IMG/VR virus record: IMGVR_UViG_3300024259_001623
Length of the DNA: 64,000 nucleotides
Direction: 5' to 3' (one strand)
From: a virus
Taxonomy: Duplodnaviria; Caudoviricetes
Below, piece by piece: positions 1 through 64,000 of the stretch. The stretch's first letter is position 1, and every line of letters starts with the position of its first letter. The position numbers were made by a program, and so were the translations under genes. The notes below the pieces were generated by a model. It was given only the letters and a program-made list of their open reading frames with translations. It made no database searches and was not told where the DNA came from.

Positions 1-405
1 TAATATCTTATCTCCTGCAAAATTATGATAAGTTTTAAGGTTATACAGATAAATCTTCATCATCTGCTTATCCAATCTTGCAGCACGAACATAGGACTCT
101 CTATAACTTCTTAATAAAAAAACCATCTTAGAAAAAACTTGACGCCCCTTTTCATCATAAAAATTACATCCCTCATAATATAGTTTTTTTGTAAATTTCA
201 AATGTTCTTTATACAAATGTTTATCAAAACGATCAACATTGTGAGTTCTCTGTATAATAGGTTCTCCATATTTTACTAAACGAGATTTACCTGGAGTTCT
301 CTGCCCAGAAAATAATTCTATGCAATATCTAACCCAATTAAGACCAGAATTTGGGAAAGACACAAAAACTACTCTATCATCATACATGTCGCTCAGATCA
401 TTCAT
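1..405 (-). CDS. Partial sulfotransferase-like protein (runs off window start)
   Basis: Manual translation from ATG 405 (ATGA overlap with the stop of 402..950) is open to position 1: MNDLSDMYDDRVVFVSFPNSGLNWVRYCIE...MVFLLRSYRES. SFPxSGxNW resembles the 5'-phosphosulfate loop and LLR the 3'-phosphate motif. Absent from the ORF track. Confidence 0.5.
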   Translation of the reverse strand, partial: MNDLSDMYDDRVVFVSFPNSGLNWVRYCIELFSGQRTPGKSRLVKYGEPIIQRTHNVDRFDKHLYKEHLKFTKKLYYEGCNFYDEKGRQVFSKMVFLLRSYRESYVRAARLDKQMMKIYLYNLKTYHNFAGDKIL

Positions 406-950
406 ATTTTCTTAAATTGTTGTTCCAATAGCAAATCTACAAAATCTTTAATAGTTTTATATGCCCTGCCTTGAGGAGACATATCATACTTAGGGACCGC
501 CTTGTCTTTAATCCAAGCTCTCAAATCAGTTCCGAACTCTGTCGATCTAGCAAACCAATCACAAACCATTTCAGCTATATATATTTTAGGCATATTATTG
601 ATACCGCCCCAACATTCAGGATGATGCTCATTAGTATCAACATGTTGATGCAGAGACTCTTTAAGTTTTTCATTATCATCATCGGGGATAAGGCTTTTCC
701 ACTCAACTCCGCTGAATTTGGAATGATCATGCAGATAACTGTTCGCTATTAGCTTTCTGCCGTTAAATTCATCTCCATTCCCCCTTTCTATCAACCTCTT
801 GCCTAAAATCTCACACGCGTCGATTACGAGCTTTTTGTGCCTTATTATAGCCTCTAACTGTTTGTACTTTTTAAGTTCTTCTGATATAGGAGCTATATCT
901 TCAGATTTGTCAGATTTTTGGCTTTTAGCATTTTTCTCTTTATCGCTCAT
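402..950 (-). CDS. DUF5662-like HD-type putative phosphohydrolase
   Basis: HDHSK...HQHVDTNEHHPECW...MPKIYIAEMVCDW motif set; paralog at 28078..28533. Confidence 0.6.
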   Translation of the reverse strand: MSDKEKNAKSQKSDKSEDIAPISEELKKYKQLEAIIRHKKLVIDACEILGKRLIERGNGDEFNGRKLIANSYLHDHSKFSGVEWKSLIPDDDNEKLKESLHQHVDTNEHHPECWGGINNMPKIYIAEMVCDWFARSTEFGTDLRAWIKDKAVPKYDMSPQGRAYKTIKDFVDLLLEQQFKKI

Positions 951-1091
951 TTATTTTATCCTTAAAAGAACAATGAAAAATTTATTTTAAAATAAATCAT
1001 TCTATCAAGATTATAAGATACCTTGTCTAAAAATGAAATATATTTAAAATAAATTTTTCATTACATTTTCCTTTTATAATGTTTTATACCA

Positions 1092-1517
1092 TTATAAAAT
1101 GATCGTTTGCCCATCACCTTGAGCAGCCTGTTCTATTGCTGCTAAGTCTTGTTGTGTCGCTGGCATGATCTTTCCTTTATTTTCTTCCATCATTCTCCTC
1201 ATAGCTTCTTTTTGTTCGTTAATAAATTTATTAACAGACATCTCTGCATATTTATAAAATAATTCAAAAGCTTCCTCTAAAGTATTGGCTTCAGCAATCT
1301 CAAATTCTATCTCTACATTGTGCCCAGATTGCATAACTATATTAGTAGCCCCAATATATAAATCCTTTTTGGTGTTAAAATTAATTTGTGATTCATCAAT
1401 CTTCCCGGCAAGCTGGGGATTAGGAATATAATCAACTTCAACAAATGTGCTTCTAACTTCTATTCTTCTGCCTGCATCTCCCAAAAATGTTTTTATCTCT
1501 CTAATCGGCTCTTTCAT
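1092..1517 (-). CDS. Hypothetical protein
   Basis: 141-aa ORF packed in the minus-strand operon. Confidence 0.7.
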   Translation of the reverse strand: MKEPIREIKTFLGDAGRRIEVRSTFVEVDYIPNPQLAGKIDESQINFNTKKDLYIGATNIVMQSGHNVEIEFEIAEANTLEEAFELFYKYAEMSVNKFINEQKEAMRRMMEENKGKIMPATQQDLAAIEQAAQGDGQTIIL

Positions 1518-1518
1518 T

Positions 1519-2100
1519 TTAATCTTCCTTTATTTCTAAAAAAATATATCTCTTTGTTTTTATACTTTCTTTCAATGCCTCAGCTTTCGCTGCCTCTCTC
1601 GCTTTTTCTTTAGCCGCTTTTTCCTTAGCTTTGATTTTTTTCATTTTATCTTTGGCAATATTTTTCATAAGTTTATCTTGTTTGGCTTGCACTTTAGCTT
1701 CTTTCATTTTGGCGTCAGCTTCTTTGTCTTTTTGCTCTTTATCTTTTTTATTCATTTTATTATAGGACATAACAACTCCTGTTTTAAAATCAGAAGATAC
1801 AGTAGATACTGCTACCTCTGTTTTAAAATCAACAGTATTCGAAACAGCAATCCTAAATACATCAGATTTTATTTTTACAACTTTTTTCTCAACATGAGAA
1901 ACGTCTATATACAAATATATAGTATCATCTTGAAAAAAATCGATATAATCCTCTAATTTGTCATAACAAAAAGTCATATCTGTTATTCTTAAAGGGATTC
2001 CGCATGTCTTATCGATCCCAGAAATATGACTAGTCATATTTGACGTTATATCTATCTCTTTCCCATCTCTATATAATGTTACTTTTTCCATACGACTCAC
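1519..2100 (-). CDS. Hypothetical protein with Lys/Ala-rich coiled coil
   Basis: 193 aa; C-terminus IKTKRYIFLEI resembles that of 2106..2480. Confidence 0.7.
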   Translation of the reverse strand: MSRMEKVTLYRDGKEIDITSNMTSHISGIDKTCGIPLRITDMTFCYDKLEDYIDFFQDDTIYLYIDVSHVEKKVVKIKSDVFRIAVSNTVDFKTEVAVSTVSSDFKTGVVMSYNKMNKKDKEQKDKEADAKMKEAKVQAKQDKLMKNIAKDKMKKIKAKEKAAKEKAREAAKAEALKESIKTKRYIFLEIKED

Positions 2101-2105
2101 AATTT

Positions 2106-2480
2106 TTATATATCCAAAAATATATACTTCTTGAGTTTGATATTATCTTCTTTTTCTATTTTATTTGTTTTATCTTTTCCCAAAACTCGATGAGTTTTCA
2201 TTGTTATCTCATGATACATATTTTGATCATCAGAAACATTATAAGTATATCCTGAGACAAGTGCTTTTATTTTTTTACCAGAAAGATAGATATATACCGA
2301 ATCTCCCATCAAACGATTAGCAACATCCGTAATATCAGCAAAACTAACAATAAACGTTATGTTAAACACTTCAACTTCGGCCCCAAATGCATCAAATACT
2401 AAACAATCATAAGATAATATATTACTAGAAACTAATTCTTCTTTTTCTCCATAATTTAATCTTGTTATCTTCTCTACCAT
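2106..2480 (-). CDS. Hypothetical protein, probable diverged paralog of 1519..2100
   Basis: 124 aa; DSVYIY and IKLKKYIFLDI match DTIYLY and IKTKRYIFLEI. Confidence 0.65.
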   Translation of the reverse strand: MVEKITRLNYGEKEELVSSNILSYDCLVFDAFGAEVEVFNITFIVSFADITDVANRLMGDSVYIYLSGKKIKALVSGYTYNVSDDQNMYHEITMKTHRVLGKDKTNKIEKEDNIKLKKYIFLDI

Positions 2481-2568
2481 ATTGTGATAATATCCCCAAA
2501 GTGTTCCACAAAATAGAAAAAGAGGTCAACGTATTGATTATTACGCTGTGATCCTCTAGAAATGCAAA

Positions 2569-2657
2569 CGGAACGAGAAGGATTCGAACCTTCGGGACGA
2601 TTTGCACCGCCCACGGGTTTAGCAAACCCGCGCATTAAGCCACTCTGCCATCGCTCC
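2569..2657 (-). tRNA. tRNA-Ser(GCT), long variable arm, no encoded CCA
   Basis: GGAGCGA acceptor, GGCAGAGTGG D region, anticodon loop TT-GCT-AA within a GGGT/ACCC stem, GGTTCGAATCC T-arm, discriminator G. Confidence 0.93.
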
Positions 2658-2703
2658 TTCTAATACATTATAGTTATACTATCGCCAAAAAGCTATTATA
2701 TTC

Positions 2704-3588
2704 TTATTTTTTTATTTTTCTATTTATATCCCATAAATCAGGCAGAAATTTAGGCTTCATGTGTTTGACAAAATGCTTTCGCCACTTAATAATAAACTCA
2801 TCCAAATCGTCAATATTGTCAATAACATACTTATATTTATCTTTATCTTTTTTTTCTTCTTCATTTAGAAAATCATTAATCAATTGGTCTTTCAAACTAG
2901 TTGCTTTTGATTCGTACTGCTCATGATGTTTTTGACACACTAAAACAATATCATGGTCCGAATGAGTTTTGATTTCATCAGAAAGATATCTTCTAAAACA
3001 GGTTGGCATAACATGATGCTTTGTCAAATTTCTTTTATATCCACAGACCACGCAAATATCTTTTCTTTCTTTCAGATAGAACTCATCTCCGCTATGTCCT
3101 CTTCCTTTAGGCTCAAAATTCAACTTGATAGTCATAGGGTCTTTAGATACCAAAGTAGCCAAATCTCTCTCTAAATACCACTCTATTTTATTCTTGCTAA
3201 TACGACACATTGGTTCTCCGTCTGGAGCAACCATTAGCCCATTTGTATATATATCTTTCTCATCTTCTCCATGAGCTAGAACATCACATAAATGTATTGC
3301 ACTATCCCAACCTTCTTCTGAATAGATAAACGCTCCTATCAGTCCATCAGAATTATTGCTAAGATTTAAATCAAATATGTTTTTCTTTTTTATATTGCCT
3401 TTTTCGACTCTATAAACTAAGATTTTTTTGATAATATCTTTACTATTTATAGATAGTAAAATATCCATAGCAACATAGTTTTTATTCTTATGAATCCTAT
3501 TGATTTTTTTCTTTCTACACTTTAAAGAAAAAACATTTTTTACCGCTTCGTCTAACTGACTTTTTATACTTTTTATATATTCTTCCAT
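2704..3588 (-). CDS. HNH endonuclease-like protein (EXD2 C-terminal-like domain)
   Basis: APDGEPMC...IEWYL...KLNFEPKGRG...CVVCG...LTKHHVMP...DHDIVLVCQKHH. The likely start is ATG 3588 (MEEYIK); the longer track ORF overlaps the upstream gene. Confidence 0.7.
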   Translation of the reverse strand: MEEYIKSIKSQLDEAVKNVFSLKCRKKKINRIHKNKNYVAMDILLSINSKDIIKKILVYRVEKGNIKKKNIFDLNLSNNSDGLIGAFIYSEEGWDSAIHLCDVLAHGEDEKDIYTNGLMVAPDGEPMCRISKNKIEWYLERDLATLVSKDPMTIKLNFEPKGRGHSGDEFYLKERKDICVVCGYKRNLTKHHVMPTCFRRYLSDEIKTHSDHDIVLVCQKHHEQYESKATSLKDQLINDFLNEEEKKDKDKYKYVIDNIDDLDEFIIKWRKHFVKHMKPKFLPDLWDINRKIKK

Positions 3589-3589
3589 A

Positions 3590-4399
3590 TTAGTCCTTAT
3601 AAGGATTATAATTAAAAATTCTCTCAGAGTAATCCTCAACTCTTTTATCGGATCTTGCCCAACGACGAACATTAAATGCCACATGGGGCTTAGAGTTCCA
3701 TCTCCCCATAACGTCCATTTTTCTTCCAGAACCAGAAAGGGATTGCCCATCAAAAGAAGAGCCAGATCCATGATGAGAAACAAAATCGATATATTTATCT
3801 TTGTTCTTAAAACCTAAATCATTTGCTATTTTATCTCGATATGATCTATCTAAAAACCACTGATTATATTTGATTAATATAATATTCTTATCAATTTTAT
3901 TTAGGAAAAAGTTTTCTGCGTAATTAAACCATAGTTTTTTTTGATTCTCGACATGACGCATATATTTTTGGTACAAAACCCTATCTGTTCTTTCTGTATT
4001 ATTATTATATCTTTTTTCTTTTTTTCTAATTTTTTTATATTCTTCGAACTGTTGATAAACACTAGCGAACCAGTTAAAAGGATCTCTTAGGATTATAACA
4101 ACTTTATTATTGCATTCTTGATTATCATAAATAAATTTAGTATCTTTATTTATATCCCAAGATTCATGTATTAATAATTGGATTTTACTTTCATCTGGCA
4201 TCGGTTGTATTTTTATTTCAGGTATATTATTAACCAAAATATTTTTATCAAGATATTCTTGTGAATCTTTATAATAATTTATATTAGATACAATCCAATA
4301 TGATATAGCATGTATACCAGTTCGCATTATGCCATAGAAGTATATTCTCTTAACAAAATCGCCTTTGTAACTAATATTTATTGAATGTTTTCTTTTCAT
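3590..4399 (-). CDS. Sulfotransferase-family protein
   Basis: YGIMRTGIHAI (PSB-like loop), ILRDPFNWFAS (3'-PB motif), KYNQWF, GSGSSFD. Confidence 0.6.
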   Translation of the reverse strand: MKRKHSINISYKGDFVKRIYFYGIMRTGIHAISYWIVSNINYYKDSQEYLDKNILVNNIPEIKIQPMPDESKIQLLIHESWDINKDTKFIYDNQECNNKVVIILRDPFNWFASVYQQFEEYKKIRKKEKRYNNNTERTDRVLYQKYMRHVENQKKLWFNYAENFFLNKIDKNIILIKYNQWFLDRSYRDKIANDLGFKNKDKYIDFVSHHGSGSSFDGQSLSGSGRKMDVMGRWNSKPHVAFNVRRWARSDKRVEDYSERIFNYNPYKD

Positions 4400-5109
4400 A
4401 GTGGATTATAATTAAAAATTTTCTCTGAGTATCTTATAACTTTTTTGTTTGCTTTAGCCCAAGCACGAACTTTAGATTCTATATACTTATCTCTGTTCCA
4501 TCTATTGACCACATCCATTTTATTACCTCTTCCCAGATATTTTCTTTTATCAAAAGAAGAGCCAGATGCGTCTTTCGGCACAAAATTTATATAATTATCC
4601 TTGTTTACAAAGCCTATTTTAGCTGCTATTTTATTCCTATATCTTTTATCTAAAAACCATTTATTGTATTTCACCAAAATAACATCTTTTTTTTCACACT
4701 CGTCAAGGAAAAAATTTTCTGCATATTTAATCCACATGCTTTTCCTTATTCCAATGTTCCTCTCAAATTTTTTGCAAAAACTGGCAAACCAGTTAAAAGG
4801 ATCTCTTAACATTATAACAATTTTATTCTTACATCTTTCTTGACTTGGATTATAAATAAGTTGACTTTGTTTATTTATGTCCCAAGATTCATGAATCAAT
4901 AGCTGAACTTTTCCTTCATCAGGTTTTGGTTGATTTTTTTTCACACGAATGTCATTAATCAGAATCTTTTTATCAACATATGCTTGTGAATCTTCGTAAT
5001 AATTCATATTAGAAACAATCCAATATGATATAGCATGTATACCAGATCGTCTTATACCATAGAAATATATCCTATTAAAAGAATTGTCTTTATAACTAAT
5101 ATTTATCAT
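4396..5109 (-). CDS. Sulfotransferase-family protein, tandem paralog of 3590..4399
   Basis: YGIRRSGIHAISYWIVSN, MLRDPFNWFAS, SGSSFD; alignable end to end with its neighbour. Confidence 0.6.
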   Translation of the reverse strand: MINISYKDNSFNRIYFYGIRRSGIHAISYWIVSNMNYYEDSQAYVDKKILINDIRVKKNQPKPDEGKVQLLIHESWDINKQSQLIYNPSQERCKNKIVIMLRDPFNWFASFCKKFERNIGIRKSMWIKYAENFFLDECEKKDVILVKYNKWFLDKRYRNKIAAKIGFVNKDNYINFVPKDASGSSFDKRKYLGRGNKMDVVNRWNRDKYIESKVRAWAKANKKVIRYSEKIFNYNPL

Positions 5110-5909
5110 ATACTTATATTCTTTTTAAAATTGACATTAACAATCGCTTTTCCCCAATGCCTATTCAAATTAGCTACAAAACCATTAGACCTAATATATC
5201 TTAATAATTTTTTGTTTGTGTGTCTGGCAAGGAAACTTGGATTTTTATAATTTTTATCTATATCATAATTCTCAAATCTTATTTTATGATTATGGCATAT
5301 AGAAGACAAAAATGATGAATAAATAGGCTTCTTTTTACAACCACTCATTGCCAATCTTCTTATAAAATCGTGATCATCATTTCCCCAAACACCGCATATT
5401 TCATTATATCCTTTTACACAATAAAAATCTTCTTTCCTAACAACAATTCTGCCTTTGACTCCACCGATCAAATCTTTTTTGTTTTTGATAAATGAATCCA
5501 TAATACACAAAACTATTCTGGATTTATTATTAAAAACTTTATTGACATAATCTACAAAACTACTGTATACAAAATTATCAGCATCTAAATTACACAGGAT
5601 ATCTCCAGTTGCTAATTTATGAGCTACATTTTTAGCGTGAGCCATTTTAAAATATTCAGGTTCAGTTGTCTTGCAATATCGCAAAATGCCTGTAGATATA
5701 AAATCTCTAAAATTGTCATATATCCAGCGATCTAATCCGTCTTTGCTATTATAATCTAATAATACAAATTCTACATTCTTATGAGATATGCTATTATTGA
5801 TATTCTTTAATAAAGTTTTTTCTAAATGATTTTTTCTTCCCATGCAGGTAATGCAAAAAGATATCTTATATTTTTTCTTCTTCTTTTTCTTTTTACTTAT
5901 TTCAATCAT
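5106..5909 (-). CDS. Glycosyltransferase family 2 (GT-A fold)
   Basis: ISFCITCMGR, VLLDYNSKDG, AHAKNVA, NLDAD (DxD), GYNE..GVWGNDDHDF. Confidence 0.85.
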   Translation of the reverse strand: MIEISKKKKKKKKYKISFCITCMGRKNHLEKTLLKNINNSISHKNVEFVLLDYNSKDGLDRWIYDNFRDFISTGILRYCKTTEPEYFKMAHAKNVAHKLATGDILCNLDADNFVYSSFVDYVNKVFNNKSRIVLCIMDSFIKNKKDLIGGVKGRIVVRKEDFYCVKGYNEICGVWGNDDHDFIRRLAMSGCKKKPIYSSFLSSICHNHKIRFENYDIDKNYKNPSFLARHTNKKLLRYIRSNGFVANLNRHWGKAIVNVNFKKNISI

Positions 5910-6286
5910 GACAAAATATCTATTTCCTCAACATCAACGGAAAATCTATCAGCAATTGCTTCAGAAATGTTTTTTCTATGACACTTATTATAATCTTTAC
6001 ATGAACAAAACAAAATTATATTTTTATCCATTATAGATCCCAGTTGCTCTAATCCAGAATTTATATTATAGATTTTTATATCCTTACTCTTATAATTTAC
6101 ATTACCAAGTTCTTTTATATGTATATATCTTTCTCCAAAAATACTAGATAAATAATCTTTATTCCAAAAAACTCTCATTTTAGAATATGGTTGATATCTT
6201 ATATCGACAACTACAGCATCACTACTCTCAGAAAATGTTTTTAGATCAGAGAGAGTTATATTCATATATCCAACAGAATATATCAT
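5906..6286 (-). CDS. DUF488 family protein
   Basis: IYSVGY...VVVDIRYQPYS...ELGN...LFCSCKDYNKCHR. Confidence 0.75.
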   Translation of the reverse strand: MIYSVGYMNITLSDLKTFSESSDAVVVDIRYQPYSKMRVFWNKDYLSSIFGERYIHIKELGNVNYKSKDIKIYNINSGLEQLGSIMDKNIILFCSCKDYNKCHRKNISEAIADRFSVDVEEIDILS

Positions 6287-7923
6287 TTTTTATCTTCCTG
6301 AGACAATACTTTTAAGATATTTTCACAAATACTCTCATAGTTGAAATATTTATTATATACTATTTTAATTTTGTCTTGCATTCTTTGTATATCTTCTTTG
6401 CTATATTTTTTAATCACATTCTCTAAATTACCTATATCTTTCAAATTCAACGACACAATAATGTCATTCCAATTTATCTCATCTTTATATGGCAACCATT
6501 CTTTATCAGTCCACAGATACACAGGAATAGATCCCATACTTAAAGCCTCATACATACGAAAAGAAGTTCTACCATGTCCTCTAGGGCATAATGAGAAAAT
6601 AGATCTAGACATAATATCTTCCCAACTATCCCCTATATGATATGAAGCTTTGCTGTTTTTTACCTTATTGAGTATATCCCTTTTTTCTCCAATCTCATCC
6701 CTACTAGCGAATGATACCAAAATATCTTTATTTGGATTATTAGAAAATTGTCTATCTCCTTTTAACAAAGGAATTGGGATATTCCCCTTACCGCCAGCCG
6801 CAAAAGTAAGCAAATTACTAGGAACATTATCTCTTATGCCGCTATCCAACTGGACTACGGTAAAATATTTGTTCTCAGGATTTAGTCTATTTAAAACAGA
6901 CTGTCTCTTTCGCTTGATCCTTCTGCTTCCACCATACTTGACAAATAAATCAGTCCAAAATACTGGAACATAAATTCTATCAGTTTTAGATTCGTCTTTA
7001 TGAGATCGCCAATATTTATAGAAATAATCCTCGATCCAGGGGCCTTTATGGCCAGAATATTCAAACGGGACTTTTTGCCTCAAGATTTCCCGAGTATTGA
7101 GAATCTTATTCGTATTGATGATTTCTTCATCTGAAAACCAATGTCCAAAATCAACCATTTTCGCTAATTTTTTCGCATATCCCAAAGTATAATTGTAATG
7201 TACTATATAACAACTATTTTTGATTTGCTCATGTCTTGAATACCAAAATTTCCCATTAGGGAATAATTCTACTGGTAGGCATGTCCATGCAAGACCTTCT
7301 TTATTGTTCCATATTCTGACATTAACCAATTCTTGATCACATATGAAATCATGAATGTCTTTTTTATCCATATCAAAAAGATCTAAGCTTTTTTCGGTTG
7401 GTTTTACAAAAAAGAATCCTGAACATAACGTATAAGGGAATCGAAACTCATTTATTTTTCTAGCCTTTTTCCTTTTGGAGAATTCTTTCTGTATGATTAT
7501 GTCGTTTTCTTTTATATACTCCTTTAGATAAGAGATAGGATCTATATTGAAAACTATATCAGAATCAGAAAATAATACATGATACCCCTTTTTAAGTAAA
7601 CTACGAACGATCTCTAATTTTTGATAAACTAAACCAGACCAACCTTCCCTTCTAAATTTTATAAAGTCTTCGTCAGCTTTGAATCTTTTACTTTTCCACC
7701 TGACACAATTGATATTCAATTCTTTTAGCTTTGTATAGGATCTATCATCAGTGCAGTAAACACATGTTATAGATTCTAAGTTCACTCGTCTAATAGACTC
7801 GAACCAATTAATAGTAAAATCTAAATACCCACTATTGCATACAGTGATTATTTTCACTTTATCAATAGGTTCATTAACTTTAACTTTCGTTTTTTCTTTA
7901 CTTTTTATTTTTATTTCTTTCAT
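6283..7923 (-). CDS. Two-domain glycosyltransferase: nucleotide-diphospho-sugar transferase (GT77-like) plus exostosin (GT47-like)
   Basis: N-terminal LFSDSDIVF, CSGFFF, DQELVN, FPNG, VHYNY; C-terminal SIFSLCPRGHGRTSFRMYEALSMGSIPV. Confidence 0.8.
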   Translation of the reverse strand: MKEIKIKSKEKTKVKVNEPIDKVKIITVCNSGYLDFTINWFESIRRVNLESITCVYCTDDRSYTKLKELNINCVRWKSKRFKADEDFIKFRREGWSGLVYQKLEIVRSLLKKGYHVLFSDSDIVFNIDPISYLKEYIKENDIIIQKEFSKRKKARKINEFRFPYTLCSGFFFVKPTEKSLDLFDMDKKDIHDFICDQELVNVRIWNNKEGLAWTCLPVELFPNGKFWYSRHEQIKNSCYIVHYNYTLGYAKKLAKMVDFGHWFSDEEIINTNKILNTREILRQKVPFEYSGHKGPWIEDYFYKYWRSHKDESKTDRIYVPVFWTDLFVKYGGSRRIKRKRQSVLNRLNPENKYFTVVQLDSGIRDNVPSNLLTFAAGGKGNIPIPLLKGDRQFSNNPNKDILVSFASRDEIGEKRDILNKVKNSKASYHIGDSWEDIMSRSIFSLCPRGHGRTSFRMYEALSMGSIPVYLWTDKEWLPYKDEINWNDIIVSLNLKDIGNLENVIKKYSKEDIQRMQDKIKIVYNKYFNYESICENILKVLSQEDKK

Positions 7924-7925
7924 AA

Positions 7926-8810
7926 TTATTTCTTATCTATCAAAACCCATTCTTTAATATTAATATCTTCTGTTTTTGTCCCAATCTTATCAGAATACCA
8001 TTTCCTAGGACTCATAACCTTTCCTTTATTTTTATGGTGATTCATATATCCAGCCCACCAAGAAAAAGTAGAATCACATAATATCTTATCTTCACAACGA
8101 TTCAACATATACATGTCTTCATAATCTGGTCTATTCTCAGAAAAAACTACTTCTCTGTCTCCGTAGTTTATCCTTGAAAATATCTCTTTCGCCAAGGTTA
8201 TATTATCAGAAAAAACTATCACCTTTTCACATTCCGTGATCTTGAACGCCTTATTGTAATAATTATCGCTGCATAATCCCCCCCTTCTTCTCAACAATCT
8301 TTTATTTTTAAGAATATCTCCCAATCTTAAATGAACTCCCACACATCTTTTGTTTTGAAATATCTTATCCTTTATAATATCTAAAACATATGATCCTCTA
8401 AATTTAAACCAAGAGCAAGATCTTTTAGAATAATATTTATATGACTGAAATGTGCCAGAATACATGGCATTATCGAGAATATTAGGAAAGTCTAAACCTA
8501 TATGATATTGACCATAAGGTTTACCAAAATCAGATTCAGTAATGTTTCTTTTAAGATCAGTCTCAGCCAATCCGGCGACATACTTAATTCTATTATCTCT
8601 CAATACGAAAATATCATCCAGACCATGATAATATTTCGTTCTCATATTTTTCTTATTGTAATAGAAATTAGGAATGCTGAATCTAGTATTCAACTTTTCT
8701 GACATAGACCGCATATATGCGTATTGATGCATCCAGTTGCCTAATCTACCTGAGAAATATTTTAATGCAATATAATTATTCACTCTTAGAAGTTCCTTTA
8801 TGGAACCCAT
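7926..8810 (-). CDS. Alpha-1,2-fucosyltransferase family (GT11)
   Basis: GRLGNWMHQY, GTFQSYKY, VGVHLRLGD, VFSDN, DSTFSWWAGY. Confidence 0.88.
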   Translation of the reverse strand: MGSIKELLRVNNYIALKYFSGRLGNWMHQYAYMRSMSEKLNTRFSIPNFYYNKKNMRTKYYHGLDDIFVLRDNRIKYVAGLAETDLKRNITESDFGKPYGQYHIGLDFPNILDNAMYSGTFQSYKYYSKRSCSWFKFRGSYVLDIIKDKIFQNKRCVGVHLRLGDILKNKRLLRRRGGLCSDNYYNKAFKITECEKVIVFSDNITLAKEIFSRINYGDREVVFSENRPDYEDMYMLNRCEDKILCDSTFSWWAGYMNHHKNKGKVMSPRKWYSDKIGTKTEDINIKEWVLIDKK

Positions 8811-8967
8811 GATCGTGAGCTACTTGAAAAATATTACATAATGGATATTTCAAAATTGTCTTGTTGTCAGCCAACTCGACACACAATAATCCGCCTTTAG
8901 TATAAACAGCACACGCATCTACAATTTTTGGGGTAGAGCTAGTATGAAATAAAATTTCTACTTCCAT
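8776..8967 (-). CDS. Small hypothetical protein
   Basis: 63 aa with GGAGG RBS; fills the operon gap. Confidence 0.5.
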   Translation of the reverse strand: MEVEILFHTSSTPKIVDACAVYTKGGLLCVELADNKTILKYPLCNIFQVAHDHGFHKGTSKSE

Positions 8968-8980
8968 TATTCATCCTCCG

Positions 8981-10045
8981 TTATTTACCATATATAAATC
9001 TAACTGGAATTTCTTCTATACCTAATTTTCTAGCTATTGATAATCTGTGATGACCATCCCATAGCCTAGATTTTCTATTTGTTCTTATCTTAAAAACAGC
9101 AGGATTCTCTTTAGACCAACCATTATCATCCATGTCGTCATATAAAAGATCCCACTTCACTGTTCCACTATAATATTCGCCGGGAAAATGTTTCTTAAAA
9201 GTCTTTTTCTTTCTGGAATCGTATTCTGGTCTTACGCCACCTGGTCTAGAATTTTTTCTACTCTTGGTTTGTATTCTATGAACCCATAGTTCATCTATAG
9301 GAATCATATAAATTTGATCTGTTTCTACTAATCTTTCGCCCTTTTTAATGTAATCTGAAACAGCGTTATTTATAAGATTTTTTGATCTTTTATTAACTAT
9401 ATATTCACTATTCTTGAAGATTTTCTTAATATTTGTATCTATTCTACTACTCATCATTTTTCTGCCTTCTACTTTAGGAAGATAATTATGCTCCTGAACT
9501 AAATGCAAATGATATATTTTTAACTCTTCATAACAATTATATAATTCATATCCTCTCTTCCATATGATATGATTTAATCTTTGATCACAAGCAAGAGAAC
9601 CAACTACAAAATTCACACAATCAAGACCGACAGGAGACTTAAAAAACCATGCGTCAATACCTCCACCACGTTTTTTAGGTTTATAAAACGACCCATCCTC
9701 TCTTACATTATACCTGCATGGAGTCAAAAAAGCACTTGTTAAATCCAGTTTGTCAATGAAATTTAAAGAATCATCAAAATATATATCTGAATTAGAGACT
9801 ATACATATCTCTCCTTTATAGTCATTAGAAATTATAAACATATCGCCAAATGTAGATCTTGAGCTTTTTGCTATTACACTGACTTTATTATGACACAACT
9901 CTACAGGGAGACTTGTCTCTGCTAACAAAACTATTTTGTCTATATTCTTGTTGAGAATATTCTGTTTAAGACAAAAATCTATTTCTTTTTGTCTTTCTTT
10001 AGTTTTGCATTTATAATACTGAGTAATTAAAATTATTTTTTCCAT
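8981..10045 (-). CDS. Glycosyltransferase-like N-terminus fused to a ParB/sulfiredoxin-like C-terminal domain
   Basis: IVSNSDIYFD, GIDAWFF, CDQRL, KIYHLH in the N half; LWDGHHRLSIARKLGIEEIPV in the C half. Confidence 0.6.
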   Translation of the reverse strand: MEKIILITQYYKCKTKERQKEIDFCLKQNILNKNIDKIVLLAETSLPVELCHNKVSVIAKSSRSTFGDMFIISNDYKGEICIVSNSDIYFDDSLNFIDKLDLTSAFLTPCRYNVREDGSFYKPKKRGGGIDAWFFKSPVGLDCVNFVVGSLACDQRLNHIIWKRGYELYNCYEELKIYHLHLVQEHNYLPKVEGRKMMSSRIDTNIKKIFKNSEYIVNKRSKNLINNAVSDYIKKGERLVETDQIYMIPIDELWVHRIQTKSRKNSRPGGVRPEYDSRKKKTFKKHFPGEYYSGTVKWDLLYDDMDDNGWSKENPAVFKIRTNRKSRLWDGHHRLSIARKLGIEEIPVRFIYGK

Positions 10046-11271
10046 ATCGAAAACTTTCTCTTATCTATATCGCCTGTTTTTTCTACTTTCATATTCTGAC
10101 TAGCTAAATATTCACATATTCTCTTATAAGGGAAATTTCTTTTTTTACTTTTTTCCCAAGGCATATTGTGACTTTCCAACAATATTATCCCGCCCTTTTT
10201 AAGATAAGATAAAGTCTTATCACAAAAATCTGTATAATCCATTTGTGCCCATCTATATATAGCTAGTAAAAATATAACATCATATTTATCTTGACCCATA
10301 AACCTAGAGTATGGGGATGAAACAAAAGTTAAATTAGAATTGCCCAAAAACGTAGCCGTTCTCTGAGCGATATCAATAAGAGAACGATTAACATCTAATC
10401 CCATAATAGATTTTACATATTTAGAAACATAGTTGTCGAAAAATCCACAGTTACATCCAACATCCAAAACAGTCTTATCTTTAGATAAAAATTCTTCTAT
10501 TCCATAAATATGAAATCTACTTTCAGTAGCCCGAAAACCTTTTATATTTAATGGCTCATAACTTTGATAAAATATACCATTTCCAAAATCTTGCTTCTCT
10601 TTGGCATATACTTTTCTTATCATGTTTTTGAATTCAAATACATTAGTGTTCTTATCTATGTCATCAACAAAAGTATTTACTTTAGAAACGATATCATCTA
10701 CGCTATCAAACGGGACATATTCTTTCTTAGGATGACATCTTCTCAAGAGCCTCCAGTCTTTCAAAAACACAGGAACGCCTACACTATGACATAAATGAGC
10801 CATACCAGAATCAATACCAATAAATAGATCAGATTCAGATGCTATCTTGATATCTTCTTCCATAGATAATGGATGACCTAACTTCACACACTCAAAAGGC
10901 ATTTTACTCAATATCTCTTCTATCTCAGCATTATCAATCTTCTTTTCATCTCTGCCCTTTGTATCTGTATGCAATTGATAACATATTCTGTTATGCCTTT
11001 TATTCTTCCATCTCACCTTTGTATTAACATAATCATATTTATGTCTTCTTGTTCCATATTTCCTTTGACCTTCAGAATACATCTCATCTACCCATTCTAT
11101 AGATGCGTCAGTAGTATCCAGTACATTTAGTATATCTTTAACAACCTTTGCTCGTATCATTTTATTAGATACAAATACTGTTTCTTTTGAAGTCCTACTT
11201 TTATGAACTAACATACTAGCGAAAGCCCATAAGTTGCCAAAATGGCTTTTTACTTTTCCATATATAAACAT
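10033..11271 (-). CDS. GT9-like domain fused to class I SAM methyltransferase
   Basis: SDLFIGIDSGMAHLCHSVGVP (GT9) and VLDVGCNCGFF...GLDVN (MTase motif I). Confidence 0.75.
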   Translation of the reverse strand: MFIYGKVKSHFGNLWAFASMLVHKSRTSKETVFVSNKMIRAKVVKDILNVLDTTDASIEWVDEMYSEGQRKYGTRRHKYDYVNTKVRWKNKRHNRICYQLHTDTKGRDEKKIDNAEIEEILSKMPFECVKLGHPLSMEEDIKIASESDLFIGIDSGMAHLCHSVGVPVFLKDWRLLRRCHPKKEYVPFDSVDDIVSKVNTFVDDIDKNTNVFEFKNMIRKVYAKEKQDFGNGIFYQSYEPLNIKGFRATESRFHIYGIEEFLSKDKTVLDVGCNCGFFDNYVSKYVKSIMGLDVNRSLIDIAQRTATFLGNSNLTFVSSPYSRFMGQDKYDVIFLLAIYRWAQMDYTDFCDKTLSYLKKGGIILLESHNMPWEKSKKRNFPYKRICEYLASQNMKVEKTGDIDKRKFSIWKK

Positions 11272-11272
11272 T

Positions 11273-12232
11273 TTATTGTAGTCCTAATAGTTTAAATGCT
11301 AATCTATAAGCATTGGGATATTCCACGTTATTTTTATACCATTTTAATGCGTTATCAGAAACATACTTCAAGAAATCTTTATCTCTTATGCAAGACTGGT
11401 ATCTTTCTCTGATAGCCTCTGGCAAATTTTTATCTGTTTCTTCACAATTTACAGATATATAATGATAATTTGGCATTAAAGAATCATAAAACGAATTGAT
11501 AAGTTTAGGCATAATAACAGGAGTGCCTATCCCCATTATCTCAATTTCTCTATGAGAAAAATTACCACCGCCTGGTAATGATAAAAGTATTCTATGTTCA
11601 GACAATTCTCTTAAATATTCACTATATGACAACTTACCTTGAGGAGTCTCACAGATATCAGATAATTTTTCTAAAACAGTCCCTCTTCCAAAATAAAGAC
11701 TTCCTCTAAAAACCATCTTCTTTTTTCTAGTAAGATTATCTCTTAATTTCAATTCATTAATTATTTTATTATATTGTATAGGGAAACATGGGAAATATGT
11801 ATAAGGTAAAAATCTCTTATCATAAGTGCTTTGCTTATTGTATTGGCATTTTAAAATACATTTCAACTGTTCTGACGCCAACATCTTTCTATAAAAAAAT
11901 CTTTGATTATGTTCCCATGTATCCTTCAAGTCTATAATATAAAAATCATCTTCTCCTAATACTCTAAAAGATATCATGTTTTTAAGAGATTGTATCTTTT
12001 CTCCATCAATTAACTTCCTTGCTCTTTTACATCTGACTTCTCCACCATTCTCAACAACATATTGGCTAAAATTGCAAGCCAACTCTTCATAGAGATTGTA
12101 ATTAGTACCTATATTCCATCTTATACTGATGGTCTTTCCATCAATTTTGTTTATCTTATCATCAATTTGATCGGGCTGTTTGGCCGTCTTATGTATAAGA
12201 ATTTTATTTTTTTGGAGATTCTTTTGTTCCAT
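11273..12232 (-). CDS. GT-B type glycosyltransferase-like protein (GT90/CAP10-like)
   Basis: MVFRGS, LSYSEYLRELSEHRILLSLPGGGN..HREIE, LMPNYHYI. Confidence 0.55.
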   Translation of the reverse strand: MEQKNLQKNKILIHKTAKQPDQIDDKINKIDGKTISIRWNIGTNYNLYEELACNFSQYVVENGGEVRCKRARKLIDGEKIQSLKNMISFRVLGEDDFYIIDLKDTWEHNQRFFYRKMLASEQLKCILKCQYNKQSTYDKRFLPYTYFPCFPIQYNKIINELKLRDNLTRKKKMVFRGSLYFGRGTVLEKLSDICETPQGKLSYSEYLRELSEHRILLSLPGGGNFSHREIEIMGIGTPVIMPKLINSFYDSLMPNYHYISVNCEETDKNLPEAIRERYQSCIRDKDFLKYVSDNALKWYKNNVEYPNAYRLAFKLLGLQ

Positions 12233-13505
12233 ACCAAATTATATTTTTCTTTTTCTCTTTTTTCTTAAAAATAGCTCTTTTTTCCACAACATCTCTGTCT
12301 AATCTTTGAAGCATATTGGTAATATCATCACCAACTGTTTCCATACTGTTCATATTTTGTTTGAATTCCTCTACTGACTGTTTAGCCAAATCTAAATTTT
12401 TTCTTGCTATATCCAATTCTTTTTTAACTTTATTTTTAATTTCTTTCTGATCAATCTGCGGCTTAATATTTTCTTTCGGTTTAGTTTTTCCTTCTCTTTG
12501 TTCTTGCTTTAATCGCTTTTGCTCTAGCATCTTTGCTTTATCTGCTTCTTTCTTTTTACTATTTTTGTCGTACATCCCAGAACTTCTTTCTTTACTAAAA
12601 TCGTCTGGGAGTAATTCCGTAGTAACCTTAACTGCTTTATCAAAATCAACAAAATCGAAAACCTTTAACCTAGAATCTGGATTACAATTATAAATATACA
12701 AATCATTTTCTTCAAAAATAGGCTTCAATTGGGTGAATCTTTTTTTCAACTTATTATATGTTCCATTGTTGCCTTTAATAGACGAAGGACTTCTATCTTG
12801 ATCAAAATGATATTTAGTATCCTTATCCATGTTGAAATCGACGCCTAGCAAATATATTGTTCTAATACCTAAAAAGAATAAAATTCTTATGGCAGGCAAC
12901 ATCACAGAACGACCACCGCCCCATTTAGAATGATCTCCCCAATTTATAGAATCTTCAATCAAAAAGTTATCTGCTATAAACTTCTCATTTCTTCTGTAAT
13001 AAAAAACATTTGGACAATCGCCGACTTTAATATTGGATTCTTTCCATGTTTCATTATCAAAAATATTTTTTTCGGAGTGGGCCAAAGGACAGAACTTCAT
13101 CATCTTGGGGTCCATCCAAATTGATTTCATAAAATTCTGAGGATTATCAACGCTAATCCACATATTAGTCCTAAAACTTTTAACAGCGTTGTTGATACCC
13201 ATCGACAAAACACCTGGCCGAGCCATCTTCTCCTTGTCTACATCGGCGAAGCTTGGACCACCGGCAACAAGAAAACAAGAGCTTCCTTTATACATATCCC
13301 CCAAAAATATAGGAAGAGCATCTCTATTAAACAAAAGCGGAGATGGCTGAACATAATTGGTAAATTTAAAACCCAAGTTTCTATCTCTTCCGTGTCTAAA
13401 TCTTAAAAAATCTGCCTTATCTCTGCCTGCTCCCCCTGGAGCATTATGTATAATACCACCAGAGACTTTACCTTCTCTAGTCGTTATTCCTACTTTCTTT
13501 TCCAT
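12204..13505 (-). CDS. Maf/DUF115 (MptE-like) domain protein with C-terminal coiled coil
   Basis: SCFLVAGGPSF, GINNA, WISVD, SVMLPAIRILFFLGIRTIYLLGVDF, IYNCNPDS. Confidence 0.65.
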   Translation of the reverse strand: MEKKVGITTREGKVSGGIIHNAPGGAGRDKADFLRFRHGRDRNLGFKFTNYVQPSPLLFNRDALPIFLGDMYKGSSCFLVAGGPSFADVDKEKMARPGVLSMGINNAVKSFRTNMWISVDNPQNFMKSIWMDPKMMKFCPLAHSEKNIFDNETWKESNIKVGDCPNVFYYRRNEKFIADNFLIEDSINWGDHSKWGGGRSVMLPAIRILFFLGIRTIYLLGVDFNMDKDTKYHFDQDRSPSSIKGNNGTYNKLKKRFTQLKPIFEENDLYIYNCNPDSRLKVFDFVDFDKAVKVTTELLPDDFSKERSSGMYDKNSKKKEADKAKMLEQKRLKQEQREGKTKPKENIKPQIDQKEIKNKVKKELDIARKNLDLAKQSVEEFKQNMNSMETVGDDITNMLQRLDRDVVEKRAIFKKKEKKKNIIWYGTKESPKK

Positions 13506-14031
13506 AAATTGTTTCCTGTATTTTATGAAGATAACAATACAAAATAATTATACTAACTAGATATAACACAAGAAATGATGAAATTAAAATGTAAAAATTA
13601 TTATTAAGTTTTTCTACATTGTCGTTTATTTTTTGTATATCATCAACTCCATCATCTTGTCTATCTTTTTCTTTTAGTTTTTCTTTTTCTTTCTCTATTT
13701 CAGATATGCATAAAGCTATCTTTTCTACATCTTCATCAATTTTTACTTCACTATTGACCTTTTTGAGTTTCAACGAGATATTGTATACAGAATCATATAT
13801 ATCCTTAATTTTATCAACAATAACAGAAAGCTCTATGTCAACAGTTTTTGACTTTACCTCTTCTGTGGCCTTGACAGGTAATTCTACAGGCACAGGCTTC
13901 TCTATAGGCTTTTCTGTGTTTTCTGGTACTGTTGTTGGATTAACATCGTTTACCTTGAATATTTCTTTTGCACTACATCCGGCACCAAATAACGTTGTTA
14001 TCAAAATTATACATATAAAGATATTTTTCAT
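13477..14031 (-). CDS. Putative lipoprotein with a C-terminal transmembrane helix
   Basis: Signal peptide with lipobox-like LFGAGC, Pro-rich linker, coiled coil and hydrophobic C-terminal helix. Confidence 0.55.
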   Translation of the reverse strand: MKNIFICIILITTLFGAGCSAKEIFKVNDVNPTTVPENTEKPIEKPVPVELPVKATEEVKSKTVDIELSVIVDKIKDIYDSVYNISLKLKKVNSEVKIDEDVEKIALCISEIEKEKEKLKEKDRQDDGVDDIQKINDNVEKLNNNFYILISSFLVLYLVSIIILYCYLHKIQETIYGKESRNND

Positions 14032-14032
14032 A

Positions 14033-14806
14033 TCATTCTACCATATATCTGTTATTGATCTCTCTTGCTTTTTTATCGACAGCTTCCTTGTTTCCTAAAC
14101 TGAAATCCACAAACAATCCAATTTGACACTGACTTTCATAATATTTCTTTTCATAACCTGATACATACTTATAATCTTGGTCACCAGCATCTTGACTTTC
14201 TTTTATTAATTCATCAAATGTCTTTTCTTCATTATCAATTTTTCTTTCTATTAAGTCTTGAGCAATTCCCTTACTAAAAACATATCCTTCTGGCTGATTC
14301 TTAAAAACCTTCAAAACATAACCGCCTGTATCACCTTCCTGGAAAGAAGGATTCAATTGGAATCTCTTCAAAGAAATATTACTCAACGGGAATAATGTTT
14401 TAAGAAAATCGTCAAGAACTTTAGGAGGTACGTTTTCTGCTTGTCCTTTGTCTATTGGAGTGAACTTTCTCAATTTATATGCCAATCTTTCCCTTCTTCC
14501 GTTAAGCAGTAGTTTTTCTCCTACCTTTTCCTCAAATGATTCTAAAAGGTCATATGCTTCTTTGTCGATATTGTCATCTGAAAATTCGTTTACTAAAACG
14601 CCAAAAAAACTATCTGGAACGGCATTAACACTAAATTTAGTATTAATATCTTCGCTATCAAAAGAACCACCCTTGAATCCACCATCTATCTCAATCTTTT
14701 CATCATTCTCGTTATCTTCAAAACTACATACAAGTTCTTCTGCAAGCGTTTCGGCATTGTCATCACTAAAAATTACTGTAAGTCTGTCTTTCTCTTGTGT
14801 ATCCAT
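14033..14806 (-). CDS. Acidic hypothetical protein
   Basis: 257-aa ORF in the operon. Confidence 0.7.
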   Translation of the reverse strand: MDTQEKDRLTVIFSDDNAETLAEELVCSFEDNENDEKIEIDGGFKGGSFDSEDINTKFSVNAVPDSFFGVLVNEFSDDNIDKEAYDLLESFEEKVGEKLLLNGRRERLAYKLRKFTPIDKGQAENVPPKVLDDFLKTLFPLSNISLKRFQLNPSFQEGDTGGYVLKVFKNQPEGYVFSKGIAQDLIERKIDNEEKTFDELIKESQDAGDQDYKYVSGYEKKYYESQCQIGLFVDFSLGNKEAVDKKAREINNRYMVE

Positions 14807-14897
14807 AATAAAAAATCCTATATTTAAACGATATCTTTATAATTAAATATCGGAAAAATATAGGATTTTTTATATGAATCTTAATAATTTTATATCA

Positions 14898-15746
14898 TTA
14901 AGACAGACATGTGCCACAATTAGGACAGAACTTGGTTCTGGCATTGTATTTGCGACCACAGGTTTCACATGTTATTTTTGTCTTCACTGTAACAGGTTTC
15001 TTGACTATTTTTTTCTCTTTTCCAGTAGAGCCTTTTAAATTGAAGATTATAACATGAGTCTGTTCTTCCATCTGACCCAAATAAGTTCTGTTATAATGCT
15101 GATTCATTTGGCTACCCTTTACAGTTATCCCCTCATCAACTTGATTTTCAAAAGAATTATCAAAAGCATTATTATCAATCAGGCTTTTTGCTTGATCCAT
15201 CCCTCTATCAAAATTACTAGATTGCATACGAATATCACCACCGCAGGTTCTAGTTTCTCTACTTCTTAAAACATTACCACTTCCTATTGGTGGCAAACCA
15301 TCCTTGTAATAAATCTCATTTCCCCAAGATCCCCCAATAGTATCATGCAACCAAAACTTATCGTACCTAGGAGCATACTGGGTTGGAGGTTTTTCAAATT
15401 GATACTCAATTCTCAAAAGACCATCATCAATTTTATCTCCCCGATGATCAGATATTTCATCTGTTTTTTGAATAAACCTGAATTTATTCCTTACAGACGA
15501 CCCTTTCATAAAACCTTCCAAGTCTGTTGTTTCGTTAGCGTCAACAACAAGACGATGACCATCCAGAACGTCTTCTCCATCAATAGATACAGAAATTGCC
15601 GCTCTAGTACTATTGAGATTTTTGAATCTTATAGAATATTCCGATCCAAAAGGTAAACGAACGTCATCAGAACCTGGATTTCTGATTTCTCTGAGGATTT
15701 GACCATTGCACATTACGACAGCGACTAGTTTTTCATTGTAGACCAT
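14898..15746 (-). CDS. Hypothetical protein with C-terminal zinc ribbon
   Basis: Ends CETCGRKYNARTKFCPNCG; AGGAG RBS. Confidence 0.75.
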   Translation of the reverse strand: MVYNEKLVAVVMCNGQILREIRNPGSDDVRLPFGSEYSIRFKNLNSTRAAISVSIDGEDVLDGHRLVVDANETTDLEGFMKGSSVRNKFRFIQKTDEISDHRGDKIDDGLLRIEYQFEKPPTQYAPRYDKFWLHDTIGGSWGNEIYYKDGLPPIGSGNVLRSRETRTCGGDIRMQSSNFDRGMDQAKSLIDNNAFDNSFENQVDEGITVKGSQMNQHYNRTYLGQMEEQTHVIIFNLKGSTGKEKKIVKKPVTVKTKITCETCGRKYNARTKFCPNCGTCLS

Positions 15747-15821
15747 GATTAGTCTCCTATTCTGTAAGCGCTTCGGCTAGACGCTTGATCCTATTTAAAG
15801 CCGAATTAGGACATCTACTCA

Positions 15822-15850
15822 ATTATACATCGTCAAATAGCAGAAAGCAA
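15822..15850 (-). promoter_or_regulatory. Sigma70-type promoter for 14898..15746
   Basis: Minus strand TTGCTT-N17-TATAAT, with TG immediately before the -10 box. Confidence 0.65.
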
Positions 15851-15906
15851 GTTAAATTTTGGAAGGATATTAACTTTTTTATTACTATTTTAATTAAAGG
15901 TGATAT

Positions 15907-16984
15907 ATGAATTGGTACAAAATAATCAAAATATCTCAGATATGGAATATAGATGAAGATTCTCATTTCCATAAACTTGTATATTCTCTATACGAGATGG
16001 AATATAAACTCCATATGTTGAAAAACCCATAACATAAGAGGAATGGAAGGATCATCCTCTTTTTCACCTAGGCATATAAATATAATAGAAAACGTAGAAG
16101 AATCATTACAAAAAATAATTTCTAAAATAAAACCTGTTCTTACGACCGTTTTTAGTACTTGGCTTAGAGGTCATGCCTTAACTGATCCAGAAATATGGGC
16201 AGAGAGAAGAGTAGAAGAAGCGGCTCAGTATAACGAATCATCAAGAGAAAAAATATCCGCAGCATTAGTAGAATATAAAGACTATTTGCATAATAGACAA
16301 CAATGGCTACAATATGGTCAAAAAGTGGATTGGCCTTCAATATTGCGAGAACTATTCAACTCTGCTGGAGATTTAAATTCCATTCCATCATTACAAGAAA
16401 TAAAAAACAGATATCAAGATGATTGGAGAGAAAGCTTAGAAGTGGAATTAGAAGATAGTGGACTAGAAGATTTCAACGATCAACAAGGAACTGATTTTGA
16501 GACAGAAGAAGCAGCTATGGAATATGTAAATAATTATGAAGTAGACGATTATATGTTTTTTGATTTATATTCAAACGAAGATTCATTAATAGGCGAATTA
16601 GAAATGTTCGGGAATGTAGATAATTTTACAAAAGAAATATATCAAAATTTCGTTTTCCCTCAGTGGTACAGATATTGGAGAGCAAAAGGAATAGATGAAA
16701 CAAGAAAAAATGTTGAAGCATCTTATAAAATGATGTTAGAAGCCTCATCTATAAAAGAAAATATAACCGCTATCAATGTAGCAATTAATACCTATCATCA
16801 GAGCGGAAGTATGATGGACAAACTAACCGAATATGGTGCAGTCAGCGAGGGTGGAGATTTTGAAGATGATCTTGAATCTGAATTAGCATATACAGAAATT
16901 ATGTCTTTGTTATCAAATCTCAGTAAAGGCAAATACACAGAAGAATGGAACAAAGAACTAAAAGATATTGGTCTTAATATATAA
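15907..16984 (+). pseudogene. MNWYK-leader gene split by a one-base frameshift (or an assembly indel)
   Basis: ATG 15907 gives MNWYKIIKISQ...MLKNP*, with TAA at 16030. The next frame is open from 16022 into the 313-aa ORF 16043..16984. Removing one A from TTG-AAAAA-CCC fuses the two. Confidence 0.6.
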
Positions 16985-17014
16985 AAGACGATAATAAAAG
17001 AAAAAGGATATACT

Positions 17015-18058
17015 ATGATAGATATTTTTGTACCGGGAAGACTTTGTATCGTTGGAGAACACTCTGATTGGGCAAGCAAATATAGAAAACAAAATCCCAG
17101 TATAGAAAAAGGATATGCTATAGTCCTACCAACAAATCAAGGAAATAAGGCGTCAGTAACACAAATAGACCAAAATATTCTACGTTTCCGTAATCCAGAT
17201 AACAAAATAAAAGAAATCTCCCTAGATGATAATAGCTCATCACTGGTAGCCAAAAGAAGTAAGTATTTTTGCTATGTAGGCGGAACATTAAATGTAATAT
17301 TACAAAGATATAAAGACAAAATAAATCACGGTATAGAAATCAATAACTATTTTTCAGACCTTCCTATCAAAAAAGGGTTATCAAGTTCAGCTTCTATATG
17401 TGTTCTTGTAGCAAAGTCGTTTAACCAGCTATTCAATCTTAATATGACTATTGATGAAGAAGTAGAAATAGCATATCTAGGAGAACTAATGACATCTTCT
17501 AGGTGCGGAAGAATGGATCAATGCTGTGCATATAATAAACCAATAATGATAGAGTTCGATGGAGATCAAATACAAGTCAAAGATATTAATATTAAAACAG
17601 ATTTTCATTTCATAATTGTAGATCTAAAAAAAACCAAAAATACCAAAAAGATATTAACTAAATTAAATACTGGCTTTCCTTTCCCAATAAATAAACTAGA
17701 TGAAGAAAAACAAAACTTTCTCGGCAAATTCAATAAGCTTTTAGTAGAGTTCTCAAAAAAATATTTTGAAAATAATTGCCATGAAGTCCTAGGACAACTA
17801 ATGACAAAACATCAAGATATGTTTGACAAAATTCTATGCCCATATTGTGAGAAAGAACTAAAAGAACCTAAACTACATGAAATAATGAAATACGAAGATA
17901 TACAGGATCTAATGTATGGAATAAAAGGAGTAGGAAGTCATGGAGATGGAACAGCACAAATACTGGCTAAAAATAAAGAAGCCCAAGACAAAATAATCGA
18001 GTTACTAGAAAATAACTTTGATGTATCTTGTCTTGAGCTAACTTTAGAATCAAACTAA
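17015..18058 (+). CDS. GHMP-family sugar kinase (galactokinase-like)
   Basis: PGRLCIVGEHSD, LPIKKGLSSSAS, CGRMDQ, KGVGSHGDG. Confidence 0.85.
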   Translation: MIDIFVPGRLCIVGEHSDWASKYRKQNPSIEKGYAIVLPTNQGNKASVTQIDQNILRFRNPDNKIKEISLDDNSSSLVAKRSKYFCYVGGTLNVILQRYKDKINHGIEINNYFSDLPIKKGLSSSASICVLVAKSFNQLFNLNMTIDEEVEIAYLGELMTSSRCGRMDQCCAYNKPIMIEFDGDQIQVKDINIKTDFHFIIVDLKKTKNTKKILTKLNTGFPFPINKLDEEKQNFLGKFNKLLVEFSKKYFENNCHEVLGQLMTKHQDMFDKILCPYCEKELKEPKLHEIMKYEDIQDLMYGIKGVGSHGDGTAQILAKNKEAQDKIIELLENNFDVSCLELTLESN

Positions 18059-18059
18059 A

Positions 18060-18773
18060 TTATATTTTCTTTTTAATCTTCTTGATAAGCTTTTGTATTC
18101 CTTCATCTTGAGCGCTCGTCAAATGAGCAGTAAATCTATTCTTTTCATCTTCTTCAAGTTCATCCCTATATGCTTGAACACCTTTCACTGTTTGTCTCAA
18201 AGGCTTTTCTGCTTTGAACCATGAGAATATCTTTTCTACGACACTTCCGAGTATAGGAACTAAACTGGCTATTCCTCTTAAAATCATAACAGCAAAAGGT
18301 CCAACTACAGGAACGAAAGTCAAAATGATCAGTATCACAAATCCAAATGATATTGTCCAGAATAATGATTTTATTCTAACCCATAGTTGTTCAGCCCACC
18401 CATATCCTTTCATTTGTCCTATAGCTATACCATCTTCATTATAGTTTATTCCTTGGTCTTTTGAAGCTGCTTCTGTTGCTCCTAAACCAAACCAACTCAT
18501 AACCCTGAGGTAGTTTTTATCTGATGTAGCTTTTACACCTTGACCAGATGATTTATGACTACCTTCGCTTTCCATCTCTTCTGTGGTTATAACAACGGAG
18601 TCTCCTTCTTCTAGGTTGTCTATAATTTCTCTCAATTCGCTGTACTCGCTTGTGGGAGCAGAACTATTGCTTGGAGACACTTTATACCCAATTAAAAAAG
18701 AAGCCGCACACAACAAGAATACGACAACCCCAACTTTTATCTTACCAGTAGTAATTGTAAAAACTGTACTCAT
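18060..18773 (-). CDS. Membrane protein
   Basis: N-terminal and internal hydrophobic helices. Confidence 0.7.
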   Translation of the reverse strand: MSTVFTITTGKIKVGVVVFLLCAASFLIGYKVSPSNSSAPTSEYSELREIIDNLEEGDSVVITTEEMESEGSHKSSGQGVKATSDKNYLRVMSWFGLGATEAASKDQGINYNEDGIAIGQMKGYGWAEQLWVRIKSLFWTISFGFVILIILTFVPVVGPFAVMILRGIASLVPILGSVVEKIFSWFKAEKPLRQTVKGVQAYRDELEEDEKNRFTAHLTSAQDEGIQKLIKKIKKKI

Positions 18774-19024
18774 TATATTACCTCCACAATTATTTTACCA
18801 TTCTTTTTCGTGAACTTGTATTTCTTTTTGCCTTTTTCTTTTATATCGATTTTTACATCTTGACCTGGATGATATTTTCTTATTTCTATTATCTTCTTAC
18901 TACTACTTGAGGGACCAATAGTTTCTGTGTAAGGAGCAGTCTTCTCAAGAGTATTAGAACTCATTGCATGAGAACATCCAGACATTAACGCACATAATAA
19001 TACAATAATAAATATTTTTTTCAT
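18773..19024 (-). CDS. Small putative lipoprotein
   Basis: MKKIFIIVLLCALMSGC lipobox. Confidence 0.65.
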   Translation of the reverse strand: MKKIFIIVLLCALMSGCSHAMSSNTLEKTAPYTETIGPSSSSKKIIEIRKYHPGQDVKIDIKEKGKKKYKFTKKNGKIIVEVI

Positions 19025-19221
19025 TGATAAACCTCCAAAAAACTACCTATACATATATCCCTTCATTTATGATTCAAAATAATCCTTTAAAATACGCATA
19101 ACTGTTTTTCCTGACTTATTACGATTTATAATCATTTTTATAGACTTATAATTGTTTTTGAAGTATTTGTTGCATTTGTATCGAAATAAAAATATAATTC
19201 AATATACAAACGGAGATATTT

Positions 19222-19710
19222 ATGAGTATTTATAAAACAATTGTTGAGGAAAAAATAGAAGATTGGCCTAGAGATTGGGATCTTAACTTAATAAAAGCCT
19301 TTACTTCTTATTTCGATTTAAAAGATGATAATGATAACATTATGATCATAGAAGCAAAACCACATTTCCACAAACTATCTTTCTCAAATCATGAAGATAT
19401 AGATCTGAGCAAAGTACATTTCATTCTATCATACAAAACACATTTGTATAAGGTTGTAGTAAACAAAGACGATTTTATGTTTTTTAATATTAATTATATT
19501 AAAAATATGTCAGAAGATAATGAGCATAGACTTGTATTGCAATTAGAGAACATATATGAATCTTGTGAGTCAGAGGTATATGAGTTAATTAAGACTATAG
19601 AAGAAGAAATACTCAATGATTATTGGAAAAGAAACAATGGTGGAGATGATGATAAAGATGACTCTCCTACTATTTATGATCCTTCCGGTAAAAACTTAGT
19701 TCTTACATAA
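19222..19710 (+). CDS. Hypothetical protein
   Basis: 162 aa with GGAG RBS. Confidence 0.7.
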   Translation: MSIYKTIVEEKIEDWPRDWDLNLIKAFTSYFDLKDDNDNIMIIEAKPHFHKLSFSNHEDIDLSKVHFILSYKTHLYKVVVNKDDFMFFNINYIKNMSEDNEHRLVLQLENIYESCESEVYELIKTIEEEILNDYWKRNNGGDDDKDDSPTIYDPSGKNLVLT

Positions 19711-19793
19711 AAATATAAAAAGGAAAACAGTTTTTATTGTTATATCTACAAAATATTACTTATGTTTTTTATATGTATCAAGTGGATGTATAA

Positions 19794-20159
19794 ATGAAAA
19801 CATTAACAATATGTAAAAACAAAGTTGGGTATTGGATTTCTCCTAAAGGTGAAATTTTTGAATCAGAGTTTGAAGACCACGCCATTGTAGTAGCTAAAAT
19901 TTTTGATATTACTTATAAAAAAGACAATTCAATTTTATATTACAGAATTGCTTTTGAAAACAATTTTGTAAGAGTATGTTTATCAAAAGATGAATTAAAT
20001 GTTCAACTAACAAAACCAGCTACTAAAGATCAAGTAAGAATATTACGAGATTTACATGAACATTCAGAAAGAAGTCTAGTAGTCTTTGGTTGTAATGAAA
20101 ATTACACAGATGATAGAATTACCTTTAATAAGGCTATACAGGGGAATACTTTAGAATAA
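19794..20159 (+). CDS. Hypothetical protein (GYWIxPxG...H motif)
   Basis: 121 aa; N-terminus resembles GEYWIDDSG...NHEAY of 40434..41243. Confidence 0.65.
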   Translation: MKTLTICKNKVGYWISPKGEIFESEFEDHAIVVAKIFDITYKKDNSILYYRIAFENNFVRVCLSKDELNVQLTKPATKDQVRILRDLHEHSERSLVVFGCNENYTDDRITFNKAIQGNTLE

Positions 20160-20716
20160 CGAGTTATGCTTTTGCTCGTTTCACTCGCAAAAACCGTTCT
20201 TCTACGAAGAACAGTTAGTTTCTTTCTGTCGTTATCTTTTAGATTTTTTCTATTATTCTTATTAATATCTATGTACTTAGAGTACAGGAATGTAGTACAC
20301 TAAAAAAGTACATAAAAAGATTATTACAGATATGTAAGTTTGATCAGTTGTAGGATATTACCAATTTAATATCTTTGTATTTACTTTGATCTTGGTAACG
20401 CTATTCCTTGCCTACTTGTAAGTTAAGGTATCCCTGCTAGACAACGCCTATAGTTTCAGAGATATTCATTTTATTACTTTTATAGTTACCTTTGTAATAA
20501 AACATTAATAGCTTCTGGATTTTCACTTTCATTGACTTCTACTAAAGTCAACTTATAGTACGAGAAAAACCAAAGTAAACAGTGACAACCTGCTTATAAT
20601 TATACTTCTCGGCAGTTTATTTTACCGACATTAACTAAGAATAAAATTCTTATTTAGATATGATATTATTGTCTTCTATTTTGCCACTATGTGAAAGCAG
20701 GCTAAATAATTTTGAA

Positions 20717-22540
20717 TTATGGCAATCTAGAATTGACATCTCTGTAGGATTCTCGATATTCTTCAATTCTAGCATTATAGGAGGATTCATCTGGACATTC
20801 TACTCCTCCAGGCCAACCAACCAATCCAGCACATTTGTACATCCAATCAGGGGATAAGGGGTACAAATACGTCATTAGCCAATCATAAGTTTGATTAATC
20901 GCAATCCCTCCATCGCACCAATAACCAGATGACTGATTGCCAACCTCGTAATTATGATAATTAAATGATTCAAGAGGGAGAGGCTGCTCAGGAGGAGAAG
21001 TAGTAGTTCTAGCTTCAAAACTATAGGCGTTTGGCACAAAACCACCTACATAAAAACCATAAATCGGTTTGCCATAAAGATTTTCCATAGCATAATAAGT
21101 CATATTATTATAAGTGCCATAGGGGATTAACTCTGGCAATAAATCTACTCCAATCGTTCCTGCTTCTATTTGAGATGCATAAGGTATATACATTTCCGTT
21201 CCCCAAACAATAATTGGTTCACTGGTAGTACTATATCCACTAGCAATTGGGGCGTCATAATAGTTCCGTCTAGGTTTTTGATAAACTCCAATAACGAAAC
21301 TAGGATCAATTGCTTTTACTCTCTCTCTCACGTTATTTGATAAAGCTTGAATGTTATCTTCTAAAAATAGATAATATTCATCTAATGATGTATTAGCGCT
21401 AAGCCAGTCTCTTCTGTCAGTACCATTTTGTGGAACAACAGCCACGCTCCCGATGGAATCCAAATATTGTTGCCAGATACCATCAGCATAGCCCCAAGCA
21501 GTCCGTCTTAACAACACGTGGGTAACATCCTCGCCATAGATTTCATGATCCATAAAGACTCCATCGGCCCGATACTCGTCAGAGTCCTTAACAAGGGTTA
21601 CTAGCTCAACAAGAAAGTCTCCAAGATAGTCCCAGTATTCCACGCTCCAGGGGCTGACGTGATTGCTCTGGTGGCCCCACTCATCCCATCCCTGTTCAAA
21701 ACCTCTACCATATTTAGTAACATCGTAACTAAAAGAAACAGTTGGAAAAAACATCATATTCCGGCTTTTTGCCCAAGCAGTATAATCTCGTATACTGTTC
21801 CACATGACGGTTGTATCTTGCAAATCAGTCTGTAAACCGTGAACAATTAAAGTATTAAAACCATCATCAACAAAAACATCACTATTTTCGGGGGTATCTC
21901 CCTGATTAGGGTAGTAGCCGACATGATAAGCTTTTATTGTATCTGGCCAACTAGCTACATAAATGTCATCAATATCAAAGCCGACTTCTGAACTTAACGA
22001 TTGCCAAGTTGTATCTACAATAATAGGTGTATCAGTCGTAGTTGTTGCAGAAATGGATACTTCGTCCATATCACTTGTAGTAATTGGTTCTTCATCCATA
22101 TCTTCTGCGGCGAGAAAAATTTCTCCCATCTCGATAGGTTCTTCTTCTTCCATCTCGATTTCAATGGCAAGAGGTCCACCTAGACCACTTATAACGACAG
22201 GGGTACCAGCTTCATGACATTCAGAAAAATAATCATCTATTTCATCATAATTTCCTCTATTAAGAACATGCCTATTTAACGATCTAACAGCGTCTAATAA
22301 AAAAGTAGTAGAAGCAGACTGTGCAGTACTTAGATTATATGAATTCCAAAAAGATTCTAAAAGATCTATCTTTACAATACATCCATTTAACATGATTATT
22401 TGATAAACAGCGTCTAATAAATCTTGATTAGCGTCTAATTGTCTATCTCTAGCCTGAGAATATAAATTAGCTAGGCATTGATAATCCTCGCAACTAATTA
22501 TTCCACTGTCTAAATCACATGATCCCGTATTGCAAGTCAT
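20717..22540 (-). CDS. Acidic protein with a possible glycoside-hydrolase-like barrel domain
   Basis: 607 aa; FFPTVSFSYD, DGVFMDHEIYG, FVIGVY; acidic Thr-rich linker after a Cys-containing N-terminal domain. Confidence 0.5.
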   Translation of the reverse strand: MTCNTGSCDLDSGIISCEDYQCLANLYSQARDRQLDANQDLLDAVYQIIMLNGCIVKIDLLESFWNSYNLSTAQSASTTFLLDAVRSLNRHVLNRGNYDEIDDYFSECHEAGTPVVISGLGGPLAIEIEMEEEEPIEMGEIFLAAEDMDEEPITTSDMDEVSISATTTTDTPIIVDTTWQSLSSEVGFDIDDIYVASWPDTIKAYHVGYYPNQGDTPENSDVFVDDGFNTLIVHGLQTDLQDTTVMWNSIRDYTAWAKSRNMMFFPTVSFSYDVTKYGRGFEQGWDEWGHQSNHVSPWSVEYWDYLGDFLVELVTLVKDSDEYRADGVFMDHEIYGEDVTHVLLRRTAWGYADGIWQQYLDSIGSVAVVPQNGTDRRDWLSANTSLDEYYLFLEDNIQALSNNVRERVKAIDPSFVIGVYQKPRRNYYDAPIASGYSTTSEPIIVWGTEMYIPYASQIEAGTIGVDLLPELIPYGTYNNMTYYAMENLYGKPIYGFYVGGFVPNAYSFEARTTTSPPEQPLPLESFNYHNYEVGNQSSGYWCDGGIAINQTYDWLMTYLYPLSPDWMYKCAGLVGWPGGVECPDESSYNARIEEYRESYRDVNSRLP

Positions 22541-22549
22541 TTTTTCTCC

Positions 22550-24670
22550 TTATTGTCTTCTCTTCCACCATTCTGTGCAGCATTTAGCACAATAATTCGG
22601 ATCAGACAATAAATCTGTATAATCCTCAATCTTAGGCTCGTCTGGCAAATCTTCTTTGCATAGCAAACCTTGCTGATACAATTTCAAAGATGCTAACCAA
22701 GCTCTATGTAAACAATTAAAATCTGCCCAAACTTTAGGAGGTATCTTTGCATTATCTTCATCAACAGTTTTTGTAACTTCATTAGCAAAAGCTTCAGGCA
22801 AAGTCTTTTCCGGATAAATTTCGCATTGGCAATCATTATACTGGAAAGTAATTTCAAATTTAAATTTATCGCTAGTTATCGATATAATAGTCAACAGGAA
22901 CGAAACAGATCCCTTCGATTGTAATAATATACAATCAGAAGTAGAATCGAATACAAAGTATAAATCTTCATTGTTCTCATTTGCTTTTGCCACAAAAAGA
23001 AGTGAAGATTCATCTTGTATAAGTTGATATACAGATTCTCCTATAATAATTGTGGCTTCATCTCCATCTTCTGAGTCAAACAATATTTTATCTTCATCTG
23101 CTACTGTATATAAGTCCCCATCATTCAATATAATAGTAACCTCAGACGAACTAGATGAACTAGACGAGCTAATCGCAGCAGAACTTGAACTACTGGACGA
23201 AGTAGAGCTACTCGATGACGAACTAGACGAACTAGAACTGAATAGGCTAGAACTAGACGAAGAACTTGAACTACTACTAGATGAACTACTAGAAGAACTA
23301 CTAGATGAGCTTTCAGAACTAGATGAGCTAGACGAACTGCTTGAGCTTGAGCTACTAGACGAACTAGAGCTTTTAGAACTACTTGAACTCTCAGAACTAC
23401 TCGATGAACTTACAGAACTACTCGATGAACTACTACTAGATGAGCTTTTAGAGCTTGAAGAACTACTTGATAAACTACTGCTAGATGAACTCTCAGAGCT
23501 ACTAGACGAGCTACTGCTAGACGAACTAGAGCTTTCTGAACTGCTGCTAGACGAACTACTACTAGAACTTATTCCTAAAGATTGAGAACTACTACTTGAG
23601 CTAGAAGAACTAAACAGACTACTAGAACTGCTACTAGAACTAGAACTAGAACTACTACTAGACGGGCTACTGGACGAACTAGAACTGCTGCTAGAACTTT
23701 CAGAACTTGACGAGCTGCTAGATGAACTAGAACTGGAAGAACTTCCTGAACTAGAACTGCTTGGAGAACTACTAGATGAACTACTACTGGACGAACTAGA
23801 ACTGCTGCTAGAACTCTCAGAGCTAGATGAACTGCTAGACGAACTACTAGAAGAACTGCTAGATGAACTACTAGAAGAACTACTAGATGAACTACTAGAA
23901 GAACTACTAGATGAACTTTCTGAGCTAGATGAGCTAGATGAGCTAGATGAACTACTTGAAGAGCTATTTGAAGAACTACTTGAACTAGAAGAACTTTCAG
24001 AGCTAGAGCTACTAGATGAACTTTCTGAACTTGACGAGCTACTACTAGACGAACTAGAACTTTCAGAACTTGACGAACTGCTAGATGAACTAGAACTGGA
24101 AGAACTTCCTGAACTAGAACTGCTTGGAGAACTACTAGATGAACTGCTACTGGACGAACTAGAACTGCTGCTAGAACTCTCAGAGCTAGATGAACTGCTA
24201 GACGAACTACTAGAAGAACTACTAGATGAACTGCTACTCGATGAACTCGAAGAACTAGAAGAACTAGAAGAACTAGAAGAACTGCTAGATGAGCTAGAAC
24301 TTTCAGAGCTACTACTTGAACTGCTACTAGATGAGCTTCCAGAACTAGAAGAACTAGAAGAACTAGAGCTACTAGAGCTACTTGAACTACTACTAGATGA
24401 GCTTTCAGAACTAGATGAACTAGAAGAACTAGAGCTACTAAATAAACTACTACTAGAACTTGAACTACTACTAGAACTTGAACTACTACTAGAACTTGAA
24501 CTACTACTAGAACTTGAACTACTACTAGAACTTGAACTACTAGAGGCATCAGCGTCTTGAACCGTCGGTGGTAATCCAGCACTGATATAAACAGTATTGA
24601 CACCGCTCGGATCTTGTCCACTGCCTTTGGCAACGGGAAGGCCCGCTGATATATGGTATTTATTTGCCAT
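22550..24670 (-). CDS. Poly-serine protein, probably virion-associated
   Basis: 706 aa; ISAGLP occurs twice at the N-terminus, followed by a ~467-codon Ser tract and a Cys-containing C-terminal domain. Confidence 0.8.
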   Translation of the reverse strand: MANKYHISAGLPVAKGSGQDPSGVNTVYISAGLPPTVQDADASSSSSSSSSSSSSSSSSSSSSSSSSSSSSSSSSLFSSSSSSSSSSSESSSSSSSSSSSSSSSSSSSSSGSSSSSSSSSSSESSSSSSSSSSSSSSSSSSSSSSSSSSSSSSSSSSSSSSSSESSSSSSSSSSSSSSSSSPSSSSSGSSSSSSSSSSSSSSESSSSSSSSSSSSESSSSSSSSESSSSSSSSSNSSSSSSSSSSSSSSSESSSSSSSSSSSSSSSSSSSSSSSSSSSSSSSSSESSSSSSSSSSSSSSSSSPSSSSSGSSSSSSSSSSSSSSESSSSSSSSSSSPSSSSSSSSSSSSSSSLFSSSSSSSSSQSLGISSSSSSSSSSSESSSSSSSSSSSSSESSSSSSLSSSSSSSKSSSSSSSSSSSVSSSSSSESSSSSKSSSSSSSSSSSSSSSSSSSESSSSSSSSSSSSSSSSSSSSSSLFSSSSSSSSSSSSTSSSSSSSAAISSSSSSSSSEVTIILNDGDLYTVADEDKILFDSEDGDEATIIIGESVYQLIQDESSLLFVAKANENNEDLYFVFDSTSDCILLQSKGSVSFLLTIISITSDKFKFEITFQYNDCQCEIYPEKTLPEAFANEVTKTVDEDNAKIPPKVWADFNCLHRAWLASLKLYQQGLLCKEDLPDEPKIEDYTDLLSDPNYCAKCCTEWWKRRQ
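23144..24544 (-). repeat. Poly-Ser coding tract with internal tandem and dispersed DNA repeats
   Basis: Mixed AGY/TCN codons; five perfect 18-nt units CTACTACTAGAACTTGAA at 24447-24536; a near-identical block near 23700 recurs about 363 nt away near 24064. Confidence 0.95.
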
Positions 24671-25956
24671 TATGAATCAAGGTCTATCTCGACAGAGTAG
24701 CCAGCCGCCTTATCACTATCCAAATTATAATCATCAGCAGCGGGATTTACATAGCCGTGGTCGGTTTCGCTGCCGTCGAACGTATTACCGACAATACTAT
24801 TATATTGCTGGCCCTCAACATCATTGACAGTGGAAGCACCCGCTCCCTTATTGCCGCCGAAATAGGTCCACGCTGCCTGCACGATGTTGTTAGCACTGGA
24901 AAGTTCAATGCCGTATTCTAAATCAGTATTGCCGTTGTTTGTAATTCTACAACCGATAACACGGATGATCGTGGCACCTAGCTGGTCAATGCCGTCTGAC
25001 GTTGCACCATCCACGACACAGTTGAAGAAAGATGCCTCATCGCATTGGAAGTTGTCTGCATTTTCGTACGACAAGCAACCATAAAATGCAAGACGCGAGG
25101 ATTGACCACCCAATCCTAGACCGCCGTTGCCGAACGCGGTACACATGATGTATACAGCGTCGTACCCGAATTGCCCCTCCCGCATGCCATCGAGGTCGTT
25201 TTCCTCGGCACGGAACCGAATGCAGGTATTGCTAATGGTCCTATAGAAATATGTCCCGTAGTTGCACAGGTCAGCCATGTTGTGATACATAACCCAGAAG
25301 TTTGCACCATTGGCCGGGTCTACCCACCACCCACGATCCTCGCAACGAGTTATACGTATATTTTCAAACCACAGGTAGTTAGCCGCGATTGCCCCGCTAA
25401 TTGTGATGCCGCGATCCGCGTCATCTTCCCCATCAAGAACAGCGTATGTCTCGTCATTAGTCCATCCACTCCCCTCTACACCGATGAACTTAATATAGCC
25501 ACCAGCCACCGTACCGGACAAGGACGGGAATTCAACGCCGTTGCACGTCGAGGTCATTGTAGCGTCGGCACCGCCGCTGTCATTAGTGATACCGTCAGCA
25601 TCATCAATATTTGTAAAGAGGTATGCTACATCGAGCCAGACCCAGAACGTAGTGGTCGTCGCTTGCCAAATAATAGTACCTTGCCAATCAGGAGTCGCAG
25701 GCGTATCGTGCACCACGTCGCCCGGCACCCAACCAGCGTGCGTAGAACCTGTTACGATTTTCACAAGTCGTCCATGAAGTCCGGTGCCAGAAAGATAAAG
25801 AGTTTCACCAACGCCAATTACCGATCCGCTACCGAAACCATGTAACGCTTGGAGAAAACCACCAGGACCAGTGTATACTTGCGTAGGTCCAGTGCCAGTT
25901 CCGACCTGATCTACAAAATCTGATCGGCTTAGATCGCAGTAGTAAGGGCCAGCCAT
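24670..25956 (-). CDS. Right-handed beta-helix (pectin lyase-like) protein, putative tail or receptor-binding component
   Basis: Parallel beta-helix signatures (NIRITRCEDRG, CTAFGNG, CLSYENADN, CRITNNG); ends YVNPAADDYNL; visibly GC-richer than flanks. Confidence 0.65.
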   Translation of the reverse strand: MAGPYYCDLSRSDFVDQVGTGTGPTQVYTGPGGFLQALHGFGSGSVIGVGETLYLSGTGLHGRLVKIVTGSTHAGWVPGDVVHDTPATPDWQGTIIWQATTTTFWVWLDVAYLFTNIDDADGITNDSGGADATMTSTCNGVEFPSLSGTVAGGYIKFIGVEGSGWTNDETYAVLDGEDDADRGITISGAIAANYLWFENIRITRCEDRGWWVDPANGANFWVMYHNMADLCNYGTYFYRTISNTCIRFRAEENDLDGMREGQFGYDAVYIMCTAFGNGGLGLGGQSSRLAFYGCLSYENADNFQCDEASFFNCVVDGATSDGIDQLGATIIRVIGCRITNNGNTDLEYGIELSSANNIVQAAWTYFGGNKGAGASTVNDVEGQQYNSIVGNTFDGSETDHGYVNPAADDYNLDSDKAAGYSVEIDLDS

Positions 25957-26423
25957 TACTTAATCCTCCCAAGACGGTTATCTGCATATACCCACACCCG
26001 TTTCGTAAAAACGTGGACAGTAATCCCGTCAGCATCGACCTCCTTTGTCACGTTGAGTGCGGGCTTATCGGGGTCGGTTGATCGCTTTACACGACGAAAC
26101 TCTTTCTCGTCTATCTCCACCCATTGCTTCGTACTGCCGACGCGGTGCTGGCAAAGAGGGCCTTCTGCTGTCAAGCCATGCTTTTTGAATTTAGGGTGAA
26201 GGTTTTCGCAGAATTCCACCCTAGAACGTCGGCATTGGTCAAACTTAGCATCAGCAGGCAGAGCGGCATTAGTGAGATTGCACCGGATAAAATTAAGCCC
26301 AGTCTTACCTTCGCAGATTTTTGTGCCTGGAGTTATCTGCATGATATTACATCGCTCGAAAATGTCGCGGTCTTCACACGGTGGATTTTGGAACTGAAAA
26401 TTTTTTAATCTATGAATAGCCAT
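25956..26423 (-). CDS. Hypothetical protein
   Basis: 155 aa, coupled to the next gene, GC-richer. Confidence 0.65.
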   Translation of the reverse strand: MAIHRLKNFQFQNPPCEDRDIFERCNIMQITPGTKICEGKTGLNFIRCNLTNAALPADAKFDQCRRSRVEFCENLHPKFKKHGLTAEGPLCQHRVGSTKQWVEIDEKEFRRVKRSTDPDKPALNVTKEVDADGITVHVFTKRVWVYADNRLGRIK

Positions 26424-26425
26424 TA

Positions 26426-27094
26426 CTAACCGCCTTCTTTTATTTGGATGTTTAACGCTTTTTTATAAGTAACGCTTTTTATTTTATCATAATTTACTTT
26501 ATAGTTGTGTCTGGGATAAAATTTAACTTTTTTGTCTTCTATACTAACTAATGTCTCTCCGGAAATTCCTATATCATCTTTATAATTTATTTGATATTTA
26601 GATGTTGTTATAACAGTCCCGTCATAGTTTTCTTCTACAGGACCGCATAGTTCTTCTCCTTCTGGAACGGTTTCATCATCTATATCTATAACCGCGTATC
26701 TTTTTAATTCTTTTTTTGACCAGCACCATGTATCTACTAAAGGTAGATTTTTATGAAAATCTAACCCGCAAGTAGCTATAACGGCCCCGCTCTTAGATAT
26801 ATCATTCCATGCAGTGATCCAGTCTGTTTCTTTATTATCAGCCGCTTTAAATATATCATACCAAGATTTTTGCCATAATCCTATTAAAGATTGGAAATAA
26901 ACGGGTTTAGGTTCAGGGTATTTATATCTATATGCAGGACTCGCATGGTATCCAATCCTGGTAACCCAGGCCATTCTTAACCTCGACTCATTGATCGCAG
27001 AAATAATAGATCCTTTTGGCCTATATAAAATCATCTTATTATTTTTTTGATTCAAAAAATTTTCTGTTGTTAATGCGACTTCTATTTTGCCCAT
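26426..27094 (-). CDS. Hypothetical protein
   Basis: Likely start ATG 27094 (MGKIEV), after GGAG. Confidence 0.65.
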   Translation of the reverse strand: MGKIEVALTTENFLNQKNNKMILYRPKGSIISAINESRLRMAWVTRIGYHASPAYRYKYPEPKPVYFQSLIGLWQKSWYDIFKAADNKETDWITAWNDISKSGAVIATCGLDFHKNLPLVDTWCWSKKELKRYAVIDIDDETVPEGEELCGPVEENYDGTVITTSKYQINYKDDIGISGETLVSIEDKKVKFYPRHNYKVNYDKIKSVTYKKALNIQIKEGG

Positions 27095-27098
27095 TTTA

Positions 27099-27719
27099 TT
27101 ACTCCTGTTCCATTTTATAAGATTCATCTAATATCTTATTAGCATTATAACTTGATCTATACCAGCCATTTGGCATATCAGATAAAATATTTTTTATATA
27201 TTTATCATGAGTATATACCCATTCTTTTATATCGTGAGAAGAGACTTTAGACAATTTCGCTCTATCTACTCCTGTTATATTTGTAGCATTATCTTCAGCC
27301 TCTTTTTTTATTTCGTCCCATTCGTCTTTATCTTCTATCATTGCTCCCCAATGAAGCAAAAAATTATCTTCTGATATAGCCCAATGATCTATATTGTTTA
27401 TTCCAATAAAATCTTTTGTAAATTCTATCGCATTAGGATCATATCCCTCTTCTTCTAAACTTAAAGACTTCAAATTAAATAACGAAGGATTATAGTCTGT
27501 TATAGATAATAAATCCTCAGAATGTAAATTATTTATTGCAATTATATCAATATCCCTTAATCTGAATGAAGGATTATTCAAATTTTTAGATAATGAGCCG
27601 CATACATATACATTTGTAACGCCATTTATTTTAGATACTTTTGCATAAATATCTTTCAGGTAAGGTTTAACATCCCTTACCATAGGCATCGACTTTTTGT
27701 ACCAAGAAGTATTACTCAT
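27099..27719 (-). CDS. Pol-beta superfamily nucleotidyltransferase-like protein with SWYKK leader
   Basis: VYVCGSLSK...RDIDII (GS...DxD motif); starts MSNTSWYKKS. Confidence 0.6.
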   Translation of the reverse strand: MSNTSWYKKSMPMVRDVKPYLKDIYAKVSKINGVTNVYVCGSLSKNLNNPSFRLRDIDIIAINNLHSEDLLSITDYNPSLFNLKSLSLEEEGYDPNAIEFTKDFIGINNIDHWAISEDNFLLHWGAMIEDKDEWDEIKKEAEDNATNITGVDRAKLSKVSSHDIKEWVYTHDKYIKNILSDMPNGWYRSSYNANKILDESYKMEQE

Positions 27720-27763
27720 AAAATTATATTATATTTTTTTTAAAAAAATCTTTTAAAAAATAC

Positions 27764-27792
27764 TTGCACTTATCAAATAAACTATGTATAAT
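27764..27792 (+). promoter_or_regulatory. Sigma70-type promoter of the tRNA cluster
   Basis: TTGCAC-N17-TATAAT with extended TG, 7 nt before the first tRNA. Confidence 0.75.
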
Positions 27793-27799
27793 ATTACAT

Positions 27800-27870
27800 C
27801 GCAGGTAAGTGAACTGGTGTCACGTTGGCCTCATAAGCCAAAAAGTTTGGTTCGATTCCTTAACCTGCTA
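27800..27870 (+). tRNA. tRNA-CAT (Met-type), degenerate T-stem
   Basis: GCAGGT/ACCTGC acceptor with a C1:T72 mismatch, TTGGC-CTCATAA-GCCAA anticodon arm, TTCGATT loop; T-stem has two T:T mismatches. Confidence 0.7.
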
Positions 27871-27898
27871 TTATTATATCGTCTTTAATGTGATATAA

Positions 27899-27970
27899 CC
27901 TCGGGTCATCTAGCGGCTAGGATACAGCACTGTCTATGCTGGTACCAGAGTTCGATTCTCTGTCCGGGGG
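27899..27970 (+). tRNA. tRNA-Asp(GTC)
   Basis: CCTCGGG/TCCGGGG acceptor, CAGCA-CTGTCTA-TGCTG, CAGAG-TTCGATT-CTCTG; no CCA. Confidence 0.88.
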
Positions 27971-27977
27971 TTTATAA

Positions 27978-28053
27978 CGGGATGTAGCTCAGTTTGGCTT
28001 AGAGTGCTGCGTTTGGGACGCAGATGTCGCAGGTTCGAGTCCTGTCATCCCGA
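27978..28053 (+). tRNA. tRNA-Pro(TGG)
   Basis: CGGGATG/CATCCCG, GCTCAGTTTGGCTTAGAGT, CTGCG-TTTGGGA-CGCAG, GCAGG-TTCGAGT-CCTGT; no CCA. Confidence 0.95.
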
Positions 28054-28077
28054 TTTAGAAGTAATAAAAGGATCATA

Positions 28078-28533
28078 ATGGAAGAAGAAACAAAAGAAGT
28101 ATTAAGAATTATAGATCATAAAGAAAGAGTTGCAAATTATATTGTCCATATCGCCCATGAATTACTAAATAGATCAGTAAATCATGATAGCACTAAACTT
28201 CAAAAAGAAAATATAGGTCCAAGTCTTGAAGGTACTAAGCTTCTCCACGGCGTAGAATATGGATCTGAACAGTATAAAGAAACACTAAAAAAAATCAAAC
28301 CAAATATAGATAATCATTATGCTCATAATTCACATCATCCTGAGCATTATCCTAATGGCATAAACGATATGTCTATTATAGATATTATAGAAATGTTATG
28401 TGATTGGAAAGCTGCTACGGCTAGACACCCAAATGGGAATATGCCAGAATCTTTTGAAATCAATCAAAAACGTTTTAATATATCTCCTCAGTTAATAAAA
28501 ATATTTAAAAATACTTTAAAATACATAGAATAA
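28078..28533 (+). CDS. DUF5662-like HD-type protein
   Basis: HDSTK...HYAHNSHHPEHY...DMSIIDIIEMLCDWKAA; start ATG 28078 after AAGGA. Confidence 0.7.
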   Translation: MEEETKEVLRIIDHKERVANYIVHIAHELLNRSVNHDSTKLQKENIGPSLEGTKLLHGVEYGSEQYKETLKKIKPNIDNHYAHNSHHPEHYPNGINDMSIIDIIEMLCDWKAATARHPNGNMPESFEINQKRFNISPQLIKIFKNTLKYIE

Positions 28534-28582
28534 AGTGAAAAGATCACAGCATAAGATGTAAAAAACAATTAAGGAGAAAAAG

Positions 28583-29467
28583 ATGAGAATTATACATATC
28601 GAAGAAGATAATCTGCCGATGGCTTGGGAAAAAGCAGTACTAAGAACCTGGAACGAAGGAGATGAATTCTCTACTCAATACGATAAGCCAGGTGATCCCA
28701 AAAGTAAAGATGTTTTTGCGGTTATTCATATTAAAAACCCTCTTAGTAATCCTAGAATTCATAGAGCTTTTCCTGGCGGCTTAGATGATCTAGAGAAATA
28801 TAGATCAGAAGTTCTTCATGGAGTTCACGATCATTGGGTCAATCCATCAGAAGGAAAATGGGAATACACATATCATGAAAGACTTTTTGAATATGATATT
28901 GTGGAAAAGAAAGAAGATATTGAATATGGCGAATTTTCAGGTACTTATAGTGCTGTCGCAAAAAAAATTAACCAAATTGATGAGTGTATCAGAATGTTAA
29001 AAGAATGTGGGCACACAAGGCGGGCACAAGCTGTAACATGGAAGTGTTGGGAAGATTTGAATATATCTGACCCCTCATGTTTGCAAAGACTTTGGTTTAG
29101 AGTCCAAGATGGAAAATTGAATATGGTTATCCATATTAGAAGCAACGATGCTTTTAAGGCATCATTTATGAATATGTATGCGTTCACAGAATTGCAAGCG
29201 ATGGTCGCAGAAGCAGTAGGAGTAGAAGTAGGAGAGTACATCCATGTAGCAGATTCGTTCCATATTTACGGTTCTTACTTTGAAGAATTCGAAGGATTCT
29301 TAAAGACTGTAGAGCAACGGGAACCAGAAGATCGAGTATATACAAAAGAGTTTGCCAAAGATTTCTTTATTGATGGATGTAATGTTCTGTTGGGAGAAGA
29401 AGATATGCCAGCAGATAAAAGAAAACTAGTAGAAGAAAGGAAAGAATATTTAAATTCTTTAGAGTAA
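28583..29467 (+). CDS. thyA: Thymidylate synthase (ThyA family)
   Basis: YTYHERL, TRRAQAVTW, DPSCLQ (catalytic Cys), HIRSND, FMN (Asn associated with dUMP specificity), DSFHIY. Confidence 0.88.
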   Translation: MRIIHIEEDNLPMAWEKAVLRTWNEGDEFSTQYDKPGDPKSKDVFAVIHIKNPLSNPRIHRAFPGGLDDLEKYRSEVLHGVHDHWVNPSEGKWEYTYHERLFEYDIVEKKEDIEYGEFSGTYSAVAKKINQIDECIRMLKECGHTRRAQAVTWKCWEDLNISDPSCLQRLWFRVQDGKLNMVIHIRSNDAFKASFMNMYAFTELQAMVAEAVGVEVGEYIHVADSFHIYGSYFEEFEGFLKTVEQREPEDRVYTKEFAKDFFIDGCNVLLGEEDMPADKRKLVEERKEYLNSLE

Positions 29468-29468
29468 A

Positions 29469-30125
29469 ATGAAGACATATTGGAAAATATCTGGACCGAA
29501 TAAAGCTCCTAAATCTTATTGCACAGCTTTTTATAAGTATGATGGATCAAATATACGTATTGAATGGTCTAAAAAGAAAGGTTGGCATAAATTTGGAAGT
29601 AGAAATGTATTGATAGATGAAACTAGCTTTTTGGGTGAATCTATTTCGTTATTCCAAAATACATATGCAGAAGATTTGAGCAAAATTATAAAAGATAATA
29701 AAATTTTCAGGGGAGCAGATAGCGTAACTGCTTTTTGCGAATTTTATGGAGAAAAGTCTTTTGCAGGATACCACGAACCCGGCGACGAAATGAAAATTAT
29801 TTTGTTTGATATGAATATAAACAAAAAAGGTATAATGCCTCCAAGAGATTTTATAAAAACTTTTGGGAAACTAGAAATACCAGAAGTAATTTATGAAGGA
29901 ATATTTGGTCCAGCTTTTGTACAAGATATAAAGGATGGCAAATATACAGTTAAAGAAGGCGTAGTAGCAAAAGGTGTTAACCAAAATAAGAAGAAATCTC
30001 AACATTCTTTATGGATGGCAAAAGTAAAAACTAAGTGGTGGATAGATGAGCTAAAAAATAAAGCTTTGAAAGATGCGAAATTAAGTTCGGTTTTACAAGA
30101 TAATATGCAAGAACAGAGAGGGTAA
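29469..30125 (+). CDS. ATP-dependent RNA ligase (Rnl2-like nucleotidyltransferase)
   Basis: KYDGSN (motif I), FGSRN, CEFYG (III), LFD (IIIa), EGVV (IV), KVK (V); lacks DNA-ligase OB/BRCT domains. Confidence 0.75.
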   Translation: MKTYWKISGPNKAPKSYCTAFYKYDGSNIRIEWSKKKGWHKFGSRNVLIDETSFLGESISLFQNTYAEDLSKIIKDNKIFRGADSVTAFCEFYGEKSFAGYHEPGDEMKIILFDMNINKKGIMPPRDFIKTFGKLEIPEVIYEGIFGPAFVQDIKDGKYTVKEGVVAKGVNQNKKKSQHSLWMAKVKTKWWIDELKNKALKDAKLSSVLQDNMQEQRG

Positions 30126-30127
30126 CA

Positions 30128-30697
30128 ATGAGAGAGTCTTGTTTAAATTGCGTTAGAAAACACTTGTCTACAGCCAGAGTTTTTTCTATTTTACTTAAAA
30201 GAAAAGATTATACATTAGACATTCTTAGAGAACTAGGTCAGGCAAAAATTCTATTAGAAGAATTTAGCACTGGTGATTATGATATGCATTTTTGGTATGC
30301 TTTAGGACACATGAGCGTAGCAGAAGAAATAGCATTAAGAATGGATAAAATAGACTTGTTTTCTTTTATCAGGGAAGAAAGAAGCAAAAGCATGGGAGAA
30401 AAAGAAGAAGAAGAATATTATATCCCTGATATTATTGCATGTATAGAAGCCGTAGTAGAAGAAAAGATATCTAAAATTATTAAAATCAACAGAAAAGAAC
30501 TTGTAGCTTGTATACAGGGGCATATCTGTGAAGCAATGGAAGAAAGTATGAAAGATTTTTCAGGGCTATATGAAGATATTAATGATTCATACCAATCTGT
30601 TATGAAAAAGAAAAAATCATGGGATGATATTGAGTTTGATAATTTAATAGATATAGCAACGGATAATGCGGAGGCAACAAAATATGAGAAGTCTTAA
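30128..30697 (+). CDS. Hypothetical protein
   Basis: 189 aa; N-terminal CLNC; internally repeated helical segments. Confidence 0.7.
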   Translation: MRESCLNCVRKHLSTARVFSILLKRKDYTLDILRELGQAKILLEEFSTGDYDMHFWYALGHMSVAEEIALRMDKIDLFSFIREERSKSMGEKEEEEYYIPDIIACIEAVVEEKISKIIKINRKELVACIQGHICEAMEESMKDFSGLYEDINDSYQSVMKKKKSWDDIEFDNLIDIATDNAEATKYEKS

Positions 30698-31067
30698 ATA
30701 TATCTTATTTAATGAACCTACAAATATGCATGATTGCTTAGATAAATTCAATAATAATGTGTCAAGAATACTAGCAAGCGTACAAATTAATGAAGAAAAT
30801 GGAATATCTGAAGATATAACCTTCTATAGAAAAATTTTATCAGTTAATTATGTTTGGTATTTTTATGACAAAGCAGTTTTATATAATAAAAAATATGGAT
30901 CATGTTTTTTGCATGAAGATAAAGAAAGACAAAATGAAAGCATTAAAAACGCTAATGCAAGATTTATAAAAGATATACAAAAAATAAAAAAAGAAACTGG
31001 TCTTATTGTGGATGTTTATGACAAATTCGGCGATCATTGTTTATATTATAAAGAAGATAACGAATGA
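30684..31067 (+). CDS. Hypothetical protein
   Basis: ATG 30684 (MRSLK), in frame with the track ORF. Confidence 0.65.
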   Translation: MRSLKYILFNEPTNMHDCLDKFNNNVSRILASVQINEENGISEDITFYRKILSVNYVWYFYDKAVLYNKKYGSCFLHEDKERQNESIKNANARFIKDIQKIKKETGLIVDVYDKFGDHCLYYKEDNE

Positions 31068-31542
31068 AGTATATATATATATAATCTGCCCTGCCGAAAA
31101 AGAATTAACAACAAATGAACTTCAAAGAGTTCAAGATTATATAGGTGATGAAAAAGAGTTTATTAGTTCTGGCAATGATTTCGGTTCTGTGTTTTGTAAG
31201 ATCAATAATGATTTTCTTGCATATGATGAGATATGTGATCTTATGGTGGGGGCAGATGAAATACATGTATGGAAAAAAGAAAGTAATACAGTATTCTTCG
31301 AATTAGGAATATTGCAGATGTTAGTATACGCTGGTTTGATAAAAACCATCGTTGTAGCAAATAAAAATAAAAAAGTTAGTCCCAGGATGACAGACATAAT
31401 CAAAAATATTAAAAAAGATTATGACACCCCAGAAAACAAACATGATATAGATCCAAAGAAGGAAGAAAAATACGCTACAAATTCTTATAACAATAGTTAT
31501 TCATCTTCTGATGACGAAGATCCTTACGAAATACCCTTCTAA
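31064..31542 (+). pseudogene. Nucleoside 2-deoxyribosyltransferase-like gene put out of frame by a (TA)7 tract
   Basis: ATG 31064 overlaps the upstream stop (ATGA). (TA)7 at 31070-31083 gives an immediate TAA, whereas (TA)6 gives MKYIYIICPAE...ADEIHVW...FFELG. Confidence 0.5.
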
Positions 31543-31543
31543 G

Positions 31544-34500
31544 CTATTCGCCACTACTAGAAGAACTAGAAGAACTAGAAGAACTGCTGGACGATCCATA
31601 TCTTGCATAATTATGTTCATATGCACCCATATCAATAGCAGAACCTTGCATTCTATCTACGCCTGCTATATCTCTACTGATATCTTCTCCATATAAGTAA
31701 TAATACAAGTCAATAAAAGTTTGTAAATAATCATTATCACCCGTATCAATACCTGGGCTTATTTGTGATTCATAAGATAAGCGGAAATCATCACTATCTT
31801 GATCGATAAACAATGGATCATCAGCAGAACAATCAACACCTTTACCAGTAGCGGCTTGGAATCCAGCAAGATCGGTCCAGGCTCCCAAGTCCCATTTTAT
31901 ACGCTCTGGCCTATCACTTTGATATGTGATATTATTTTGCATATCTGAAGCCAGGGCTGTATTAGCTCCTTCAATTATTATATGAGGACCATCTGGTTGA
32001 GTTATTTCACTAATAATATTATTTACCATATGAGCATATTGATTTTCTACTGCGATTGTTATACCCCCATCACAATTATGAATAGTATTATTAATAATAT
32101 ATCTATGCAGCCCGCCAGGTAAATTGATTCCAGAAGAAGACCATATGTTCAACGGATCATAAACATCATATGAATCATGAATATCATATATCAAATTACC
32201 TATATAATATGATTCTGTCCCGAATCCTCCGCTACCCCCACCTACTCTGATCCCTACTTCTGCGTCGAATATCTCATTGTATAAGAACCACATACGTTCT
32301 GGAGAATATTGCATACCAGTAGCAGAACCAGTAGCTCCAGCCTCAACATCATGAAAACCATACATAATATTTTCAGTAAATATAACATCGACAGCCTGTT
32401 TAGACCATAATCCGGCTTGGTGATTGTTATGAGATATATTTCTACCGACGAAAATATGGTGACAAGTAGCTTGCGCTGCTGTTCCCGCATTAATCTGCAA
32501 ACCATCACCGCTATTATGATACATTTCATTATCAACAAGAGTCAAATAACTAACTCTAGCCCCAGTAGCAATGCCATGTGCATCATCATCAAATTCTGGC
32601 TTATCCCAATCTCCATTATCGTGTATAATATTATTATATGCAACGCCATTTGTATTATATGTATCAGTAACCCAGCTTAAAAAGCCTGTACCTCCGCCGG
32701 TAAGGTTGCCGCTTACATCGCAATGACGGAACACACCATGATCTACTGGAGATAAAATAAAGATACCGCCCCTGAAACCACCGGATAGATCTCCATCTTG
32801 GTCCCTGAAATCAATATTTTCTACAATAAAATAAGCACCTTTGAATTGGAATGCGACAGTTAATTCTGCCGGAACCGCTTTACTTCCGCCTCTAATAAAA
32901 ACAGGATTCTCAAAAGTCCCAGTAAACGTTCTTACAAGAGATAGATGAAAATGATATACTCCTTTTATTTCTAATACAGATCCTTCCCCAGGATCCCCAA
33001 AAGGTATAGTCAATCTAGGAACAGATGGAGTTCCATAATCATTACCTGAATCAGTAGCACTAGGGTGATCAGGCTCAATATAATGAGTATAAGGTCCATT
33101 TGGTCCTATTTTATAAACTTCTGGTCCCGAACCATAGTCATATGTATAAGAAGGATCAGCATACATTAAATGACTCTCTTCTATACCAAAAGTAGGAGTC
33201 GGAACGCCTAAAGGAGCTACCCATGTTCCTATCTGTTCTATCATTACATCATCACCAGAAAAATCATCACCATATAAACGAACTGTCAACGTTCTGCCTC
33301 TTATTAATACTGGTTCTCCAATATTTTCCCAATTTATTCCAGTATCTTCAAAATCATTAGGATCTTGAGTCCTATCGATAATAGTAGTAGATAAGGTTCT
33401 TGTTATATCATCATTCATTTCATTATTCAGTGAATATACTGCATCCGTTGCATTACCAGGTGCAGAAGTCCAAGTAGCTGATACTTGATACATATAACCA
33501 GGATCTAAATCAGTAAATTGTCCTAAGAATAAATTAGTCGAACTACTAGAACTACTCACCGATGGGCTACTTGTTGAACTACTAGAAGAAGAACTATACA
33601 GGCTAGAGCTACTTGAACTGCTACTGCTGTATAAACTAGAACTACTAGAGCTAGAACTACTAGAGGAGCTAGAACTATACAAACTTGAACTACTAGATGA
33701 ACTACTAGATGAAGAGCTTGAACTATATAAGCTACTAGAACTAGAACTACTAGCTACAGGGGAGCTAGACGAACTGGATGAGCTACTAGATGAACTAGAA
33801 CTAGATGAACTGCTGTATCTGCTACTAGATGAACTAGAATCTCCAACTTCTATAAACTCATTAATACCAACATCATATCTATCTCCAGGAATAGCTCCGG
33901 CGATATCAAAATCTATATTATAATTGTCATTATTCTCAGAGAAGGGATCTTCAAGATCAGAATTAGTCTTGAGATAATAATTTTCGCTACCTAGATTTAT
34001 AGACACAAATTGGTTAGAAGCAGCTTTATTTTGCAAATTATTAGTAAAAATAGAAGCTGAAGTGTCATCAGATATATTATAATCACCTACTGTGTTAGGA
34101 TGAAAACCTTCATCTCCGTCAGCGCTGCAACCGCCAGAATAGCAATTATAACAATACATAGATCCAGCAGTAGTCCCGAAGAATGAATATGCGTCATCGG
34201 CTCCAGATGCGTCTAGATTATGAACAGTACAGTTATAACATTCCATACTGGCACTGGTATTGGCCTTAAATCCAACAGTATCTCCGAAACCAGTAGGAAC
34301 ATAAAGATCATATACTAAACAATTTTTAAATATAGTGTTTCCGGTTCCATCATGGTAAAATCCATATGCATTACTAGATCCTGTATAATTATATATAATT
34401 ATTTGTTGTATTAAAACATCAGAAGCATTGATTATTTCCACTCCGTAAGCATTTATTAAAGAACCAGAAATTCTAGTTATTCCAATTGAGCCAGTGCTAG

Positions 34501-36457
34501 TTCCATTATCATGTCCTCCAAGACGCATATAATCATCTATGATTCTAACTGCATAATATCCTGTTCCAGATTCTGATATTCTAGCTCCTGTCAAGTCAGT
34601 GTGATCAAATTCATTACCAGCTTCTGCTCTTAACCATAAGAATTTTTCATCAGTAGTTGTAAAACCATCAATATAAACTGTTTCATCATGAATTTCATCT
34701 AAAACTAATTCTCCAACCTGTGCTATTGATAAAACAGCAGATTGATCAGCAATCCAACCTTGTATGGATGTGTAATCTCCATTTCCGTCAGTTCTGATTT
34801 TGCTTACATTGGTTGGTAACGTGCCAGGCGAACTTGATGAACTACTGCTAGAACTGCTAGAACTACTAGAACTACTGCTAAATTTGCTAGAGGAGCTACT
34901 ACTAGATTGATTATTAGATGAACTAGAGCTAGAAGAACTAGAACTACTAGATGAGCTTTCTGAGCTACTAGAGCTTTCTGAGCTAGACGAACTAGAACTA
35001 CTAGATGAGCTTTCTGAGCTACTAGAGCTTCCAGAACTACTAGAGCTTCCAGAACTAGATGAGCTTGGGGAACTGCTGCTAGAACTGCTAGATGAGCTTT
35101 CAGAACTAGATGAGCTTTCAGAACTAGATGAGCTTTCAGAACTAGATGAGCTTTCAGAACTAGATGAGCTTTCAGAACTAGATGAGCTAGACGAACTGCT
35201 AGACGAGCTACTAGAGCCGCTAGATGAACTTGAACTGAGAGAACTACTCGATGAACTAGAACTAGACGAACTAGAACTTACTGAACTGGATGAGCTTGGA
35301 GAGCTACTAGATGAACTACTAGAGCTACTCGAACTACTGCTATATAGGCTACTAGAACTGGAGCTAGAGCGATCACCAGCAGAACTACTAGATGAAGGAC
35401 TAGACGAACTAGAGCTAGATGAACTAGATGAACTTCCAGAACTGGAACTGCTTGGAGAACTGGAACTGCTAGATGAACTAGAACTAGATGAACTACTAGA
35501 GCCGCTAGATGAACTTGAACTGCTTATAGAGCTTGAACTACTAGATGAGCTAGACGAGCTTTCAGAACTAGAGCTACTCCATGAACTTGATGAACTAAGA
35601 CTGCTAGAGCTGCTAGAACTGCTAGATGAGCTGCTTGAACTTTCCGAGCTTGAAGAGCTTGGGCTGCTTGAGCTACTTATGGAACTCGATGAGCTTGTAG
35701 AACTCTCTGAACTACTTGACTCGCTAGAAGAGCTAACAGCGGGAGAACTAGAACTGCTGCTAGACTCGCTGCTACTGCTTGATGAACTATAATTTAGTAA
35801 ACTACTACTGCTCGATGAGCTATATGCTGGTTGACTATACGAGAATGGGAAGATATCATCAAACCATGCTGTGTAGAAATACATTGATGAATATTCATCA
35901 ATATTGTCTATAACTAAATTATCAATATTATTTATTTTTGATAAAGTAAGCTCAAAATTATTATAGACTAAAGCTGCATAATTTTTATCAGTAACTCTAA
36001 AAATAAATTTCCAAGAAGCATCCTTAACAACGTTATCTCCGACAGTAGTTTTATCATATCCTAATAAATTTATAGCATTTACAAAAGTAGGATATCCTGC
36101 CAATATGCTATAAATGTCTAATCCTTGACCTTCAAACTCTGATGCATCTTCTGAATAACCGTCATTGGTACTATATTGAACTGAATACGCAAGAGATTTA
36201 TTCCCAACTATCATTTGAGATAAAAACGAAAACTCAAAATAGTCACTGAGAGTTTTATCCAAGAATATTACATCATCATTTATTTCAAGTCTTAAATTCC
36301 TGGGAGAAACGGTTTTAGAGACTGATTTAGTTGGGTAGTAACGAGTATTGAGCATTCGCACTCTAACTTTATTGGTTATAAACTTGTTGAGTACGATGCT
36401 ACTCTTTATCTCTGTACCTTCTCTATCTATGATTAAATTAGGATTATATATATCCAC
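31544..36457 (-). CDS. 1637-aa multidomain poly-Ser protein with two beta-helix domains and a Golvesin/Xly-CBD-like module
   Basis: GTG start; Ser tracts at 34829-35821, 33539-33838 and 31553-31594; YQVSATWTSAPGNATDAVY module; beta-helix repeats and a terminal IDMGAYE. Confidence 0.85.
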   Translation of the reverse strand: MDIYNPNLIIDREGTEIKSSIVLNKFITNKVRVRMLNTRYYPTKSVSKTVSPRNLRLEINDDVIFLDKTLSDYFEFSFLSQMIVGNKSLAYSVQYSTNDGYSEDASEFEGQGLDIYSILAGYPTFVNAINLLGYDKTTVGDNVVKDASWKFIFRVTDKNYAALVYNNFELTLSKINNIDNLVIDNIDEYSSMYFYTAWFDDIFPFSYSQPAYSSSSSSSLLNYSSSSSSSESSSSSSSPAVSSSSESSSSESSTSSSSSISSSSSPSSSSSESSSSSSSSSSSSSSLSSSSSWSSSSSESSSSSSSSSSSISSSSSSSGSSSSSSSSSSSSSSSPSSSSSGSSSSSSSSSSSSPSSSSSAGDRSSSSSSSLYSSSSSSSSSSSSSSPSSSSSVSSSSSSSSSSSSSLSSSSSSGSSSSSSSSSSSSSSESSSSSESSSSSESSSSSESSSSSESSSSSSSSSSPSSSSSGSSSSSGSSSSSESSSSSSSSSSSESSSSSESSSSSSSSSSSSSSNNQSSSSSSSKFSSSSSSSSSSSSSSSSSPGTLPTNVSKIRTDGNGDYTSIQGWIADQSAVLSIAQVGELVLDEIHDETVYIDGFTTTDEKFLWLRAEAGNEFDHTDLTGARISESGTGYYAVRIIDDYMRLGGHDNGTSTGSIGITRISGSLINAYGVEIINASDVLIQQIIIYNYTGSSNAYGFYHDGTGNTIFKNCLVYDLYVPTGFGDTVGFKANTSASMECYNCTVHNLDASGADDAYSFFGTTAGSMYCYNCYSGGCSADGDEGFHPNTVGDYNISDDTSASIFTNNLQNKAASNQFVSINLGSENYYLKTNSDLEDPFSENNDNYNIDFDIAGAIPGDRYDVGINEFIEVGDSSSSSSRYSSSSSSSSSSSSSSSSSSPVASSSSSSSLYSSSSSSSSSSSSSSLYSSSSSSSSSSSSSSLYSSSSSSSSSLYSSSSSSSTSSPSVSSSSSSTNLFLGQFTDLDPGYMYQVSATWTSAPGNATDAVYSLNNEMNDDITRTLSTTIIDRTQDPNDFEDTGINWENIGEPVLIRGRTLTVRLYGDDFSGDDVMIEQIGTWVAPLGVPTPTFGIEESHLMYADPSYTYDYGSGPEVYKIGPNGPYTHYIEPDHPSATDSGNDYGTPSVPRLTIPFGDPGEGSVLEIKGVYHFHLSLVRTFTGTFENPVFIRGGSKAVPAELTVAFQFKGAYFIVENIDFRDQDGDLSGGFRGGIFILSPVDHGVFRHCDVSGNLTGGGTGFLSWVTDTYNTNGVAYNNIIHDNGDWDKPEFDDDAHGIATGARVSYLTLVDNEMYHNSGDGLQINAGTAAQATCHHIFVGRNISHNNHQAGLWSKQAVDVIFTENIMYGFHDVEAGATGSATGMQYSPERMWFLYNEIFDAEVGIRVGGGSGGFGTESYYIGNLIYDIHDSYDVYDPLNIWSSSGINLPGGLHRYIINNTIHNCDGGITIAVENQYAHMVNNIISEITQPDGPHIIIEGANTALASDMQNNITYQSDRPERIKWDLGAWTDLAGFQAATGKGVDCSADDPLFIDQDSDDFRLSYESQISPGIDTGDNDYLQTFIDLYYYLYGEDISRDIAGVDRMQGSAIDMGAYEHNYARYGSSSSSSSSSSSSSSGE
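34829..35821 (-). repeat. Poly-Ser coding tract (~331 codons)
   Basis: Includes five perfect 18-nt units GATGAGCTTTCAGAACTA at 35091-35180 (SSSSES). Confidence 0.95.
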
Positions 36458-36541
36458 TGTAAAAACCTTATCTATTTTTATTAAAAATACAAGCTATTTG
36501 AGCTTTTTCCTCTTAATTATATTGTGTTTATAATAAAAGAT

Positions 36542-36757
36542 TTATAAAGCCCCACAAAAACTAAAAAATAGTTGGTTTTTGTTTTGTTTGCTGTCTTTTA
36601 AACAAAATTCTAATTGATCAGCAGTTTCCCTATAAAGGGCAATTAAGTCTTCTGGTGAGTCGCAAGTCCCGCTTACCAAATTACCTAAAGTGTTATGAAC
36701 GATAACTCGTCCTTTTTTGCTTGAAAGCAGCTTAGTTATATTTTCAGATTTTCCCAT
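36542..36757 (-). CDS. Hypothetical protein
   Basis: 71-aa ORF. Confidence 0.55.
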   Translation of the reverse strand: MGKSENITKLLSSKKGRVIVHNTLGNLVSGTCDSPEDLIALYRETADQLEFCLKDSKQNKNQLFFSFCGAL

Positions 36758-36767
36758 TATATATTCC

Positions 36768-37010
36768 TTATTTTAAAAATATTTCTAAATCAGAGTTTTT
36801 ATTTTCAACGCGATTTTTTAACATTTTAATCATAATTTCTTTAAAAGATATTGTTGTTTTTATTTTTATTTCTTGTGAACAATTATTATAGACGAGCCTC
36901 AATTCATAATCAAAAGAATCGTTTGTATCTGATATATCATGTACAAGGATACAATCTCCATTCTCAGATTGATAAACTTCTTCGTCAGATTTTATTCTCC
37001 ACCACTTCAT
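36768..37010 (-). CDS. Hypothetical protein
   Basis: 80-aa ORF. Confidence 0.6.
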   Translation of the reverse strand: MKWWRIKSDEEVYQSENGDCILVHDISDTNDSFDYELRLVYNNCSQEIKIKTTISFKEIMIKMLKNRVENKNSDLEIFLK

Positions 37011-37013
37011 TTT

Positions 37014-37547
37014 CTATTCCACTAAAATAACTAATGTATTATTCAAACCACACAAAATTTCATATAATTCTTCTAATTTAGACGTAGACATCAAAGACGC
37101 ACAATTGACTATAACATAATCAACATCTCTTATCCCCCTAATGTTATCCAAATTACCAGAACTAAAAGATAATATTCTCTGATTGTCTAAAGCTATTTGT
37201 TCTTTTGATCTAGATTCTGCATATCGAATCTTTTCTAAACTTTTTTCCATGTCTAATACGTTATTGAGTCTTCTCCTCATATTTCGCTTCATTTCTACTG
37301 TTTTTGCAATTATAGCAAATCTTTTATCCGGACTATTCTTAATTAATTTGTATATAGCATAGTCATGACCAGATTGTCTAGGACACCGTAACGCTATAGT
37401 ACAAAACTCTTTAAGCCAAGATTTTTTTGAGATTGAACTTCTAACATCGGTCGGGATTTTGTTTTGAGAATGATGAGCTATAACGATTAGATCTTTTAGG
37501 CAGTTGTACAGCATTTCTCCGGTATAAAGCATTTCTTCTGTTTCCAT
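37014..37547 (-). CDS. Hypothetical protein with a degenerate P-loop ATPase-like fold
   Basis: ALRCPRQSGH resembles the RQxGK Walker A of terminase-type ATPases but lacks the Lys; RGIRDVDYVIVN is Walker B-like. Confidence 0.45.
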   Translation of the reverse strand: METEEMLYTGEMLYNCLKDLIVIAHHSQNKIPTDVRSSISKKSWLKEFCTIALRCPRQSGHDYAIYKLIKNSPDKRFAIIAKTVEMKRNMRRRLNNVLDMEKSLEKIRYAESRSKEQIALDNQRILSFSSGNLDNIRGIRDVDYVIVNCASLMSTSKLEELYEILCGLNNTLVILVE

Positions 37548-37606
37548 AGGAACAACTCCTTTCCAGCTTGACAGGCTGATTTAATACATACTTTTATATC
37601 GGAAAA

Positions 37607-37963
37607 TTATAGACATGTTGAGAGATTGGCGACTAGCCCCAATAATTTATTATTGATATGATGGATATCACTTGCATCTAAAGAGTTAACAAAATTTATT
37701 GAATGTTGAATTATTTCTTTATCGCAGCCTGTGCTTTTGATATTGCCATCTCTTAATTTATATGTATACACTTTTAAAACATTTGCTAATGAATGCATTT
37801 GATTCATTACTTTTAATACTTTTGGATAATCATTATTTGTATTTGCATCACCATACGCATCTGTCAATTCCATAATCCGCTTGGCTGTTGATATTATCCA
37901 CTTTTCTGCTGAGGGGATATTAGCATCCTGTGCCGTTTTATACCATGATATTATTTTTCTCAA
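37607..37963 (-). CDS. Hypothetical protein with SWYKTAQ leader
   Basis: MRKIISWYKTAQ start. Confidence 0.7.
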   Translation of the reverse strand: MRKIISWYKTAQDANIPSAEKWIISTAKRIMELTDAYGDANTNNDYPKVLKVMNQMHSLANVLKVYTYKLRDGNIKSTGCDKEIIQHSINFVNSLDASDIHHINNKLLGLVANLSTCL

Positions 37964-38004
37964 ATTTATTTTTCCAATAGTGAGAATGCGTTATCTCTTT
38001 TTAT

Positions 38005-38349
38005 TTAATCGTTATATTCAAAAGTTTCGCCAGCACCAGCACGACCTAACAGGTCAACTAATTTCTCGGACAGGCCGGGATATTCCATGATCTCATTAGT
38101 TATATCTAGCCTAGCTCCATCAGAGGCTCTTAACCAAATTATATTATCTATCTCATAATTGGCAGTTTCAGTAGGATTCTCCCAAGTATCTTTGAAACCA
38201 GGATTGAAAGTTCCATTGACCTCTACTTCGATATAATCTTCATGAGTCATTTCTTCAAACATAAAATCATTAGCGTTGATGTTTAATGTCTCAGAAAAAG
38301 TTTGACCATAAGATAATTTGCTAAAAGATGCAGTCTTTATTTTTTTCAT
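38005..38349 (-). CDS. Acidic hypothetical protein
   Basis: MKKIKTAS start (leader-like KxA). Confidence 0.7.
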   Translation of the reverse strand: MKKIKTASFSKLSYGQTFSETLNINANDFMFEEMTHEDYIEVEVNGTFNPGFKDTWENPTETANYEIDNIIWLRASDGARLDITNEIMEYPGLSEKLVDLLGRAGAGETFEYND

Positions 38350-38361
38350 TACAAGCTCCTA

Positions 38362-38982
38362 TTAATTTCTTATATATAAGTAAACCGCATCATGTATTCC
38401 ATCCCATTTAGGTATATCAATACGTTCTACTTGCGACCATTCATTCTCAAGAGTGCAATGAAGGTCGTCATCTCCAGTGCATCCCCACCCTCCTTCTCCA
38501 ACATAAACTAGCTTATTTCCTTTAAAATTCTTTATAGCTTCATTCGCCATTGAATCAGCATATGGAGGCCAAACTGTCATCAAAACTCCATAACCACCAT
38601 ATTTCTCTAAAGCTTTTAAAGCATCTAAACTCTCTACATGAGTAAAAGACTTAGAAGAAGGATTAAATTTTTCTCCATAATAATCTGAATGTGCATCAGT
38701 AGCGGCAATATCTGCTCCTTCATCCTGTAGCAACTTGGCCCATAAACCATAACCAGCACCAATCTCTAATATTTTTTCGCCGGCAATAAAATCATTTATT
38801 TTTGATATGGCTTCTCTATTGGGAACAGACCAACCATAATCTTTTATATATTTATCTCTTCTATACCAATCCATCAAAGATTTATGCTTTTTATCTTGTA
38901 ATTCGTCAAGATAACCTTCACCGCCAGGCCCATAATGCTCCAAATCCTCATATAGCCCCATTGATGTTTTGTACCAATTCAT
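38362..38982 (-). CDS. Class I SAM-dependent methyltransferase with MNWYK leader
   Basis: WSVPN...ILEIGAGYGLWAKLL...ATD...WPPY...YVGEG..GCTG. Confidence 0.8.
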   Translation of the reverse strand: MNWYKTSMGLYEDLEHYGPGGEGYLDELQDKKHKSLMDWYRRDKYIKDYGWSVPNREAISKINDFIAGEKILEIGAGYGLWAKLLQDEGADIAATDAHSDYYGEKFNPSSKSFTHVESLDALKALEKYGGYGVLMTVWPPYADSMANEAIKNFKGNKLVYVGEGGWGCTGDDDLHCTLENEWSQVERIDIPKWDGIHDAVYLYIRN

Positions 38983-39356
38983 TAATTATACTCAAATATT
39001 CTAGGATTTCCAAATGCCCTATCTAACTCTTTTATAACCCTCTTTTTAGCAAAATCCATTCTGCTGATCGGGCCATCATAAACTATCGCAGGAAAATATA
39101 CCACACTGGCTGTATGCCTTTTAGCTTCATATCTGCCTCTAGCAAACATTTCATTCTTGTCTGGCCATAAGTCCAAATGAGTCAAAGTTTTACCTTCTTC
39201 ATTATATAAGTCTTTTATATCTAAACTAAAATCTTTATACATAACCCATATCTTATCGCCAGGAGCATCCTTATGTCCTACACTTAAATAGAAAGGATTC
39301 TCATATCTAGAATCATCAACAGGCAGGGCTATTTTTATTTGTTTATACCAGTTCAT
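38982..39356 (-). CDS. MNWYK-leader paralog family protein
   Basis: MNWYKQIKIALP...YLSVGH...W...H...ARGRY...FGNPRI. Confidence 0.85.
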   Translation of the reverse strand: MNWYKQIKIALPVDDSRYENPFYLSVGHKDAPGDKIWVMYKDFSLDIKDLYNEEGKTLTHLDLWPDKNEMFARGRYEAKRHTASVVYFPAIVYDGPISRMDFAKKRVIKELDRAFGNPRIFEYN

Positions 39357-39739
39357 TATCTATACTCAATTATTGTAGGATTATTAAATTGTTTATCCAA
39401 AACAGATATAATTTTTTCTCTCATTTTTTCTCTTCTAGGAGGAAATCGAACCATACTATATTTTTGTTCATAAACTAAACTTATTCTATGATTAAAATCT
39501 TCATATCTTCCTCTCGCTAACATATCAGACCGATCTGGCCATAAATCTTCATGAGTGAGTACAATACCATCTTCATTATATAAATCATAAACATCTAGAT
39601 AATAATCACTAAATAATGCCCATATCTGGTCCAAAGGTTTGTCCTGATGTCCTACACTTAAATACGAAGGGCGACGATGACCTCGTTCGTATCTTGTATC
39701 GACAGGCAATGCTATTTTTATTTTTTTATACCAGTTCAT
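39356..39739 (-). CDS. MNWYK-leader paralog family protein
   Basis: MNWYKKIKIALP...YLSVGH...LARGRY...FNNPTI; closest to its neighbour 38982..39356. Confidence 0.85.
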   Translation of the reverse strand: MNWYKKIKIALPVDTRYERGHRRPSYLSVGHQDKPLDQIWALFSDYYLDVYDLYNEDGIVLTHEDLWPDRSDMLARGRYEDFNHRISLVYEQKYSMVRFPPRREKMREKIISVLDKQFNNPTIIEYR

Positions 39740-40437
39740 TCTGCTTCCCTCAAATATCTAGCAGGAATGTCATTATAAAATATTACTGTACCATGACTTA
39801 ATCCATCCGAACTGTCCACTTCATAATAAAAATCCTCTAAACCAATCTTATGAGCTAATGTCTCTATCAATTCGGCCTCTTCTAAAGGCCCTTCTTTGCC
39901 CACAGTTGGCATGTAACCATCTCTTTTCATCTGTCCGACGTTAATCTCAATCACCTTATCATAATGGTTCCTGGGGGTTCCTGGGTCATCAGAAGTAAAC
40001 ACAGCAGACCCAGTTCCTCTGTTAGAAATCCCTCTAGTCTCATCTCTAGATTCAAGACCATTTCTTATTATATCATCAAACCTCTCTTCGCCAGTTCCAT
40101 GATATAACATAAATCCATCAGAAACGTCATCCCAAAATTCTTTATTAAAATCTCTTTCGTCTACATAACGATAAGCATTTCCGCTGTTCGCTATATTCTG
40201 GATCCAGTCTACAGGCTCTTGAACTTCATAATATCCACCTAATTCAATTATCACATGAGTACCATTAATAATGGCAGATATTATTCTATCACCATCGAAA
40301 TCAATGATCTCGAAGTCTTTAGTTAATCTCTGTATAAGATTTATAACTTCTTCATCGCTATTACTATCTTCAATATAAGATTCGTAATCTGCGATTAAGT
40401 CTGCTTGCTCAATTTGTGCTTGCTTATACCAGTTCAT
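39736..40437 (-). CDS. ADP-ribosyltransferase-fold (Tpt1/PARP-like HxT) protein with MNWYK leader
   Basis: MLYHGT...IIRNGLES...SAVFTSDD...VIEIN...IPARYL. Confidence 0.6.
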   Translation of the reverse strand: MNWYKQAQIEQADLIADYESYIEDSNSDEEVINLIQRLTKDFEIIDFDGDRIISAIINGTHVIIELGGYYEVQEPVDWIQNIANSGNAYRYVDERDFNKEFWDDVSDGFMLYHGTGEERFDDIIRNGLESRDETRGISNRGTGSAVFTSDDPGTPRNHYDKVIEINVGQMKRDGYMPTVGKEGPLEEAELIETLAHKIGLEDFYYEVDSSDGLSHGTVIFYNDIPARYLREAE

Positions 40438-41243
40438 ATTATATACGGATCTATTTTATCAATTATTCTTTTAAGTTGAGTTCCCCAACCTTTACGGTTG
40501 AAGTCAGTTATTTTATTTCCAATATCTTTTGCACTCCAAGGTAATCTATAATTATATCGTTTACCATTGATGTATAAAGTCATCTCTCCGTAACTGTTGG
40601 CTCCATCAACAATAACAGTAAGAGATTTTTTCTTTTCGGGCACTATTTTTTCTTCAGTCTGTTTTACATTAGGAACTGGTTTATCAAAATCGTATTTAAC
40701 AGGCTCGGCAAATCCGAATTGTCCTTGAGAGGCCCATCTTTCGGCTTTTTGTCCGATAGCAAAACCTCTTATCTTCATCGGATTGGCTTGTTCTATAATG
40801 TGAAATGGAACATTCTCATACCATTTATTATTACTCATCACATATATATTAAACATGTCTCTTTCTGCTTCTTCATTAAAGGCATCATATAAACCATTTG
40901 CTATATTTCTTAAATCTTGAGAGGTTAAAGTATTTGTTTCTACATTATTGCCTTCTAGGCGTTTCCATCCCCACTGAACCATAGCATATTCCCTAAGATC
41001 CGCTTCCCCTAAAATGAGTTTGATATCTTCTTCAGTTACTCCTCTTTCTTTGAGTTCTTCTTCGCTCATTAAAATATAATCAACTTCATTTGGATCAATG
41101 TCATATTTAGCCATAACCTGTTCAGCGACGTAAGCCTCATGATTGTAATCGCTTACGTCGCCATCAGCATATAATGCATTACCAGAATCATCTATCCAAT
41201 ATTCTCCAGAAACGGCTAATTTTATTTGTTTATACCAATTCAT
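40434..41243 (-). CDS. MNWYK-leader hypothetical protein (distinct domain)
   Basis: MNWYKQIKLA, then GEYWIDDSG...NHEAY...WGWKRL. Confidence 0.8.
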   Translation of the reverse strand: MNWYKQIKLAVSGEYWIDDSGNALYADGDVSDYNHEAYVAEQVMAKYDIDPNEVDYILMSEEELKERGVTEEDIKLILGEADLREYAMVQWGWKRLEGNNVETNTLTSQDLRNIANGLYDAFNEEAERDMFNIYVMSNNKWYENVPFHIIEQANPMKIRGFAIGQKAERWASQGQFGFAEPVKYDFDKPVPNVKQTEEKIVPEKKKSLTVIVDGANSYGEMTLYINGKRYNYRLPWSAKDIGNKITDFNRKGWGTQLKRIIDKIDPYII

Positions 41244-41680
41244 TAATCATCCTCGTATATAACAGGATTCCCAAAAGTATCATCTAATATCTGATATATT
41301 TTTTTATTTAAATATTCTTGTCTTTTAGGGTTTTTATCATATGACATATTTGTTAAAGAAACGGCATGTTTTTCTTTATCATATCTTCCTTTTGCCATCG
41401 CGTTATACCCGCTATGAGAATTGAGTCTAACATTACCAAACCTATCTATTGTTAAAGCTGGAAGAACTTTTATAGAAAAATCATAATAAATATACCATAT
41501 TTGATCTTTGTCTATATTTTCTAAAATTTGTTCTTGTATATTTTTTGGCAGAGAAGAAAGTTTTTTGTTTCTGTAATTTTTAGCATCAAAAAAACTACTA
41601 TGTCCTACATCAAAATATCCTACATCAGTAGGAGTATCCATTACAGGTAAAGCAATTTTTATTTGTCTATACCAATTCAT
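41243..41680 (-). CDS. MNWYK-leader paralog family protein
   Basis: MNWYRQIKIALP...YFDVGH...MAKGRY...FGNPVIY. Confidence 0.85.
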   Translation of the reverse strand: MNWYRQIKIALPVMDTPTDVGYFDVGHSSFFDAKNYRNKKLSSLPKNIQEQILENIDKDQIWYIYYDFSIKVLPALTIDRFGNVRLNSHSGYNAMAKGRYDKEKHAVSLTNMSYDKNPKRQEYLNKKIYQILDDTFGNPVIYEDD

Positions 41681-41682
41681 TA

Positions 41683-42132
41683 TTAAAATCCGTATATAGG
41701 AGCATTTTTAAATATATGATCTAATATTCTATAAATCCTTTTTTTAGAATATTCTTGTCTCTTAGGATTGTCAGATGATGGGAAATATCCTACAAATGAA
41801 ACTACATTTTTATTTTTATCATATCTACCCTGAGCTAAAACATCTTTTCCATTTATCGAGTCCCGATGCGTATTTATCATAATAAAGCCATTATCAGCTA
41901 TTTCCATTGCAGGGACTAAAAGAAAATTAAAATCTTTTAAGATATACCATAAAGCTTCTTTATGTTCAAAATCCCGTATGATTTTCTGCTCTTCTTCAGG
42001 ATATTCATTTATATTCGTATTATTATATTTTCTTGCAGAAAAGTTTACATTATGCCCAACGTCGAAATAAGTCATCTTACCAGGGGCTTCTGTAATAGGA
42101 ACAGCTAATTTTATTTGTTTATACCAATTCAT
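41683..42132 (-). CDS. MNWYK-leader paralog family protein
   Basis: MNWYKQIKLAVP...YFDVGH...LAQGRY...FKNAPIY. Confidence 0.85.
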   Translation of the reverse strand: MNWYKQIKLAVPITEAPGKMTYFDVGHNVNFSARKYNNTNINEYPEEEQKIIRDFEHKEALWYILKDFNFLLVPAMEIADNGFIMINTHRDSINGKDVLAQGRYDKNKNVVSFVGYFPSSDNPKRQEYSKKRIYRILDHIFKNAPIYGF

Positions 42133-42503
42133 TATCTGAATACCACTATATCAGGATTATCATAATATTTATCTAACATTTGAGAAGCTCGTTTAATTAT
42201 ATATTCTACTTGATGAGTCTTAGCATCATAAGAAATTTGTAAACTAGCTTTCTTGTTTCCGGATTTATCTATTACGAATCTGCCCGCAGCCAAATGACCT
42301 TGTAATTTGCCTTGAAAACTTCTACCATGTATTGCTTCCCTTCCACCAGGAGCGGTTAAAAAATTCCAATCTTTATCAATTAACCATAATTCTTCTTTTT
42401 GGGACCTGTTGAGATCCCAATCGTGACCAATATCTGTGTATATTAAATCTTGATCACGTTTCATAACAGGTAAAGCTACTTTTATTGTTTTATACCAATT
42501 CAT
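42132..42503 (-). CDS. MNWYK-leader paralog family protein
   Basis: MNWYKTIKVALP...YTDIGH...EELWLI...AAGRF...YDNPDI. Confidence 0.85.
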   Translation of the reverse strand: MNWYKTIKVALPVMKRDQDLIYTDIGHDWDLNRSQKEELWLIDKDWNFLTAPGGREAIHGRSFQGKLQGHLAAGRFVIDKSGNKKASLQISYDAKTHQVEYIIKRASQMLDKYYDNPDIVVFR

Positions 42504-42884
42504 TTAAAACTCATATATTGTGGGATTGCCATAATGTTGATCTAATATTTTAACAACTTTATTTTTTAATGCCCCTTGTTTTGCAATTTCTGAACTACCT
42601 GGGGCATTAATTGTTAAACTAACTTTTTTTTCTCCATTAGGTGTTACTTCATATCTGCCTTTTGCTAGATAAGCATTTGCGACTGTAGCAGAAAACATAG
42701 TATAATGTAAACGATTTTTGTAAGTAGGAACTCCAGTATGCAATTTCCAATGTCTATCTATCATCCATAATTCTTCTTCAATATCCCTGCTCTTATCAAA
42801 ATTATGTCCGACACTGGTATAATGTGATCCAACAGGAGCGTCCATAATAGGTAAAGCTACTTTTATTGTTTTATACCAATTCAT
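42504..42884 (-). CDS. MNWYK-leader paralog family protein
   Basis: MNWYKTIKVALP...YTSVGH...EELWMI...LAKGRY...YGNPTIY. Confidence 0.85.
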   Translation of the reverse strand: MNWYKTIKVALPIMDAPVGSHYTSVGHNFDKSRDIEEELWMIDRHWKLHTGVPTYKNRLHYTMFSATVANAYLAKGRYEVTPNGEKKVSLTINAPGSSEIAKQGALKNKVVKILDQHYGNPTIYEF

Positions 42885-43402
42885 TTCTTAATATCACATT
42901 CTGTCCTAGGTAAAAATAAATCTGTTAAACTAAACAGTACATTTTCGTCCCGTTTCATTTCTTTTATATTTTTTTCCGCATATTCTTTTAAAGAATCCCA
43001 ACATTTTCTCTCATCAATTTTTTTTGTCTCAGTTTCAGAATTATCTGTAGGAGAATAACCTCTTTCAAATTTCTTTAAATTAGAATTTCCCTGTTTCAAT
43101 GTAGGAATAAAAATAAATTTGTCATTTTTATATCTATCTTCTGCTATTTGACAACGAAAATACAATACAGGATTTTGCCAATCACCACCAGCTTCAAATG
43201 CTTCCGCTAAAATACTATAATTTTTGTCAAGATTATTTTTTGCGTCTAATTTTATTCTTTTTATATTACCTTTGGAAGTGTCATTTTCCAAATCAAAATA
43301 TATACCACTCTGCTCTTTTGCCTCATGGATCAACCTTTTCCATAAAACTCTTAATTCATTTTTATAATCAAATTCGTTTTGAGCTACTTTATACCAACTC
43401 AT
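42881..43402 (-). CDS. MSWYKVAQ-leader hypothetical protein (distinct domain)
   Basis: 173 aa; not alignable to the paralog domain. Confidence 0.75.
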   Translation of the reverse strand: MSWYKVAQNEFDYKNELRVLWKRLIHEAKEQSGIYFDLENDTSKGNIKRIKLDAKNNLDKNYSILAEAFEAGGDWQNPVLYFRCQIAEDRYKNDKFIFIPTLKQGNSNLKKFERGYSPTDNSETETKKIDERKCWDSLKEYAEKNIKEMKRDENVLFSLTDLFLPRTECDIKK

Positions 43403-43860
43403 GATTTTTGTACTCCAACAGTTATATGGAATTTATGCCCTTTACCATTGTAACTAGCTGGCAATCCATATCCCTTTCTTATATCCTTCAATTCAGGAGC
43501 CTCAATGGTCAAAAACCAAACTCTTTTCATATCATCCCAACCAGCAGGGTTAGTACTATATAATCCAGTTACTTTAAAACAAATCTCTTTGCCAACTTCT
43601 TTTAATTTTCCAGCCAATTCTTTTTCTTCTGCTTCTTCTGAAGATATAAACGAAACATGCGCTCCAATTCCATCTGCTCCAAAATAAGGAGGCTTAGAAG
43701 CTTCAGGAATCATTGGATAAAACCCCTCAACGATTTTGTCATTTACTTTTATGTAAGAAAAACCATCATCCTGCTGCTTTATCTCTCCTCGTAAGTCCGT
43801 TTCCTTTAATATGTTAGAAGCGACCTTAATTGAAAAGTTTTTGTTATACCAATTATTCAT
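43399..43860 (-). CDS. 2H phosphoesterase superfamily protein (Acb1/T4 gp57B-like) with NWY leader
   Basis: Two HxS/T motifs, GAHVSF and FHITV, about 80 aa apart. Confidence 0.75.
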   Translation of the reverse strand: MNNWYNKNFSIKVASNILKETDLRGEIKQQDDGFSYIKVNDKIVEGFYPMIPEASKPPYFGADGIGAHVSFISSEEAEEKELAGKLKEVGKEICFKVTGLYSTNPAGWDDMKRVWFLTIEAPELKDIRKGYGLPASYNGKGHKFHITVGVQKS

Positions 43861-44649
43861 TTAATTCCACCTGTATATATCCGGATTCCCGTAATAGTTA
43901 TCTAGAAAGCTTTCTACTCTTTTCGTCATATGTTCTAATCTTCTAGGATTTTCTCCTAGAGTATAATCCATTATTAAGCTTGCCTTTTTTTCTCCATCAC
44001 CAAACTCGTCAAATCTTCCTTTTGCTATTGCATCAAATACTTTATCACCAAATATCGAATTATGAGTGTTGCCACCCTTTCTAGGAATAGCTAACATTTC
44101 CCAATTTTTAGTTATTAACCATAATTCAGATTTGACTGGAGATTCTCCTCTTTGATTATAACTATGTTCGTGACCTATATCCAAATAGTCAAGACCATGA
44201 ATGTCTTTCTCCATTACAGGCAACGCAGTCTTTATTTCTTTATTAGCATATCTATAAATATTTGGATTCCCATACTTCTCATCTAAAATCTTTTCGATTC
44301 TGTTCATGAAATATTCTTCTCTGCCTGGATGATGAGCTTGTACTCCATAATCTAATAGAACACTTACATATTTATCTCCATCAGAAGATTCATCATATCT
44401 TCCCCTTGCTATGCCATGCAAAAAAACATCTGCTTGAAATTCAGATACATGAGTATTACTATCTGTTACAGGAACAGAAATAAATTCCCATTTATCATTG
44501 ATATACCATATTTCAGCGTATACAATTTTTCTTCTGTTTAATACACTGTTGTAGTTAGACGGCATCCTATGTCCAATATTTGTATAATGAACAGGAGGAT
44601 CTTTCTCCGTTATAGGTAACGCTATTTTTATTTCTTTATACCAATTCAT
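43861..44649 (-). CDS. MNWYK-leader paralog family protein with two fused domain copies
   Basis: The second unit begins KEIKTALPV...YLDIGH...IAKGRF...YGNPDIY. Confidence 0.85.
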   Translation of the reverse strand: MNWYKEIKIALPITEKDPPVHYTNIGHRMPSNYNSVLNRRKIVYAEIWYINDKWEFISVPVTDSNTHVSEFQADVFLHGIARGRYDESSDGDKYVSVLLDYGVQAHHPGREEYFMNRIEKILDEKYGNPNIYRYANKEIKTALPVMEKDIHGLDYLDIGHEHSYNQRGESPVKSELWLITKNWEMLAIPRKGGNTHNSIFGDKVFDAIAKGRFDEFGDGEKKASLIMDYTLGENPRRLEHMTKRVESFLDNYYGNPDIYRWN

Positions 44650-45116
44650 TAATTAAATACCGATATCTTAGGATTATTAAAATGTTTATCTACAGATCTA
44701 AGCATCATTTTTTCAACATGATTTCTTCTATTAATGGAATATCCTCTTAATGCAGAAGTATATACGAAAGAAACTATATTGTTATCTCCTTCATATCTAC
44801 CTTTGGCTAAAATAGATTGATCTAGAAGCCCCCAGACATCCCAATGAGTATATCTTTTGATAATACCTATATCATTAACACCTATCGCTGGATTCTCAAT
44901 TATCTCATAATTTTTTTGCATTATCCATATAGTTTCTTTATTTTTATCTATTTTTTTCTTGACTGATTTTTGAGCTTCTGGCTCTAGTTTATGAAAAATC
45001 ATACCTTCAACATCTCCAATTTCAAAATATCCTTCATGACCATAATCCATATAATGACTTGATGGAATAGTCTTATCAACTGGAAGAGCTAATTTTATTT
45101 GTTTATACCAATTCAT
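44649..45116 (-). CDS. MNWYK-leader paralog family protein
   Basis: MNWYKQIKLALP...YMDYGH...LAKGRY...FNNPKI. Confidence 0.85.
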   Translation of the reverse strand: MNWYKQIKLALPVDKTIPSSHYMDYGHEGYFEIGDVEGMIFHKLEPEAQKSVKKKIDKNKETIWIMQKNYEIIENPAIGVNDIGIIKRYTHWDVWGLLDQSILAKGRYEGDNNIVSFVYTSALRGYSINRRNHVEKMMLRSVDKHFNNPKISVFN

Positions 45117-45530
45117 TTAAAACTCATATATTGCTGGGTTATTGAATTCTCTATCTAATATATTAGAAACTTGTTTTTTAATATATTCCATCCTTCTAGG
45201 GTTTGTTGTATCTGGATCTACATTAATTGCTACGCTAGTTTTTCCTGAACCATCTCTGTGTTTTATATATCTTCCTGATGCTATAGAATCTTTTGATCTA
45301 TAACTAAAATCTAAATCAAAGGCGTAGTCATGAATCGTTCCGATGTTCATGTCAGTTACGGGGATAGTCTTAATATCAAAATTATAATCTATTGTCCACA
45401 AAATCTCTTGAACAACTTTATCAAATCTAAAATGTTCCATCTTGTCATAATGACCTATATCTGTATAGTCCATCTCTCTTGGAACATTAACTACAGGTAA
45501 TGCTAATTTTATAACTCTATACCAATTCAT
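45117..45530 (-). CDS. MNWYK-leader paralog family protein
   Basis: MNWYRVIKLALP...YTDIGH...IASGRY...FNNPAIY. Confidence 0.85.
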   Translation of the reverse strand: MNWYRVIKLALPVVNVPREMDYTDIGHYDKMEHFRFDKVVQEILWTIDYNFDIKTIPVTDMNIGTIHDYAFDLDFSYRSKDSIASGRYIKHRDGSGKTSVAINVDPDTTNPRRMEYIKKQVSNILDREFNNPAIYEF

Positions 45531-45914
45531 TTAAAACTCATATATAACAGGATTATCAAATTGAATATCTAATATTTTATGTACTTTTTCTTTAATCTTT
45601 TCTAATCTTCTAGGATGTAAATCACCTTGATATGTATTTATAATAAGACTAGTTTTCTTTTTTCCAGCTAAATCTAATATAAATCTACCAGAAGCAATTG
45701 AATCATAATACATTTTGCCAAAAAAATCAAAATGAGCATCTCTCTGCGTTTCCGGAGTTATAGGATAAGATTGGAAATTCCAATTTTCGTCTACTATCCA
45801 TATGATTTCTTGTTGATTAAATTTTTTATCAGTATGCCCTATGTCTGAATATTGCATATAACCAGGCGTATCAACAACAGGCAATGCTAATTTTATTTCT
45901 TTATACCAATTCAT
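45531..45914 (-). CDS. MNWYK-leader paralog family protein
   Basis: MNWYKEIKLALP...YSDIGH...IASGRF...FDNPVIY. Confidence 0.85.
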   Translation of the reverse strand: MNWYKEIKLALPVVDTPGYMQYSDIGHTDKKFNQQEIIWIVDENWNFQSYPITPETQRDAHFDFFGKMYYDSIASGRFILDLAGKKKTSLIINTYQGDLHPRRLEKIKEKVHKILDIQFDNPVIYEF

Positions 45915-46285
45915 TATTCATAATCATATATTGCAGGGTTATCAAATGTCTGATCCAATATTTTCGCAACTCTTTGTTTAATAAATTCTAATCGTTGTGG
46001 AGATGTTTCTCGCAATATAAAATGGGACCAATAAACGCTTACTACTTTTTCTCCATTTTCTTTTTGCATAAATCTACCATAAGCCATTCCGTTTTCTAGC
46101 TCATCTTCTGTAAAAATATTAACATGATTAAGGGCTTCTGTATCCGTTTTTATATTCCAATTTTTATCTATTAACCATAATGTTACATTATTTTTATTCA
46201 GACCATGACCTATATTAACATAATGTTGCGGTTTGTTTCGCTCCGTTATAGGCAATGCGATTTTTATAACTCTATACCAGTTCAT
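45914..46285 (-). CDS. MNWYK-leader paralog family protein
   Basis: MNWYRVIKIALP...YVNIGH...MAYGRF...FDNPAIY. Confidence 0.85.
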   Translation of the reverse strand: MNWYRVIKIALPITERNKPQHYVNIGHGLNKNNVTLWLIDKNWNIKTDTEALNHVNIFTEDELENGMAYGRFMQKENGEKVVSVYWSHFILRETSPQRLEFIKQRVAKILDQTFDNPAIYDYE

Positions 46286-46379
46286 TACTTATCACTCAAA
46301 AAATTTTTCACAGACAATAATGCGCCATTTAAATTATTATTTTTAATACAAAATAAATTTTTTCGCACAACAATATAAA

Positions 46380-47468
46380 TTATACTAATTCATTTATCGC
46401 TTTTTTTACATCTATTAATCCATATCCAGTCTTCTCGTCTTTACCAGCTTTGTCTAAATCAATACTAGCCCACTTCAAATGATCCTTGATCTGAGCAACA
46501 GTATCTACAGGAGTCTTACCACCAATCTTTCTATGCTTCGCTAACATCAATGCAACCACACCAGCTACCCAGGGAGTTGCCATAGATGTACCACTATATG
46601 CAGCATAACTATCTTTAGGAACAGTACTTAAAATGTTAACACCAGGTGCCATAAAATCTAAATTCTCGCCTGTTTGACTAAAACCAGCACGTAAATTGTT
46701 TTTATCTAATGCTCCAATAGCAATAGTCTTTTTGTAATTACCAGGATAATCCAATACGCCCTTATCCCCAGAATTACCAGCAGCACATATAATAGGAACA
46801 TTTCTAGCATATGCCTTATCTACCATTTTACGCATACCAGGATGATCATAAGTCCCGCCCAATGACATACTAATAATATCACAACCTAAACTCAACGCCT
46901 TCTCAATACCACCAGAAACCCAATCATAAGAACCATAACCCTGATCATTTAAAACCTTTATGACCTGAACTCTTGCTCTAGGAGCTACACCTACAATACC
47001 CTCAGCATTATTATTGGCAGTTATAATACCAGTTACATGAGAACCATGACCATGAGCGTCAGATACGTTACTACGAGCAGCCTTAAAACGACGAACAAAG
47101 TAGGTTACTTTTTTTTGCGCACTTTTTAAATTCTTCCTCATTCCGTTTCGTTTCTTAGTATTTCTCGTCCTCTTCAACCTCTTTTGATATAAACGAACTT
47201 GCTTTTTCCAGTATCTGGCCCAACTTAAATAACTGTATGCTTTACGAGCTTGAGTCATGCTGAATTTAAATGCAATTGATCCCTGTAGATCGACATGATC
47301 ATATTGACAGCCAGTATCCAATACAGCTATCTTAATCCCCTCACCCTGAGTCTCATCCCATATCGAAGGTATGTTCTGACGAATCATCTCAGCATTAACA
47401 ACCTGATCAAATGAACTGTTAACACCAGCACTCTTTAAATATGTATCTAATAACGAAACTTTATCCAT
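46380..47468 (-). CDS. Subtilisin-like serine protease (S8) with a basic insertion
   Basis: AVLDTG (Asp), HGHGSHVTG (His), AAGN (oxyanion Asn), GTSMATP (Ser); no signal peptide. Confidence 0.95.
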   Translation of the reverse strand: MDKVSLLDTYLKSAGVNSSFDQVVNAEMIRQNIPSIWDETQGEGIKIAVLDTGCQYDHVDLQGSIAFKFSMTQARKAYSYLSWARYWKKQVRLYQKRLKRTRNTKKRNGMRKNLKSAQKKVTYFVRRFKAARSNVSDAHGHGSHVTGIITANNNAEGIVGVAPRARVQVIKVLNDQGYGSYDWVSGGIEKALSLGCDIISMSLGGTYDHPGMRKMVDKAYARNVPIICAAGNSGDKGVLDYPGNYKKTIAIGALDKNNLRAGFSQTGENLDFMAPGVNILSTVPKDSYAAYSGTSMATPWVAGVVALMLAKHRKIGGKTPVDTVAQIKDHLKWASIDLDKAGKDEKTGYGLIDVKKAINELV

Positions 47469-47596
47469 AATAAAACCTCATTTCAAAAAAACAATATATA
47501 ATTTTATATTACGCGAAAAATAAAAATAACCTCTCATTTTATTTGTTTTATTTCATAATTACCCCAATTACGATATAATATAAAAGGAGATTCTGT

Positions 47597-48829
47597 ATGA
47601 AGAAATTGCCCAAAAATGAAATTGTCTTAGGAGATTGTTTACAAATTATGAAACAATGGGATGATAATAGTATAGATACTGTTATCACCGACCCTCCATA
47701 TGGTCTAAGCTTTATGGGAAAAGATTGGGATCATGGAGTCCCAGGTAAAGTATATTGGGAAGAAGTATTACGTGTTGCAAAACCCGGAACTATACTATTA
47801 GCGTTCGGAGGCACACGTACTTATCATAGATTAACATGCGTTATAGAAGATGCTGGATGGGAAATAAGAGACTGTATGATGTGGTTGTATGGATCAGGAT
47901 TCCCTAAATCACATAATATAAGTAAAGCTATTGATAGAAAAGCAGGAAAAGAAAGAGAAGTAGTTGGAAAAAGAAAACATCCAACCCTTAAAGATATCAA
48001 TAAATTAGAAGAAGATGCACAAGCTGCTCATGGAGACAATAAATGGAATAGAGAATGGGATATTACAAAACCAGCTACAACCTCGGCTGAAAAATGGGAA
48101 GGATATGGAACCGCCCTCAAACCAGCATTTGAACCAATTGTCGTTGCAATGAAACCCATAGAAGAATCATTCGCTAATAACGCAGAAAAATACAATGTAG
48201 CAGGTCTCAATATAAATGAAAGCCGAATAGGTATAGATAAAGAAGATGATATTCATGCAAAAAATCCACATACAACAACGTCAGGAACTAATAAAGTATA
48301 CGGTAAATATGAATCCGGTAATGAATATGAAATACCAAAAGGACGCTGGCCAGCAAACATAATCTTAGATGAAGAGGCAGCAAAACAATTAGATGAACAA
48401 GCCGGCGACGTTGGAAACGGCTGGAAAAAGAACTATGGTAAAGACGACTATAAAGACAGACAAGATAAAGGTGGCGTCTTCGGTGGCGGTAATTATGTAG
48501 ATAATACATATTGCGATCAAGGCGGTCCCGCCAGATTCTTTTACTGCGCTAAAGCCTCAAAATCAGAAAAAACTCATAATAAACAAGTGGATAATATACA
48601 TCCTACCGTTAAACCTATAAAACTTATGGAATATCTCTGCACACTAACGAAAACTCCAACCGGAGGAATTGTACTAGACCCATTCGCCGGTAGCGGATCA
48701 ACACTAATAGCTGCAATCAATACAAATAGAGACTTTATAGGAATAGAAAAAGAAAAAGATTTCTTCAACATAACCCAAAATAGAATTAAAATAACAAAAG
48801 ACTCTCATGAAGAAAGTCTTTTTGAATAA
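47597..48829 (+). CDS. DNA amino-methyltransferase (N4-C/N6-A, beta arrangement)
   Basis: GDCL...TDPPY (motif IV) precedes HPTVKP and VLDPFAGSGST (motif I); large central insertion. Confidence 0.93.
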   Translation: MKKLPKNEIVLGDCLQIMKQWDDNSIDTVITDPPYGLSFMGKDWDHGVPGKVYWEEVLRVAKPGTILLAFGGTRTYHRLTCVIEDAGWEIRDCMMWLYGSGFPKSHNISKAIDRKAGKEREVVGKRKHPTLKDINKLEEDAQAAHGDNKWNREWDITKPATTSAEKWEGYGTALKPAFEPIVVAMKPIEESFANNAEKYNVAGLNINESRIGIDKEDDIHAKNPHTTTSGTNKVYGKYESGNEYEIPKGRWPANIILDEEAAKQLDEQAGDVGNGWKKNYGKDDYKDRQDKGGVFGGGNYVDNTYCDQGGPARFFYCAKASKSEKTHNKQVDNIHPTVKPIKLMEYLCTLTKTPTGGIVLDPFAGSGSTLIAAINTNRDFIGIEKEKDFFNITQNRIKITKDSHEESLFE

Positions 48830-48835
48830 AAAAGG

Positions 48836-49159
48836 ATGATTATGTTTGGAACTAATGATAGAGAATGTGATGGATGGGATGATTATTGCCCACACTGCCA
48901 AAAAGGATATAGCTTCGATGTAGGTATGGGACCGTTTGATTGTAAATACTGCAATAAATCTCTAAGTAAACCCACACCACCAGAAGATCCAGAAGAAGTT
49001 AAAAACAATCTAGCAAGCTCTTTATTATCTCTTGCTGATTCCTTAAATGATACATCAGTAGTTACAAATGATGATATGGTCGATAAAACTATATTACTAC
49101 AAAAAGCACAAATTAAACTAGAATTCTATCAAAAAGTTATTCATGAACTTTGCGATTAA
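48836..49159 (+). CDS. Small zinc-ribbon protein
   Basis: CPHC...CKYC. Confidence 0.65.
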   Translation: MIMFGTNDRECDGWDDYCPHCQKGYSFDVGMGPFDCKYCNKSLSKPTPPEDPEEVKNNLASSLLSLADSLNDTSVVTNDDMVDKTILLQKAQIKLEFYQKVIHELCD

Positions 49160-49174
49160 TAAAGGATCAAAACT

Positions 49175-50047
49175 ATGACAAAACATACTAAAAAAGAACA
49201 TACTTGGGATTATTGCGGCCATTGTAATTATCCTTTCGTTAGATGCGGGACATGCGGTATGAATTGCTGTAGCGGATCAACCGGCGAAATAAACGGTGAA
49301 CCCTGCCCAGATTGTAATGATGCTTACGAAAAACAACACGAAGAACCACCAAACTTCTCCAAAAAATATATTAAACAAAAAGAAAATGAAAATAAAGCTT
49401 TTTGGGATAACTGTACATCCGAACGTTCTCTTAAAATCAAAATCAAAAATCAAATTACATACATAATAAACTATTTTAAATATTATAAGTCCACATATAA
49501 ATGTATTAGAGATAGAGTTGTACTTCCTTTCCTAAGAGGATTAAAGGGAGAATTCTATTGTCGTTGGATACATCATAATAATCAATTCGCTCAATTGTAT
49601 AGTTGGGGAGGACACGATTGGCTACATAGAAAACTTAATAAACATCGTCCTCGCTATTGCCAGACTTGCGGTAATAAATGGAATACAACCAGAAAAACTG
49701 AAGATGATCCCACAGGACCAACTATAGAACAACAATATTGTATACAATGGAAAGCACAGAAAAGCACAGAAAAGCAAAGGAATAAAATGATTAATAAAAA
49801 TTGTAAACATTATCCTTGCCACGAAAAAAATGAATTGGAAAACTGCCTGCTCTGCTTTTGTCCTATCTATCCCTGCGAAAATAATAAACTAGGCCACTTT
49901 ATTAAAAATGAATCACAAACTAAAGTTTGGGACTGCTCTAATTGTACTTTATTTCATAAAGATCATGTAGCTAAGAAAATATTAGAAATAGCTAATATGT
50001 TTAATATGTCGGATGAGTCGGATGAGTCGGATGAGTCGGATAAATAA
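49175..50047 (+). CDS. Cys-rich protein ending in a cysteine-rich small (zf-like) domain
   Basis: N-terminal CxxC clusters; C-terminal CKHYPCH...CLLCFCPIYPC...WDCSNCTLFH; ends in (TCGGATGAG)x3. Confidence 0.6.
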   Translation: MTKHTKKEHTWDYCGHCNYPFVRCGTCGMNCCSGSTGEINGEPCPDCNDAYEKQHEEPPNFSKKYIKQKENENKAFWDNCTSERSLKIKIKNQITYIINYFKYYKSTYKCIRDRVVLPFLRGLKGEFYCRWIHHNNQFAQLYSWGGHDWLHRKLNKHRPRYCQTCGNKWNTTRKTEDDPTGPTIEQQYCIQWKAQKSTEKQRNKMINKNCKHYPCHEKNELENCLLCFCPIYPCENNKLGHFIKNESQTKVWDCSNCTLFHKDHVAKKILEIANMFNMSDESDESDESDK

Positions 50048-50314
50048 AATATTTAATATTTGAATTTGCTGGAAAAAAGTTTGTGTGGTGTGATGGAAAA
50101 TCAAGGTATCCATTAGTATATATGGATGTTACTATATATGAACAGGGTAGGGTAGGGGGGTGGCACACAGGAAAATTTCCCTGAACATATCCCAACTATT
50201 TACCGCTATAGGTATATGTGAAACGAGAAAGGCTATTAACCTTCCTCGCTCTTAGGGTTTTTATTAATTATAATTTTTAACAGTTCGTAAAGTTCTTCGG
50301 CCTACCGCATGGCT

Positions 50315-50533
50315 CTACCCTTTCATTAGGTTCGCTATCGTTCTGTTCTTTTCTTTTGTGACTGTCGTGTCAGGGAGATTCGGTTTGCTCAATTTCGTTC
50401 TGACAAGCCAGGCAATGGCCTTGCTTGTCGATACAGTCAACGCAAACTTCAGCGTGACAGCGTTGGCATTGATACAGCCAAGCTTGCTGTTCTTCTGTGC
50501 CGCATTGATGACAACGCGACTCGTAAGGTTCAT
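50315..50533 (-). CDS. Small basic hypothetical protein
   Basis: 72 aa; on the same strand as all genes in this region. Confidence 0.45.
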   Translation of the reverse strand: MNLTSRVVINAAQKNSKLGCINANAVTLKFALTVSTSKAIAWLVRTKLSKPNLPDTTVTKEKNRTIANLMKG

Positions 50534-50539
50534 TGTTCA

Positions 50540-50785
50540 TTAGGATTTCCCTTGTTCTGCTCTTTTCTTTTGTGCTGCTACCGTCAGGGGATGCTTGCGA
50601 ATGGGGAACCGAGCCTTTTGCCGCTCTGCATACTCTGCCAGATTCCTCTTCATTCTGGCGACGGCTTGTGTTGGCGTCAGTCCCATGATCGAGGCGGTGC
50701 GGACCATACCATTGATCAGTCCGTTATGCTCTATCTTGCTGCCCCAGAGCCGCTCTATTTCTTGTCGCCATTCGCCTTTTGTCAT
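50540..50785 (-). CDS. Small hypothetical protein
   Basis: ATG 50785 (MTKGEW) after AAAGGG, downstream of a TCCCTGA motif. Confidence 0.65.
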   Translation of the reverse strand: MTKGEWRQEIERLWGSKIEHNGLINGMVRTASIMGLTPTQAVARMKRNLAEYAERQKARFPIRKHPLTVAAQKKRAEQGKS

Positions 50786-50980
50786 TGTCTGATCCCTTTC
50801 TGCCCTTAACAATTGCGACTATTTGTTCAGGGATTGCTTGAGTTCATCCAAAAACCTTAACGCTTTGAGTTTCAGAATAAAAACATTTTCCTCAAAATTC
50901 CAATAGACGATAATGATAGCGATGGTTGCCAAGAAGTCCCACATGATTATATCCTTTCTGCCTTTAACAATTGCAGAGGT

Positions 50981-51196
50981 TTATTCAGGGAAAGGGTAAA
51001 CGTCCATTGCCCAAGGGAAGGCTTGGTGTAGGCCAGTCAGTGAGCTTTGGCAGAGCGTATGCCGTTCAGCTTGCCCATAGACCCTTATGGATTCTTTTAC
51101 CGTCCAGACCATCGTGGGCTTGTGCTTATTGCCCATCGTATCCAACAGAGTGAATTGCTGTCCGTTGTCTAGTGTGCAGAGTCCAACTTTAGCCAT
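50981..51196 (-). CDS. Small hypothetical protein
   Basis: 71 aa; AAAGGG RBS; ends across a TCCCTGA motif. Confidence 0.65.
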   Translation of the reverse strand: MAKVGLCTLDNGQQFTLLDTMGNKHKPTMVWTVKESIRVYGQAERHTLCQSSLTGLHQAFPWAMDVYPFPE

Positions 51197-51268
51197 TGTC
51201 TTACCCTTTCTGCCTTCTTTAATTATTGGCTTTATTTCAGGGGGCGAAAAATAAATGCAATAAAAAAA

Positions 51269-51308
51269 GATGTAGCCCCTAGCTTTTGCTAGTCGATTGG
51301 GCTACATC
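51269..51308 (-). terminator. Intrinsic terminator
   Basis: GATGTAGCCC/GGGCTACATC 10-bp stem followed by T7 on the minus strand. Confidence 0.75.
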
Positions 51309-51351
51309 TTCGGGAGGTCAGGGGCGACTTCTCGCCTCTGTGACTATGGTT

Positions 51352-51450
51352 CTAGTCGTCCAGTCCGTCCTCTTCGCTGTCCGTGCAGAGATGGAAGGGG
51401 CAAGTTTCGCAGTCGTCGTGGTCGCAGACAGTCTCGTGTGATTCGGGCAT
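51352..51450 (-). CDS. 32-aa Cys/acidic peptide
   Basis: MPESHETVCDHDDCETCPFHLCTDSEEDGLDD; below the ORF-track cutoff; similar to 62163..62315. Confidence 0.5.
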   Translation of the reverse strand: MPESHETVCDHDDCETCPFHLCTDSEEDGLDD

Positions 51451-51515
51451 TTTCGATTCCTTCTGTAAGAGGTTTGTTTCGCTACCCTTAACAATTGACC
51501 GTTACGCTTCAGGGA

Positions 51516-51854
51516 TCAGGACTTGATCGTCGTATGCCAGCGATTCCGGCAGGATGAGCATTTGCAACTGGCATCGCCAGTCCGGGTATTCAGGGTATAG
51601 AGTACCCGGGTGGACTTGCAAGCGGGGCAGGGGACTTCCGGAAGGGGGTCCGGGACGCTGTTGGTATCCTTCCAGGTCCCCCGGTCGCCGGTGTCGTGGG
51701 CGTTCAGGATTGCATCAGCTTCGGCAAGTTCTTCGCATTTTGTGCAAGTTTTTTCGTTGTGGTCGGCGGTAGAGGCCAGGACTTCGTTCCGGTGGGCTTC
51801 CAAGGCGTCGGCGGTCATGGTTTCAAGGGCGTTCATAATTCGGGAAGTGTTCAT
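51516..51854 (-). CDS. Small zinc-finger protein
   Basis: CTKC, CPAC, CKCSSC; AAAGGAG RBS. Confidence 0.75.
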   Translation of the reverse strand: MNTSRIMNALETMTADALEAHRNEVLASTADHNEKTCTKCEELAEADAILNAHDTGDRGTWKDTNSVPDPLPEVPCPACKSTRVLYTLNTRTGDASCKCSSCRNRWHTTIKS

Positions 51855-52049
51855 TTTGTAGCTCCTTTGTTGCCCTTAACAATTGACCGTTATTTATCAG
51901 GGAGATAGTAGGGAAAGAGAGAAAAGGCGATTCCATATCCTTTTTACAGGCCAATACGGGACAATCCAACTCTCTTTCGCCAGAGCCGATAGTTGACTCT
52001 CGGGAACATAAACCCTTCTCTACTGTCTCTTATGATTGATCGTTATTTA

Positions 52050-52160
52050 TCAGGGAATAAAGAATAGCAGGGCTACGACAACAGCAGCGCCAGCAACAGC
52101 AAAAGACGCAAAGCCTATAACCATGATAAGCTCGATCAACGTGAAAGCTGTTTTCTTCAT
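52050..52160 (-). CDS. 36-aa prepilin-type N-terminal methylation peptide
   Basis: MKKTAFTLIELIMVIGFASFAVAGAAVVVALLFFIP*; the stop codon is the TGA of a TCCCTGA motif. Confidence 0.7.
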   Translation of the reverse strand: MKKTAFTLIELIMVIGFASFAVAGAAVVVALLFFIP

Positions 52161-52205
52161 TGTTGTTCACTTCTCTTTTTGCGATTTTTTATTCTTGTTC
52201 AGGGA

Positions 52206-52367
52206 CTAAAGAAACCAGATAAAATTGCTGATGAAAAGGCAAAGAGCAGTAAGATAGAGAACTATTCCTATTTTTATTCTTGTACGGTTAGCTGTCCAGC
52301 CCATCTTACCGACGATGCAGGCGGTGAACAGTAGGGTAAAAGCTACAATCAGTATTATCAAAGCCAT
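52206..52367 (-). CDS. Small two-TM membrane protein
   Basis: MALIILIVAFTLLF...; AAGGAG RBS. Confidence 0.65.
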   Translation of the reverse strand: MALIILIVAFTLLFTACIVGKMGWTANRTRIKIGIVLYLTALCLFISNFIWFL

Positions 52368-52377
52368 TGTTTTCTCC

Positions 52378-52683
52378 TTATGCCTCATAAACGCATACTT
52401 GGCAGTTATTCAGGGGTTCGATCATGCCTCCAGCAGCGTTGACTTGTTCGATTGCTCTCATTAAGACTGGCTCTTGTGGCATACCGTATCGCCCGGTGTC
52501 GCCAGCCCAGATCGACGTTCCGCCGAAACAGGCGATCCACTCGAAAGGTCCATCCCAACAGAGCGTGGGACGTTCGAAACCCTTTTCTTGGCCGAGGATA
52601 GCGGGTTCGCCGTATTCCTTGGCGATGACGTTAAGGGCTTCAGCGAGAGTCTGTAGGAGTTCTTCTTGCTTCTTGTCGGTCAT
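52378..52683 (-). CDS. Hypothetical protein
   Basis: ATG 52683 (MTDKKQEE) after AAAGGGA. Confidence 0.7.
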   Translation of the reverse strand: MTDKKQEELLQTLAEALNVIAKEYGEPAILGQEKGFERPTLCWDGPFEWIACFGGTSIWAGDTGRYGMPQEPVLMRAIEQVNAAGGMIEPLNNCQVCVYEA

Positions 52684-53018
52684 TGTTATTCCCTTTCGGT
52701 AGTAAACAATAGATAGGGTTATAACAGGGAATTGGCTCGCCGACGATCCATCCATACAGAGAGAATGAGCAAGATCATGCCGCCGGGACCAGCGATGATT
52801 AACAGACTTGCAAGGACAACATCGAGGATTGTCATGAGTTCCATTGTTTGTTCCCTTTCAGTCTATTTCTTTTATGTTTGTTCTTCAGGGATTTAATCGG
52901 CACAAAACATCAAAACAAGCCCAATAACCCACATAACCATATTGCCAGTACATAGACCGACAATCAGAAGAATCAATCCTGCTAGTGCCATCTCTTTATC
53001 CTCTTATTTACAGGGATA

Positions 53019-53216
53019 TTATCCCACTCTGAATTTCTTATCTCTTTCCATAATTCGTTTGACAGTTGGCCAGGCCCACTCATAGCTGGCTCCGCTTTCA
53101 ATATCGACAACATGAGCGAAGTCGTGGAGTCTTCCAGCGATCATAGCTGGTTGATCGTTCAGTAAGCAGCTTTCGCCGGCGTACTGGTCTGCAATTTGTT
53201 GGATTGTTTCGTTCAT
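53019..53216 (-). CDS. Small hypothetical protein
   Basis: 65 aa; leader shared with 53470..53715. Confidence 0.7.
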   Translation of the reverse strand: MNETIQQIADQYAGESCLLNDQPAMIAGRLHDFAHVVDIESGASYEWAWPTVKRIMERDKKFRVG

Positions 53217-53414
53217 ACTCTTTCCCTTTTGTGTTTTTTATTCAGGGAGTCTTTGCTTCATAGCCCGTCGTACTTTTCTTCGGGCAAGGGTTTTCATTTT
53301 CCGGACAGAAGTTCTCCAAGGATTACAACAAGGGCAATGCCAACCACCAGGGCCAGAGTGAATATATCTATGATATATCTTTCCGAGTCCTTTTTTCCTT
53401 CCGGGCATCGTTGC

Positions 53415-53761
53415 CATTGTTTGTCCTTTCTACTCTTTCCCTTTTGAGTTTTTTATTCAGGGACGAAAATCAACCCAGCGGCCCTTGTTCCGGTGTATTG
53501 TAGCTGGGCCGGGGTTGTAAAGCCATGTGTTTATCGAACTTAGAAGTAAGCTGGATGCTGTCTATGGCATCTTTCGCATCTACCCCGGATACGTAACCTA
53601 CGCAGCGACCGGACGGGGTGTGAACAGTCCAGAGCGGGTAAGCGGGCTTGTCGCAATCGGGGCAGCGGAAGTTGTTTGTCAGTGTTCCGCAAGAGCATTC
53701 TCTGAGTTGATCCATTGTTTGTCCTTTCTACTCTTTCCCTTTTGCGTTTTTTATTCAGGGA
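53415..53761. repeat. 49-nt direct repeat (53415-53463 and 53713-53761) flanking one gene
   Basis: CATTGTTTGTCCTTTCTACTCTTTCCCTTTTG[A/C]GTTTTTTATTCAGGGA with one mismatch; partial third copy at 53216-53248. Confidence 0.95.
53470..53715 (-). CDS. Small protein with N-terminal zinc ribbon
   Basis: CSCG...CPDC. Confidence 0.7.
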   Translation of the reverse strand: MDQLRECSCGTLTNNFRCPDCDKPAYPLWTVHTPSGRCVGYVSGVDAKDAIDSIQLTSKFDKHMALQPRPSYNTPEQGPLG

Positions 53762-53896
53762 TTCTTTTTCAACCAGCAAATCAAGTCGATAATCCCTAAA
53801 AAGACAATCGTTAAGGAAATTGCCAGTCCTTTTTCTAGTGGAGTCATTCCCAGATCCTTTCGGCTTTTTTTATTTTGATTTATTTTTCAGGGAACG

Positions 53897-54256
53897 TTAC
53901 TGATTAGCCTTTTCATTGGCCTTTGTTTGTGCTCGGAGTAATTTTTGCATAAGATTCGCTGGCACCGGAGTCTTTCCGAGAGCATTGATAAAATCATCCA
54001 AAGCATCAGAAAGGTTACTAACCGATATCTGCAAGTCGTCGAGGTCTTGCAGTCGGTCGCCGATTCTTGTTTCTCGTTCGATAATATCGGCAAGTTGTGT
54101 TCTACGCCATTCTCTATCTGTTGGAACATCTGGCGAGCCATCAGGGAGCATTTGATCGAAAACAAATTTTTCGACCTTTATTCCTGCAACGTTGGCAAAA
54201 TGTGACTTAAGCATTTTTATCTCCGTTTGTTTTCTTCGCCGGGAATCTTTTGCCAT
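53897..54256 (-). CDS. Hypothetical coiled-coil protein
   Basis: 119 aa; the true start may be MLKSHF. Confidence 0.6.
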   Translation of the reverse strand: MAKDSRRRKQTEIKMLKSHFANVAGIKVEKFVFDQMLPDGSPDVPTDREWRRTQLADIIERETRIGDRLQDLDDLQISVSNLSDALDDFINALGKTPVPANLMQKLLRAQTKANEKANQ

Positions 54257-54389
54257 CTGGATAATACCATCTGGCTTCTTTCCCTACTGAGACAAGATAG
54301 ACAACAGACGGGCAGGGAGAACCGTATCTAGGTTCTGTCTTGACAATTGTTCCTCTCCCATCTTCTGTTCTAAAACGTACATGCTTCAT
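54207..54389 (-). CDS. Small hypothetical protein
   Basis: 60 aa; AAGGAG RBS. Confidence 0.6.
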   Translation of the reverse strand: MKHVRFRTEDGRGTIVKTEPRYGSPCPSVVYLVSVGKEARWYYPDGKRFPAKKTNGDKNA

Positions 54390-54424
54390 CCTGATATGAA
54401 AACTCCTTACTTATTCAGGGATAA

Positions 54425-54516
54425 CTGGGCCGGTAGGAGTCGAACCTACAAACGAAGGATGCGCAACCCTTCAACCGCCTCTCCGGCGGCGCGTCTGCCA
54501 ATTCCGCCACAACCCA
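54425..54516 (-). tRNA. Atypical class II tRNA (Leu/Ser-like) with a 5-nt anticodon loop
   Basis: TGGGTTG/CGGCCCA acceptor, Leu-type D arm GCGGAATTGGCAGACGC, CCGCC-GGAGA-GGCGG, 7-bp variable arm, GTAGG-TTCGACT-CCTAC. Confidence 0.75.
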
Positions 54517-54771
54517 ATAAAAAAGAGGAAAGGGTGAAAGGAACTACTCCGTCACTTTCTGCCCGCTTGCCTTCAGGCCCCTTTCCTTTTCGCAAAAACA
54601 TTTATCTCATGGCCGCAACCAAACGTTGTATGAGATAAAGAGGTCTTTGCTTGGATGCTCAATCCATTCTGTAGCAATTTTATCATTCTGGTCAGGGACT
54701 CTCGGCAACACCAATCCGGGCCGCAACAAGGCCGGGAATCCCTCTAAACCTTGCTGCGACCCTAGATATTG

Positions 54772-55101
54772 TTACGCCGGCGGTTCGACAATTTCGTTCG
54801 GCTGAAGGAAAAACATCTTATTTTCGACCGCGTTCTTTGCATCTCGCAAACTAAGGCCCGTCAAGTGACGGAGATACTTGATTGCCGGAATCTTGCGGCC
54901 GGAACTGACAAGATGCTGCATCTTGGCGTGATCGTCGCGTTCGATGGAAAAATCGGCGATGACGATAAGCGACTGATTGGCAAGATGACCCTCTTCCAAA
55001 ACTCGCAACGCCTGCTCCCGCATATCGCGGGTCATCGACGCCGAAGGGCAAACCAAAATGCTTCGGCTCAAGTCCATCGCTTGTATGGTAAAGCTGTTCA
55101 T
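54772..55101 (-). CDS. Protein with ribosomal protein L7/L12 C-terminal-like domain
   Basis: GRKIPAIKYLRHLTGLSLRDAKNAVE matches the bL12 CTD consensus KIxxIKxxRxxTGLGLKEAKxxVE. Confidence 0.7.
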   Translation of the reverse strand: MNSFTIQAMDLSRSILVCPSASMTRDMREQALRVLEEGHLANQSLIVIADFSIERDDHAKMQHLVSSGRKIPAIKYLRHLTGLSLRDAKNAVENKMFFLQPNEIVEPPA

Positions 55102-55161
55102 TGTTCATTTCCTCTTTGTAAGGGGTTTTCGTTCTTACCCTTTGTTATTGTTTGGGATTGT

Positions 55162-55422
55162 TCAGGGAAACTTTTTCAACAGCCGAAAATAGGCATAATC
55201 GGAAATCATATCGCTATTATGGACCTTACGCACAATTACGTTGTCCAGTTCTGCGTCTGGAAGGTTCGGGTCGTCGCACAAAAACATTTCGACGGCTCCA
55301 GCGGGCACATTCTCGCAATCGTAGGGAATCTGCTTCACGCCGCCGCGCCAAACTTGCTTGCCCCACAGCTTGCCGTCGCAGTTTTCTGGTCGAACGCCAG
55401 TATTGAAGTAAAAAGTTCTCAT
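55162..55422 (-). CDS. Small hypothetical protein
   Basis: 86 aa; AAAGGGA RBS. Confidence 0.7.
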   Translation of the reverse strand: MRTFYFNTGVRPENCDGKLWGKQVWRGGVKQIPYDCENVPAGAVEMFLCDDPNLPDAELDNVIVRKVHNSDMISDYAYFRLLKKFP

Positions 55423-55463
55423 TGTTTATTCCCTTTCTGCCTTTAACGATTGTTGTTATGGTT

Positions 55464-55754
55464 TCAGGGAGAAACTATAGCTTGATCTGAGTTAAACCGA
55501 CCGTCGAAAAGTTCGTCCACATGATGCAAAGAAACAAAATCGAGAGAGACACAACCCTCGAAAATATCGCCATTAGGAAAATGGACCTTAACCCTAAGAA
55601 GCCTGTCAGTCTTGGAATGATAGCCTAAAATATCTATAAAACGATGTTCATTTTTATGATGATTGACAGCAGGCAGTGGAGTATATCGCAGAGCCTCGCC
55701 ATGTTCCCCATTCCAGAGCTTACGAATTTCGTCATCAAGAGTATATCGAATCAT
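55464..55754 (-). CDS. Small hypothetical protein
   Basis: 96 aa; the stop is the TGA of the motif at 55464. Confidence 0.6.
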   Translation of the reverse strand: MIRYTLDDEIRKLWNGEHGEALRYTPLPAVNHHKNEHRFIDILGYHSKTDRLLRVKVHFPNGDIFEGCVSLDFVSLHHVDELFDGRFNSDQAIVSP

Positions 55755-55803
55755 TTTCTTATCCTTTCGATCTTTACAATTGAATATTATTCGTCAGGGA
55801 AAC

Positions 55804-55878
55804 TGGGCCCTGCTGGACTCGAACCAGCAACCGACGCTTTATGAGAACGCTGCTCTAAACCTGTTGAGCTAAGGGCCG
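55804..55878 (-). tRNA. tRNA-CAT, Ile2-like
   Basis: CGGCCCT-TA-GCTC...GAGC, GCGTT-CTCATAA-AGCGT, GCTGG-TTCGAGT-CCAGC, AGGGCCC-A. The body resembles bacterial tRNA-Ile2; C1:C72 mismatch; no CCA. Confidence 0.85.
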
Positions 55879-56109
55879 GTGCGGCTGGAGGGGGGTTAGC
55901 CCCTCCGAGCTTGTTCCTCCTGGATCAGGTCGATAACGTCGGCGAAGTGGTTGTAACCGAGCGACCCCTTGGTATAACGCTTAATCTCGCGTTCGGCATT
56001 CGTCAGATCGTAGCGAAGGGCGGCATCCGTCTTGCTGGTGAGAAGTCCCGATTCCTTGAGTTGCGTTGCGGTCATGGCTTTATCTCCTTTGTTAGCCTAC
56101 CGTTAATAA

Positions 56110-56298
56110 TTATATCGTCGGATTCAGGGAATTATAGACATTGTTCAAGACAGCAAAGGTAAAAAGTGCCGTTGCCATGTTGAAAATACATACTCCCCCA
56201 TTAAACCATGAAGCAGAATGAATAGCAAAAACAGCATTGGCAATGCCGCTGAAAAAATTGAACATACCGAGGAACCACAAAAATACCATACTTTTCAT
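56110..56298 (-). CDS. Small two-TM membrane protein
   Basis: Hydrophobic 62-aa ORF; AAAGGA RBS. Confidence 0.6.
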   Translation of the reverse strand: MKSMVFLWFLGMFNFFSGIANAVFAIHSASWFNGGVCIFNMATALFTFAVLNNVYNSLNPTI

Positions 56299-56516
56299 CG
56301 TTTATTCCTTTCGACCAGAAGAGATTTGTTGTTATTCTTCAGGGGAATTGTTCTCTTTAGCTTGCTTATCAAAAACTTTGTCTAAAGCCTGGAATAACAT
56401 TTTCTCTGAAACATCGCGGCCAAGACAGTAGCCGGCCCACGCTCCAACAGCGAATATGCCGATTAAAGCTCCGATTAGAATAGCAATCGTCATAGCATTA
56501 TTCCTTTGAGAGTATC

Positions 56517-56828
56517 TTAATACCTATCCCAACGCTTTAGTTCTTTTAGGATCAGGGATTCATCATCGGCGTGATTTTCTTTGTTGAGAGATACAGACTT
56601 TCCCCAACAAGAGACAACCAACTTGATTTGGGGGTCGATAATTCCTCTTTCTAATTCTTTTTCTGTTGGGTCTATCTCGCCGGCCATAATACGACAGAAG
56701 CCGGCCGATCTTACTAGGGATTGGTCCCAATTGCTAGGAACCATTGCGGCATGGTTTAAGTCAGCCGAGAAGACAACAACGGAGAATTGATCGGTAAACA
56801 ACTCAACAACAATGTATTTCATATCCAT
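56517..56828 (-). CDS. Hypothetical protein
   Basis: 103 aa; VVFS...H..M...VRSAGFC...CWGKSVSL. Confidence 0.75.
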   Translation of the reverse strand: MDMKYIVVELFTDQFSVVVFSADLNHAAMVPSNWDQSLVRSAGFCRIMAGEIDPTEKELERGIIDPQIKLVVSCWGKSVSLNKENHADDESLILKELKRWDRY

Positions 56829-56863
56829 ACAGATTATCCTTTTTCCGCGTCTTTTCAGGGAAG

Positions 56864-57067
56864 TTACCTATTGCCTAGCTTATAGAGAATAATCATAAAC
56901 AATAGGATTACGACAGCCATAAAAAGGCCACCAAAGCCCCACAGAGGCGACAAAACGACAAACCATGTGAAAGCATGGACACCTGCCAACTTGGTCACCA
57001 GAAGGTAAGCAAACGACAGAATCCAAGCGATAAACATCCAGGCCGGGGCCGTCAAGTCGAATTTCAT
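56864..57067 (-). CDS. Small two-TM membrane protein (WFVVLSPLW motif)
   Basis: ATG 57067 after AAAGGA. Confidence 0.7.
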   Translation of the reverse strand: MKFDLTAPAWMFIAWILSFAYLLVTKLAGVHAFTWFVVLSPLWGFGGLFMAVVILLFMIILYKLGNR

Positions 57068-57069
57068 TT

Positions 57070-57291
57070 TTATTTCCTTTTTCTGAGAACCCAACAGCTT
57101 TTCGCCTTGGGATCTTCATGCACGAACATTTCAACAGCATCGCCGACAGACGGAGCGAACCCCCAGCAACAACTGGTGTGGAATTCTCCCAAGTCATCGA
57201 CTTCCAACAACTTAGCCCCATCACGGTTAATGAAACCAGTGATAGTCCCACAATTGTTCGACGGTCGTTTGTAGAAACTTGTCATTTTCAT
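57070..57291 (-). CDS. Small hypothetical protein
   Basis: ATG 57291 (MKMTSF). Confidence 0.6.
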   Translation of the reverse strand: MKMTSFYKRPSNNCGTITGFINRDGAKLLEVDDLGEFHTSCCWGFAPSVGDAVEMFVHEDPKAKSCWVLRKRK

Positions 57292-57332
57292 ATTACTTCT
57301 CTTTTTTCTTTCTTTGTGCAGGGGAAAAATAC

Positions 57333-57381
57333 GAAGGGAAGCCGGCCGCAATTGCTACCCCGAGGGAGCCGACTTCCCTTC
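57333..57381 (-). terminator. Long hairpin, probable terminator or processing site
   Basis: GAAGGGAAG/CTTCCCTTC stem followed by GTATTTTT on the minus strand. Confidence 0.6.
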
Positions 57382-57590
57382 TCAAAACCATAATTAATCG
57401 CAATCTCTTATTATTTATTTTTTAGAGTTGTCAGAGCATGACTTTTCTCCTCGTGGGTTAGCAAATTATACTTGACATTCTTCTCTATAGTATACTTAGT
57501 AATTTTATGTTAATTGTCAGGGAGGCATAGTTTCCTTTCTACTATCTCTCTTAACCATACTTTACTATACTTGTCACATTTTCAGGGATG

Positions 57591-57818
57591 CTAATTGTTG
57601 TCGATATTGATAGTTACGAGCGTATGCCCGCCATCATGATCGACAGAACTAACAATGTCTGTGACCTTACCAAAAGCCAGCGTGTCACCAGGGAACTGTA
57701 CGATATACGTTTCTCCGATAGCTGGTATCCGAGCAGGGGCAACATCGAACAGATGGAATTGGTCGTTGTCTACTTCTTTGGCAAACTTAACTTGAATATT
57801 GATCGTAGCTTTAGACAT
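57591..57818 (-). CDS. Small hypothetical protein
   Basis: 75 aa between two motif copies. Confidence 0.65.
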   Translation of the reverse strand: MSKATINIQVKFAKEVDNDQFHLFDVAPARIPAIGETYIVQFPGDTLAFGKVTDIVSSVDHDGGHTLVTINIDNN

Positions 57819-57839
57819 TTTGATATCCTCTTCAGGGGT

Positions 57840-58007
57840 TTACCAGTTATTTACTTGATCGTCCGTTATACGATCATTTCTGTGAAGATCGTCAAGAAAA
57901 ATGACCCATGCTTGCCTCATTGCTGGTCTGTCATTTCTGCCATGTTGTTTCAGGATTGAAGGTCTGATTGTTTGGCAGAACTCTGCTTGGGCTTCTTGTC
58001 TTGTCAT
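57840..58007 (-). CDS. Small hypothetical protein
   Basis: MTRQEAQAEF...AMRQAWVIFLDDLHRNDRIT after AAAGGA. Confidence 0.65.
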   Translation of the reverse strand: MTRQEAQAEFCQTIRPSILKQHGRNDRPAMRQAWVIFLDDLHRNDRITDDQVNNW

Positions 58008-58035
58008 GGTTATTTCCTTTTTCGGGCAAAAAACA

Positions 58036-58067
58036 GGGGAAGGCTCAGGTGTTCCCAAGCCTTCCCC
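58036..58067 (-). terminator. Intrinsic terminator
   Basis: GGGGAAGGCT/AGCCTTCCCC stem followed by TGTTTTTT on the minus strand. Confidence 0.7.
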
Positions 58068-58077
58068 TTTGACGTTT

Positions 58078-58254
58078 TTACATAATGCCTTCATGGATAA
58101 GCCAGGAAACGTGGCCGTGTTCGCACCAGCCGTCCGGCTCGACCATGCAACCGTCTGTGGCTTCACAAACGCCGTCAAACATCCATTCTTCCAGTTGGTC
58201 CATACTCGGTTGCTGATCGGTCGGCGTCTTGTAGGGATACTTGGGACGGTCCAT
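58078..58254 (-). CDS. 58-aa putative metal-binding protein
   Basis: MDRPKYPY...GVCEATDGCMVEPDGWCEHGHVSWL; more plausible than the track's alternative frame. Confidence 0.65.
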   Translation of the reverse strand: MDRPKYPYKTPTDQQPSMDQLEEWMFDGVCEATDGCMVEPDGWCEHGHVSWLIHEGIM

Positions 58255-58314
58255 TTTTCGACTCCTGAAAAGGGGTTTCGTTCTCGACTACCTTTTATCA
58301 TTTTGATTGTTGTA

Positions 58315-58620
58315 TCAGGGAGTAATAATCAACTTGGCTTCTTTGACCCAATAGCAGTGGTCTTCTTCATCCCACTTAGACGCCAGGCCAAAAAAGAAAT
58401 GATCAAAACCATGTTTGACTGGTTTGTGCCATCCTTGTTTTCTGGCTTGACTTTTCGACGGGTAAAGTCCAGCAGCCACAAGCAAGTCAGACCAAAAAGC
58501 ATCGCCGACGACAACGAATGTAAACCATTCATCTGTATCAGGGATCGGGCCGAAAAACGCATCTCGGTCTGATTGGTTTACTCCATTGCCGACTAGAAAG
58601 TTTATTGATCTTCTTGGCAT
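58315..58620 (-). CDS. Small protein with S4-like RNA-binding motif
   Basis: DLLVAAGLYPSKSQARKQG resembles the S4 domain of TyrRS (AGLxxSxSEARRLIxQG). Confidence 0.55.
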   Translation of the reverse strand: MPRRSINFLVGNGVNQSDRDAFFGPIPDTDEWFTFVVVGDAFWSDLLVAAGLYPSKSQARKQGWHKPVKHGFDHFFFGLASKWDEEDHCYWVKEAKLIITP

Positions 58621-58676
58621 AACGTTATTTACTATTTTGTTTGATTTGTCAGGGAGATTATTTTAGGCGAAAAAAT

Positions 58677-58704
58677 AAGGGAAGCCAATTTCTCAGCTTC
58701 CCTT
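58677..58704 (-). terminator. Intrinsic terminator
   Basis: AAGGGAAGC/GCTTCCCTT stem followed by ATTTTTT on the minus strand. Confidence 0.7.
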
Positions 58705-58735
58705 ACCCTCCTCCAGCTTGTTTTAAGCCCCCTTG

Positions 58736-59047
58736 TTACAGAACAAGGCGGGTCGCCGCCTCATCAATCATACTGCCCTTAGTCCCTACCAACCGCCGCC
58801 CAAGGCCCTCTACGGCGTATCGGCGTGACGTTGGCGTATCCTCATCCGTTCGGGCGAGCTTGAGGATGGAAAGCCGAGCATTGCCGTCAACAAGAATATT
58901 GATAACGTCAAACGTCTTGCCCTTGGCTTTCGGGCCGTTGAGCTTATGCTTGATAACTCTCAGAGCGGAACGGGGGCAAAAAACTTCCGATATGCCCAAC
59001 TTGATATTGGCGACCTTACGCTTCTTTGCCTTCTTTTGCTTTGCCAT
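58736..59047 (-). CDS. Basic hypothetical protein
   Basis: 103 aa; GGAG RBS. Confidence 0.7.
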   Translation of the reverse strand: MAKQKKAKKRKVANIKLGISEVFCPRSALRVIKHKLNGPKAKGKTFDVINILVDGNARLSILKLARTDEDTPTSRRYAVEGLGRRLVGTKGSMIDEAATRLVL

Positions 59048-59118
59048 TGTCTTTTCTCCCAGAAAAAGGTTTTTGTTGTTGTCCTTTGCGACTACCTTTT
59101 ATGATTTCAATTGTTTTA

Positions 59119-59334
59119 TCAGGGAGATGGAACATCAGCATACGGAGCAAAATCTATCCGTATCGTTCCATTAGTTGCCACAACATGTTGATACACTTCC
59201 CCATCTTTTGTGTACCTATCCAAACGTTCAGGATGAAAACCTTTAACCCTAGTACAGAACCAATTAGCAGCCGAAACGCAGCCCATACGTCTTTTTTTCT
59301 TTTTCCACTCTTTAATCGCTTCTTCTATTCTCAT
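59119..59334 (-). CDS. Small hypothetical protein
   Basis: 71 aa; the stop is the TGA of a motif. Confidence 0.65.
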   Translation of the reverse strand: MRIEEAIKEWKKKKRRMGCVSAANWFCTRVKGFHPERLDRYTKDGEVYQHVVATNGTIRIDFAPYADVPSP

Positions 59335-59516
59335 ACCCTAACCATTTTTGTTTTTCTAATCAGGGAGAATATATAAGATAAGAGAGAACGTTCAGCCCCC
59401 TATCGCAAAAGAGAGGGCCGAACGTTTTTGCAATCAATCGCCCCTAACCTCTATGGTTAGGTAACTCTGCCGACGCTCATAATTGGCCGACAGAGCAACG
59501 ATTGCTCTCCCTTTTA

Positions 59517-59625
59517 GGCTCAAGTATTGGACTTGTCAGCGCTCTGCCAACTGAGCTATATCCCGGCTTTGCCGAGATAGCTGGACTCGAACCAGCGACC
59601 TTTGCATATCCAATAACGACTTGCC
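59517..59625 (-). ncRNA. Circularly permuted tRNA mimic, YrlA-type Y RNA candidate
   Basis: 5' to 3': closing stem, T-arm (GCTGG-TTCGAGT-CCAGC), acceptor stem capped by an AAA loop (TATCTCGGC/GCCGGGATA), D-arm (GCTC-AGTTGGCA-GAGC), closing stem (TATTGGA/TCCAATA; terminal GGC/GCC). Confidence 0.75.
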
Positions 59626-60027
59626 GCAACAGGACTATGCCTGCCCTTGGCCTAAATTCATTTTTAAGAAAAATGCAAGGGCGAGGCTTACTCCGCTGTA
59701 AGCCCCATCAGGAATTTTCCTTAGCCCTTGCTGACATCTTATTACGATTTCTGACTTGTTTTCAGGGAGACAAGGACAAAAATTATTTATCAATTTTCGT
59801 AGAAGATTTTCTCTTGTTTGTTTAGTATTTTAACTTTTTGTTAAAAGTACCAAGATACTTGTCTTTTTAGTCCTTGCTATGTCGGGGAGAGGAAGCTCTA
59901 TGCCGAGGTGTCTAGCTTAACAGGCATCGCTTCCTCTCCCCTAAACTGTACGTCCTTTGCGTCCTCTGCTCTCTTTTAGCATTACCCTTTTCAATTTTCG
60001 CTTGCTGGTCAGGGGAAACGGCTCCCC

Positions 60028-60606
60028 TTACCGCCGAACGATATACGCTTGCTTGTTCATGGTAATCGCTACGATGCTGGCGACCTTATAGTCGCGGAGA
60101 ATGATTTCCTTGTCGGTCTGTTGCGTTGCCGCCCGTCGCGGCTTGCTGAAGAATTCCCTTGCATCGGCCAACGTCGCAGCGTCCAATTCCTTGCCGTCGA
60201 GGCCGATATACTTGGCGTCAAGGGACTTTTCGACCTTCAATTCGACGTAGAATTGTCCCTTATGCTCGATCAGCGGCGTACCGTCGATCCGAGTTCCCCA
60301 TTTTCGAGGCTCGGCGACGAAAACGTCGGTATTGCCTTCTCGCTGGCGTTGGTTGTTGACCGAGTTGGCGTAACTCCAGCCGATCATGCAATTAACGCGA
60401 GAAACCTTAAACATCTTGCCGACAAACGGATTGCCAGTTTTCCGCATTTTCGGATCGGTTTTGGTTACGACCGTTACGAAATTGGCGCCCTTGTTGGCCC
60501 GCAGCATCGCAACCAATTGAGACTCATCAATGGCGATAACCGTCTGCTGGCCAGAAGTGTCGATAAAGAGTTGTTCGCTCGCAGTAATAGTCGCTGTCTT
60601 GCTCAT
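60028..60606 (-). CDS. Hypothetical protein
   Basis: ATG 60606 (MSKTAT) after AAAGG; WSYANSVNNQRQREG...RKWG...LIEHKG. Confidence 0.8.
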   Translation of the reverse strand: MSKTATITASEQLFIDTSGQQTVIAIDESQLVAMLRANKGANFVTVVTKTDPKMRKTGNPFVGKMFKVSRVNCMIGWSYANSVNNQRQREGNTDVFVAEPRKWGTRIDGTPLIEHKGQFYVELKVEKSLDAKYIGLDGKELDAATLADAREFFSKPRRAATQQTDKEIILRDYKVASIVAITMNKQAYIVRR

Positions 60607-60666
60607 TTTGTAACCTTTCTTTGTTAGGACTACCCTATACAATACCAGATTCTTTTTCAGGGAGAA

Positions 60667-60864
60667 TTAGATATTGATAAGTTTCACGCCCCATTGACAG
60701 CCGTAAGTTTTGAGAATTCTATCGTGTTCGTCCACTTCTGCGACATTATCGACAGAGATAGCAAAATCGCAACCTGTCAAATTTTCGAGAATATCGGCTT
60801 GGGCTTCTTCGATAGAATGATATTCTCCCACGCTTTCGTCGCTGTACCAAACCTTAATAATCAC
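60667..60864 (-). CDS. Small acidic hypothetical protein
   Basis: 65 aa; AGGAG RBS. Confidence 0.65.
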   Translation of the reverse strand: MIIKVWYSDESVGEYHSIEEAQADILENLTGCDFAISVDNVAEVDEHDRILKTYGCQWGVKLINI

Positions 60865-61183
60865 AATTCATCTCCTGTTCTTATATCTGACCATTCTGTA
60901 TCTACAATTTTTGTTTTGCCATTGTCAAAGCTGAAATGATAATCAGCATCAGAACCAACATCTCGCCGGGCATCTTCCATATCGCCTTCATGCTCAACAG
61001 TCAATTTGATAATGGCGTAAAAAGTTGATCGCATTGTTATATCCTTTCAAGGATAGGGATTTGTAAAAAATGAGTCAGGGAGATAGAAGTTGGTACTATC
61101 TCCCTCTGCATAATTTTTCGTTGTATCATAGGGTAGGAACGAAAAATTCAATGCAGGAGCTTTATTAAGCTCAACTCGTTATA

Positions 61184-61510
61184 CTACTCTTTATTTTTGT
61201 CGTTTTCTTCAGGGAGTTTCTCGCTTTTTGTCGCGCGATATTTATTTGGCTTACCGTTTGTAGCGTCAGTATGCCCTTCCTCGTAAAAATGTTGTGCAAC
61301 AGGGACCATAGATTTAACTGCATCTGCCTTGCCCGATAAATAAGCCGCCGGCAATACAGAAATCATCAAAACGCTCAAAGCAAGCAACGCCCCAGCGACG
61401 ACGTTTATTCTGAGTTCTTTATTATCAATCATAACCAGACTGCTTACGCATCCAGCCAAGGCTCCCATCGAAATAACCGTACAAGCTGTTAAGAAAAATA
61501 TCAGTCCCAT
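61184..61510 (-). CDS. Two-TM membrane protein (GxxDA family)
   Basis: Two hydrophobic helices, then EEGHTDATNG. Confidence 0.7.
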   Translation of the reverse strand: MGLIFFLTACTVISMGALAGCVSSLVMIDNKELRINVVAGALLALSVLMISVLPAAYLSGKADAVKSMVPVAQHFYEEGHTDATNGKPNKYRATKSEKLPEENDKNKE

Positions 61511-61544
61511 TTTGTTGTCCTTTCGTGTTACCTATCTGTATTTT

Positions 61545-61826
61545 CTACTCTTTTTCAGGGATCAATTCCCACTTCTCTTCGTGGACCTTTTGGTACTTAA
61601 TATCACCTTTGATTGCGTCAATTTGCCCTTGCTTGTAACCTTGTTTGTGGCCGTATTCTTCTCTGGCATTCCCTATGTCATGGCACAACAGAGGGACAAG
61701 TATTAGAAGGGAAAAAATCAAACATCCTCTAATGCTTGTAGAGATAAAGTTGTTATCTAATGACGCCAACAAGCAAAGAATAATTATGAATATCGCAGCC
61801 CAAGCGAATAATGCAATTGATAACAT
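61545..61826 (-). CDS. Two-TM membrane protein (GQIDA family)
   Basis: GYKQGQIDAIKGDIKY. Confidence 0.7.
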   Translation of the reverse strand: MLSIALFAWAAIFIIILCLLASLDNNFISTSIRGCLIFSLLILVPLLCHDIGNAREEYGHKQGYKQGQIDAIKGDIKYQKVHEEKWELIPEKE

Positions 61827-61838
61827 GATAAAACCTTT

Positions 61839-62135
61839 CTAGCCCATTAGTTCCTTTAGGCTCTTCGGTGTCCAATACATATCCCTTTCGACAGGGAGGC
61901 CCATCGGGCCGCGTAACTTCAACAGTTCCGACAACGAGAAATACCCCAATTCTTTCTCGAAACCATCGACCAAGCCGAAAAACCTATCAACTCCGTCGAA
62001 TTCGGTGATATACCAAGTCCAATTCCCATCAGGGGTGAAGAGTTTGACAACTGCCATAGTCTCTTCAAGAGACTTTTTCTCATTGGCATACAGCGGAGGA
62101 ATCTTAACTTTGAGTGCTTTGGTCAAAAGTTTCAT
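61839..62135 (-). CDS. DUF2958 family protein
   Basis: KLFTPDGNWTWYITE...FFGLVDGFEKELGYFSLSEL...ERDMYWTPK. Confidence 0.85.
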   Translation of the reverse strand: MKLLTKALKVKIPPLYANEKKSLEETMAVVKLFTPDGNWTWYITEFDGVDRFFGLVDGFEKELGYFSLSELLKLRGPMGLPVERDMYWTPKSLKELMG

Positions 62136-62162
62136 TGTTGTTCCCTTTCTACTCGTAATGAT

Positions 62163-62315
62163 TTAATCTTCAATATCAGGGAGATCGTGCTGGAACTCCT
62201 GATCCAAGAAAAGGTCAAAAGAATCATAAGAATCTGGCTCCTCCCAAAAGTAGGGGCATCCATCGCAAGTCGGACGGTCACAAGTCATACAAGCATCGTT
62301 TTCGCCATGAGCCAT
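62163..62315 (-). CDS. 50-aa Cys/acidic peptide
   Basis: MAHGENDACMTCDRPTCDGCPYFWEEPDSYDSFDLFLDQEFQHDLPDIED; AAAGGG RBS. Confidence 0.55.
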   Translation of the reverse strand: MAHGENDACMTCDRPTCDGCPYFWEEPDSYDSFDLFLDQEFQHDLPDIED

Positions 62316-62346
62316 TTTCTTACCCTTTATGTTGGTTGTTGATTGC

Positions 62347-62544
62347 CTACAGAAGAGGGTTTATTCCCGCTTTAATCAGGGAAAGATCAGTGATAGCATC
62401 GTTAAGATACTCATATTCGATATAGTCGCCGTCTGGAGCGTGTCGTTTGCTGCTCAGACGGAACATCTTACCGCAACGCTCGAAAGTATAGCCTTGCTTC
62501 CTGGCTCGCTTAGAGAGCCTCTTAAAATCATTGTCCACTTTCAT
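62347..62544 (-). CDS. Small hypothetical protein
   Basis: 65-aa ORF. Confidence 0.6.
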   Translation of the reverse strand: MKVDNDFKRLSKRARKQGYTFERCGKMFRLSSKRHAPDGDYIEYEYLNDAITDLSLIKAGINPLL

Positions 62545-62833
62545 CTTCCTTAGTTGTTTCCGATTTGACTATGCTTCTATAGGCATCTATTTGCCCTTTA
62601 ACGTATCCCTTTTGTTCTGCTAAAATCAGGGAACCATTCTCTTTTTCGCATTTATCATATCCTTCATGCCAGGCGATATTTGTAAAGCATCCAAACGCTC
62701 CAGCAGTAACCATAAGAAAAATAACGAAAAACACAAGTCCCCAACCGTCATCAGACGGAGCAGATACGCATGTCATGGATAACAATACCAGAAGCAACGC
62801 CAAAATGATGAAGAAAATTCCTAGCCCTAACAT
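62528..62833 (-). CDS. Two-TM membrane protein (GQIDA family)
   Basis: GYVKGQIDAYRS. Confidence 0.7.
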   Translation of the reverse strand: MLGLGIFFIILALLLVLLSMTCVSAPSDDGWGLVFFVIFLMVTAGAFGCFTNIAWHEGYDKCEKENGSLILAEQKGYVKGQIDAYRSIVKSETTKEDESGQ

Positions 62834-62862
62834 GGTAAATCCTTTCTATTTTCAGGGAGTTT

Positions 62863-63120
62863 TTAATCCGTCAGTATCTCTTTCTTTTTTTCGATACCTT
62901 CTCTATATCGTTCAATACGCCTAAACTCTATTTTCGAAACTTCTCCATCGTTCAAAGCATCTTCGATTTTTTCTTTGAGTTCAGGGAATTCTGCTTGCCA
63001 TTCTTTCAGAGAATCGTATTGAGACTCGGAAATTTCTTGACCATCCAAAACTGCGCCAACAAGAAGCAACGTGACCAAAGTTACGACAACAAGTGCGCAA
63101 CTCATTGCAAATTCTTCCAT
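62863..63120 (-). CDS. Single-TM membrane protein
   Basis: ATG 63120 (MEEFAM) after AGGAA. Confidence 0.65.
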   Translation of the reverse strand: MEEFAMSCALVVVTLVTLLLVGAVLDGQEISESQYDSLKEWQAEFPELKEKIEDALNDGEVSKIEFRRIERYREGIEKKKEILTD

Positions 63121-63124
63121 TTTA

Positions 63125-63406
63125 TTATTCCTTCTTTTCCCAAGCATCATTGTTAGAGGATTCTTTTTGTTCGTAATAAATCTCGCCATTGAGTGCATCA
63201 ACTTGGCCAGACTTATAACCATTTTCCCATACATGAGTTGTGAGCATTAAGATGGGGGTCACAAAGCACAATACTGCAAACAGGAATGGGACTAATGCCA
63301 GTCCATTCGGCTCTTTTTCATCAAAGAGAATGCAACTCCCGACTGCAAACAGCATACAGCCAAAAAGAAACATGATTGAGTAAACAACAACTGCTATCGT
63401 GAACAT
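63125..63406 (-). CDS. Two-TM membrane protein (GQIDA family)
   Basis: GYKSGQVDALNGEIYY. Confidence 0.7.
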   Translation of the reverse strand: MFTIAVVVYSIMFLFGCMLFAVGSCILFDEKEPNGLALVPFLFAVLCFVTPILMLTTHVWENGYKSGQVDALNGEIYYEQKESSNNDAWEKKE

Positions 63407-63431
63407 TATTTTTCCTTTCAATGTTACGTAA

Positions 63432-63573
63432 TACCCCTGGCAGGACTCGAACCCGAAACTCCACCATCATACATTTTCTTTATTGGAAGGCAGGGAGGTC
63501 CAGTCTCTAGCTTCCCATAATCATTATGTATTCTGGACATACGGTGTTGTTTTGCCAATTAAACTACAGGGGC
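63432..63573 (-). tRNA. tRNA body with 77 nt in place of the 7-nt anticodon loop
   Basis: GCCCCTG/CAGGGGT acceptor, GTTT-AATTGGCA-AAAC D arm, ACACC/GGTGG stem, CGGG-TTCGAGT-CCTG T arm. Confidence 0.7.
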
Positions 63574-63826
63574 GTGTGCTGTCCCATATACCGGCCCTAT
63601 CTCAATCTATTTTCTTTTACTCAGGGACAGCTATGAATAAAAGATCTTACTGAGACAGGGGAGAGTTTCCATTTTGGCCCAGGATTTTCAAACGATACTC
63701 TCCAAACGTATCCTTATCGGGCTGTCCTTAACGCATTATACTAGCTCCTTTCATTATTAGTAGCTTATATTATTGCTCTTACGTTAAGTATTAATTTCGT
63801 GTGTTGTTTCAGGGAGAACTACTTAA

Positions 63827-64000
63827 TCAGGTATAGATTTTCTCACCTTTATCCCAAAGATTCCCCTTGGCTTCTGATTTAATTGCAATAGCTTTAATCC
63901 ATTGTTGACGATGCTCTTCGCCGGAGAAAATCGATGGCATAGATTGTTTATCGCTAATCCGGATTATAGTAGCATGACGACCAATAGACAATGACTCAGT
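63827..64000 (-). CDS. Partial hypothetical protein (3' end)
   Basis: Open frame from the window end to TGA at 63827, followed by a motif at 63809. Confidence 0.5.
   Translation of the reverse strand, partial: TESLSIGRHATIIRISDKQSMPSIFSGEEHRQQWIKAIAIKSEAKGNLWDKGEKIYT

Follow-up and report, generated by a model that had tools for sequence, protein, structure and literature searches.

A recurrent N-terminal leader on proteins of uncultured huge phages, a candidate sorting tag

A tandem array of leader-bearing genes

The 64-kb stretch of DNA analysed here (the window) belongs to an uncultured phage whose sequence is contained only in seawater DNA runs. Its minus strand carries an array of 16 consecutive genes behind a subtilase gene (Table 1), tightly coupled, with stop and start codons that overlap or adjoin. 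As the first-pass annotation had read them, all 16 open reading frames (ORFs) from 38362 to 46285 begin with M-[NS]-W-Y-[KR], MNNWYNK being the variant of 43399..43860, and the related starts listed for three further genes, namely ISWYKTAQ (37607..37963), MSNTSWYKK (27099..27719) and MNWYKIIKISQ (15907), are also present. The leader is 8–11 residues long, with the shape MNWYK-x-[A/I]-[Q/K](-x-A) and the consensus M-N-W-Y-K-x-[I/A]-[K/Q]-x-A. On direct reading it contains no Sec/Tat or lipoprotein signal peptide, the residues after MNWYK being polar or variable with no hydrophobic core. The motif is non-random in the window and greatly exceeds chance: the six-frame translation contains [NS]WY[KRN] 19 times, always at most 14 codons from the preceding stop or ORF start, and block shuffles lead one to expect 1.44 occurrences in total and 0.055 at N-termini. 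The neighbourhood of the array is non-structural, with glycosyltransferases, a thymidylate-synthase-like gene, a GHMP kinase and a DNA methylase.

Table 1 Leader-bearing and adjoining genes of the window
Feature	Position	Strand	Remarks
S8 subtilase, 362 aa, without signal peptide	46380..47468	-	PF00082 1.8e-57; first gene of co-oriented block
Leader gene 1, IGH-GRY family	45914..46285	-	MNWYRVIKIALP
Leader gene 2, IGH-GRY family	45531..45914	-	Protein modelled
Leader gene 3, IGH-GRY family	45117..45530	-	
Leader gene 4, IGH-GRY family with insert	44649..45116	-	
Leader gene 5, two IGH-GRY domains fused in tandem	43861..44649	-	
Leader gene 6, MNNWYNK...IKVAS, polyvalent-type 2H phosphoesterase	43399..43860	-	PF22547 2H-SAK 6.4e-11, residues 36-152; phrog_12204
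Leader gene 7, MSWYKVAQ, body without assigned domain	42881..43402	-	
Leader gene 8, IGH-GRY family	42504..42884	-	
Leader gene 9, IGH-GRY family	42132..42503	-	
Leader gene 10, IGH-GRY family with insert	41683..42132	-	
Leader gene 11, IGH-GRY family with insert	41243..41680	-	
Leader gene 12, MNWYKQIKLAV, 269-aa body	40434..41243	-	Motif SGEYWIDDSG..YADGD conserved
Leader gene 13, MNWYKQAQ, acidic; C-terminal half ART-like (H-Y-type, LYHGT)	39736..40437	-	PARP 1.6e-3
Leader gene 14, IGH-GRY family	39356..39739	-	
Leader gene 15, IGH-GRY family	38982..39356	-	
Leader gene 16, MNWYKTSM, class I SAM-MTase-like body	38362..38982	-	phrog_19090 1.6e-34; Methyltransf_23 1e-4
Acidic 114-aa protein, start MKKIKTAS	38005..38349	-	'IK-x-A' half of leader without N-W-Y
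118-aa protein, offset leader	37607..37963	-	MRKIISWYKTAQ; TTG start
Probable Pol-beta-type nucleotidyltransferase, leader variant MSNTSWYKK	27099..27719	-	Language-model and structure look-alikes only
Leader gene MNWYKIIKISQ, frameshift-split	15907..16984	+	Frameshift near 16024-16030; 41-codon ORF, then 16043..16984

The bodies behind the leader had been described as unrelated throughout, which holds for five of the 16 array genes (MTase-like, ART-like, 2H-SAK and two unknowns) and fails for the other 11, which are paralogs of one another at 26–41% identity; the array thus comprises six families. The paralogs share, in 12 copies, an uncharacterised domain of ~110 residues, here termed IGH-GRY, with the pattern "IGH...GRY...NPxIY" and invariant H27, H54, G70-R71, S83, D111 and N116. 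The expansion in the window consists mainly of these 12 diverged copies of one small domain. In an AF2 model of 45531..45914 the fold spans residues ~20 to 127, with pLDDT >86 over the domain and ~50–72 over residues 1–20, which hold the leader and a linker. In this one modelled family the leader is thus predicted to be a poorly ordered extension outside the folded domain; Pfam domains of leader proteins begin 12–36 residues in. No convincing fold match was found for the IGH-GRY model (PDB Z < 5; BFVD best E 3.6e-3), and its top BFVD matches, segments of 1276- and 1415-aa phage proteins, are a weak structural lead.

Among the remaining cargo, the 2H phosphoesterase call made in the first pass is solid on its 2H-SAK match. 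For the SAM methyltransferase the Pfam match is weak, whereas the PHROG match and annotated phage homologues speak for it. The ART call is weak, and a profile of five leader-bearing relatives searched against the PDB retrieved only chains of the ART superfamily (Tpt1/PARP16/diphtheria-toxin; best E 0.016). The nucleotidyltransferase call is probable; orthologs of this gene with the same leader occur in three other loci (L021, L035 and L063). Leaders also recur on the ortholog of gene 7 in a complete genome (G001, L004:10752-11810) and on homologues of gene 12 (L031 and L059), whose body is joined to an IGH-GRY domain in P0121, and the frameshift-split gene has an intact homologue in L003, a leader protein of 360 aa.

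Spread, cargo and level of conservation

Searching huge-phage data for the leader and tabulating its cargo turned up about 120 ORFs with the leader, often in tandem arrays, on other huge-phage contigs from IMG/VR, among them complete genomes of 460–548 kb. With the leader removed, these 120 ORFs form 76 blastp families, which excludes confinement of the motif to one paralog family. N-terminal positions account for 115 of 125 motif matches in 394 kb of related loci, and the five complete relatives contain 14, 12, 8, 7 and 1 MNWY starts, compared with 0–2 for a control pattern. In 596 Gb of prokaryotic genomes the leader matches only at chance level, the only two real clusters lying on small low-GC contigs that resemble misbinned phage DNA. 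The MTase-like cargo has homologues in HGTV-1 and in an Aeromonas jumbo phage, which lack the leader, and its absence outside the clade is judged on this one cargo. From these searches, the leader belongs specifically to a clade of uncultured huge phages whose genomes measure roughly 0.45–0.55 Mb.

Pfam domains of the cargo in the relatives are GNAT (six), AAA_33 (four), cREC (two), InPase, Tad6, ART-PolyVal, PolyA_pol, SLT and HicA, and one leader precedes a full glucose-6-phosphate dehydrogenase (G6PD). Judged by domain content, the recognisable cargo is mostly of types found in phage proteins that are co-delivered with DNA, counter defence or deal with RNA damage (ART, GNAT, 2H, InPase, Tad6, PNK-like kinase, cREC, CCA-enzyme-like and MTase-like). 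Some relatives carry ART-GNAT or CCA-enzyme fusions, a few of which retain an internal copy of the leader. Across the clade there is strong support for the original proposal of a portable, peptide-level tag carried by a modular repertoire of anti-defence or host-takeover proteins.

The close coupling of the array genes would also fit a translation-initiation or RNA-level signal, such as a start context, a phage translational regulator or re-initiation between coupled genes, and codon usage points partly the same way: codon 2 favours AAC (57 observed versus 30 expected), and TAT and AAA at codons 4–5 exceed the prediction from local codon usage. Such a signal is nevertheless a very improbable explanation, given that each degenerate site (N2, Y4 and K5) shows both synonymous codons across genomes, that K is replaced by R (AGA), that tryptophan and tyrosine are retained although any AT-rich codons would serve initiation, and that the motif survives inside fusion proteins and at offsets of 1–7 codons from the start. 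The synonymous variation reported earlier (AAT/AAC, TAT/TAC) is confirmed, AAA/AAG/AGA vary as well, and conservation at the nucleotide level is excluded. Codon usage thus indicates that selection targets the peptide sequence of the leader and not its RNA or DNA, and the AAC bias at codon 2 indicates that some initiation-level selection coexists with it.

Inheritance without function was also considered, in which the leader is the ancestral N-terminus of the IGH-GRY family and illegitimate recombination within tandem arrays spread it to neighbours. Of 150 IGH-GRY representatives, about two thirds or more start with MNWY, the family dominates the array, and gene 12 shares 11 leader residues with the IGH-GRY gene 41683..42132, almost base for base. 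We nevertheless regard this origin as highly unlikely: some 75 non-IGH-GRY families carry the leader, many of them at loci that have no IGH-GRY gene and in the shorter form MNWYK-x-A-Q; orthologs in other genomes retain it, including those of 27099..27719 and 42881..43402; and a non-functional scar would decay, as the second, internal leader of 43861..44649 has (AN--KEIKTALPV, with W-Y gone).

Possible functions of the leader

The leader looks like a previously undescribed sorting tag, whose most plausible role would be to load proteins into the phage head, a reading to which we assign a probability of roughly 0.42. It would dock cargo to some conserved part of the prohead during assembly; tagged proteins would then be enclosed in the head and later ejected with the DNA in the style of the T4 capsid-targeting sequence. 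N-W-Y-K would be the docking determinant, and the K-x-A that follows a possible trimming site of a maturation protease; cleavage there could occur, judging from the sequence pattern only. Portability, clade specificity, selection on the peptide, a position outside the fold and the cargo repertoire count for head loading. Against it counts that N-W-Y-K is near-invariant among phages whose orthologous cargo is only 30–40% identical, which would need a very conserved receptor; phage scaffolds usually evolve fast. No head gene, scaffold or prohead protease was located in the window, and Pfam detected no capsid, portal, scaffold, protease or terminase gene in the five complete relatives.

The tag could instead be read by a system other than the capsid, such as a compartment or assembly made by the phage, a dedicated chaperone or activating protease, or a highly conserved host machine for timed degradation, and a portable, unstructured peptide tag suits such sorting equally well. 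We consider this less probable than head loading, and on balance unlikely. N-W-Y-K stays near-invariant although the phages are very divergent, with GC ranging from 0.28 to at least 0.45, which points to a very conserved receptor; the array does not lie beside recognisable head genes, and G6PD, which is unlikely to act as an injected effector, is sensible cargo for a cytoplasmic route, as are RNA-repair enzymes. N-W-Y-K-x resembles the polar-hydrophobic-hydrophobic-basic-hydrophobic class of N-terminal ClpX recognition signals, and removal of the residues preceding W or Y would create an N-degron. However, offsets of up to 7 residues argue against a strict rule for the N-terminal residue, no candidate receptor was identified, and the cargo overlaps strongly with the domains of polyvalent proteins, which are predicted to be injected (PMC5512222).

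A third function, capsid-independent maturation in which the leader is a pro-peptide cut by the S8 subtilase encoded just upstream, appears improbable. The subtilase gene heads the same co-oriented block as the array, S8 enzymes occur in four of the five complete relatives, and in L062 a leader gene has an S8 homologue immediately upstream; I-K-x-A, with a hydrophobic P4 and a small P1, would presumably suit a subtilase. In the complete relatives G001, G005, G006 and G007, however, the S8 genes adjoin glycosyltransferase-like genes instead of leader genes, G008 has a leader gene and no S8 match, and the enzyme of L062 has a signal peptide and is probably secreted. A conserved S8-leader linkage of the kind expected for RiPP-like or pro-protein maturation was rejected, adjacency being confined to the window and L062; a link between the two is possible.

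Comparison with known systems

We infer that capsid targeting with K-x-A trimming, as modelled on T4 and P1, is the best analogy for the leader. [quoted passage not shown] Like the CTS, the leader is an N-terminal peptide of about ten residues common to otherwise unrelated proteins, some of them anti-defence, and the genes are in both cases clustered, dispensable and different in content between related phages. The leader may also be bipartite, its first residues serving targeting and those after them processing. The two peptides agree in Tyr at position 4 and in having a hydrophobic residue at position 7, with no further homology. Unlike the CTS, the leader lacks the L/I-x-E cleavage motif of gp21, and no T4-type gp21 or gp23 is detectable in the relatives (PF03420 and PF07068 are silent in all five complete genomes, a weak negative since they are silent in control genomes too). 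The scale is also larger than in T4, with 7–14 or more leader genes per genome, at least 19 in the window and ~76 cargo families clade-wide.

In phage P1, an N-terminal signal of <30 residues from DarB is enough for a heterologous protein to be packaged in the head, and the Dar proteins have no common consensus leader (PMC9024508). DarB resembles the present cargo in being a polyvalent-type anti-restriction protein, but here one consensus extends across dozens of families.

The phiKZ-like phage SPN3US has paralogous ejection and inner-body proteins, which are head proteins processed at the N-terminus, with propeptides of 20–254 residues (PMC10052503). Both systems have diverged paralogs in tandem families of a giant phage, and the IGH-GRY copies may, by analogy with the ejection or inner-body paralogs of phiKZ-like phages, form a family of abundant internal proteins. 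The SPN3US propeptides, in contrast, are not a shared consensus tag. Homology to the phiKZ/SPN3US ejection families was rejected: tblastn gave no match in 50,697 phage records, no GenBank phage showed sequence similarity, and the fold searches described above gave no convincing match.

Polyvalent proteins, described by Iyer et al. in 2017, combine ART next to GNAT, 2H and Pol-beta nucleotidyltransferase domains, and are predicted to be packaged, injected and active early after DNA entry (PMC5512222). Their repertoire overlaps the leader cargo in 2H-SAK, ART-PolyVal, ART next to GNAT, InPase and Pol-beta nucleotidyltransferase. The window genes are not polyvalent proteins proper, being single-domain except for the IGH-GRY tandem 43861..44649. 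Whereas polyvalent proteins string their domains together in one giant polypeptide, the cargo here is mostly "unbundled" into separate genes, each with a leader of its own.

Leader motif and array in the window

All 16 minus-strand ORFs of the array start with M-[NS]-W-Y-[KR], one of them in a variant form (Table). A six-frame scan of the window gives 19 matches to [NS]WY[KRN], every one of them at most 14 codons from the preceding stop and followed by at least 40 open codons, whereas 2-kb block shuffles of the window give 1.44 matches overall, of which 0.055 are N-terminal in this sense. Given these 19 matches against the shuffle expectation, the leader motif is real, strictly N-terminal and far beyond chance. 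The array genes are arranged head to tail and come after an S8 subtilase gene, with stops and starts that overlap or adjoin (TAATG, ATGA), and promoter and terminator sites in the array are no more numerous than in shuffles. At the junctions of genes of the IGH-GRY family, an approximately 110-residue domain named after its motifs, the C-terminal N-P-x-I-Y-E-F/Y tail places GAG or GAGG 8–13 nt ahead of the next ATG. Because the tail encodes this sequence at that spacing, the C-terminus may double as the ribosome-binding site of the downstream gene and so couple their translation. The leader gene on the plus strand is split by a frameshift at a GAAAAACCCATAA run into a 41-codon ORF and a second ORF in another frame; its intact homologue in a related huge-phage locus is 32% identical over the body and 48% over the first 40 residues, and the split may reflect pseudogenisation, faulty assembly or programmed frameshifting.

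Table. Features of the window and of related huge-phage loci (L-numbers).
Feature	Coordinates	Strand	Leader, domain or remark
Glycosyltransferase-domain protein, 546 aa	6283-7923	-	Nucleotid_trans 8.6e-29; Exostosin GT47 2.9e-12
Split leader gene outside array	15907-16984	+	MNWYKIIKISQ; frameshift near 16024-16030; second ORF 16043..16984
Leader gene outside array	27099..27719		MSNTSWYKK
tRNA-Met/Asp/Pro	27799-28053
DUF5662 gene, then thymidylate-synthase-family gene	28024-29467	+	4.8e-29; 2.6e-19
Leader gene outside array	37607..37963		MRKIISWYKTAQ
114-aa neighbour gene directly after array	38005..38349		MKKIKTAS (I-K-x-A half of leader, without N-W-Y)
Leader array, 16 genes	38362 to 46285	-
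MTase-like array gene	38362-38982	-
IGH-GRY gene junctions	38982-46285	-
Array body without identified domain	40434..41243	-
Array body without identified domain	42881..43402	-
Array gene with variant leader	43399..43860	-	MNNWYNK
Tandem fusion of two IGH-GRY domains	43861..44649	-	Internal leader copy without W-Y
IGH-GRY member modelled	45531..45914	-
S8 subtilase	46380..47468	-	Array strand
Stretch of higher GC	50000-64000
Intact homologue of split gene, 360 aa	L003:1930-3009
G6PD	L030:11652-12971		MNWYKWAQ; G6PD_N 8e-46; G6PD_C 6e-63
CCA-adding-enzyme-like fusion	L013:7-1821
CCA-adding-enzyme-like fusion	L033:2972-5692
CCA-adding-enzyme-like fusion	L050:6414-9071
Long ORF with leader-like C-terminus	L062:6052-8811		VNWYKKVKNAMV, stop
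Long ORF with leader-like C-terminus	L053:2673-4814		GYNWYRKRISA, stop

The first-pass annotation, made from the sequence alone, had described the bodies behind the leader as unrelated. This holds for five of the array genes, but the other 11, with 12 domains, belong to the single IGH-GRY family at 26–41% identity, sharing MNWYKxIKxALPV, then Y-x-D-I-G-H, W, H, A-x-G-R-Y, S, L-D and a C-terminal N-P-x-I-Y. Two of the proposed cargo types are borne out: a methyltransferase-like body (phrog_19090, 1.6e-34; Methyltransf_23 weak), whose homologues are annotated as SAM-MTase in other phages, and a 2H phosphoesterase of the 'Swiss army knife' type (PF22547, 6.4e-11). The two other calls are weaker. 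One half of an acidic array protein is ART-like, with a weak PARP match (1.6e-3), and the only chains matched by a profile from five leader-bearing relatives are those of Tpt1, PARP16 and diphtheria toxin (best E 0.016). The proposed nucleotidyltransferase, outside the array, looks like a Pol-beta-type enzyme only through language-model and structure look-alikes. The methyltransferase-like protein has a second, internal M-D-W-Y-R-R near residue ~37, about 36 residues past its MNWYK start. The pI values of tagged proteins show no common bias.

A profile search of 1.8 billion representatives with the IGH-GRY family yields 222 clusters, 131 of them at E <=1e-10. About two thirds of the 150 representatives listed start with MNW[YF][KRN], and many others begin MNWY-x or are gene calls that are truncated; multi-copy proteins (P0004, five repeats) and fusions to other bodies (P0033, P0101, P0121) also occur. 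The family has no Pfam or PHROG match, and its fold finds nothing convincing in the PDB by Foldseek (TM <0.4, mostly gelsolin/ADF-like chains), VIA-wide (Z <=4.7) or in the atlas (TM <0.5). The top AFDB match is an unnamed 121-aa relative, and the best BFVD matches (E about 4e-3) fall within two proteins of uncultured phages, 1276 and 1415 aa long. The AlphaFold model of one member, built from a 71-sequence alignment, reaches pLDDT 87 and pTM 0.80, with residues 1–20 at only 50–72 and residues 1–3 below 50. In this one model the leader is predicted to be unstructured, forming together with the linker a flexible extension outside the fold. Two invariant His, a G-R pair and nearly invariant Ser and Asp suggest, as judged from residue conservation, an active or binding site. 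Expanded 12-fold in the window, IGH-GRY stands as a clearly delimited new family fit for biochemistry: its model is confident, and it has conserved polar residues.

Elsewhere in the window, a protein with Nucleotid_trans and Exostosin domains, families that are mostly eukaryotic, lies inside a run of glycosyltransferase and methyltransferase genes at 1–15 kb. The DUF5662 gene is preceded by three tRNAs, its called start overlapping the tRNA-Pro call, and is followed by a thymidylate-synthase-family gene whose product is possibly a pyrimidine hydroxymethylase or modification enzyme. Towards the end, GC climbs from roughly 0.31 to roughly 0.45, long ORFs vanish, gene callers give many mini-genes of 40–110 aa, and there are two tRNAs (Leu-GAG, Met).

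The leader peptide and its cargo across the clade

The window locus is present, identical, in several seawater metagenome assemblies; all its other assemblies are 99.99–100% identical. Relatives were recovered with two degenerate DNA patterns for the leader, giving 40 stretches on about 25 IMG/VR contigs, which include complete genomes of 460,978, 488,051, 498,568 and 547,943 bp and a 476,248-bp record. In 394 kb of related loci, 115 of 125 [NS]WY[KR] matches are at ORF N-termini, and tandem arrays of leader genes are common (8 genes in L032, 14 in L057, 5 in L045 and 6–7 in two JGI metagenome contigs). The complete relatives have 14, 12, 8, 7 and 1 MNWY starts, compared with 0–2 for a control pattern. 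Across 596 Gb of genomes from bacteria and archaea the leader pattern finds 11 stretches against an estimated 17 or so by chance, and only two of them are real clusters, each carried by a small, low-GC contig that resembles phage DNA binned in error. No cultured relatives emerged when 50,697 phage records were searched by megablast and tblastn with the array, an IGH-GRY member, the candidate nucleotidyltransferase and a 1637-aa neighbouring protein, and a search of the available literature found no MNWYK in a biological sense and nothing relevant on tags in huge phages. Homologues of the methyltransferase-like cargo outside the clade (halovirus HGTV-1, Aeromonas phage pAEv1810) have another N-terminal start, and one in another leader-clade contig begins MNWYKLAQ; the leader is therefore a clade-specific add-on. 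The one huge-phage record that the same body matches, LR756500, is free of the leader motif over the 16.5 kb examined.

The consensus is M-N-W-Y-K-x-[I/A]-[K/Q]-x-A, with W3 and Y4 invariant in 40 examples, in two registers, MNWYK-x-A-Q and MNWYK-x-I-K-x-A (forms such as MNWYKKAQ and MNWYKQIKLALPV). Sequence variants such as NWYKWAQ and QWYK also exist. In some relatives a folded domain begins directly past 8–11 residues (ART, MNWYKKASYIAYHGT; P-loop kinase, MNWYKKAQNKKTLYIMRG), and hence the functional leader unit is very short. Both synonymous codons are used across genomes at N2 (AAT 45, AAC 57), Y4 (TAT 87, TAC 15) and K5 (AAA 79, AAG 23), and K is sometimes R (AGA), so that conservation is mainly at the peptide level, as had been argued from the window, and an RNA-level signal as its cause is unlikely. 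At codon 2, AAC is seen 57 times against about 30 expected from local usage, which suggests some extra selection on initiation. With the leader removed, blastp sorts 120 leader ORFs into 76 families, of which 51 are singletons, thus excluding at clade level that the motif is confined to one paralog family and arguing against the unlikely reading of the leader as a recombination scar.

Among 83 leader proteins from relatives, tabulated by Pfam as the first-pass annotation had suggested, domains are varied: GNAT in six, polynucleotide-kinase-like AAA_33 in four, cREC_REC and DUF5661 in two each, and one each of InPase, PolyA_pol (CCA-enzyme-like), SLT, HATPase_c, HicA, MTase, Tad6 (a type I Thoeris inhibitor; 4.5e-35), ART-PolyVal (1.2e-17) and a full G6PD, three neighbour genes of which use its W-A-Q tag variant. 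The tagged proteins are enriched for counter-defence, host-modification and RNA-repair functions. About three quarters have no Pfam match, which makes the tagged list a rich source of candidates for new functions in anti-defence, RNA repair and host takeover; the Tad6-type inhibitor and ART/GNAT pairs are already among its entries.

Most leader cargo is encoded by separate genes, each with its own leader. Some fusions in relatives retain an internal copy, such as leader-ART-[NWYK]-GNAT in L003. In three relatives a long CCA-adding-enzyme-like ORF runs in frame via a conserved M(A)SNWY[KR]..K(I)ADASSG into a small C-terminal domain; the kept Met suggests either an internal start giving a separate tagged protein of 108–110 aa or a conserved internal processing site. 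Two long ORFs in L062 and L053 carry leader-like sequence at the extreme C-terminus, just ahead of the next leader gene, which may be a trace of recombination within leaders.

The leader is a portable, peptide-level N-terminal tag specific to this huge-phage clade and present on dozens of unrelated proteins, in agreement with the modular tag first proposed.

Proposed destination of the tagged proteins

By analogy with the T4 capsid-targeting sequence and the P1 DarB signal, the leader would dock tagged proteins onto a conserved part of the assembling head, where they would be enclosed and later ejected with the DNA, K-x-A being a possible trimming site. We hold capsid targeting as a tentative reading, at a probability of roughly 0.42. 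Our confidence is lowered because the search for a head gene to which the tag might be tied was fruitless, with no Pfam match to T4 gp21 (PF03420), gp23 (PF07068), HK97 protease (PF04586) or Terminase_6N (PF03237) in five complete relatives, because the array neighbourhood is non-structural, and because G6PD is odd as injected cargo. Large neighbouring proteins of 1637, 706, 607 and 428 aa have no match in PHROGs or Pfam. That N-W-Y-K hardly varies between highly divergent phages would require a receptor of unusual conservation, which also weighs against capsid targeting. A different sorting, recognition or turnover function is somewhat less likely than capsid targeting. It is likewise on the unlikely side that the leader labels a trafficking route non-homologous to that of T4, in which a single very conserved receptor would read the 8-residue peptide and sort several dozen enzymes, for instance to the head, to be co-injected, or to another phage-built structure.

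Processing of the leader by the S8 subtilase, which adjoins the array, is very improbable: outside the window the linkage is seen only in L062, whose enzyme carries a signal peptide, and is absent in four complete relatives. Complex prediction for the protease and the first leader protein scored 0.00, with the partner poorly folded, a result that bears on binding in neither direction.

If the tag does serve joint sorting, most plausibly head packing and injection, a single short regular expression would suffice to list the early "first-strike" arsenal of the uncultured 0.5-Mb phages of the clade and provide a sequence rule for reading their delivered or sorted proteome. The 12-copy IGH-GRY family (conserved His/His/Arg/Ser/Asp) would then be a new abundant cargo or effector family, and capsid-targeting-like tags a general, scalable huge-phage strategy beyond a T4 peculiarity. 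An 8-residue tag would also be a minimal programmable cargo tag that could help load cargo into phage particles.

Comparison with known systems

In T4, the capsid-targeting sequence is 10 residues long; targeting depends on positions 4 and 7 and processing on 8 and 10. It suffices for foreign cargo and is common to variable internal proteins (PMC9026906). We liken the leader to it in working, although the two have no sequence homology, the leader lacks the L/I-x-E site, and leader-clade relatives have no T4-type gp21 or gp23 detectable by Pfam. [quoted passage not shown] The expanded IGH-GRY family can be compared with the ejection proteins of SPN3US, which are paralogous and undergo N-terminal processing (PMC10052503). 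Phage polyvalent proteins, for which packaging and injection together with the DNA have been predicted, include among their components ART next to GNAT, 2H and Pol-beta nucleotidyltransferase domains (PMC5512222); they are single polypeptides, whereas leader cargo consists mostly of separate tagged genes, like an unbundled polyvalent protein. Compared with these systems, the leader is a clade-wide, large-scale, non-T4 N-terminal address tag with a putative destination.

What the first reader, a model, noticed from the sequence alone, without database searches (positions are those of the whole stretch)
38982..46285. Twelve diverged copies of an uncharacterised ~120-aa domain in a tandem array
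Seen: 11 genes (one carrying two copies) share LP[VI]-x6-12-Y-x-[DSN]-[IVY]-G-H, a W-x-I segment, a central His in most copies, [AY/SK/Q]-G-R-[YF], and [FY]-x-N-P-x-I at the C-terminus. Loops between these anchors are hypervariable, and neighbours are sometimes closest relatives (38982/39356, 42132/42504). I do not recognise the domain. Inference: the invariant GH/H/GR residues suggest a catalytic or ligand-binding site, and the expansion suggests diversifying selection against many host targets, as at the polymorphic T4 IPI locus.
Basis: partly seen in the sequence, partly recalled or inferred. Interest (0 to 1): 0.8.

Follow-up and report, generated by a model that had tools for sequence, protein, structure and literature searches.

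The report
Orphan His-His-Arg domain array in megaphage
A giant uncultivated phage carries twelve old, diverged copies of a small protein domain that matches no described family; the copies keep an enzyme-like set of invariant residues and start with the same short tag as the unrelated enzymes interleaved with them, so they look like accessory effectors, but what they act on is unknown.

Summary
A family profile finds exactly 12 domains in 11 minus-strand genes (38982-46285; E 1e-30 to 1e-66) and none elsewhere in the window.

The family is real and undescribed:
- 199 clusters at 50% identity in metagenomes.
- No match in Pfam, PHROGs, NCBIfam, PDB sequences, GenBank phages or 185,579 prokaryote genomes.

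Across 141 sequences, two His and Gly-Arg are 99-100% invariant. Tyr, Trp and Ser are about 90% conserved. Three segments vary 4-5 fold in length.

- The MNWYK start is a tag, also carried by five unrelated interleaved genes (2H phosphoesterase, ART-like, MTase-like).
- An S8 subtilase sits upstream here and in a related phage.
- The domain also occurs fused with HExxH and PcfJ modules.
- The copies are old: some are closer to proteins of other phages than to each other.
- Diversifying selection cannot be tested because dS is saturated.

Best reading (about 0.4): tagged small enzymes or ligand binders of differing specificity.

This scan had already noted the tag on other genomes. It had not noted the domain on other DNA.

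The parts
45914..46285 (-). Copy 1 of the domain (123 aa), first gene of the array
   Evidence: E 5e-36; AF2 model m8b43181f1080, pLDDT 80.5
45531..45914 (-). Copy 2 (127 aa); the reference for residue numbering
   Evidence: E 5e-40; AF2 model m55df1db94eb9, pLDDT 83.8, pTM 0.78
45117..45530 (-). Copy 3 (137 aa); 52% identical to copy 2
44649..45116 (-). Copy 4 (155 aa), with a 37-aa H26-W38 insert
43861..44649 (-). Two-domain gene (262 aa): copies 5 and 6, boundary near 44250/44251. The second copy keeps K-E-I-K-T-A-L-P-V but has lost M-N-W-Y
   Evidence: two domains, iE 1e-35 and 1e-30
42504..42884 (-). Copy 7 (126 aa)
42132..42503 (-). Copy 8 (123 aa). The first 39 nt are 38/39 identical to copy 7, although the proteins are 38% identical
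41683..42132 (-). Copy 9 (149 aa), long H26-W38 insert
41243..41680 (-). Copy 10 (145 aa), long H26-W38 insert
39356..39739 (-). Copy 11 (127 aa)
38982..39356 (-). Copy 12 (124 aa); 54% identical to copy 11 and 63% to P0012 from another contig
43399..43860 (-). Interleaved tagged gene that is not a family member: 2H-SAK phosphoesterase
   Evidence: Pfam PF22547, E 6e-11; starts MNNWYNK
42881..43402 (-). Interleaved tagged gene (starts MSWYKVAQ); no family found
40434..41243 (-). Interleaved tagged gene (starts MNWYKQIKLAV). Its N-terminal part is fused to the domain in P0107, and its C-terminal INGKRY..KGWG module recurs in P0054
39736..40437 (-). Interleaved tagged gene (starts MNWYKQAQ) with a weak PARP/ART-like match
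   Evidence: Pfam PF00644, E 0.0016, below cut-off
38362..38982 (-). Last tagged gene of the array (starts MNWYKTSM); methyltransferase-like
   Evidence: phrog_19090 E 2e-34; weak Methyltransf_23 match
46380..47468 (-). S8 subtilase, same strand, 94 nt upstream of copy 1. The Asp/His/Ser motifs are present
   Evidence: Pfam PF00082, E 2e-57. In another contig an S8 gene is likewise followed by a 76%-identical ortholog of copy 1

Best explanation
The twelve copies belong to an undescribed protein family found, so far, only in uncultivated huge phages. Each copy is a compact alpha/beta domain of about 95 residues (strand, strand, helix, strand, strand, long helix, strand). In front of it lie a fixed-length N-terminal arm (A-L-P-[VI], about 10 residues, then Y-x-D-I-G-H) and a disordered MNWYK tag.

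I read them as small enzymes, or less likely tight ligand binders. They would use one invariant site (His26, His60, Gly75-Arg76, helped by Tyr21, Trp38 and Ser88). The length-variable segments between the anchors would give each paralog a different specificity. The residue set resembles phosphoryl-transfer or phosphoester chemistry on a nucleotide, nucleic acid or phosphoprotein.

The copies appear to be made from one tightly coupled operon together with a 2H phosphoesterase, an ART-like protein and a methyltransferase-like protein that carry the same tag. The tag is most plausibly an address and/or processing signal shared by the phage's accessory effectors. Candidates are loading into the head as with the T4 capsid-targeting sequence, or cutting by a phage protease such as the adjacent S8 subtilase.

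Shown: the family, its invariant residues, its fold class, the tag on unrelated cargo, the synteny with S8, and the fusions with peptidase-motif and PcfJ modules.

Inferred: catalysis, substrate class, paralog-specific targets, and what the tag does.
For: - Family: 199 representatives at E<=1e-3 and 121 at <=1e-10 among 1.84 billion proteins.
- Conservation: His26, His60 and Gly75 100%, Arg76 99%, Trp38 94%, Tyr21 93%, Ser88 89% in 141 sequences. The Tyr-to-His spacing is fixed, while three other segments vary 4-5 fold in length.
- Model: pLDDT 83.8, pTM 0.78. Residues 1-9 are below pLDDT 50. Trp38, Arg76 and Ser88 lie in strands 1, 3 and 4, and His60 lies at the start of helix 1.
- Tag on five unrelated array genes, and on other cargo in other contigs, including a weak ArdC-like protein.
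- Synonymous codon variation within the tag shows that selection acts on the peptide.
- Start and stop codons of neighbouring array genes overlap or abut (ATGA or TAATG junctions).
- An S8 gene followed by the first copy is conserved in a diverged relative.
- Fusions: the domain occurs with HExxH modules (P0099, P0054), with PcfJ (P0146; L004 2706-4550), and in 4-5 tandem copies (P0001, P0037). The best viral fold hit is a module of a 1415-aa uncultured phage protein (prob 1.00, TM 0.53).
- The pI of the copies ranges from 5.8 to 9.3, so their surfaces differ.
Against:
- Two His plus an acidic residue could form a structural metal site instead of a catalytic one.
- Invariant residues also occur in non-enzymatic ligand sponges.
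- Nothing here shows that the proteins are packaged, injected or cleaved.
- Several fused forms lack the MNWY part, so the tag is not obligatory for the domain.
- Positive selection is untestable.
Confidence: 0.4

Rival explanations
1. The family is a divergent relative of the Janus/PHPT1 phosphohistidine phosphatases. His60 at the start of helix 1, Arg76 and Ser88 would correspond to PHPT1 His53, Arg78 and Ser94. The twelve paralogs would remove phosphate from P-N linked targets such as host histidine kinases, phosphotransfer proteins or PTS components.
For: With the better model, the top two Foldseek PDB hits are human PHPT1 (2nmm_C E 0.0088 prob 0.75; 2nmm_A E 0.010), and 2nmm_B, 2ai6 and 2hw4 are also listed. 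Janus-A and PHPT1 recur in the Swiss-Prot AFDB search, aligned over query residues 33-126, which is the whole core. They also appear. PHPT1 is about 125 aa, has six strands flanked by two helices, and has active-site residues Lys21, His53, Ala54, Arg78, Ser94 and Ala96 (PMC4817053). The order His ... Gly-Arg ... Ser and the overall size match.
Against: All E-values exceed 0.001. TM is only 0.23-0.33 and rmsd 7-9 A. PHPT1 is absent from the top 50 of both VIA-align runs (Z cut 3.4-4.1). There is no sequence signal in Pfam or in the PDB profile search. The invariant His26 and Tyr21 have no PHPT1 counterpart that I could establish. No residue-level alignment was available.
Confidence: 0.15
2. The family is a set of non-catalytic sponges or binders. 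The conserved pocket would sequester a small nucleotide-derived immune signal or bind a conserved feature of host proteins, and the variable loops would tune specificity, as with phage sponge proteins.
For: The domain is small. The conserved aromatic (Tyr, Trp) and basic or polar (His, His, Arg, Ser) residues suit nucleotide binding. It is co-arrayed with a 2H phosphoesterase and an ART-like gene, which are classes often linked to nucleotide signalling.
Against: Two His and an Arg that are 99-100% invariant at 14% mean column identity are more typical of catalysis. There is no similarity to known sponge families in Pfam, PHROGs or the fold searches. Twelve or more paralogs exceed the number of plausible signal classes.
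Confidence: 0.15
3. The family is a set of structural or internal virion proteins, comparable to the paralog families of phiKZ inner-body proteins or the T4 internal proteins. The invariant residues would serve folding, metal binding or assembly, and the tag would be a propeptide removed during head maturation.
For: A tandem paralog array with a shared N-terminal peptide next to a protease gene. The leader is disordered in the model. The comparison with phiKZ and T4 rests on my own knowledge and was not tested here.
Against: The pI spans 4.5-9.8 across the family, with no uniform basic DNA-binding character. The same tag is on evident enzymes. The domain also occurs without the tag inside long multidomain proteins. 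The window shows no recognisable head genes nearby.
Confidence: 0.15
4. The conserved 5' ends act mainly at the nucleic-acid level, as recombination or translation-reinitiation cassettes that spread and shuffle genes. On this reading the array would be a by-product of such shuffling rather than a set of specialised proteins.
For: Copies 7 and 8 share 38 of 39 identical leader nucleotides while the proteins are only 38% identical, which suggests local gene conversion. Stop and start codons overlap and internal Shine-Dalgarno sites are poor.
Against: Asn, Tyr, Lys/Arg, Ala, Leu and Pro codons vary synonymously within and between phages while the peptide is kept. The domain cores are under purifying constraint on the specific residues. 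Paralogs are retained across phages.
Confidence: 0.05

Closest known systems
T4 internal proteins IPI/IPII/IPIII and Alt with their capsid-targeting sequence
   Same: Several unrelated or diversified small proteins share a short N-terminal peptide. The locus is polymorphic and concerned with anti-host functions. A protease is a plausible processing partner.
   Different: There is no sequence or fold relation (no phage hit; no PHROG). The tag sequence differs. The neighbouring protease is an S8 subtilase, not a gp21-type prohead protease. Packaging and cleavage have not been shown. Here one domain family is expanded to 12 copies.
Polyvalent proteins of phages and conjugative elements (Iyer et al. 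2017, PMC5512222)
   Same: Payload-type domains (2H, ART-like, methyltransferase-like, ArdC-like) occur together. The domain is also found fused in long multidomain polypeptides with HExxH motifs and PcfJ, and as a module of a 1415-aa phage protein.
   Different: In this phage the payloads are separate genes, each with its own tag, rather than one polypeptide. The domain matches none of the Pfam models derived from that work. The HExxH modules were recognised by motif only.
Janus/PHPT1 phosphohistidine phosphatase (PF05005; PDB 2NMM, 2HW4, 2AI6)
   Same: Size is about 125 aa and the arrangement is alpha/beta. The order His (at a helix start) ... Gly-Arg ... Ser is shared. It is the top-ranked Foldseek PDB hit.
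   Different: The scores are not significant (E 0.009, TM 0.30). It is not among the best VIA-align matches, and there is no sequence signal. The extra invariant Tyr21/His26 arm has no established counterpart.
Gelsolin / ADF-H domains

Membership tests
Janus/PHPT1 (PF05005) | Significant sequence or profile match to the family | tested here: not met
   Pfam scan of all 137 members at E<=1 showed no recurring family. The profile search against PDB sequences at E<=10 did not list PHPT1.
Janus/PHPT1 (PF05005) | Same fold (six strands flanked by two helices) | tested here: inconclusive
   Foldseek: 2nmm_C E 0.0088, prob 0.75, TM 0.30, rmsd 7.5 A. Janus-A and PHPT1 at E 0.015-0.05. Not in the top 50 of VIA-align.
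Janus/PHPT1 (PF05005) | Catalytic His at the start of helix 1, with Arg and Ser from the following strands (His53, Arg78, Ser94; PMC4817053) | tested here: inconclusive
   His60 starts helix 60-64, Arg76 lies in strand 73-79 and Ser88 in strand 85-91. The order agrees, but no residue-level superposition could be made.
2H phosphoesterases | Two H-x-T/S motifs | tested here: not met
   Neither invariant His is followed by a conserved Thr or Ser at +2 in the 12 copies (alignment). There is no Pfam 2H hit, whereas the neighbouring gene 43399-43860 does hit 2H-SAK.
T4-type capsid-targeted internal proteins | Short N-terminal peptide shared by otherwise unrelated proteins | tested here: met
   MNWYK-type starts on 11 family genes and 5 unrelated genes of the array, and on one small + strand ORF at 15907. 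The same holds in other contigs.
T4-type capsid-targeted internal proteins | Tag removed by the prohead protease; protein present in the virion and injected | not testable with these tools
   There are no proteomic or expression data, and no prohead protease was identified in the window.
T4-type capsid-targeted internal proteins | Homology to IPI/IPII/IPIII | tested here: not met
   tblastn against 50,697 phage records found no match. PHROGs gave none for any of the 12 copies.
Polyvalent-protein payload domains (Iyer 2017) | Occurs in multidomain polypeptides together with peptidase or effector domains | tested here: met
   P0099 (two HExxH modules plus the domain), P0054 (the domain, an HELGH module, then two more copies), P0146 and L004 2706-4550 (the domain plus PcfJ, PF14284 E 3e-11 and 1e-8), and P0001 and P0037 (4-5 copies). 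The peptidase nature of the HExxH modules rests on the motif only.
Polyvalent-protein payload domains (Iyer 2017) | Is one of the described domains (Pfam LPD, PBECR and related models) | tested here: not met
   No Pfam model recurs among the 137 members at E<=1.
Gelsolin/ADF-H | Fold match clearly above background | tested here: inconclusive

The most novel reading that the evidence does not exclude
The array is a battery of twelve PHPT1-like phosphohistidine or phosphoramidate phosphatases, a class not known from any virus. The megaphage would deliver them, or make them early, to erase histidine phosphorylation on different host two-component, phosphorelay or PTS proteins. Each paralog's variable loops would select a different target.
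Probability: 0.08. Interest if true: 0.85.

Novelty: new variant of a known kind. Interest (0 to 1): 0.55.

Why it matters
Huge phages carry hundreds of genes with no assigned function. This is a cleanly defined, previously undescribed family of about 200 clusters with an enzyme-like invariant site, expanded to a dozen long-retained paralogs in one genome. It sits among recognisable anti-host enzymes that share the same N-terminal tag. If the site is catalytic, the family adds a new enzyme class to the phage counter-defence repertoire. It would also give a natural series of specificity variants on one scaffold. If the tag proves to be a loading or processing signal, the family is its most abundant cargo and the easiest handle for testing it, for example through neo-N-termini in particle proteomes or cleavage by the adjacent subtilase.

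Tried and rejected
- Family libraries: Pfam on each copy and on all 137 aligned members at E<=1, PHROGs and NCBIfam gave no family.
- PDB sequences: the profile search gave a best E of 0.2, to the PlyL amidase. The two His align to its zinc ligands, but the spacing is incompatible (34 against 100 residues), so I rejected it.
- Homodimer prediction of copy 2: no answer (score 0.17, below the mark). It counts neither for nor against oligomerisation.
- dN/dS between the closest paralogs: synonymous sites are saturated, so the result is uninformative.
- Ortholog dN/dS: the only retrievable second contig (L007) is 99.98% identical, and the diverged orthologs (76%, 69%, 63%) lie in samples whose DNA could not be fetched.
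- Cellular genomes: the pattern scan of 185,579 species genomes found nothing. No whole genome is held for the window.
- GenBank phages: tblastn with copy 2 and with P0001 found nothing. P0037 hit T4-like phages only through its unrelated N-terminal 142 residues.
- Promoter and terminator scan of the array: not above chance.
- Alternative genetic codes for the ORF-poor 50-64 kb stretch: none opens long frames.
- Other motif ideas (HNH, GIY-YIG, LAS peptidase, HPr-like, RNase T1/BECR): I considered these from memory and dropped them, because their defining motifs or spacings are not present in the alignment and Pfam gave no support.
- PHPT1 residue-level alignment: not made, because no tool supplied the PHPT1 sequence or coordinates and I did not type one from memory.


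Full report
**What is there**

The stretch 38362-46285 is a head-to-tail run of 16 minus-strand genes. Stop and start codons overlap or abut (ATGA or TAATG junctions), and few internal ribosome-binding sites are recognisable.

An alignment of the 12 copies has 15 invariant columns and 26-42% identity to the first copy. A profile made from 141 family sequences, run against every open frame of 50 aa or more in the window, finds exactly these 12 domains (E 1e-30 to 1e-66). Any other gene matches only at the leader positions. The observation therefore stands, with three corrections:
- The central His is in every copy.
- Neighbour pairs are closest relatives in four cases (54, 52, 47 and 43% identity). 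The cited pair 42132-42503 / 42504-42884 is not one of them (38%). That pair only shares a nearly identical first 39 nt, 38 of 39.
- The MNWYK start is not a property of the family.

**The family outside the window**

The 12-copy profile, scored against 1.84 billion representative proteins, finds 199 at E<=1e-3 and 121 at E<=1e-10. Most are 105-160 aa, and about two thirds begin MNW[YF]-K-like.

The window's own copy is recorded on contigs up to 434,625 bp. An IMG/VR fragment with two copies is rated 9% complete at 47 kb. Both point to very large phages.

Nothing was found in 50,697 GenBank phage records or in a pattern scan of 185,579 prokaryote species genomes. No Pfam, PHROG or NCBIfam model matches any member. 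The family is real, confined so far to uncultivated huge phages, and undescribed.

**Conservation pattern**

Numbering follows copy 45531-45911. In 141 aligned sequences with 14% mean column identity, conservation is as follows:

| Residue | Conservation |
|---|---|
| His26 | 100% |
| His60 | 100% |
| Gly75 | 100% |
| Arg76 | 99% |
| Trp38 | 94% |
| Tyr21 | 93% |
| Leu114 | 91% |
| Ser88 | 89% |
| Asn120-Pro121-x-Ile123 | 81-90% |

The Tyr21-to-His26 spacing is 5 in every sequence, and the Pro11-to-Tyr21 spacing has a median of 10. Three segments vary widely in length: His26-Trp38 (7-37 aa), Trp38-His60 (17-42 aa) and His60-Arg76 (10-38 aa). This is the profile of a fixed site on a scaffold with variable surroundings.

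The pI of the 12 copies runs from 5.8 to 9.3, and none of them contains cysteine.

**Structure**

AlphaFold2 with 137 sequences gives pLDDT 83.8 and pTM 0.78. Residues 1-9, the tag, are below pLDDT 50, and the arm up to residue 30 scores 67-68.

The confident core runs strand 34-40 (Trp38), strand 46-50, short helices 60-69 (His60 at the start), strand 73-79 (Gly75-Arg76), strand 85-91 (Ser88), long helix 100-117, strand 122-125. From strand 2 onward the order is beta-alpha-beta-beta-alpha-beta, a ferredoxin-like order. That is my inference from the element order, not a verified topology.

No library gives a convincing relative:
- Foldseek against PDB gives no E<=0.001.
- AFDB clusters return one unnamed 121-aa marine-sediment protein, which is likely a family member.
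- BFVD returns a module of a 1415-aa protein from an uncultured phage (prob 1.00, TM 0.53).

One lead recurs. Human phosphohistidine phosphatase PHPT1 is the top Foldseek PDB hit with the better model (E 0.0088, prob 0.75). Janus-A and PHPT1 align over the whole core in the Swiss-Prot models. PHPT1's published active site (His53, Arg78, Ser94, with Lys21; six strands and two helices; PMC4817053) has the same order as His60, Gly75-Arg76 and Ser88 here.

Against this lead, TM is 0.23-0.33, PHPT1 is not among the best VIA alignments, there is no sequence signal, and I could not make a residue-level alignment. I keep it as a rival at about 0.15.

**The tag and the company the family keeps**

Five genes inside the array have unrelated sequences but the same start:
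- a 2H-SAK phosphoesterase (PF22547, E 6e-11)
- a weak PARP/ART-like protein
- a methyltransferase-like protein (phrog_19090, E 2e-34)
- two proteins with no family

In other contigs the same start heads further cargo, including a protein with a weak ArdC N-domain match and an HExxH motif. Asn, Tyr, Lys/Arg, Ala, Leu and Pro codons vary synonymously while the peptide is kept, within this phage and between phages. Selection therefore acts on the peptide, not on the DNA.

Within the family, the segment K-x-I-K-x-A-L-P-[VI] follows the tag at fixed distance from the core. It survives between domains in fused proteins, where M-N-W-Y is often lost. Examples are the window's two-domain gene and P0015, P0078 and P0001. 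Some fusions (P0099, P0131) keep N-W-Y-K internally. I therefore separate a true N-terminal tag (MNWYK) from an arm that belongs to the domain.

An S8 subtilase with its Asp/His/Ser motifs present lies 94 nt upstream on the same strand. In another contig an S8 gene is again followed directly by a 76%-identical ortholog of copy 1. Whether it acts on the tag is unknown.

Earlier notes of this scan read the same tag, in this and in other megaphage genomes, as a head-loading signal whose core resembles the cutting sites of the capsid protease. I could not test that claim in this window and use it only as a lead.

**Age of the array**

In a maximum-likelihood tree of 139 sequences the window's copies do not form one clade. 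Three copies are closer to proteins from other contigs than to any paralog in the window, where the maximum is 54%:
- copy 6 is 69% identical to P0007
- copy 12 is 63% identical to P0012
- copy 8 is 57% identical to P0027

A contig carrying P0012 has gene sizes of 143, 126, 234 and 127 aa, echoing the local order around the ART-like gene. The paralogs have therefore been kept as distinct genes through phage divergence.

Between the closest paralogs dS is 0.74-1.7, which is saturated, and dN/dS is 0.3-0.8. Diversifying selection can be neither shown nor excluded from these data. The second contig I could fetch belongs to the same population, with 1 mismatch in 4820 nt.

**Architectures elsewhere**

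The domain also occurs in these forms:
- in 4-5 tandem copies in one polypeptide (P0001, P0037)
- after two HExxH modules (P0099)
- flanking an HELGH module (P0054)
- fused to a PcfJ-like domain in two independent proteins (P0146; L004 2706-4550)
- fused to the N-terminal part of the window's gene 40434-41243 (P0107)

This matches the 'polyvalent protein' theme of phage and plasmid payload domains (PMC5512222). The domain is none of the Pfam models from that work, and the peptidase nature of the HExxH modules rests on the motif alone.

**Verdict**

The finding is a genuine, undescribed domain family with an enzyme-like invariant site. It is expanded into a long-retained 12-copy array and embedded in a tagged set of accessory enzymes next to a conserved subtilase.

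My best explanation (about 0.4) is a set of small enzymes, or less likely binders, with one chemistry and different specificities, made as part of the phage's tagged effector arsenal. The substrate, the role of the tag and any selection regime remain inferences.

The rivals are a PHPT1-like phosphatase (a specific version of the best explanation), a sponge, an internal structural protein, and a nucleic-acid-level cassette.

The concept of paralog arrays of tagged accessory proteins is known from T4 and phiKZ (own knowledge). The domain and the tag are new variants of it. This scan had already noted the tag on other genomes. The domain itself was found only on this genome in the scan's records.

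Noticed in passing
window 50000-64000: GC rises to 0.42-0.47, against about 0.31 in the array, and there are almost no ORFs above 120 aa. Reassigning TGA, TAG or TAA does not open long frames. Scattered tRNAs are present, including an Rfam tRNA match spanning 142 nt at 63432-63573 that ARAGORN did not call. Another agent of this scan reads the stretch as an array of mini-genes with a phage-specific promoter.
   Followed up: partly
L001 6307-10623 (IMG/VR contig 3300035698_011774): About twelve consecutive small minus-strand genes (72-121 aa) all end in the same C-terminal tail, roughly [DE]-F-x-[DE]-K-I-[KR]-D-R-[LM]. This is a second kind of tagged tandem family, this time tagged at the C-terminus, in a huge-phage fragment that also carries MNWYK-tagged genes.
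   Followed up: no
window 42504-42884 and 42132-42503: The first 39 nt of these two neighbouring copies are 38/39 identical although the proteins are only 38% identical. This suggests local gene conversion or recombination at the leader.
   Followed up: partly
P0037 residues 1-142 (metagenomic protein with 4-5 copies of the domain): Its untagged N-terminal module is homologous (32-52% identity, E down to 3e-21) to a conserved hypothetical protein in 349 T4-like phage records. Examples are Pelagibacter phage HTVC008M gp141 and Enterobacter phage EC-W1 ECW1_0103, the latter lying between the helicase and primase genes.
   Followed up: partly
window 40434-41243: The C-terminal module of this tagged gene (I-N-G-K-R-Y ... 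K-G-W-G) recurs at the C-terminus of the multidomain protein P0054. Its N-terminal part (G-E-Y-W-I-D-D-S-G) recurs in P0107, fused to the domain, and in L004 5265-5927. It appears to be built from two mobile modules that travel with the family.
   Followed up: partly
window 6283-7923: A 546-aa protein combines a Nucleotid_trans domain (PF03407, E 9e-29) with an exostosin GT47 domain (PF03016, E 3e-12). Both are glycosyltransferase families better known from eukaryotes. It sits in a block of methyltransferase and glycosyltransferase genes.
   Followed up: no
window 15907-16032 (+): A 41-aa ORF with a good Shine-Dalgarno site starts MNWYKIIKISQ. It is the only tag-bearing frame in the window outside the array.
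   Followed up: no
window 37607-37963 (-): This gene reads I-I-S-W-Y-K-T-A-Q a few codons after its TTG start. It may be a further tagged gene with a misplaced or unusual start codon.
   Followed up: no

Follow-up and report, generated by a model that had tools for sequence, protein, structure and literature searches.

Arrangement and extent of the motif

A 434-kb uncultivated marine phage carries the two-box signal TCCCTGA-12 bases-AATTGT before almost all mini-genes of an array, which raises the question of what this signal is and what reads it. We have analyzed a stretch of 64,000 nt (the window) together with public contigs that were stitched past its end with 0 mismatches. The motif is very likely a promoter, and we consider it reasonably probable that the whole statement holds, namely that it is a lineage-specific bipartite promoter read by a phage-encoded sigma-type factor. 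The features on which the argument relies are collected in Table 1.

The complement TCAGGGA appears 40 times on the + strand of the region 50370-63815 and not once on the opposite strand there, and its 45 copies in the window compare with 6.8 ± 2.8 (maximum 14) in whole-window shuffles. The hexamer TCAGGG was found 49 times in the region, practically the ~48 given by the first-pass annotation, which had also reported essentially no reverse copies; indeed, the nine opposite-orientation hexamers of the window are all outside the region, the nearest at 50179. The second box is absent from all five heptamer copies of the window that fall outside 50370-63815. Along the public contigs the motif could be traced to ~95.6 kb (window coordinates), giving 64 forward and 1 reverse copies in a block of 45 kb. 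Both motif density and third-codon-position GC increase towards 50 kb, the density thinning upstream in the block.

Table 1. Features of the mini-gene array and its surroundings (window coordinates)
Feature	Position	Strand	Basis
Near-consensus sigma-70 promoter TTGCAC-N17-TATAAT, 7 nt before tRNA cluster; outside the system	27764..27792	+	sequence
Array end, facing convergent + strand genes; GC step ~33% to ~46%	50048..50314	.	sequence; junction bridged by contigs of two runs (X2, 6155 nt; X11, 973 nt)
Array of ~42 co-oriented mini-genes (30-192 aa) plus tRNA and small-RNA genes, continuing past the window to ~95.6 kb	50315..64000	-	ORF lists, crude gene calls, independent calls on public contigs
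Box 1 heptamers: 40 exact TCCCTGA and 9 variants ending CCCTGA (8 are CCCCTGA), one orientation	50370..63815	-	motif count and alignment
Canonical cassette: heptamer 50827-50833, second box CAATTGTTAAGGGCAG (score 15.7), Shine-Dalgarno AAGGGA, ATG 50785 (+48)	50783..50833	-	motif, second-box score, exact pattern
Strong intrinsic terminator (hairpin -21.8 kcal/mol + T7); 25 nt on, CCCCTGA, second box, Shine-Dalgarno and ATG	51262..51313	-	terminator prediction
Leaderless-type cassette: heptamer 53242-53248, ATG 53216 (+32)	53214..53248	-	motif, offsets, cassette comparison
Heptamer 54415-54421, 3 nt past tRNA-Leu 3' end; ATG 54389 (+32); second box poor	54387..54421	-	motif, tRNA call, score
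tRNA-Leu(GAG) in array	54424..54517	-	tRNA call
Canonical cassette: heptamer 55464-55470 supplying TGA of upstream gene; second box, Shine-Dalgarno, ATG 55422 (+48)	55420..55470	-	motif, exact pattern
tRNA-Met(CAT) in array, downstream of cassette 56130 and its 59-aa gene; heptamer 55794-55800 begins 4 nt past 3' end	55804..55878	-	tRNA call
Strongest terminator of the array (15-bp stem + T6); no motif within 190 nt after	58025..58068	-	terminator prediction
Strong intrinsic terminator (-18.1 kcal/mol + T6); 20 nt on, TCCCTGA 58649-58655 and ATG (+35) without Shine-Dalgarno	58670..58708	-	terminator prediction
Leaderless-type cassette: heptamer 59360-59366, second box, ATG 59334 (+32), without spaced Shine-Dalgarno	59332..59366	-	motif, offset analysis
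YrlA-like Y RNA candidate	59513..59626	-	RF02553, 38.8 bits, E 1e-5, under gathering score
tRNA-like RNA carrying a long insert; heptamer 63621-63627 lies 54 nt upstream	63432..63573	-	sequence

Two boxes at a fixed distance

Forty sites were aligned on the heptamer and numbered from its T0. The upstream flank is unconserved and the spacer is A-rich, followed at a constant distance by a second box with consensus AAW-G-WAA-GGG-YAG. The most conserved positions are A at +19 (32/40), A at +20 (35/40) and T at +21 (27/40), then G at +23, WAA at +25 to +27 and GGG at +28 to +30, with a pyrimidine at +31 in 30 sites and a purine at +32 in 31. Fixed spacing, as claimed in the first-pass annotation, is borne out by the exact pattern TCCCTGA-N11-(C/A)AAT(T/C)(G/A)T(T/A)A, present at 10 sites and never in 100 shuffles; nine of the twelve examples then listed match it, while those at 54692, 56124 and 63809 turned out to be near variants. 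Scored by leave-one-out over the 64 sites of the block, the second box exceeds the 99th background percentile at 31 and the 95th at 46, with a spacing offset of 0 in 33 sites and of ±1 in six. High second-box scorers on the forward strand have the exact heptamer 19 nt upstream in 28 cases and a heptamer with one mismatch in nine, compared with none of the 63 reverse-strand hits at either stringency.

The distance to the start codon is bimodal. ATGs lie at +46 to +51 with a Shine-Dalgarno, or at +32 without a properly spaced one. In the sister phage B, ORFs of at least 40 aa start exactly at +32/+33 at 21 of 64 sites (1.2% of random positions), and 15 of these 21 have no Shine-Dalgarno-like sequence. 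The Rnl1 start codon of two relatives (L131 and L141) is also at +32 without Shine-Dalgarno, their N-termini aligning from M1. Judging from these offsets, the +32 genes would be leaderless, and transcription would begin at the purine ~32 nt past the first T of the heptamer. Box 1 (YCCCTGW) would then occupy about -32 to -26 and box 2 (AAWTGT, then WAA-GGG) about -13 to -8. In most cassettes the RNA 5' end would fall ~3 nt before the AAAGGA Shine-Dalgarno, with the ATG at +46 to +51, and in some it would coincide with the ATG or lie at most 3 nt from it, giving a leaderless message. The start had been predicted 7-10 nt after the second box; leaderless genes would place it at 6 nt, close to that prediction. 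The cassettes at 53463 and 53761, paralogous to the leaderless-type one at 53214..53248, have a Shine-Dalgarno and their ATG at +46. The 71-aa gene (59119-59334) served by the other leaderless-type cassette was called on the public contigs too.

Placement at genes, terminators and RNA genes

Almost every gene of the array has its own motif, as had been proposed, with YCCCTGW at most 95 nt upstream of 36 of the 42 (mode 46-49 nt). In eight cases the motif itself provides the TGA with which the upstream gene ends, where several had been noticed before. Copies inside ORFs, also anticipated, amount to 10 heptamers deep within called ORFs, compared with 1.25 expected from codon shuffles; we read them, as an assumption, as internal promoters. 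The second-box score of intragenic copies is above the background median in 13/13 and above the 90th percentile in eight. The cassettes are 60-85% alike, with one pair reaching 98%.

Two of the four strong terminators are followed by a motif 20-25 nt downstream. The idea that tRNA and non-coding RNA genes are preceded by the motif stood only in part. It is true of the YrlA-like RNA, whose heptamer (59762-59768) has a good second box and no intervening ORF, Shine-Dalgarno or ATG, and of the tRNA-like RNA; at the two tRNA genes the motif lies 2-4 nt past the 3' ends instead. Given that nearly all mini-genes and several small-RNA genes possess their own copy, the array would be transcribed as many short units.

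The left arm contains a classic sigma-70 promoter before its tRNA cluster, in agreement with the first-pass annotation, and the motif thus appears to be a separate promoter class. Sigma-70-like sites are under-represented within the array (13, versus 21.8 in shuffles).

Related phages and a candidate reader

The heptamers of three related lineages are mutually exclusive, each lineage being nearly devoid of those of the other two. Forward and reverse counts are 107/5 for YCCCTGW in phage A, 64/0 for YCCCCGA in phage B and 30/1 for CACCTGW in phage C. In phage B the second box and its spacing are identical to those of phage A, and the heptamer differs by a T to C change at position 5. Mutually exclusive heptamers in a common layout indicate that the reader is most likely a co-evolving, phage-encoded specificity factor that acts on the host core RNA polymerase.

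A sigma factor elsewhere in the genome had been suggested as something to look for, and the 45-kb block does encode one of 282 aa (TIGR02937, 83.7 bits versus a cut-off of 42.9), with Pfam matches only to regions 2 and 4. Aligned to E. coli sigma-70 it shows W434S, Q437K and T440A, and has R-P-W-A-K-H-H in the 4.2 helix where sigma-70 has R-E-R-I-R-Q-I; these residues are non-canonical, and in E. coli sigma-70 their positions make contact with the -35 and -12 bases. Relatives with 42% identity keep the W-A-(K/R) core of this helix, the second His being variable. Relatives with a ~42% identical sigma have also kept TCCCTG(A/T), and two of their sites consist of TCCCTGT, 12 nt and a AAWTGTWAAGGG-type box. 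This sigma is the leading candidate for the reader. A TCCCTGA site is found upstream of the sigma gene in three phages, and therefore, if it reads the motif, the sigma needs another way to begin its expression; a possible host-type promoter region at the upstream edge of the block could provide the switch. By analogy with SPO1 gp28, the in-block sigma could equally be a product of the regulon that reads a later promoter class. For a region 4/region 2 pair the 12 bp from heptamer to AATTGT are a short gap, the geometry of MotA-dependent T4 promoters being closer, and 40 kb of phage B yielded no sigma gene.

The first-pass annotation had proposed a dedicated promoter outside the sigma-70 class. 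This proposal is supported by the rigid boxes, the +32 starts that look leaderless, the terminator-then-motif arrangement, the use at non-coding RNAs, the distant conservation and the separate sigma-70 promoter. The timing of its use, as well as the start site and the reader, we infer.

Alternative explanations

Among other ways of reading the promoter, the heptamer might be bound at about -30 by a phage activator, as in sigma appropriation by T4 MotA/AsiA, with a host or phage sigma reading the downstream box only. We regard this as unlikely, although the geometry favors it (the heptamer is centred ~29 nt upstream of the inferred start, with 12 bp between it and a -10-like box, as in T4 middle promoters) and the common second box of phages A and B, with their different heptamers, would fit a -10 reader common to both and an activator that diverges. 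AATTGT poorly matches the TAnnnT needed by the host primary sigma, the host type being the TATAAT at 27787. MotA_activ, MotCF and AsiA are missing from the precomputed Pfam hits of the ~150 genes walked over 50 kb, an absence of little weight given how fast such proteins diverge. Quite unlikely, in our opinion, is that a host alternative sigma reads the promoter and the array has hijacked the signal of a host regulon. Such a reader would remove the need to bootstrap the expression of a phage sigma; the mutually exclusive heptamers of the three lineages are nevertheless more easily explained by a phage-borne reader. Besides, the composite pattern in 185,579 species genomes gave only single chance matches and a mobile element repeated within one metagenome-assembled genome, a scan that weighs little because the pattern is strict.

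Functions other than promoters fit still worse. A signal acting at the RNA level in long polycistronic transcripts, as a site of endonuclease processing or as a translational leader element, would agree with the heptamers just past both tRNA 3' ends, with their frequent overlap with the upstream stop codon and with the possible pairing of UCCCU to the AGGGA of some Shine-Dalgarno sequences. We consider it very improbable, as little read-through RNA is expected 20-25 nt past strong terminators, and the +32/+33 ATGs without Shine-Dalgarno (21 in phage B) fit a start site and not a 25-nt leader. In addition, heptamer pairing in predicted RNA folds shows no excess (0.54 versus 0.48 for random heptamers), heptamer and Shine-Dalgarno never covary, and the second box is present before non-coding RNAs as well. 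There is scarcely any likelihood, to our judgment, of a polar signal at the DNA level (Chi-like, translocation, packaging or nicking) or of a site primarily for recombination and cassette shuffling. Strict orientation and the heptamer excess deep within ORFs speak for it; recombination is made possible by the similarity of the cassettes, and one low-depth contig of run X14 matches 59064-59375 and diverges on either side. A polar signal, however, has no need of a second box at constant spacing or of a set distance to the start codon, even the intragenic copies tend towards second-box-like sequence, no stem-loops or inverted repeats adjoin the motif, and recombination at cassettes could be a by-product of promoter repeats, as proposed for PeSLs. 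The polar protein-loading signal offered earlier as an alternative is not supported either, the heptamer being linked both to the starts of genes and to a second box that an orientation signal does not need.

Comparison with known systems

The lineage-specific promoter favored here resembles several known systems in different aspects. Sister phages with T7-like RNA polymerases (T7, T3, SP6, K11) also keep one promoter design, with base changes that are specific to a lineage and mutually exclusive. Their promoters, however, are single contiguous blocks of 17-23 bp for a single-subunit polymerase, whereas here there are two separated boxes and the start lies in the pyrimidine-then-purine context usual for bacterial polymerase; across the 101 kb examined we saw no gene for a phage polymerase. 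Phage sigma cascades (SPO1 gp28 and gp33/34, phiEco32 gp36) are alike in that sigma-70-family proteins of the phage redirect the host core polymerase to novel boxes. SPO1 also has a dense cluster of small host-takeover genes with many promoters, but these are strong host sigma-A promoters, while here the consensus is new and the link between sigma and motif a candidate only. In T4 middle promoters 11-13 bp separate the -10 box from a Mot box that has its centre at -30, and the MotA/AsiA system shares with ours an upstream box near -30 and a -10-like element ~12 bp away, in a phage-specific class that uses the host core polymerase. The boxes themselves differ, (t/a)(t/a)TGCTT(t/c)a and TAnnnT in T4 versus TCCCTGA and AATTGT here, and the 50 kb examined showed no homologue of MotA or AsiA.

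The closest known system is that of the T4-type PeSL cassettes. PeSLs and PmSLs are mobile regulatory cassettes of T4-type phages (Arbiol et al., 2010, PMC2839356; Comeau et al., 2014, PMC4122927), the PmSLs being Mot-box cassettes in phage nt-1 (PMC4122927). As here, they are composite repeats of promoter, Shine-Dalgarno and start codon between small orphan genes, about one per gene, in variable regions, with cassettes similar enough to recombine and a consensus that varies by phage lineage. PeSLs have a stem-loop directly upstream of the promoter, with sigma-70-type boxes (TTGACA-N17-TATAAT or close) or a Mot box. The cassettes of this array, in contrast, have no upstream stem-loop, boxes unlike sigma-70 or Mot, a 12-bp spacer and some apparently leaderless genes, and recombination between them is a possibility. 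Their consensus is new.

A two-box motif in front of the array genes

The heptamer TCCCTGA, read on the minus (coding) strand of the mini-gene array (TCAGGGA on the plus strand), is found 40 times between 50370 and 63815 in the orientation of the genes and not once in the opposite one, and the whole window contains 45 copies compared to the 6.8 +/- 2.8 obtained in dinucleotide-preserving shuffles. The first-pass annotation had put the shorter plus-strand TCAGGG at about 48 copies in this region, with essentially no opposite copies. The count is 49, opposite-orientation hexamers number zero there and nine in the whole 64 kb, and the two-box pattern that it described is matched by 10 sites and by none in 100 shuffles. 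Five further heptamers, located in the rest of the window, are without a second box and look like chance occurrences.

The 40 sites were aligned by anchoring them on the heptamer, along the minus (coding) strand, with its first T as position 0. No position is conserved upstream of the heptamer in this alignment, and the spacer that follows is A-rich. The second box comprises A at +19 (32/40), A at +20 (35/40), T at +21 (27/40), G at +23, WAA at +25 to +27, and GGG at +28 to +30, after which +31 is a pyrimidine in 30 and +32 a purine in 31 of the 40 sites. Downstream of +32 come a Shine-Dalgarno sequence (AAAGGA) and then an ATG near +47, which complete what we call a cassette. From the end of the heptamer there are 12 bp to AAW and 16 bp to GTWAA; sigma-70-family promoters have about 16-18 bp between their -35 and -10 core elements.

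Second boxes were scored with a leave-one-out matrix over positions +17 to +34, with percentiles taken against all positions of the block (~50.3-95.6 kb, i.e., the array and its continuation past the window end, where coordinates above 64 kb refer to a stitched extension). The score exceeds the 99th percentile in 31 of 64 sites and the 95th in 46, and among those with a good second box the best spacing offset is 0 in 33, +/-1 in six, and larger in two; the second box is thus genuine and its spacing rigid. Two gene-sense boxes with a spacing fixed to +/-1 bp have the layout of a bipartite promoter of the sigma-70 family, whichever the sigma. The association is also seen in reverse, since high second-box scores on the forward strand have an exact heptamer 19 nt upstream in 28 cases and a one-mismatch version (CCCCTGA, TCCCTGT, and similar) in nine, while none of the 63 high-scoring hits on the reverse strand has either. 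Outside the conserved positions the cassettes are 60-85% alike, with only one pair (53414/53712) reaching 98%, and are not recent copies. Heptamers located more than 100 nt inside called ORFs are also more frequent than expected (10 vs. 1.25 from codon shuffling). Twelve of the 13 intragenic copies listed are in the frame xTC-CCT-GAx, and their second-box scores are above the background median in all 13 and above the 90th percentile in eight. We read these copies as putative internal or decaying promoters.

Setting and composition of the array

The window derives from a huge phage of seawater metagenomes (phage A), and the longest public contig with its genes reaches 434,625 nt. No close relatives were retrieved when the array and the left arm were searched with Megablast in a set of 50,697 phage records, and an exact 37-mer from the window is absent in IMG/VR. 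By means of exact-protein look-ups the window was extended 37.6 kb past its end, with overlaps stitched at 0 mismatches, giving a composite of 101.6 kb that holds 66 forward and five reverse TCCCTGA. The block, running from ~95.6 to 50.3 kb in the direction of transcription, accounts for 64 forward and one reverse, and the motif becomes denser in that direction, from ~1 copy every 3 kb at first to 3 copies per kb at the downstream end. In parallel, the GC content of third codon positions rises smoothly from 0.27 through 0.32, 0.33, 0.39, and 0.47 to 0.51 (left-arm genes, 0.25), and in phage B, a sister lineage (see below), overall GC climbs from 0.32 to 0.42 along the array together with motif density. 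Possible explanations are an influx of genes from GC-richer sources or a host-like codon usage of the first-expressed genes in a tRNA-rich phage.

The change in composition at 50.2 kb is genuine and not due to assembly, because a 6155-nt contig and a 973-nt contig from two seawater runs (X2 and X11, respectively) bridge it without differences. Alignment of the seawater runs to the window showed the array to be near-invariant among them, with almost no polymorphism. Two indels distinguish runs: after 52078 a 15-nt repeat unit (CAACAGCAGCGCCAG) that stays in frame, and after 50033 a stretch of 9 nt. The coordinates of the individual features are collected in the table.

Features of the window and its stitched extension
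Feature	Position	Strand	Remarks
Near-consensus sigma-70 promoter	27764-27792	+	TTGCAC-N17-TATAAT; left arm, 7 nt before tRNA-Met/Asp/Pro cluster
L7/L12-like mini-protein	54772-55101	-	Weak match to ribosomal protein L7/L12 C-terminal domain
YrlA-like Y RNA candidate	59513-59626	-	Rfam RF02553, 38.8 bits, E 1e-5, below gathering score 69
T-arm-like core of YrlA-like RNA	59539-59600		
192-aa array protein	60028-60606		Many relatives on long contigs
L7/L12-like mini-protein	L127:14925-15503		Weak match to ribosomal protein L7/L12 C-terminal domain
RNA ligase and sigma factor cluster	L127:1586-7720 (~90.5-84.4 kb)		Rnl1-type RNA ligase, sigma factor, RNA ligase (PF09414), metallophosphatase, GT4 glycosyltransferase
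Intergenic region, 347 bp	L128:5536-5883 (~96.05-95.71 kb, beyond the window)		Upstream edge of block

Evidence for promoter function

The motif is very probably a promoter, and its belonging to a real, phage-lineage-specific promoter class is strongly supported. Within the window, 36 of the 42 crude gene calls of the array have a YCCCTGW (the heptamer with its variants) no more than 95 nt upstream, with a mode at 46-49 nt, and these fractions become 14/28, 5/18, and 2/17 moving further upstream in the block. Start codons fall into two classes, the majority at +46 to +51, where a Shine-Dalgarno sequence precedes them, and others exactly at +32 (59334, 53216, and 54389), with no properly spaced Shine-Dalgarno; the same is true of start codons at +35 (58620, and 79593 beyond the window). 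Altogether, start codons at +32/+33 without Shine-Dalgarno occur at 7 of 107 phage A sites, three of them flagged as Shine-Dalgarno-like via the adjacent GGG of the second box. As a message beginning with AUG needs its start there, transcription would begin about 32 nt after the first T of the heptamer, and the pyrimidine/purine preference at +31/+32 fits such a start. In sigma-70-family promoters, initiation is at a purine that follows a pyrimidine, 6-9 nt past the downstream box.

Four clear intrinsic terminators were found in the block, and two are followed by the motif, 25 nt past the T-run at 51268 and 20 nt past that at 58675, where new initiation is needed and a processing site would lack a substrate. 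Besides, the YrlA-like RNA is preceded by a heptamer and a good second box with neither Shine-Dalgarno nor ORF, which argues that the boxes are not translation signals. The T-arm-like core of this RNA is the sole part common to several aligned contigs, whose flanks diverge, and this suggests a conserved module.

Several other readings were considered. Promoters of the host primary sigma (TTGACA-N16-18-TATAAT) are rejected, as already held by the first-pass annotation: the boxes of the motif are unlike TTGACA and TATAAT, and sigma-70-like sites in the array are fewer than expected (13 vs. 21.8 in shuffles). The left-arm promoter at 27764, which that annotation had also reported, is confirmed, indicating a host polymerase of the ordinary type and making TCCCTGA a separate class. 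A Chi-like or other polar DNA signal would be oriented as the heptamer is, but would be placed without regard to gene starts, whereas the heptamer keeps to them and to a second box. If the heptamer acted in RNA, as a hairpin or through anti-Shine-Dalgarno pairing, excess pairing would be expected in predicted folds, and none was seen; likewise, the 45 nt upstream of the motif fold like random positions (mean -6.2 vs. -6.3 kcal/mol, p = 0.88), with no sign of a stem-loop. Bacteroidetes-type promoters have the boxes TTTG and TAnnTTTG, and neither their spacing nor their bases fit. Scanning species genomes, JGI metagenomes, and IMG/VR for the pattern gave only single chance hits plus one repeated mobile element with five identical copies of the pattern in a Bacteroidetes metagenome-assembled genome. 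We found no paper describing the motif, the heptamer matching only primer sequences in the literature.

Heptamer switching among related phages

Two contigs of relatives (L131 and L141, ~33% GC), whose sigma factor is ~42% identical to one encoded in the block (see below), contain TCCCTG(A/T) four and three times in gene sense, with one reverse copy across both. At two of these sites TCCCTGT is followed 12 nt on by a AAWTGTWAAGGG-type box, i.e., the same composite with the same spacing. Both contigs have an Rnl1 RNA ligase gene whose start codon lies at +32 and lacks the Shine-Dalgarno sequence that nearly all of the neighboring genes have, and the Rnl1 N-termini of the relatives align from M1.

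Through the 192-aa array protein two sister lineages were reached, both with a co-oriented mini-gene array. Phage B (60% identity in this protein) is represented by 40 kb stitched from one 46.9-kb contig (loci L246, L248, and L249), and its heptamer is YCCCCGA, with 64 forward and 0 reverse copies. The second box lies at identical positions, with T at +21 in 61/64, T at +22 in 59/64, and G at +23 in 52/64. ORFs of at least 40 aa start at +32/+33 in 21 of the 64 sites, compared to 1.2% of random positions, and 15 of these 21 are without a Shine-Dalgarno-like sequence. No other single observation argues as strongly for a transcription start at +32, and, judging from these predicted starts, about one third of the phage B array genes appear to be leaderless. 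In phage C (L247, a 177-kb contig deposited within a genome assembly; 57% identity), CACCTGW is found 30 times forward and once reverse, with no clearly fixed second box at these sites.

The three heptamers are mutually exclusive among the three phages. Phage A has 107 forward and five reverse YCCCTGW with only three forward YCCCCGA and four forward CACCTGW, while phage B, against its 64 YCCCCGA, has only three forward YCCCTGW. That dozens of sites have changed together from one sister phage to another implies that the heptamer is read in trans, by a factor with a specificity that has shifted along with them.

The candidate reader

This reader is probably encoded by the phage. The first-pass annotation had suggested looking for a sigma factor elsewhere in the genome, and one was found in the block, ~24.5 kb past the window end. 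It has 282 aa, scores 83.7 bits with the sigma-70 family model TIGR02937 (cut-off, 42.9), and is matched in regions 2 and 4 only. Alignment to E. coli sigma-70 shows that the FSTYATW melting motif is kept, together with the changes W434S, Q437K, and T440A; positions 437 and 440 of sigma-70 read the -12 base. In region 4.2 the helix R-E-R-I-R-Q-I of sigma-70 is replaced by R-P-W-A-K-H-H, whose W-A-(K/R) core is common to the 42% relatives that also keep TCCCTG, the second His being variable. With these altered residues, a new -35 and -12 specificity is plausible. Relatives of this sigma are few (one 62% identical and one group at ~42%), and in IMG/VR only generic sigma factors were retrieved.

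That this particular sigma reads the motif is nevertheless a tentative proposal. Its gene is located downstream of a TCCCTGA site in the three phages where it is visible, and the protein may instead be a product of the TCCCTGA regulon that reads a later class of promoters. No sigma gene was found walking 30 kb upstream in phage B. The 12-bp gap between the boxes is also a better fit to the geometry of T4 MotA than to a pair of regions 4 and 2. If the in-block sigma were the reader, the 347-bp intergenic region could supply a first, host-driven transcription of its gene. This region contains three tandem GTATACAGTATACAC(TTTT) repeats (GTATAC being a palindrome), three AATATGTCTGGAG-like repeats, and several sigma-70-like sites, and it may be an operator, an early-promoter region, or an origin.

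L131 and L141 share with phage A the gene order Rnl1, sigma, one gene, RNA ligase. Further downstream of this cluster in phage A there are a PARP-domain protein, GIY-YIG and HNH endonucleases, and NADAR, SprT-like, and DUF2958 proteins, and the cluster is suggestive of RNA repair and counter-defence. The two L7/L12-like mini-proteins (E 1.4e-5, just below the Pfam cut-off) are possibly takeover proteins directed at the ribosome or at translation factors.

Broader reading

For this uncultivated marine phage of 434 kb, the motif delimits by sequence a regulon of some 64 to 100 units, and marks genes likely involved in host takeover and counter-defence. Among these, in and upstream of the array, are genes for RNA ligases, for PARP-like, NADAR, SprT-like, and DUF2958 proteins, and for RNAs resembling Y RNA and tRNA. 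It can be used for annotating and time-classing genes across this group of phages, and the apparent abundance of leaderless genes in phage B is informative on the translation machinery of its host. The exchange of the first box in three related lineages is a natural experiment in the co-evolution of promoter specificity and reader, and such phage lineages are a possible source of orthogonal sigma/promoter pairs. A far more speculative and rather unlikely extension is that sister huge phages have mutually orthogonal transcription codes, with the same architecture but each with its own first box and a co-evolving phage factor, and that their arrays are promoter-tagged zones of gene capture. Each newly acquired mini-gene would then get a portable promoter and often a leaderless message, and the rise in third-position GC would be a record of gene influx or age, or else reflect the adaptation of first-expressed genes to host codons.

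Comparison with known systems

The middle promoters of T4 that depend on MotA are similar in geometry, although both box sequences differ (TGCTT centered at -30 plus TAnnnT at -10 for MotA), and no MotA or AsiA homologs appear in the precomputed Pfam hits of ~50 kb. Promoters of T7-like polymerases are one contiguous block from -17 to +6, whereas here the conserved bases form two boxes separated by 12 bp, and the Pfam listings for 101 kb include no member of this single-subunit polymerase family.

The closest known architecture is that of the PeSL/PmSL cassettes of T4-type phages, in which a promoter, a Shine-Dalgarno sequence, and an ATG are repeated between the orphan genes of hyperplastic regions, the consensus differs among lineages, and the cassettes have been proposed to take part in gene shuffling (PMC2839356; PMC4122927). 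A composite repeat of these three elements between orphan genes is present here too. PeSL-type shuffling would show as insertions, deletions, or exchanges between related genomes with cassettes at their edges. Single low-depth contigs of one seawater run (X14) match only 59064-59375 and 57062-57314, with both flanks unlike the window; other runs are almost identical to it. The former segment begins shortly before one cassette and ends shortly after the following one, and may reflect either mosaicism at the level of cassettes in a related strain or an artifact of assembly. However, the upstream stem-loop that defines PeSLs is absent, with only two clear cases of a terminator followed by the motif, and the cassettes described here also differ in their boxes, which are of neither the sigma-70 nor the Mot type, in their spacer of 12 bp, and in the many apparently leaderless genes that they precede. 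They resemble PeSLs in the way they work, without belonging to the same family.
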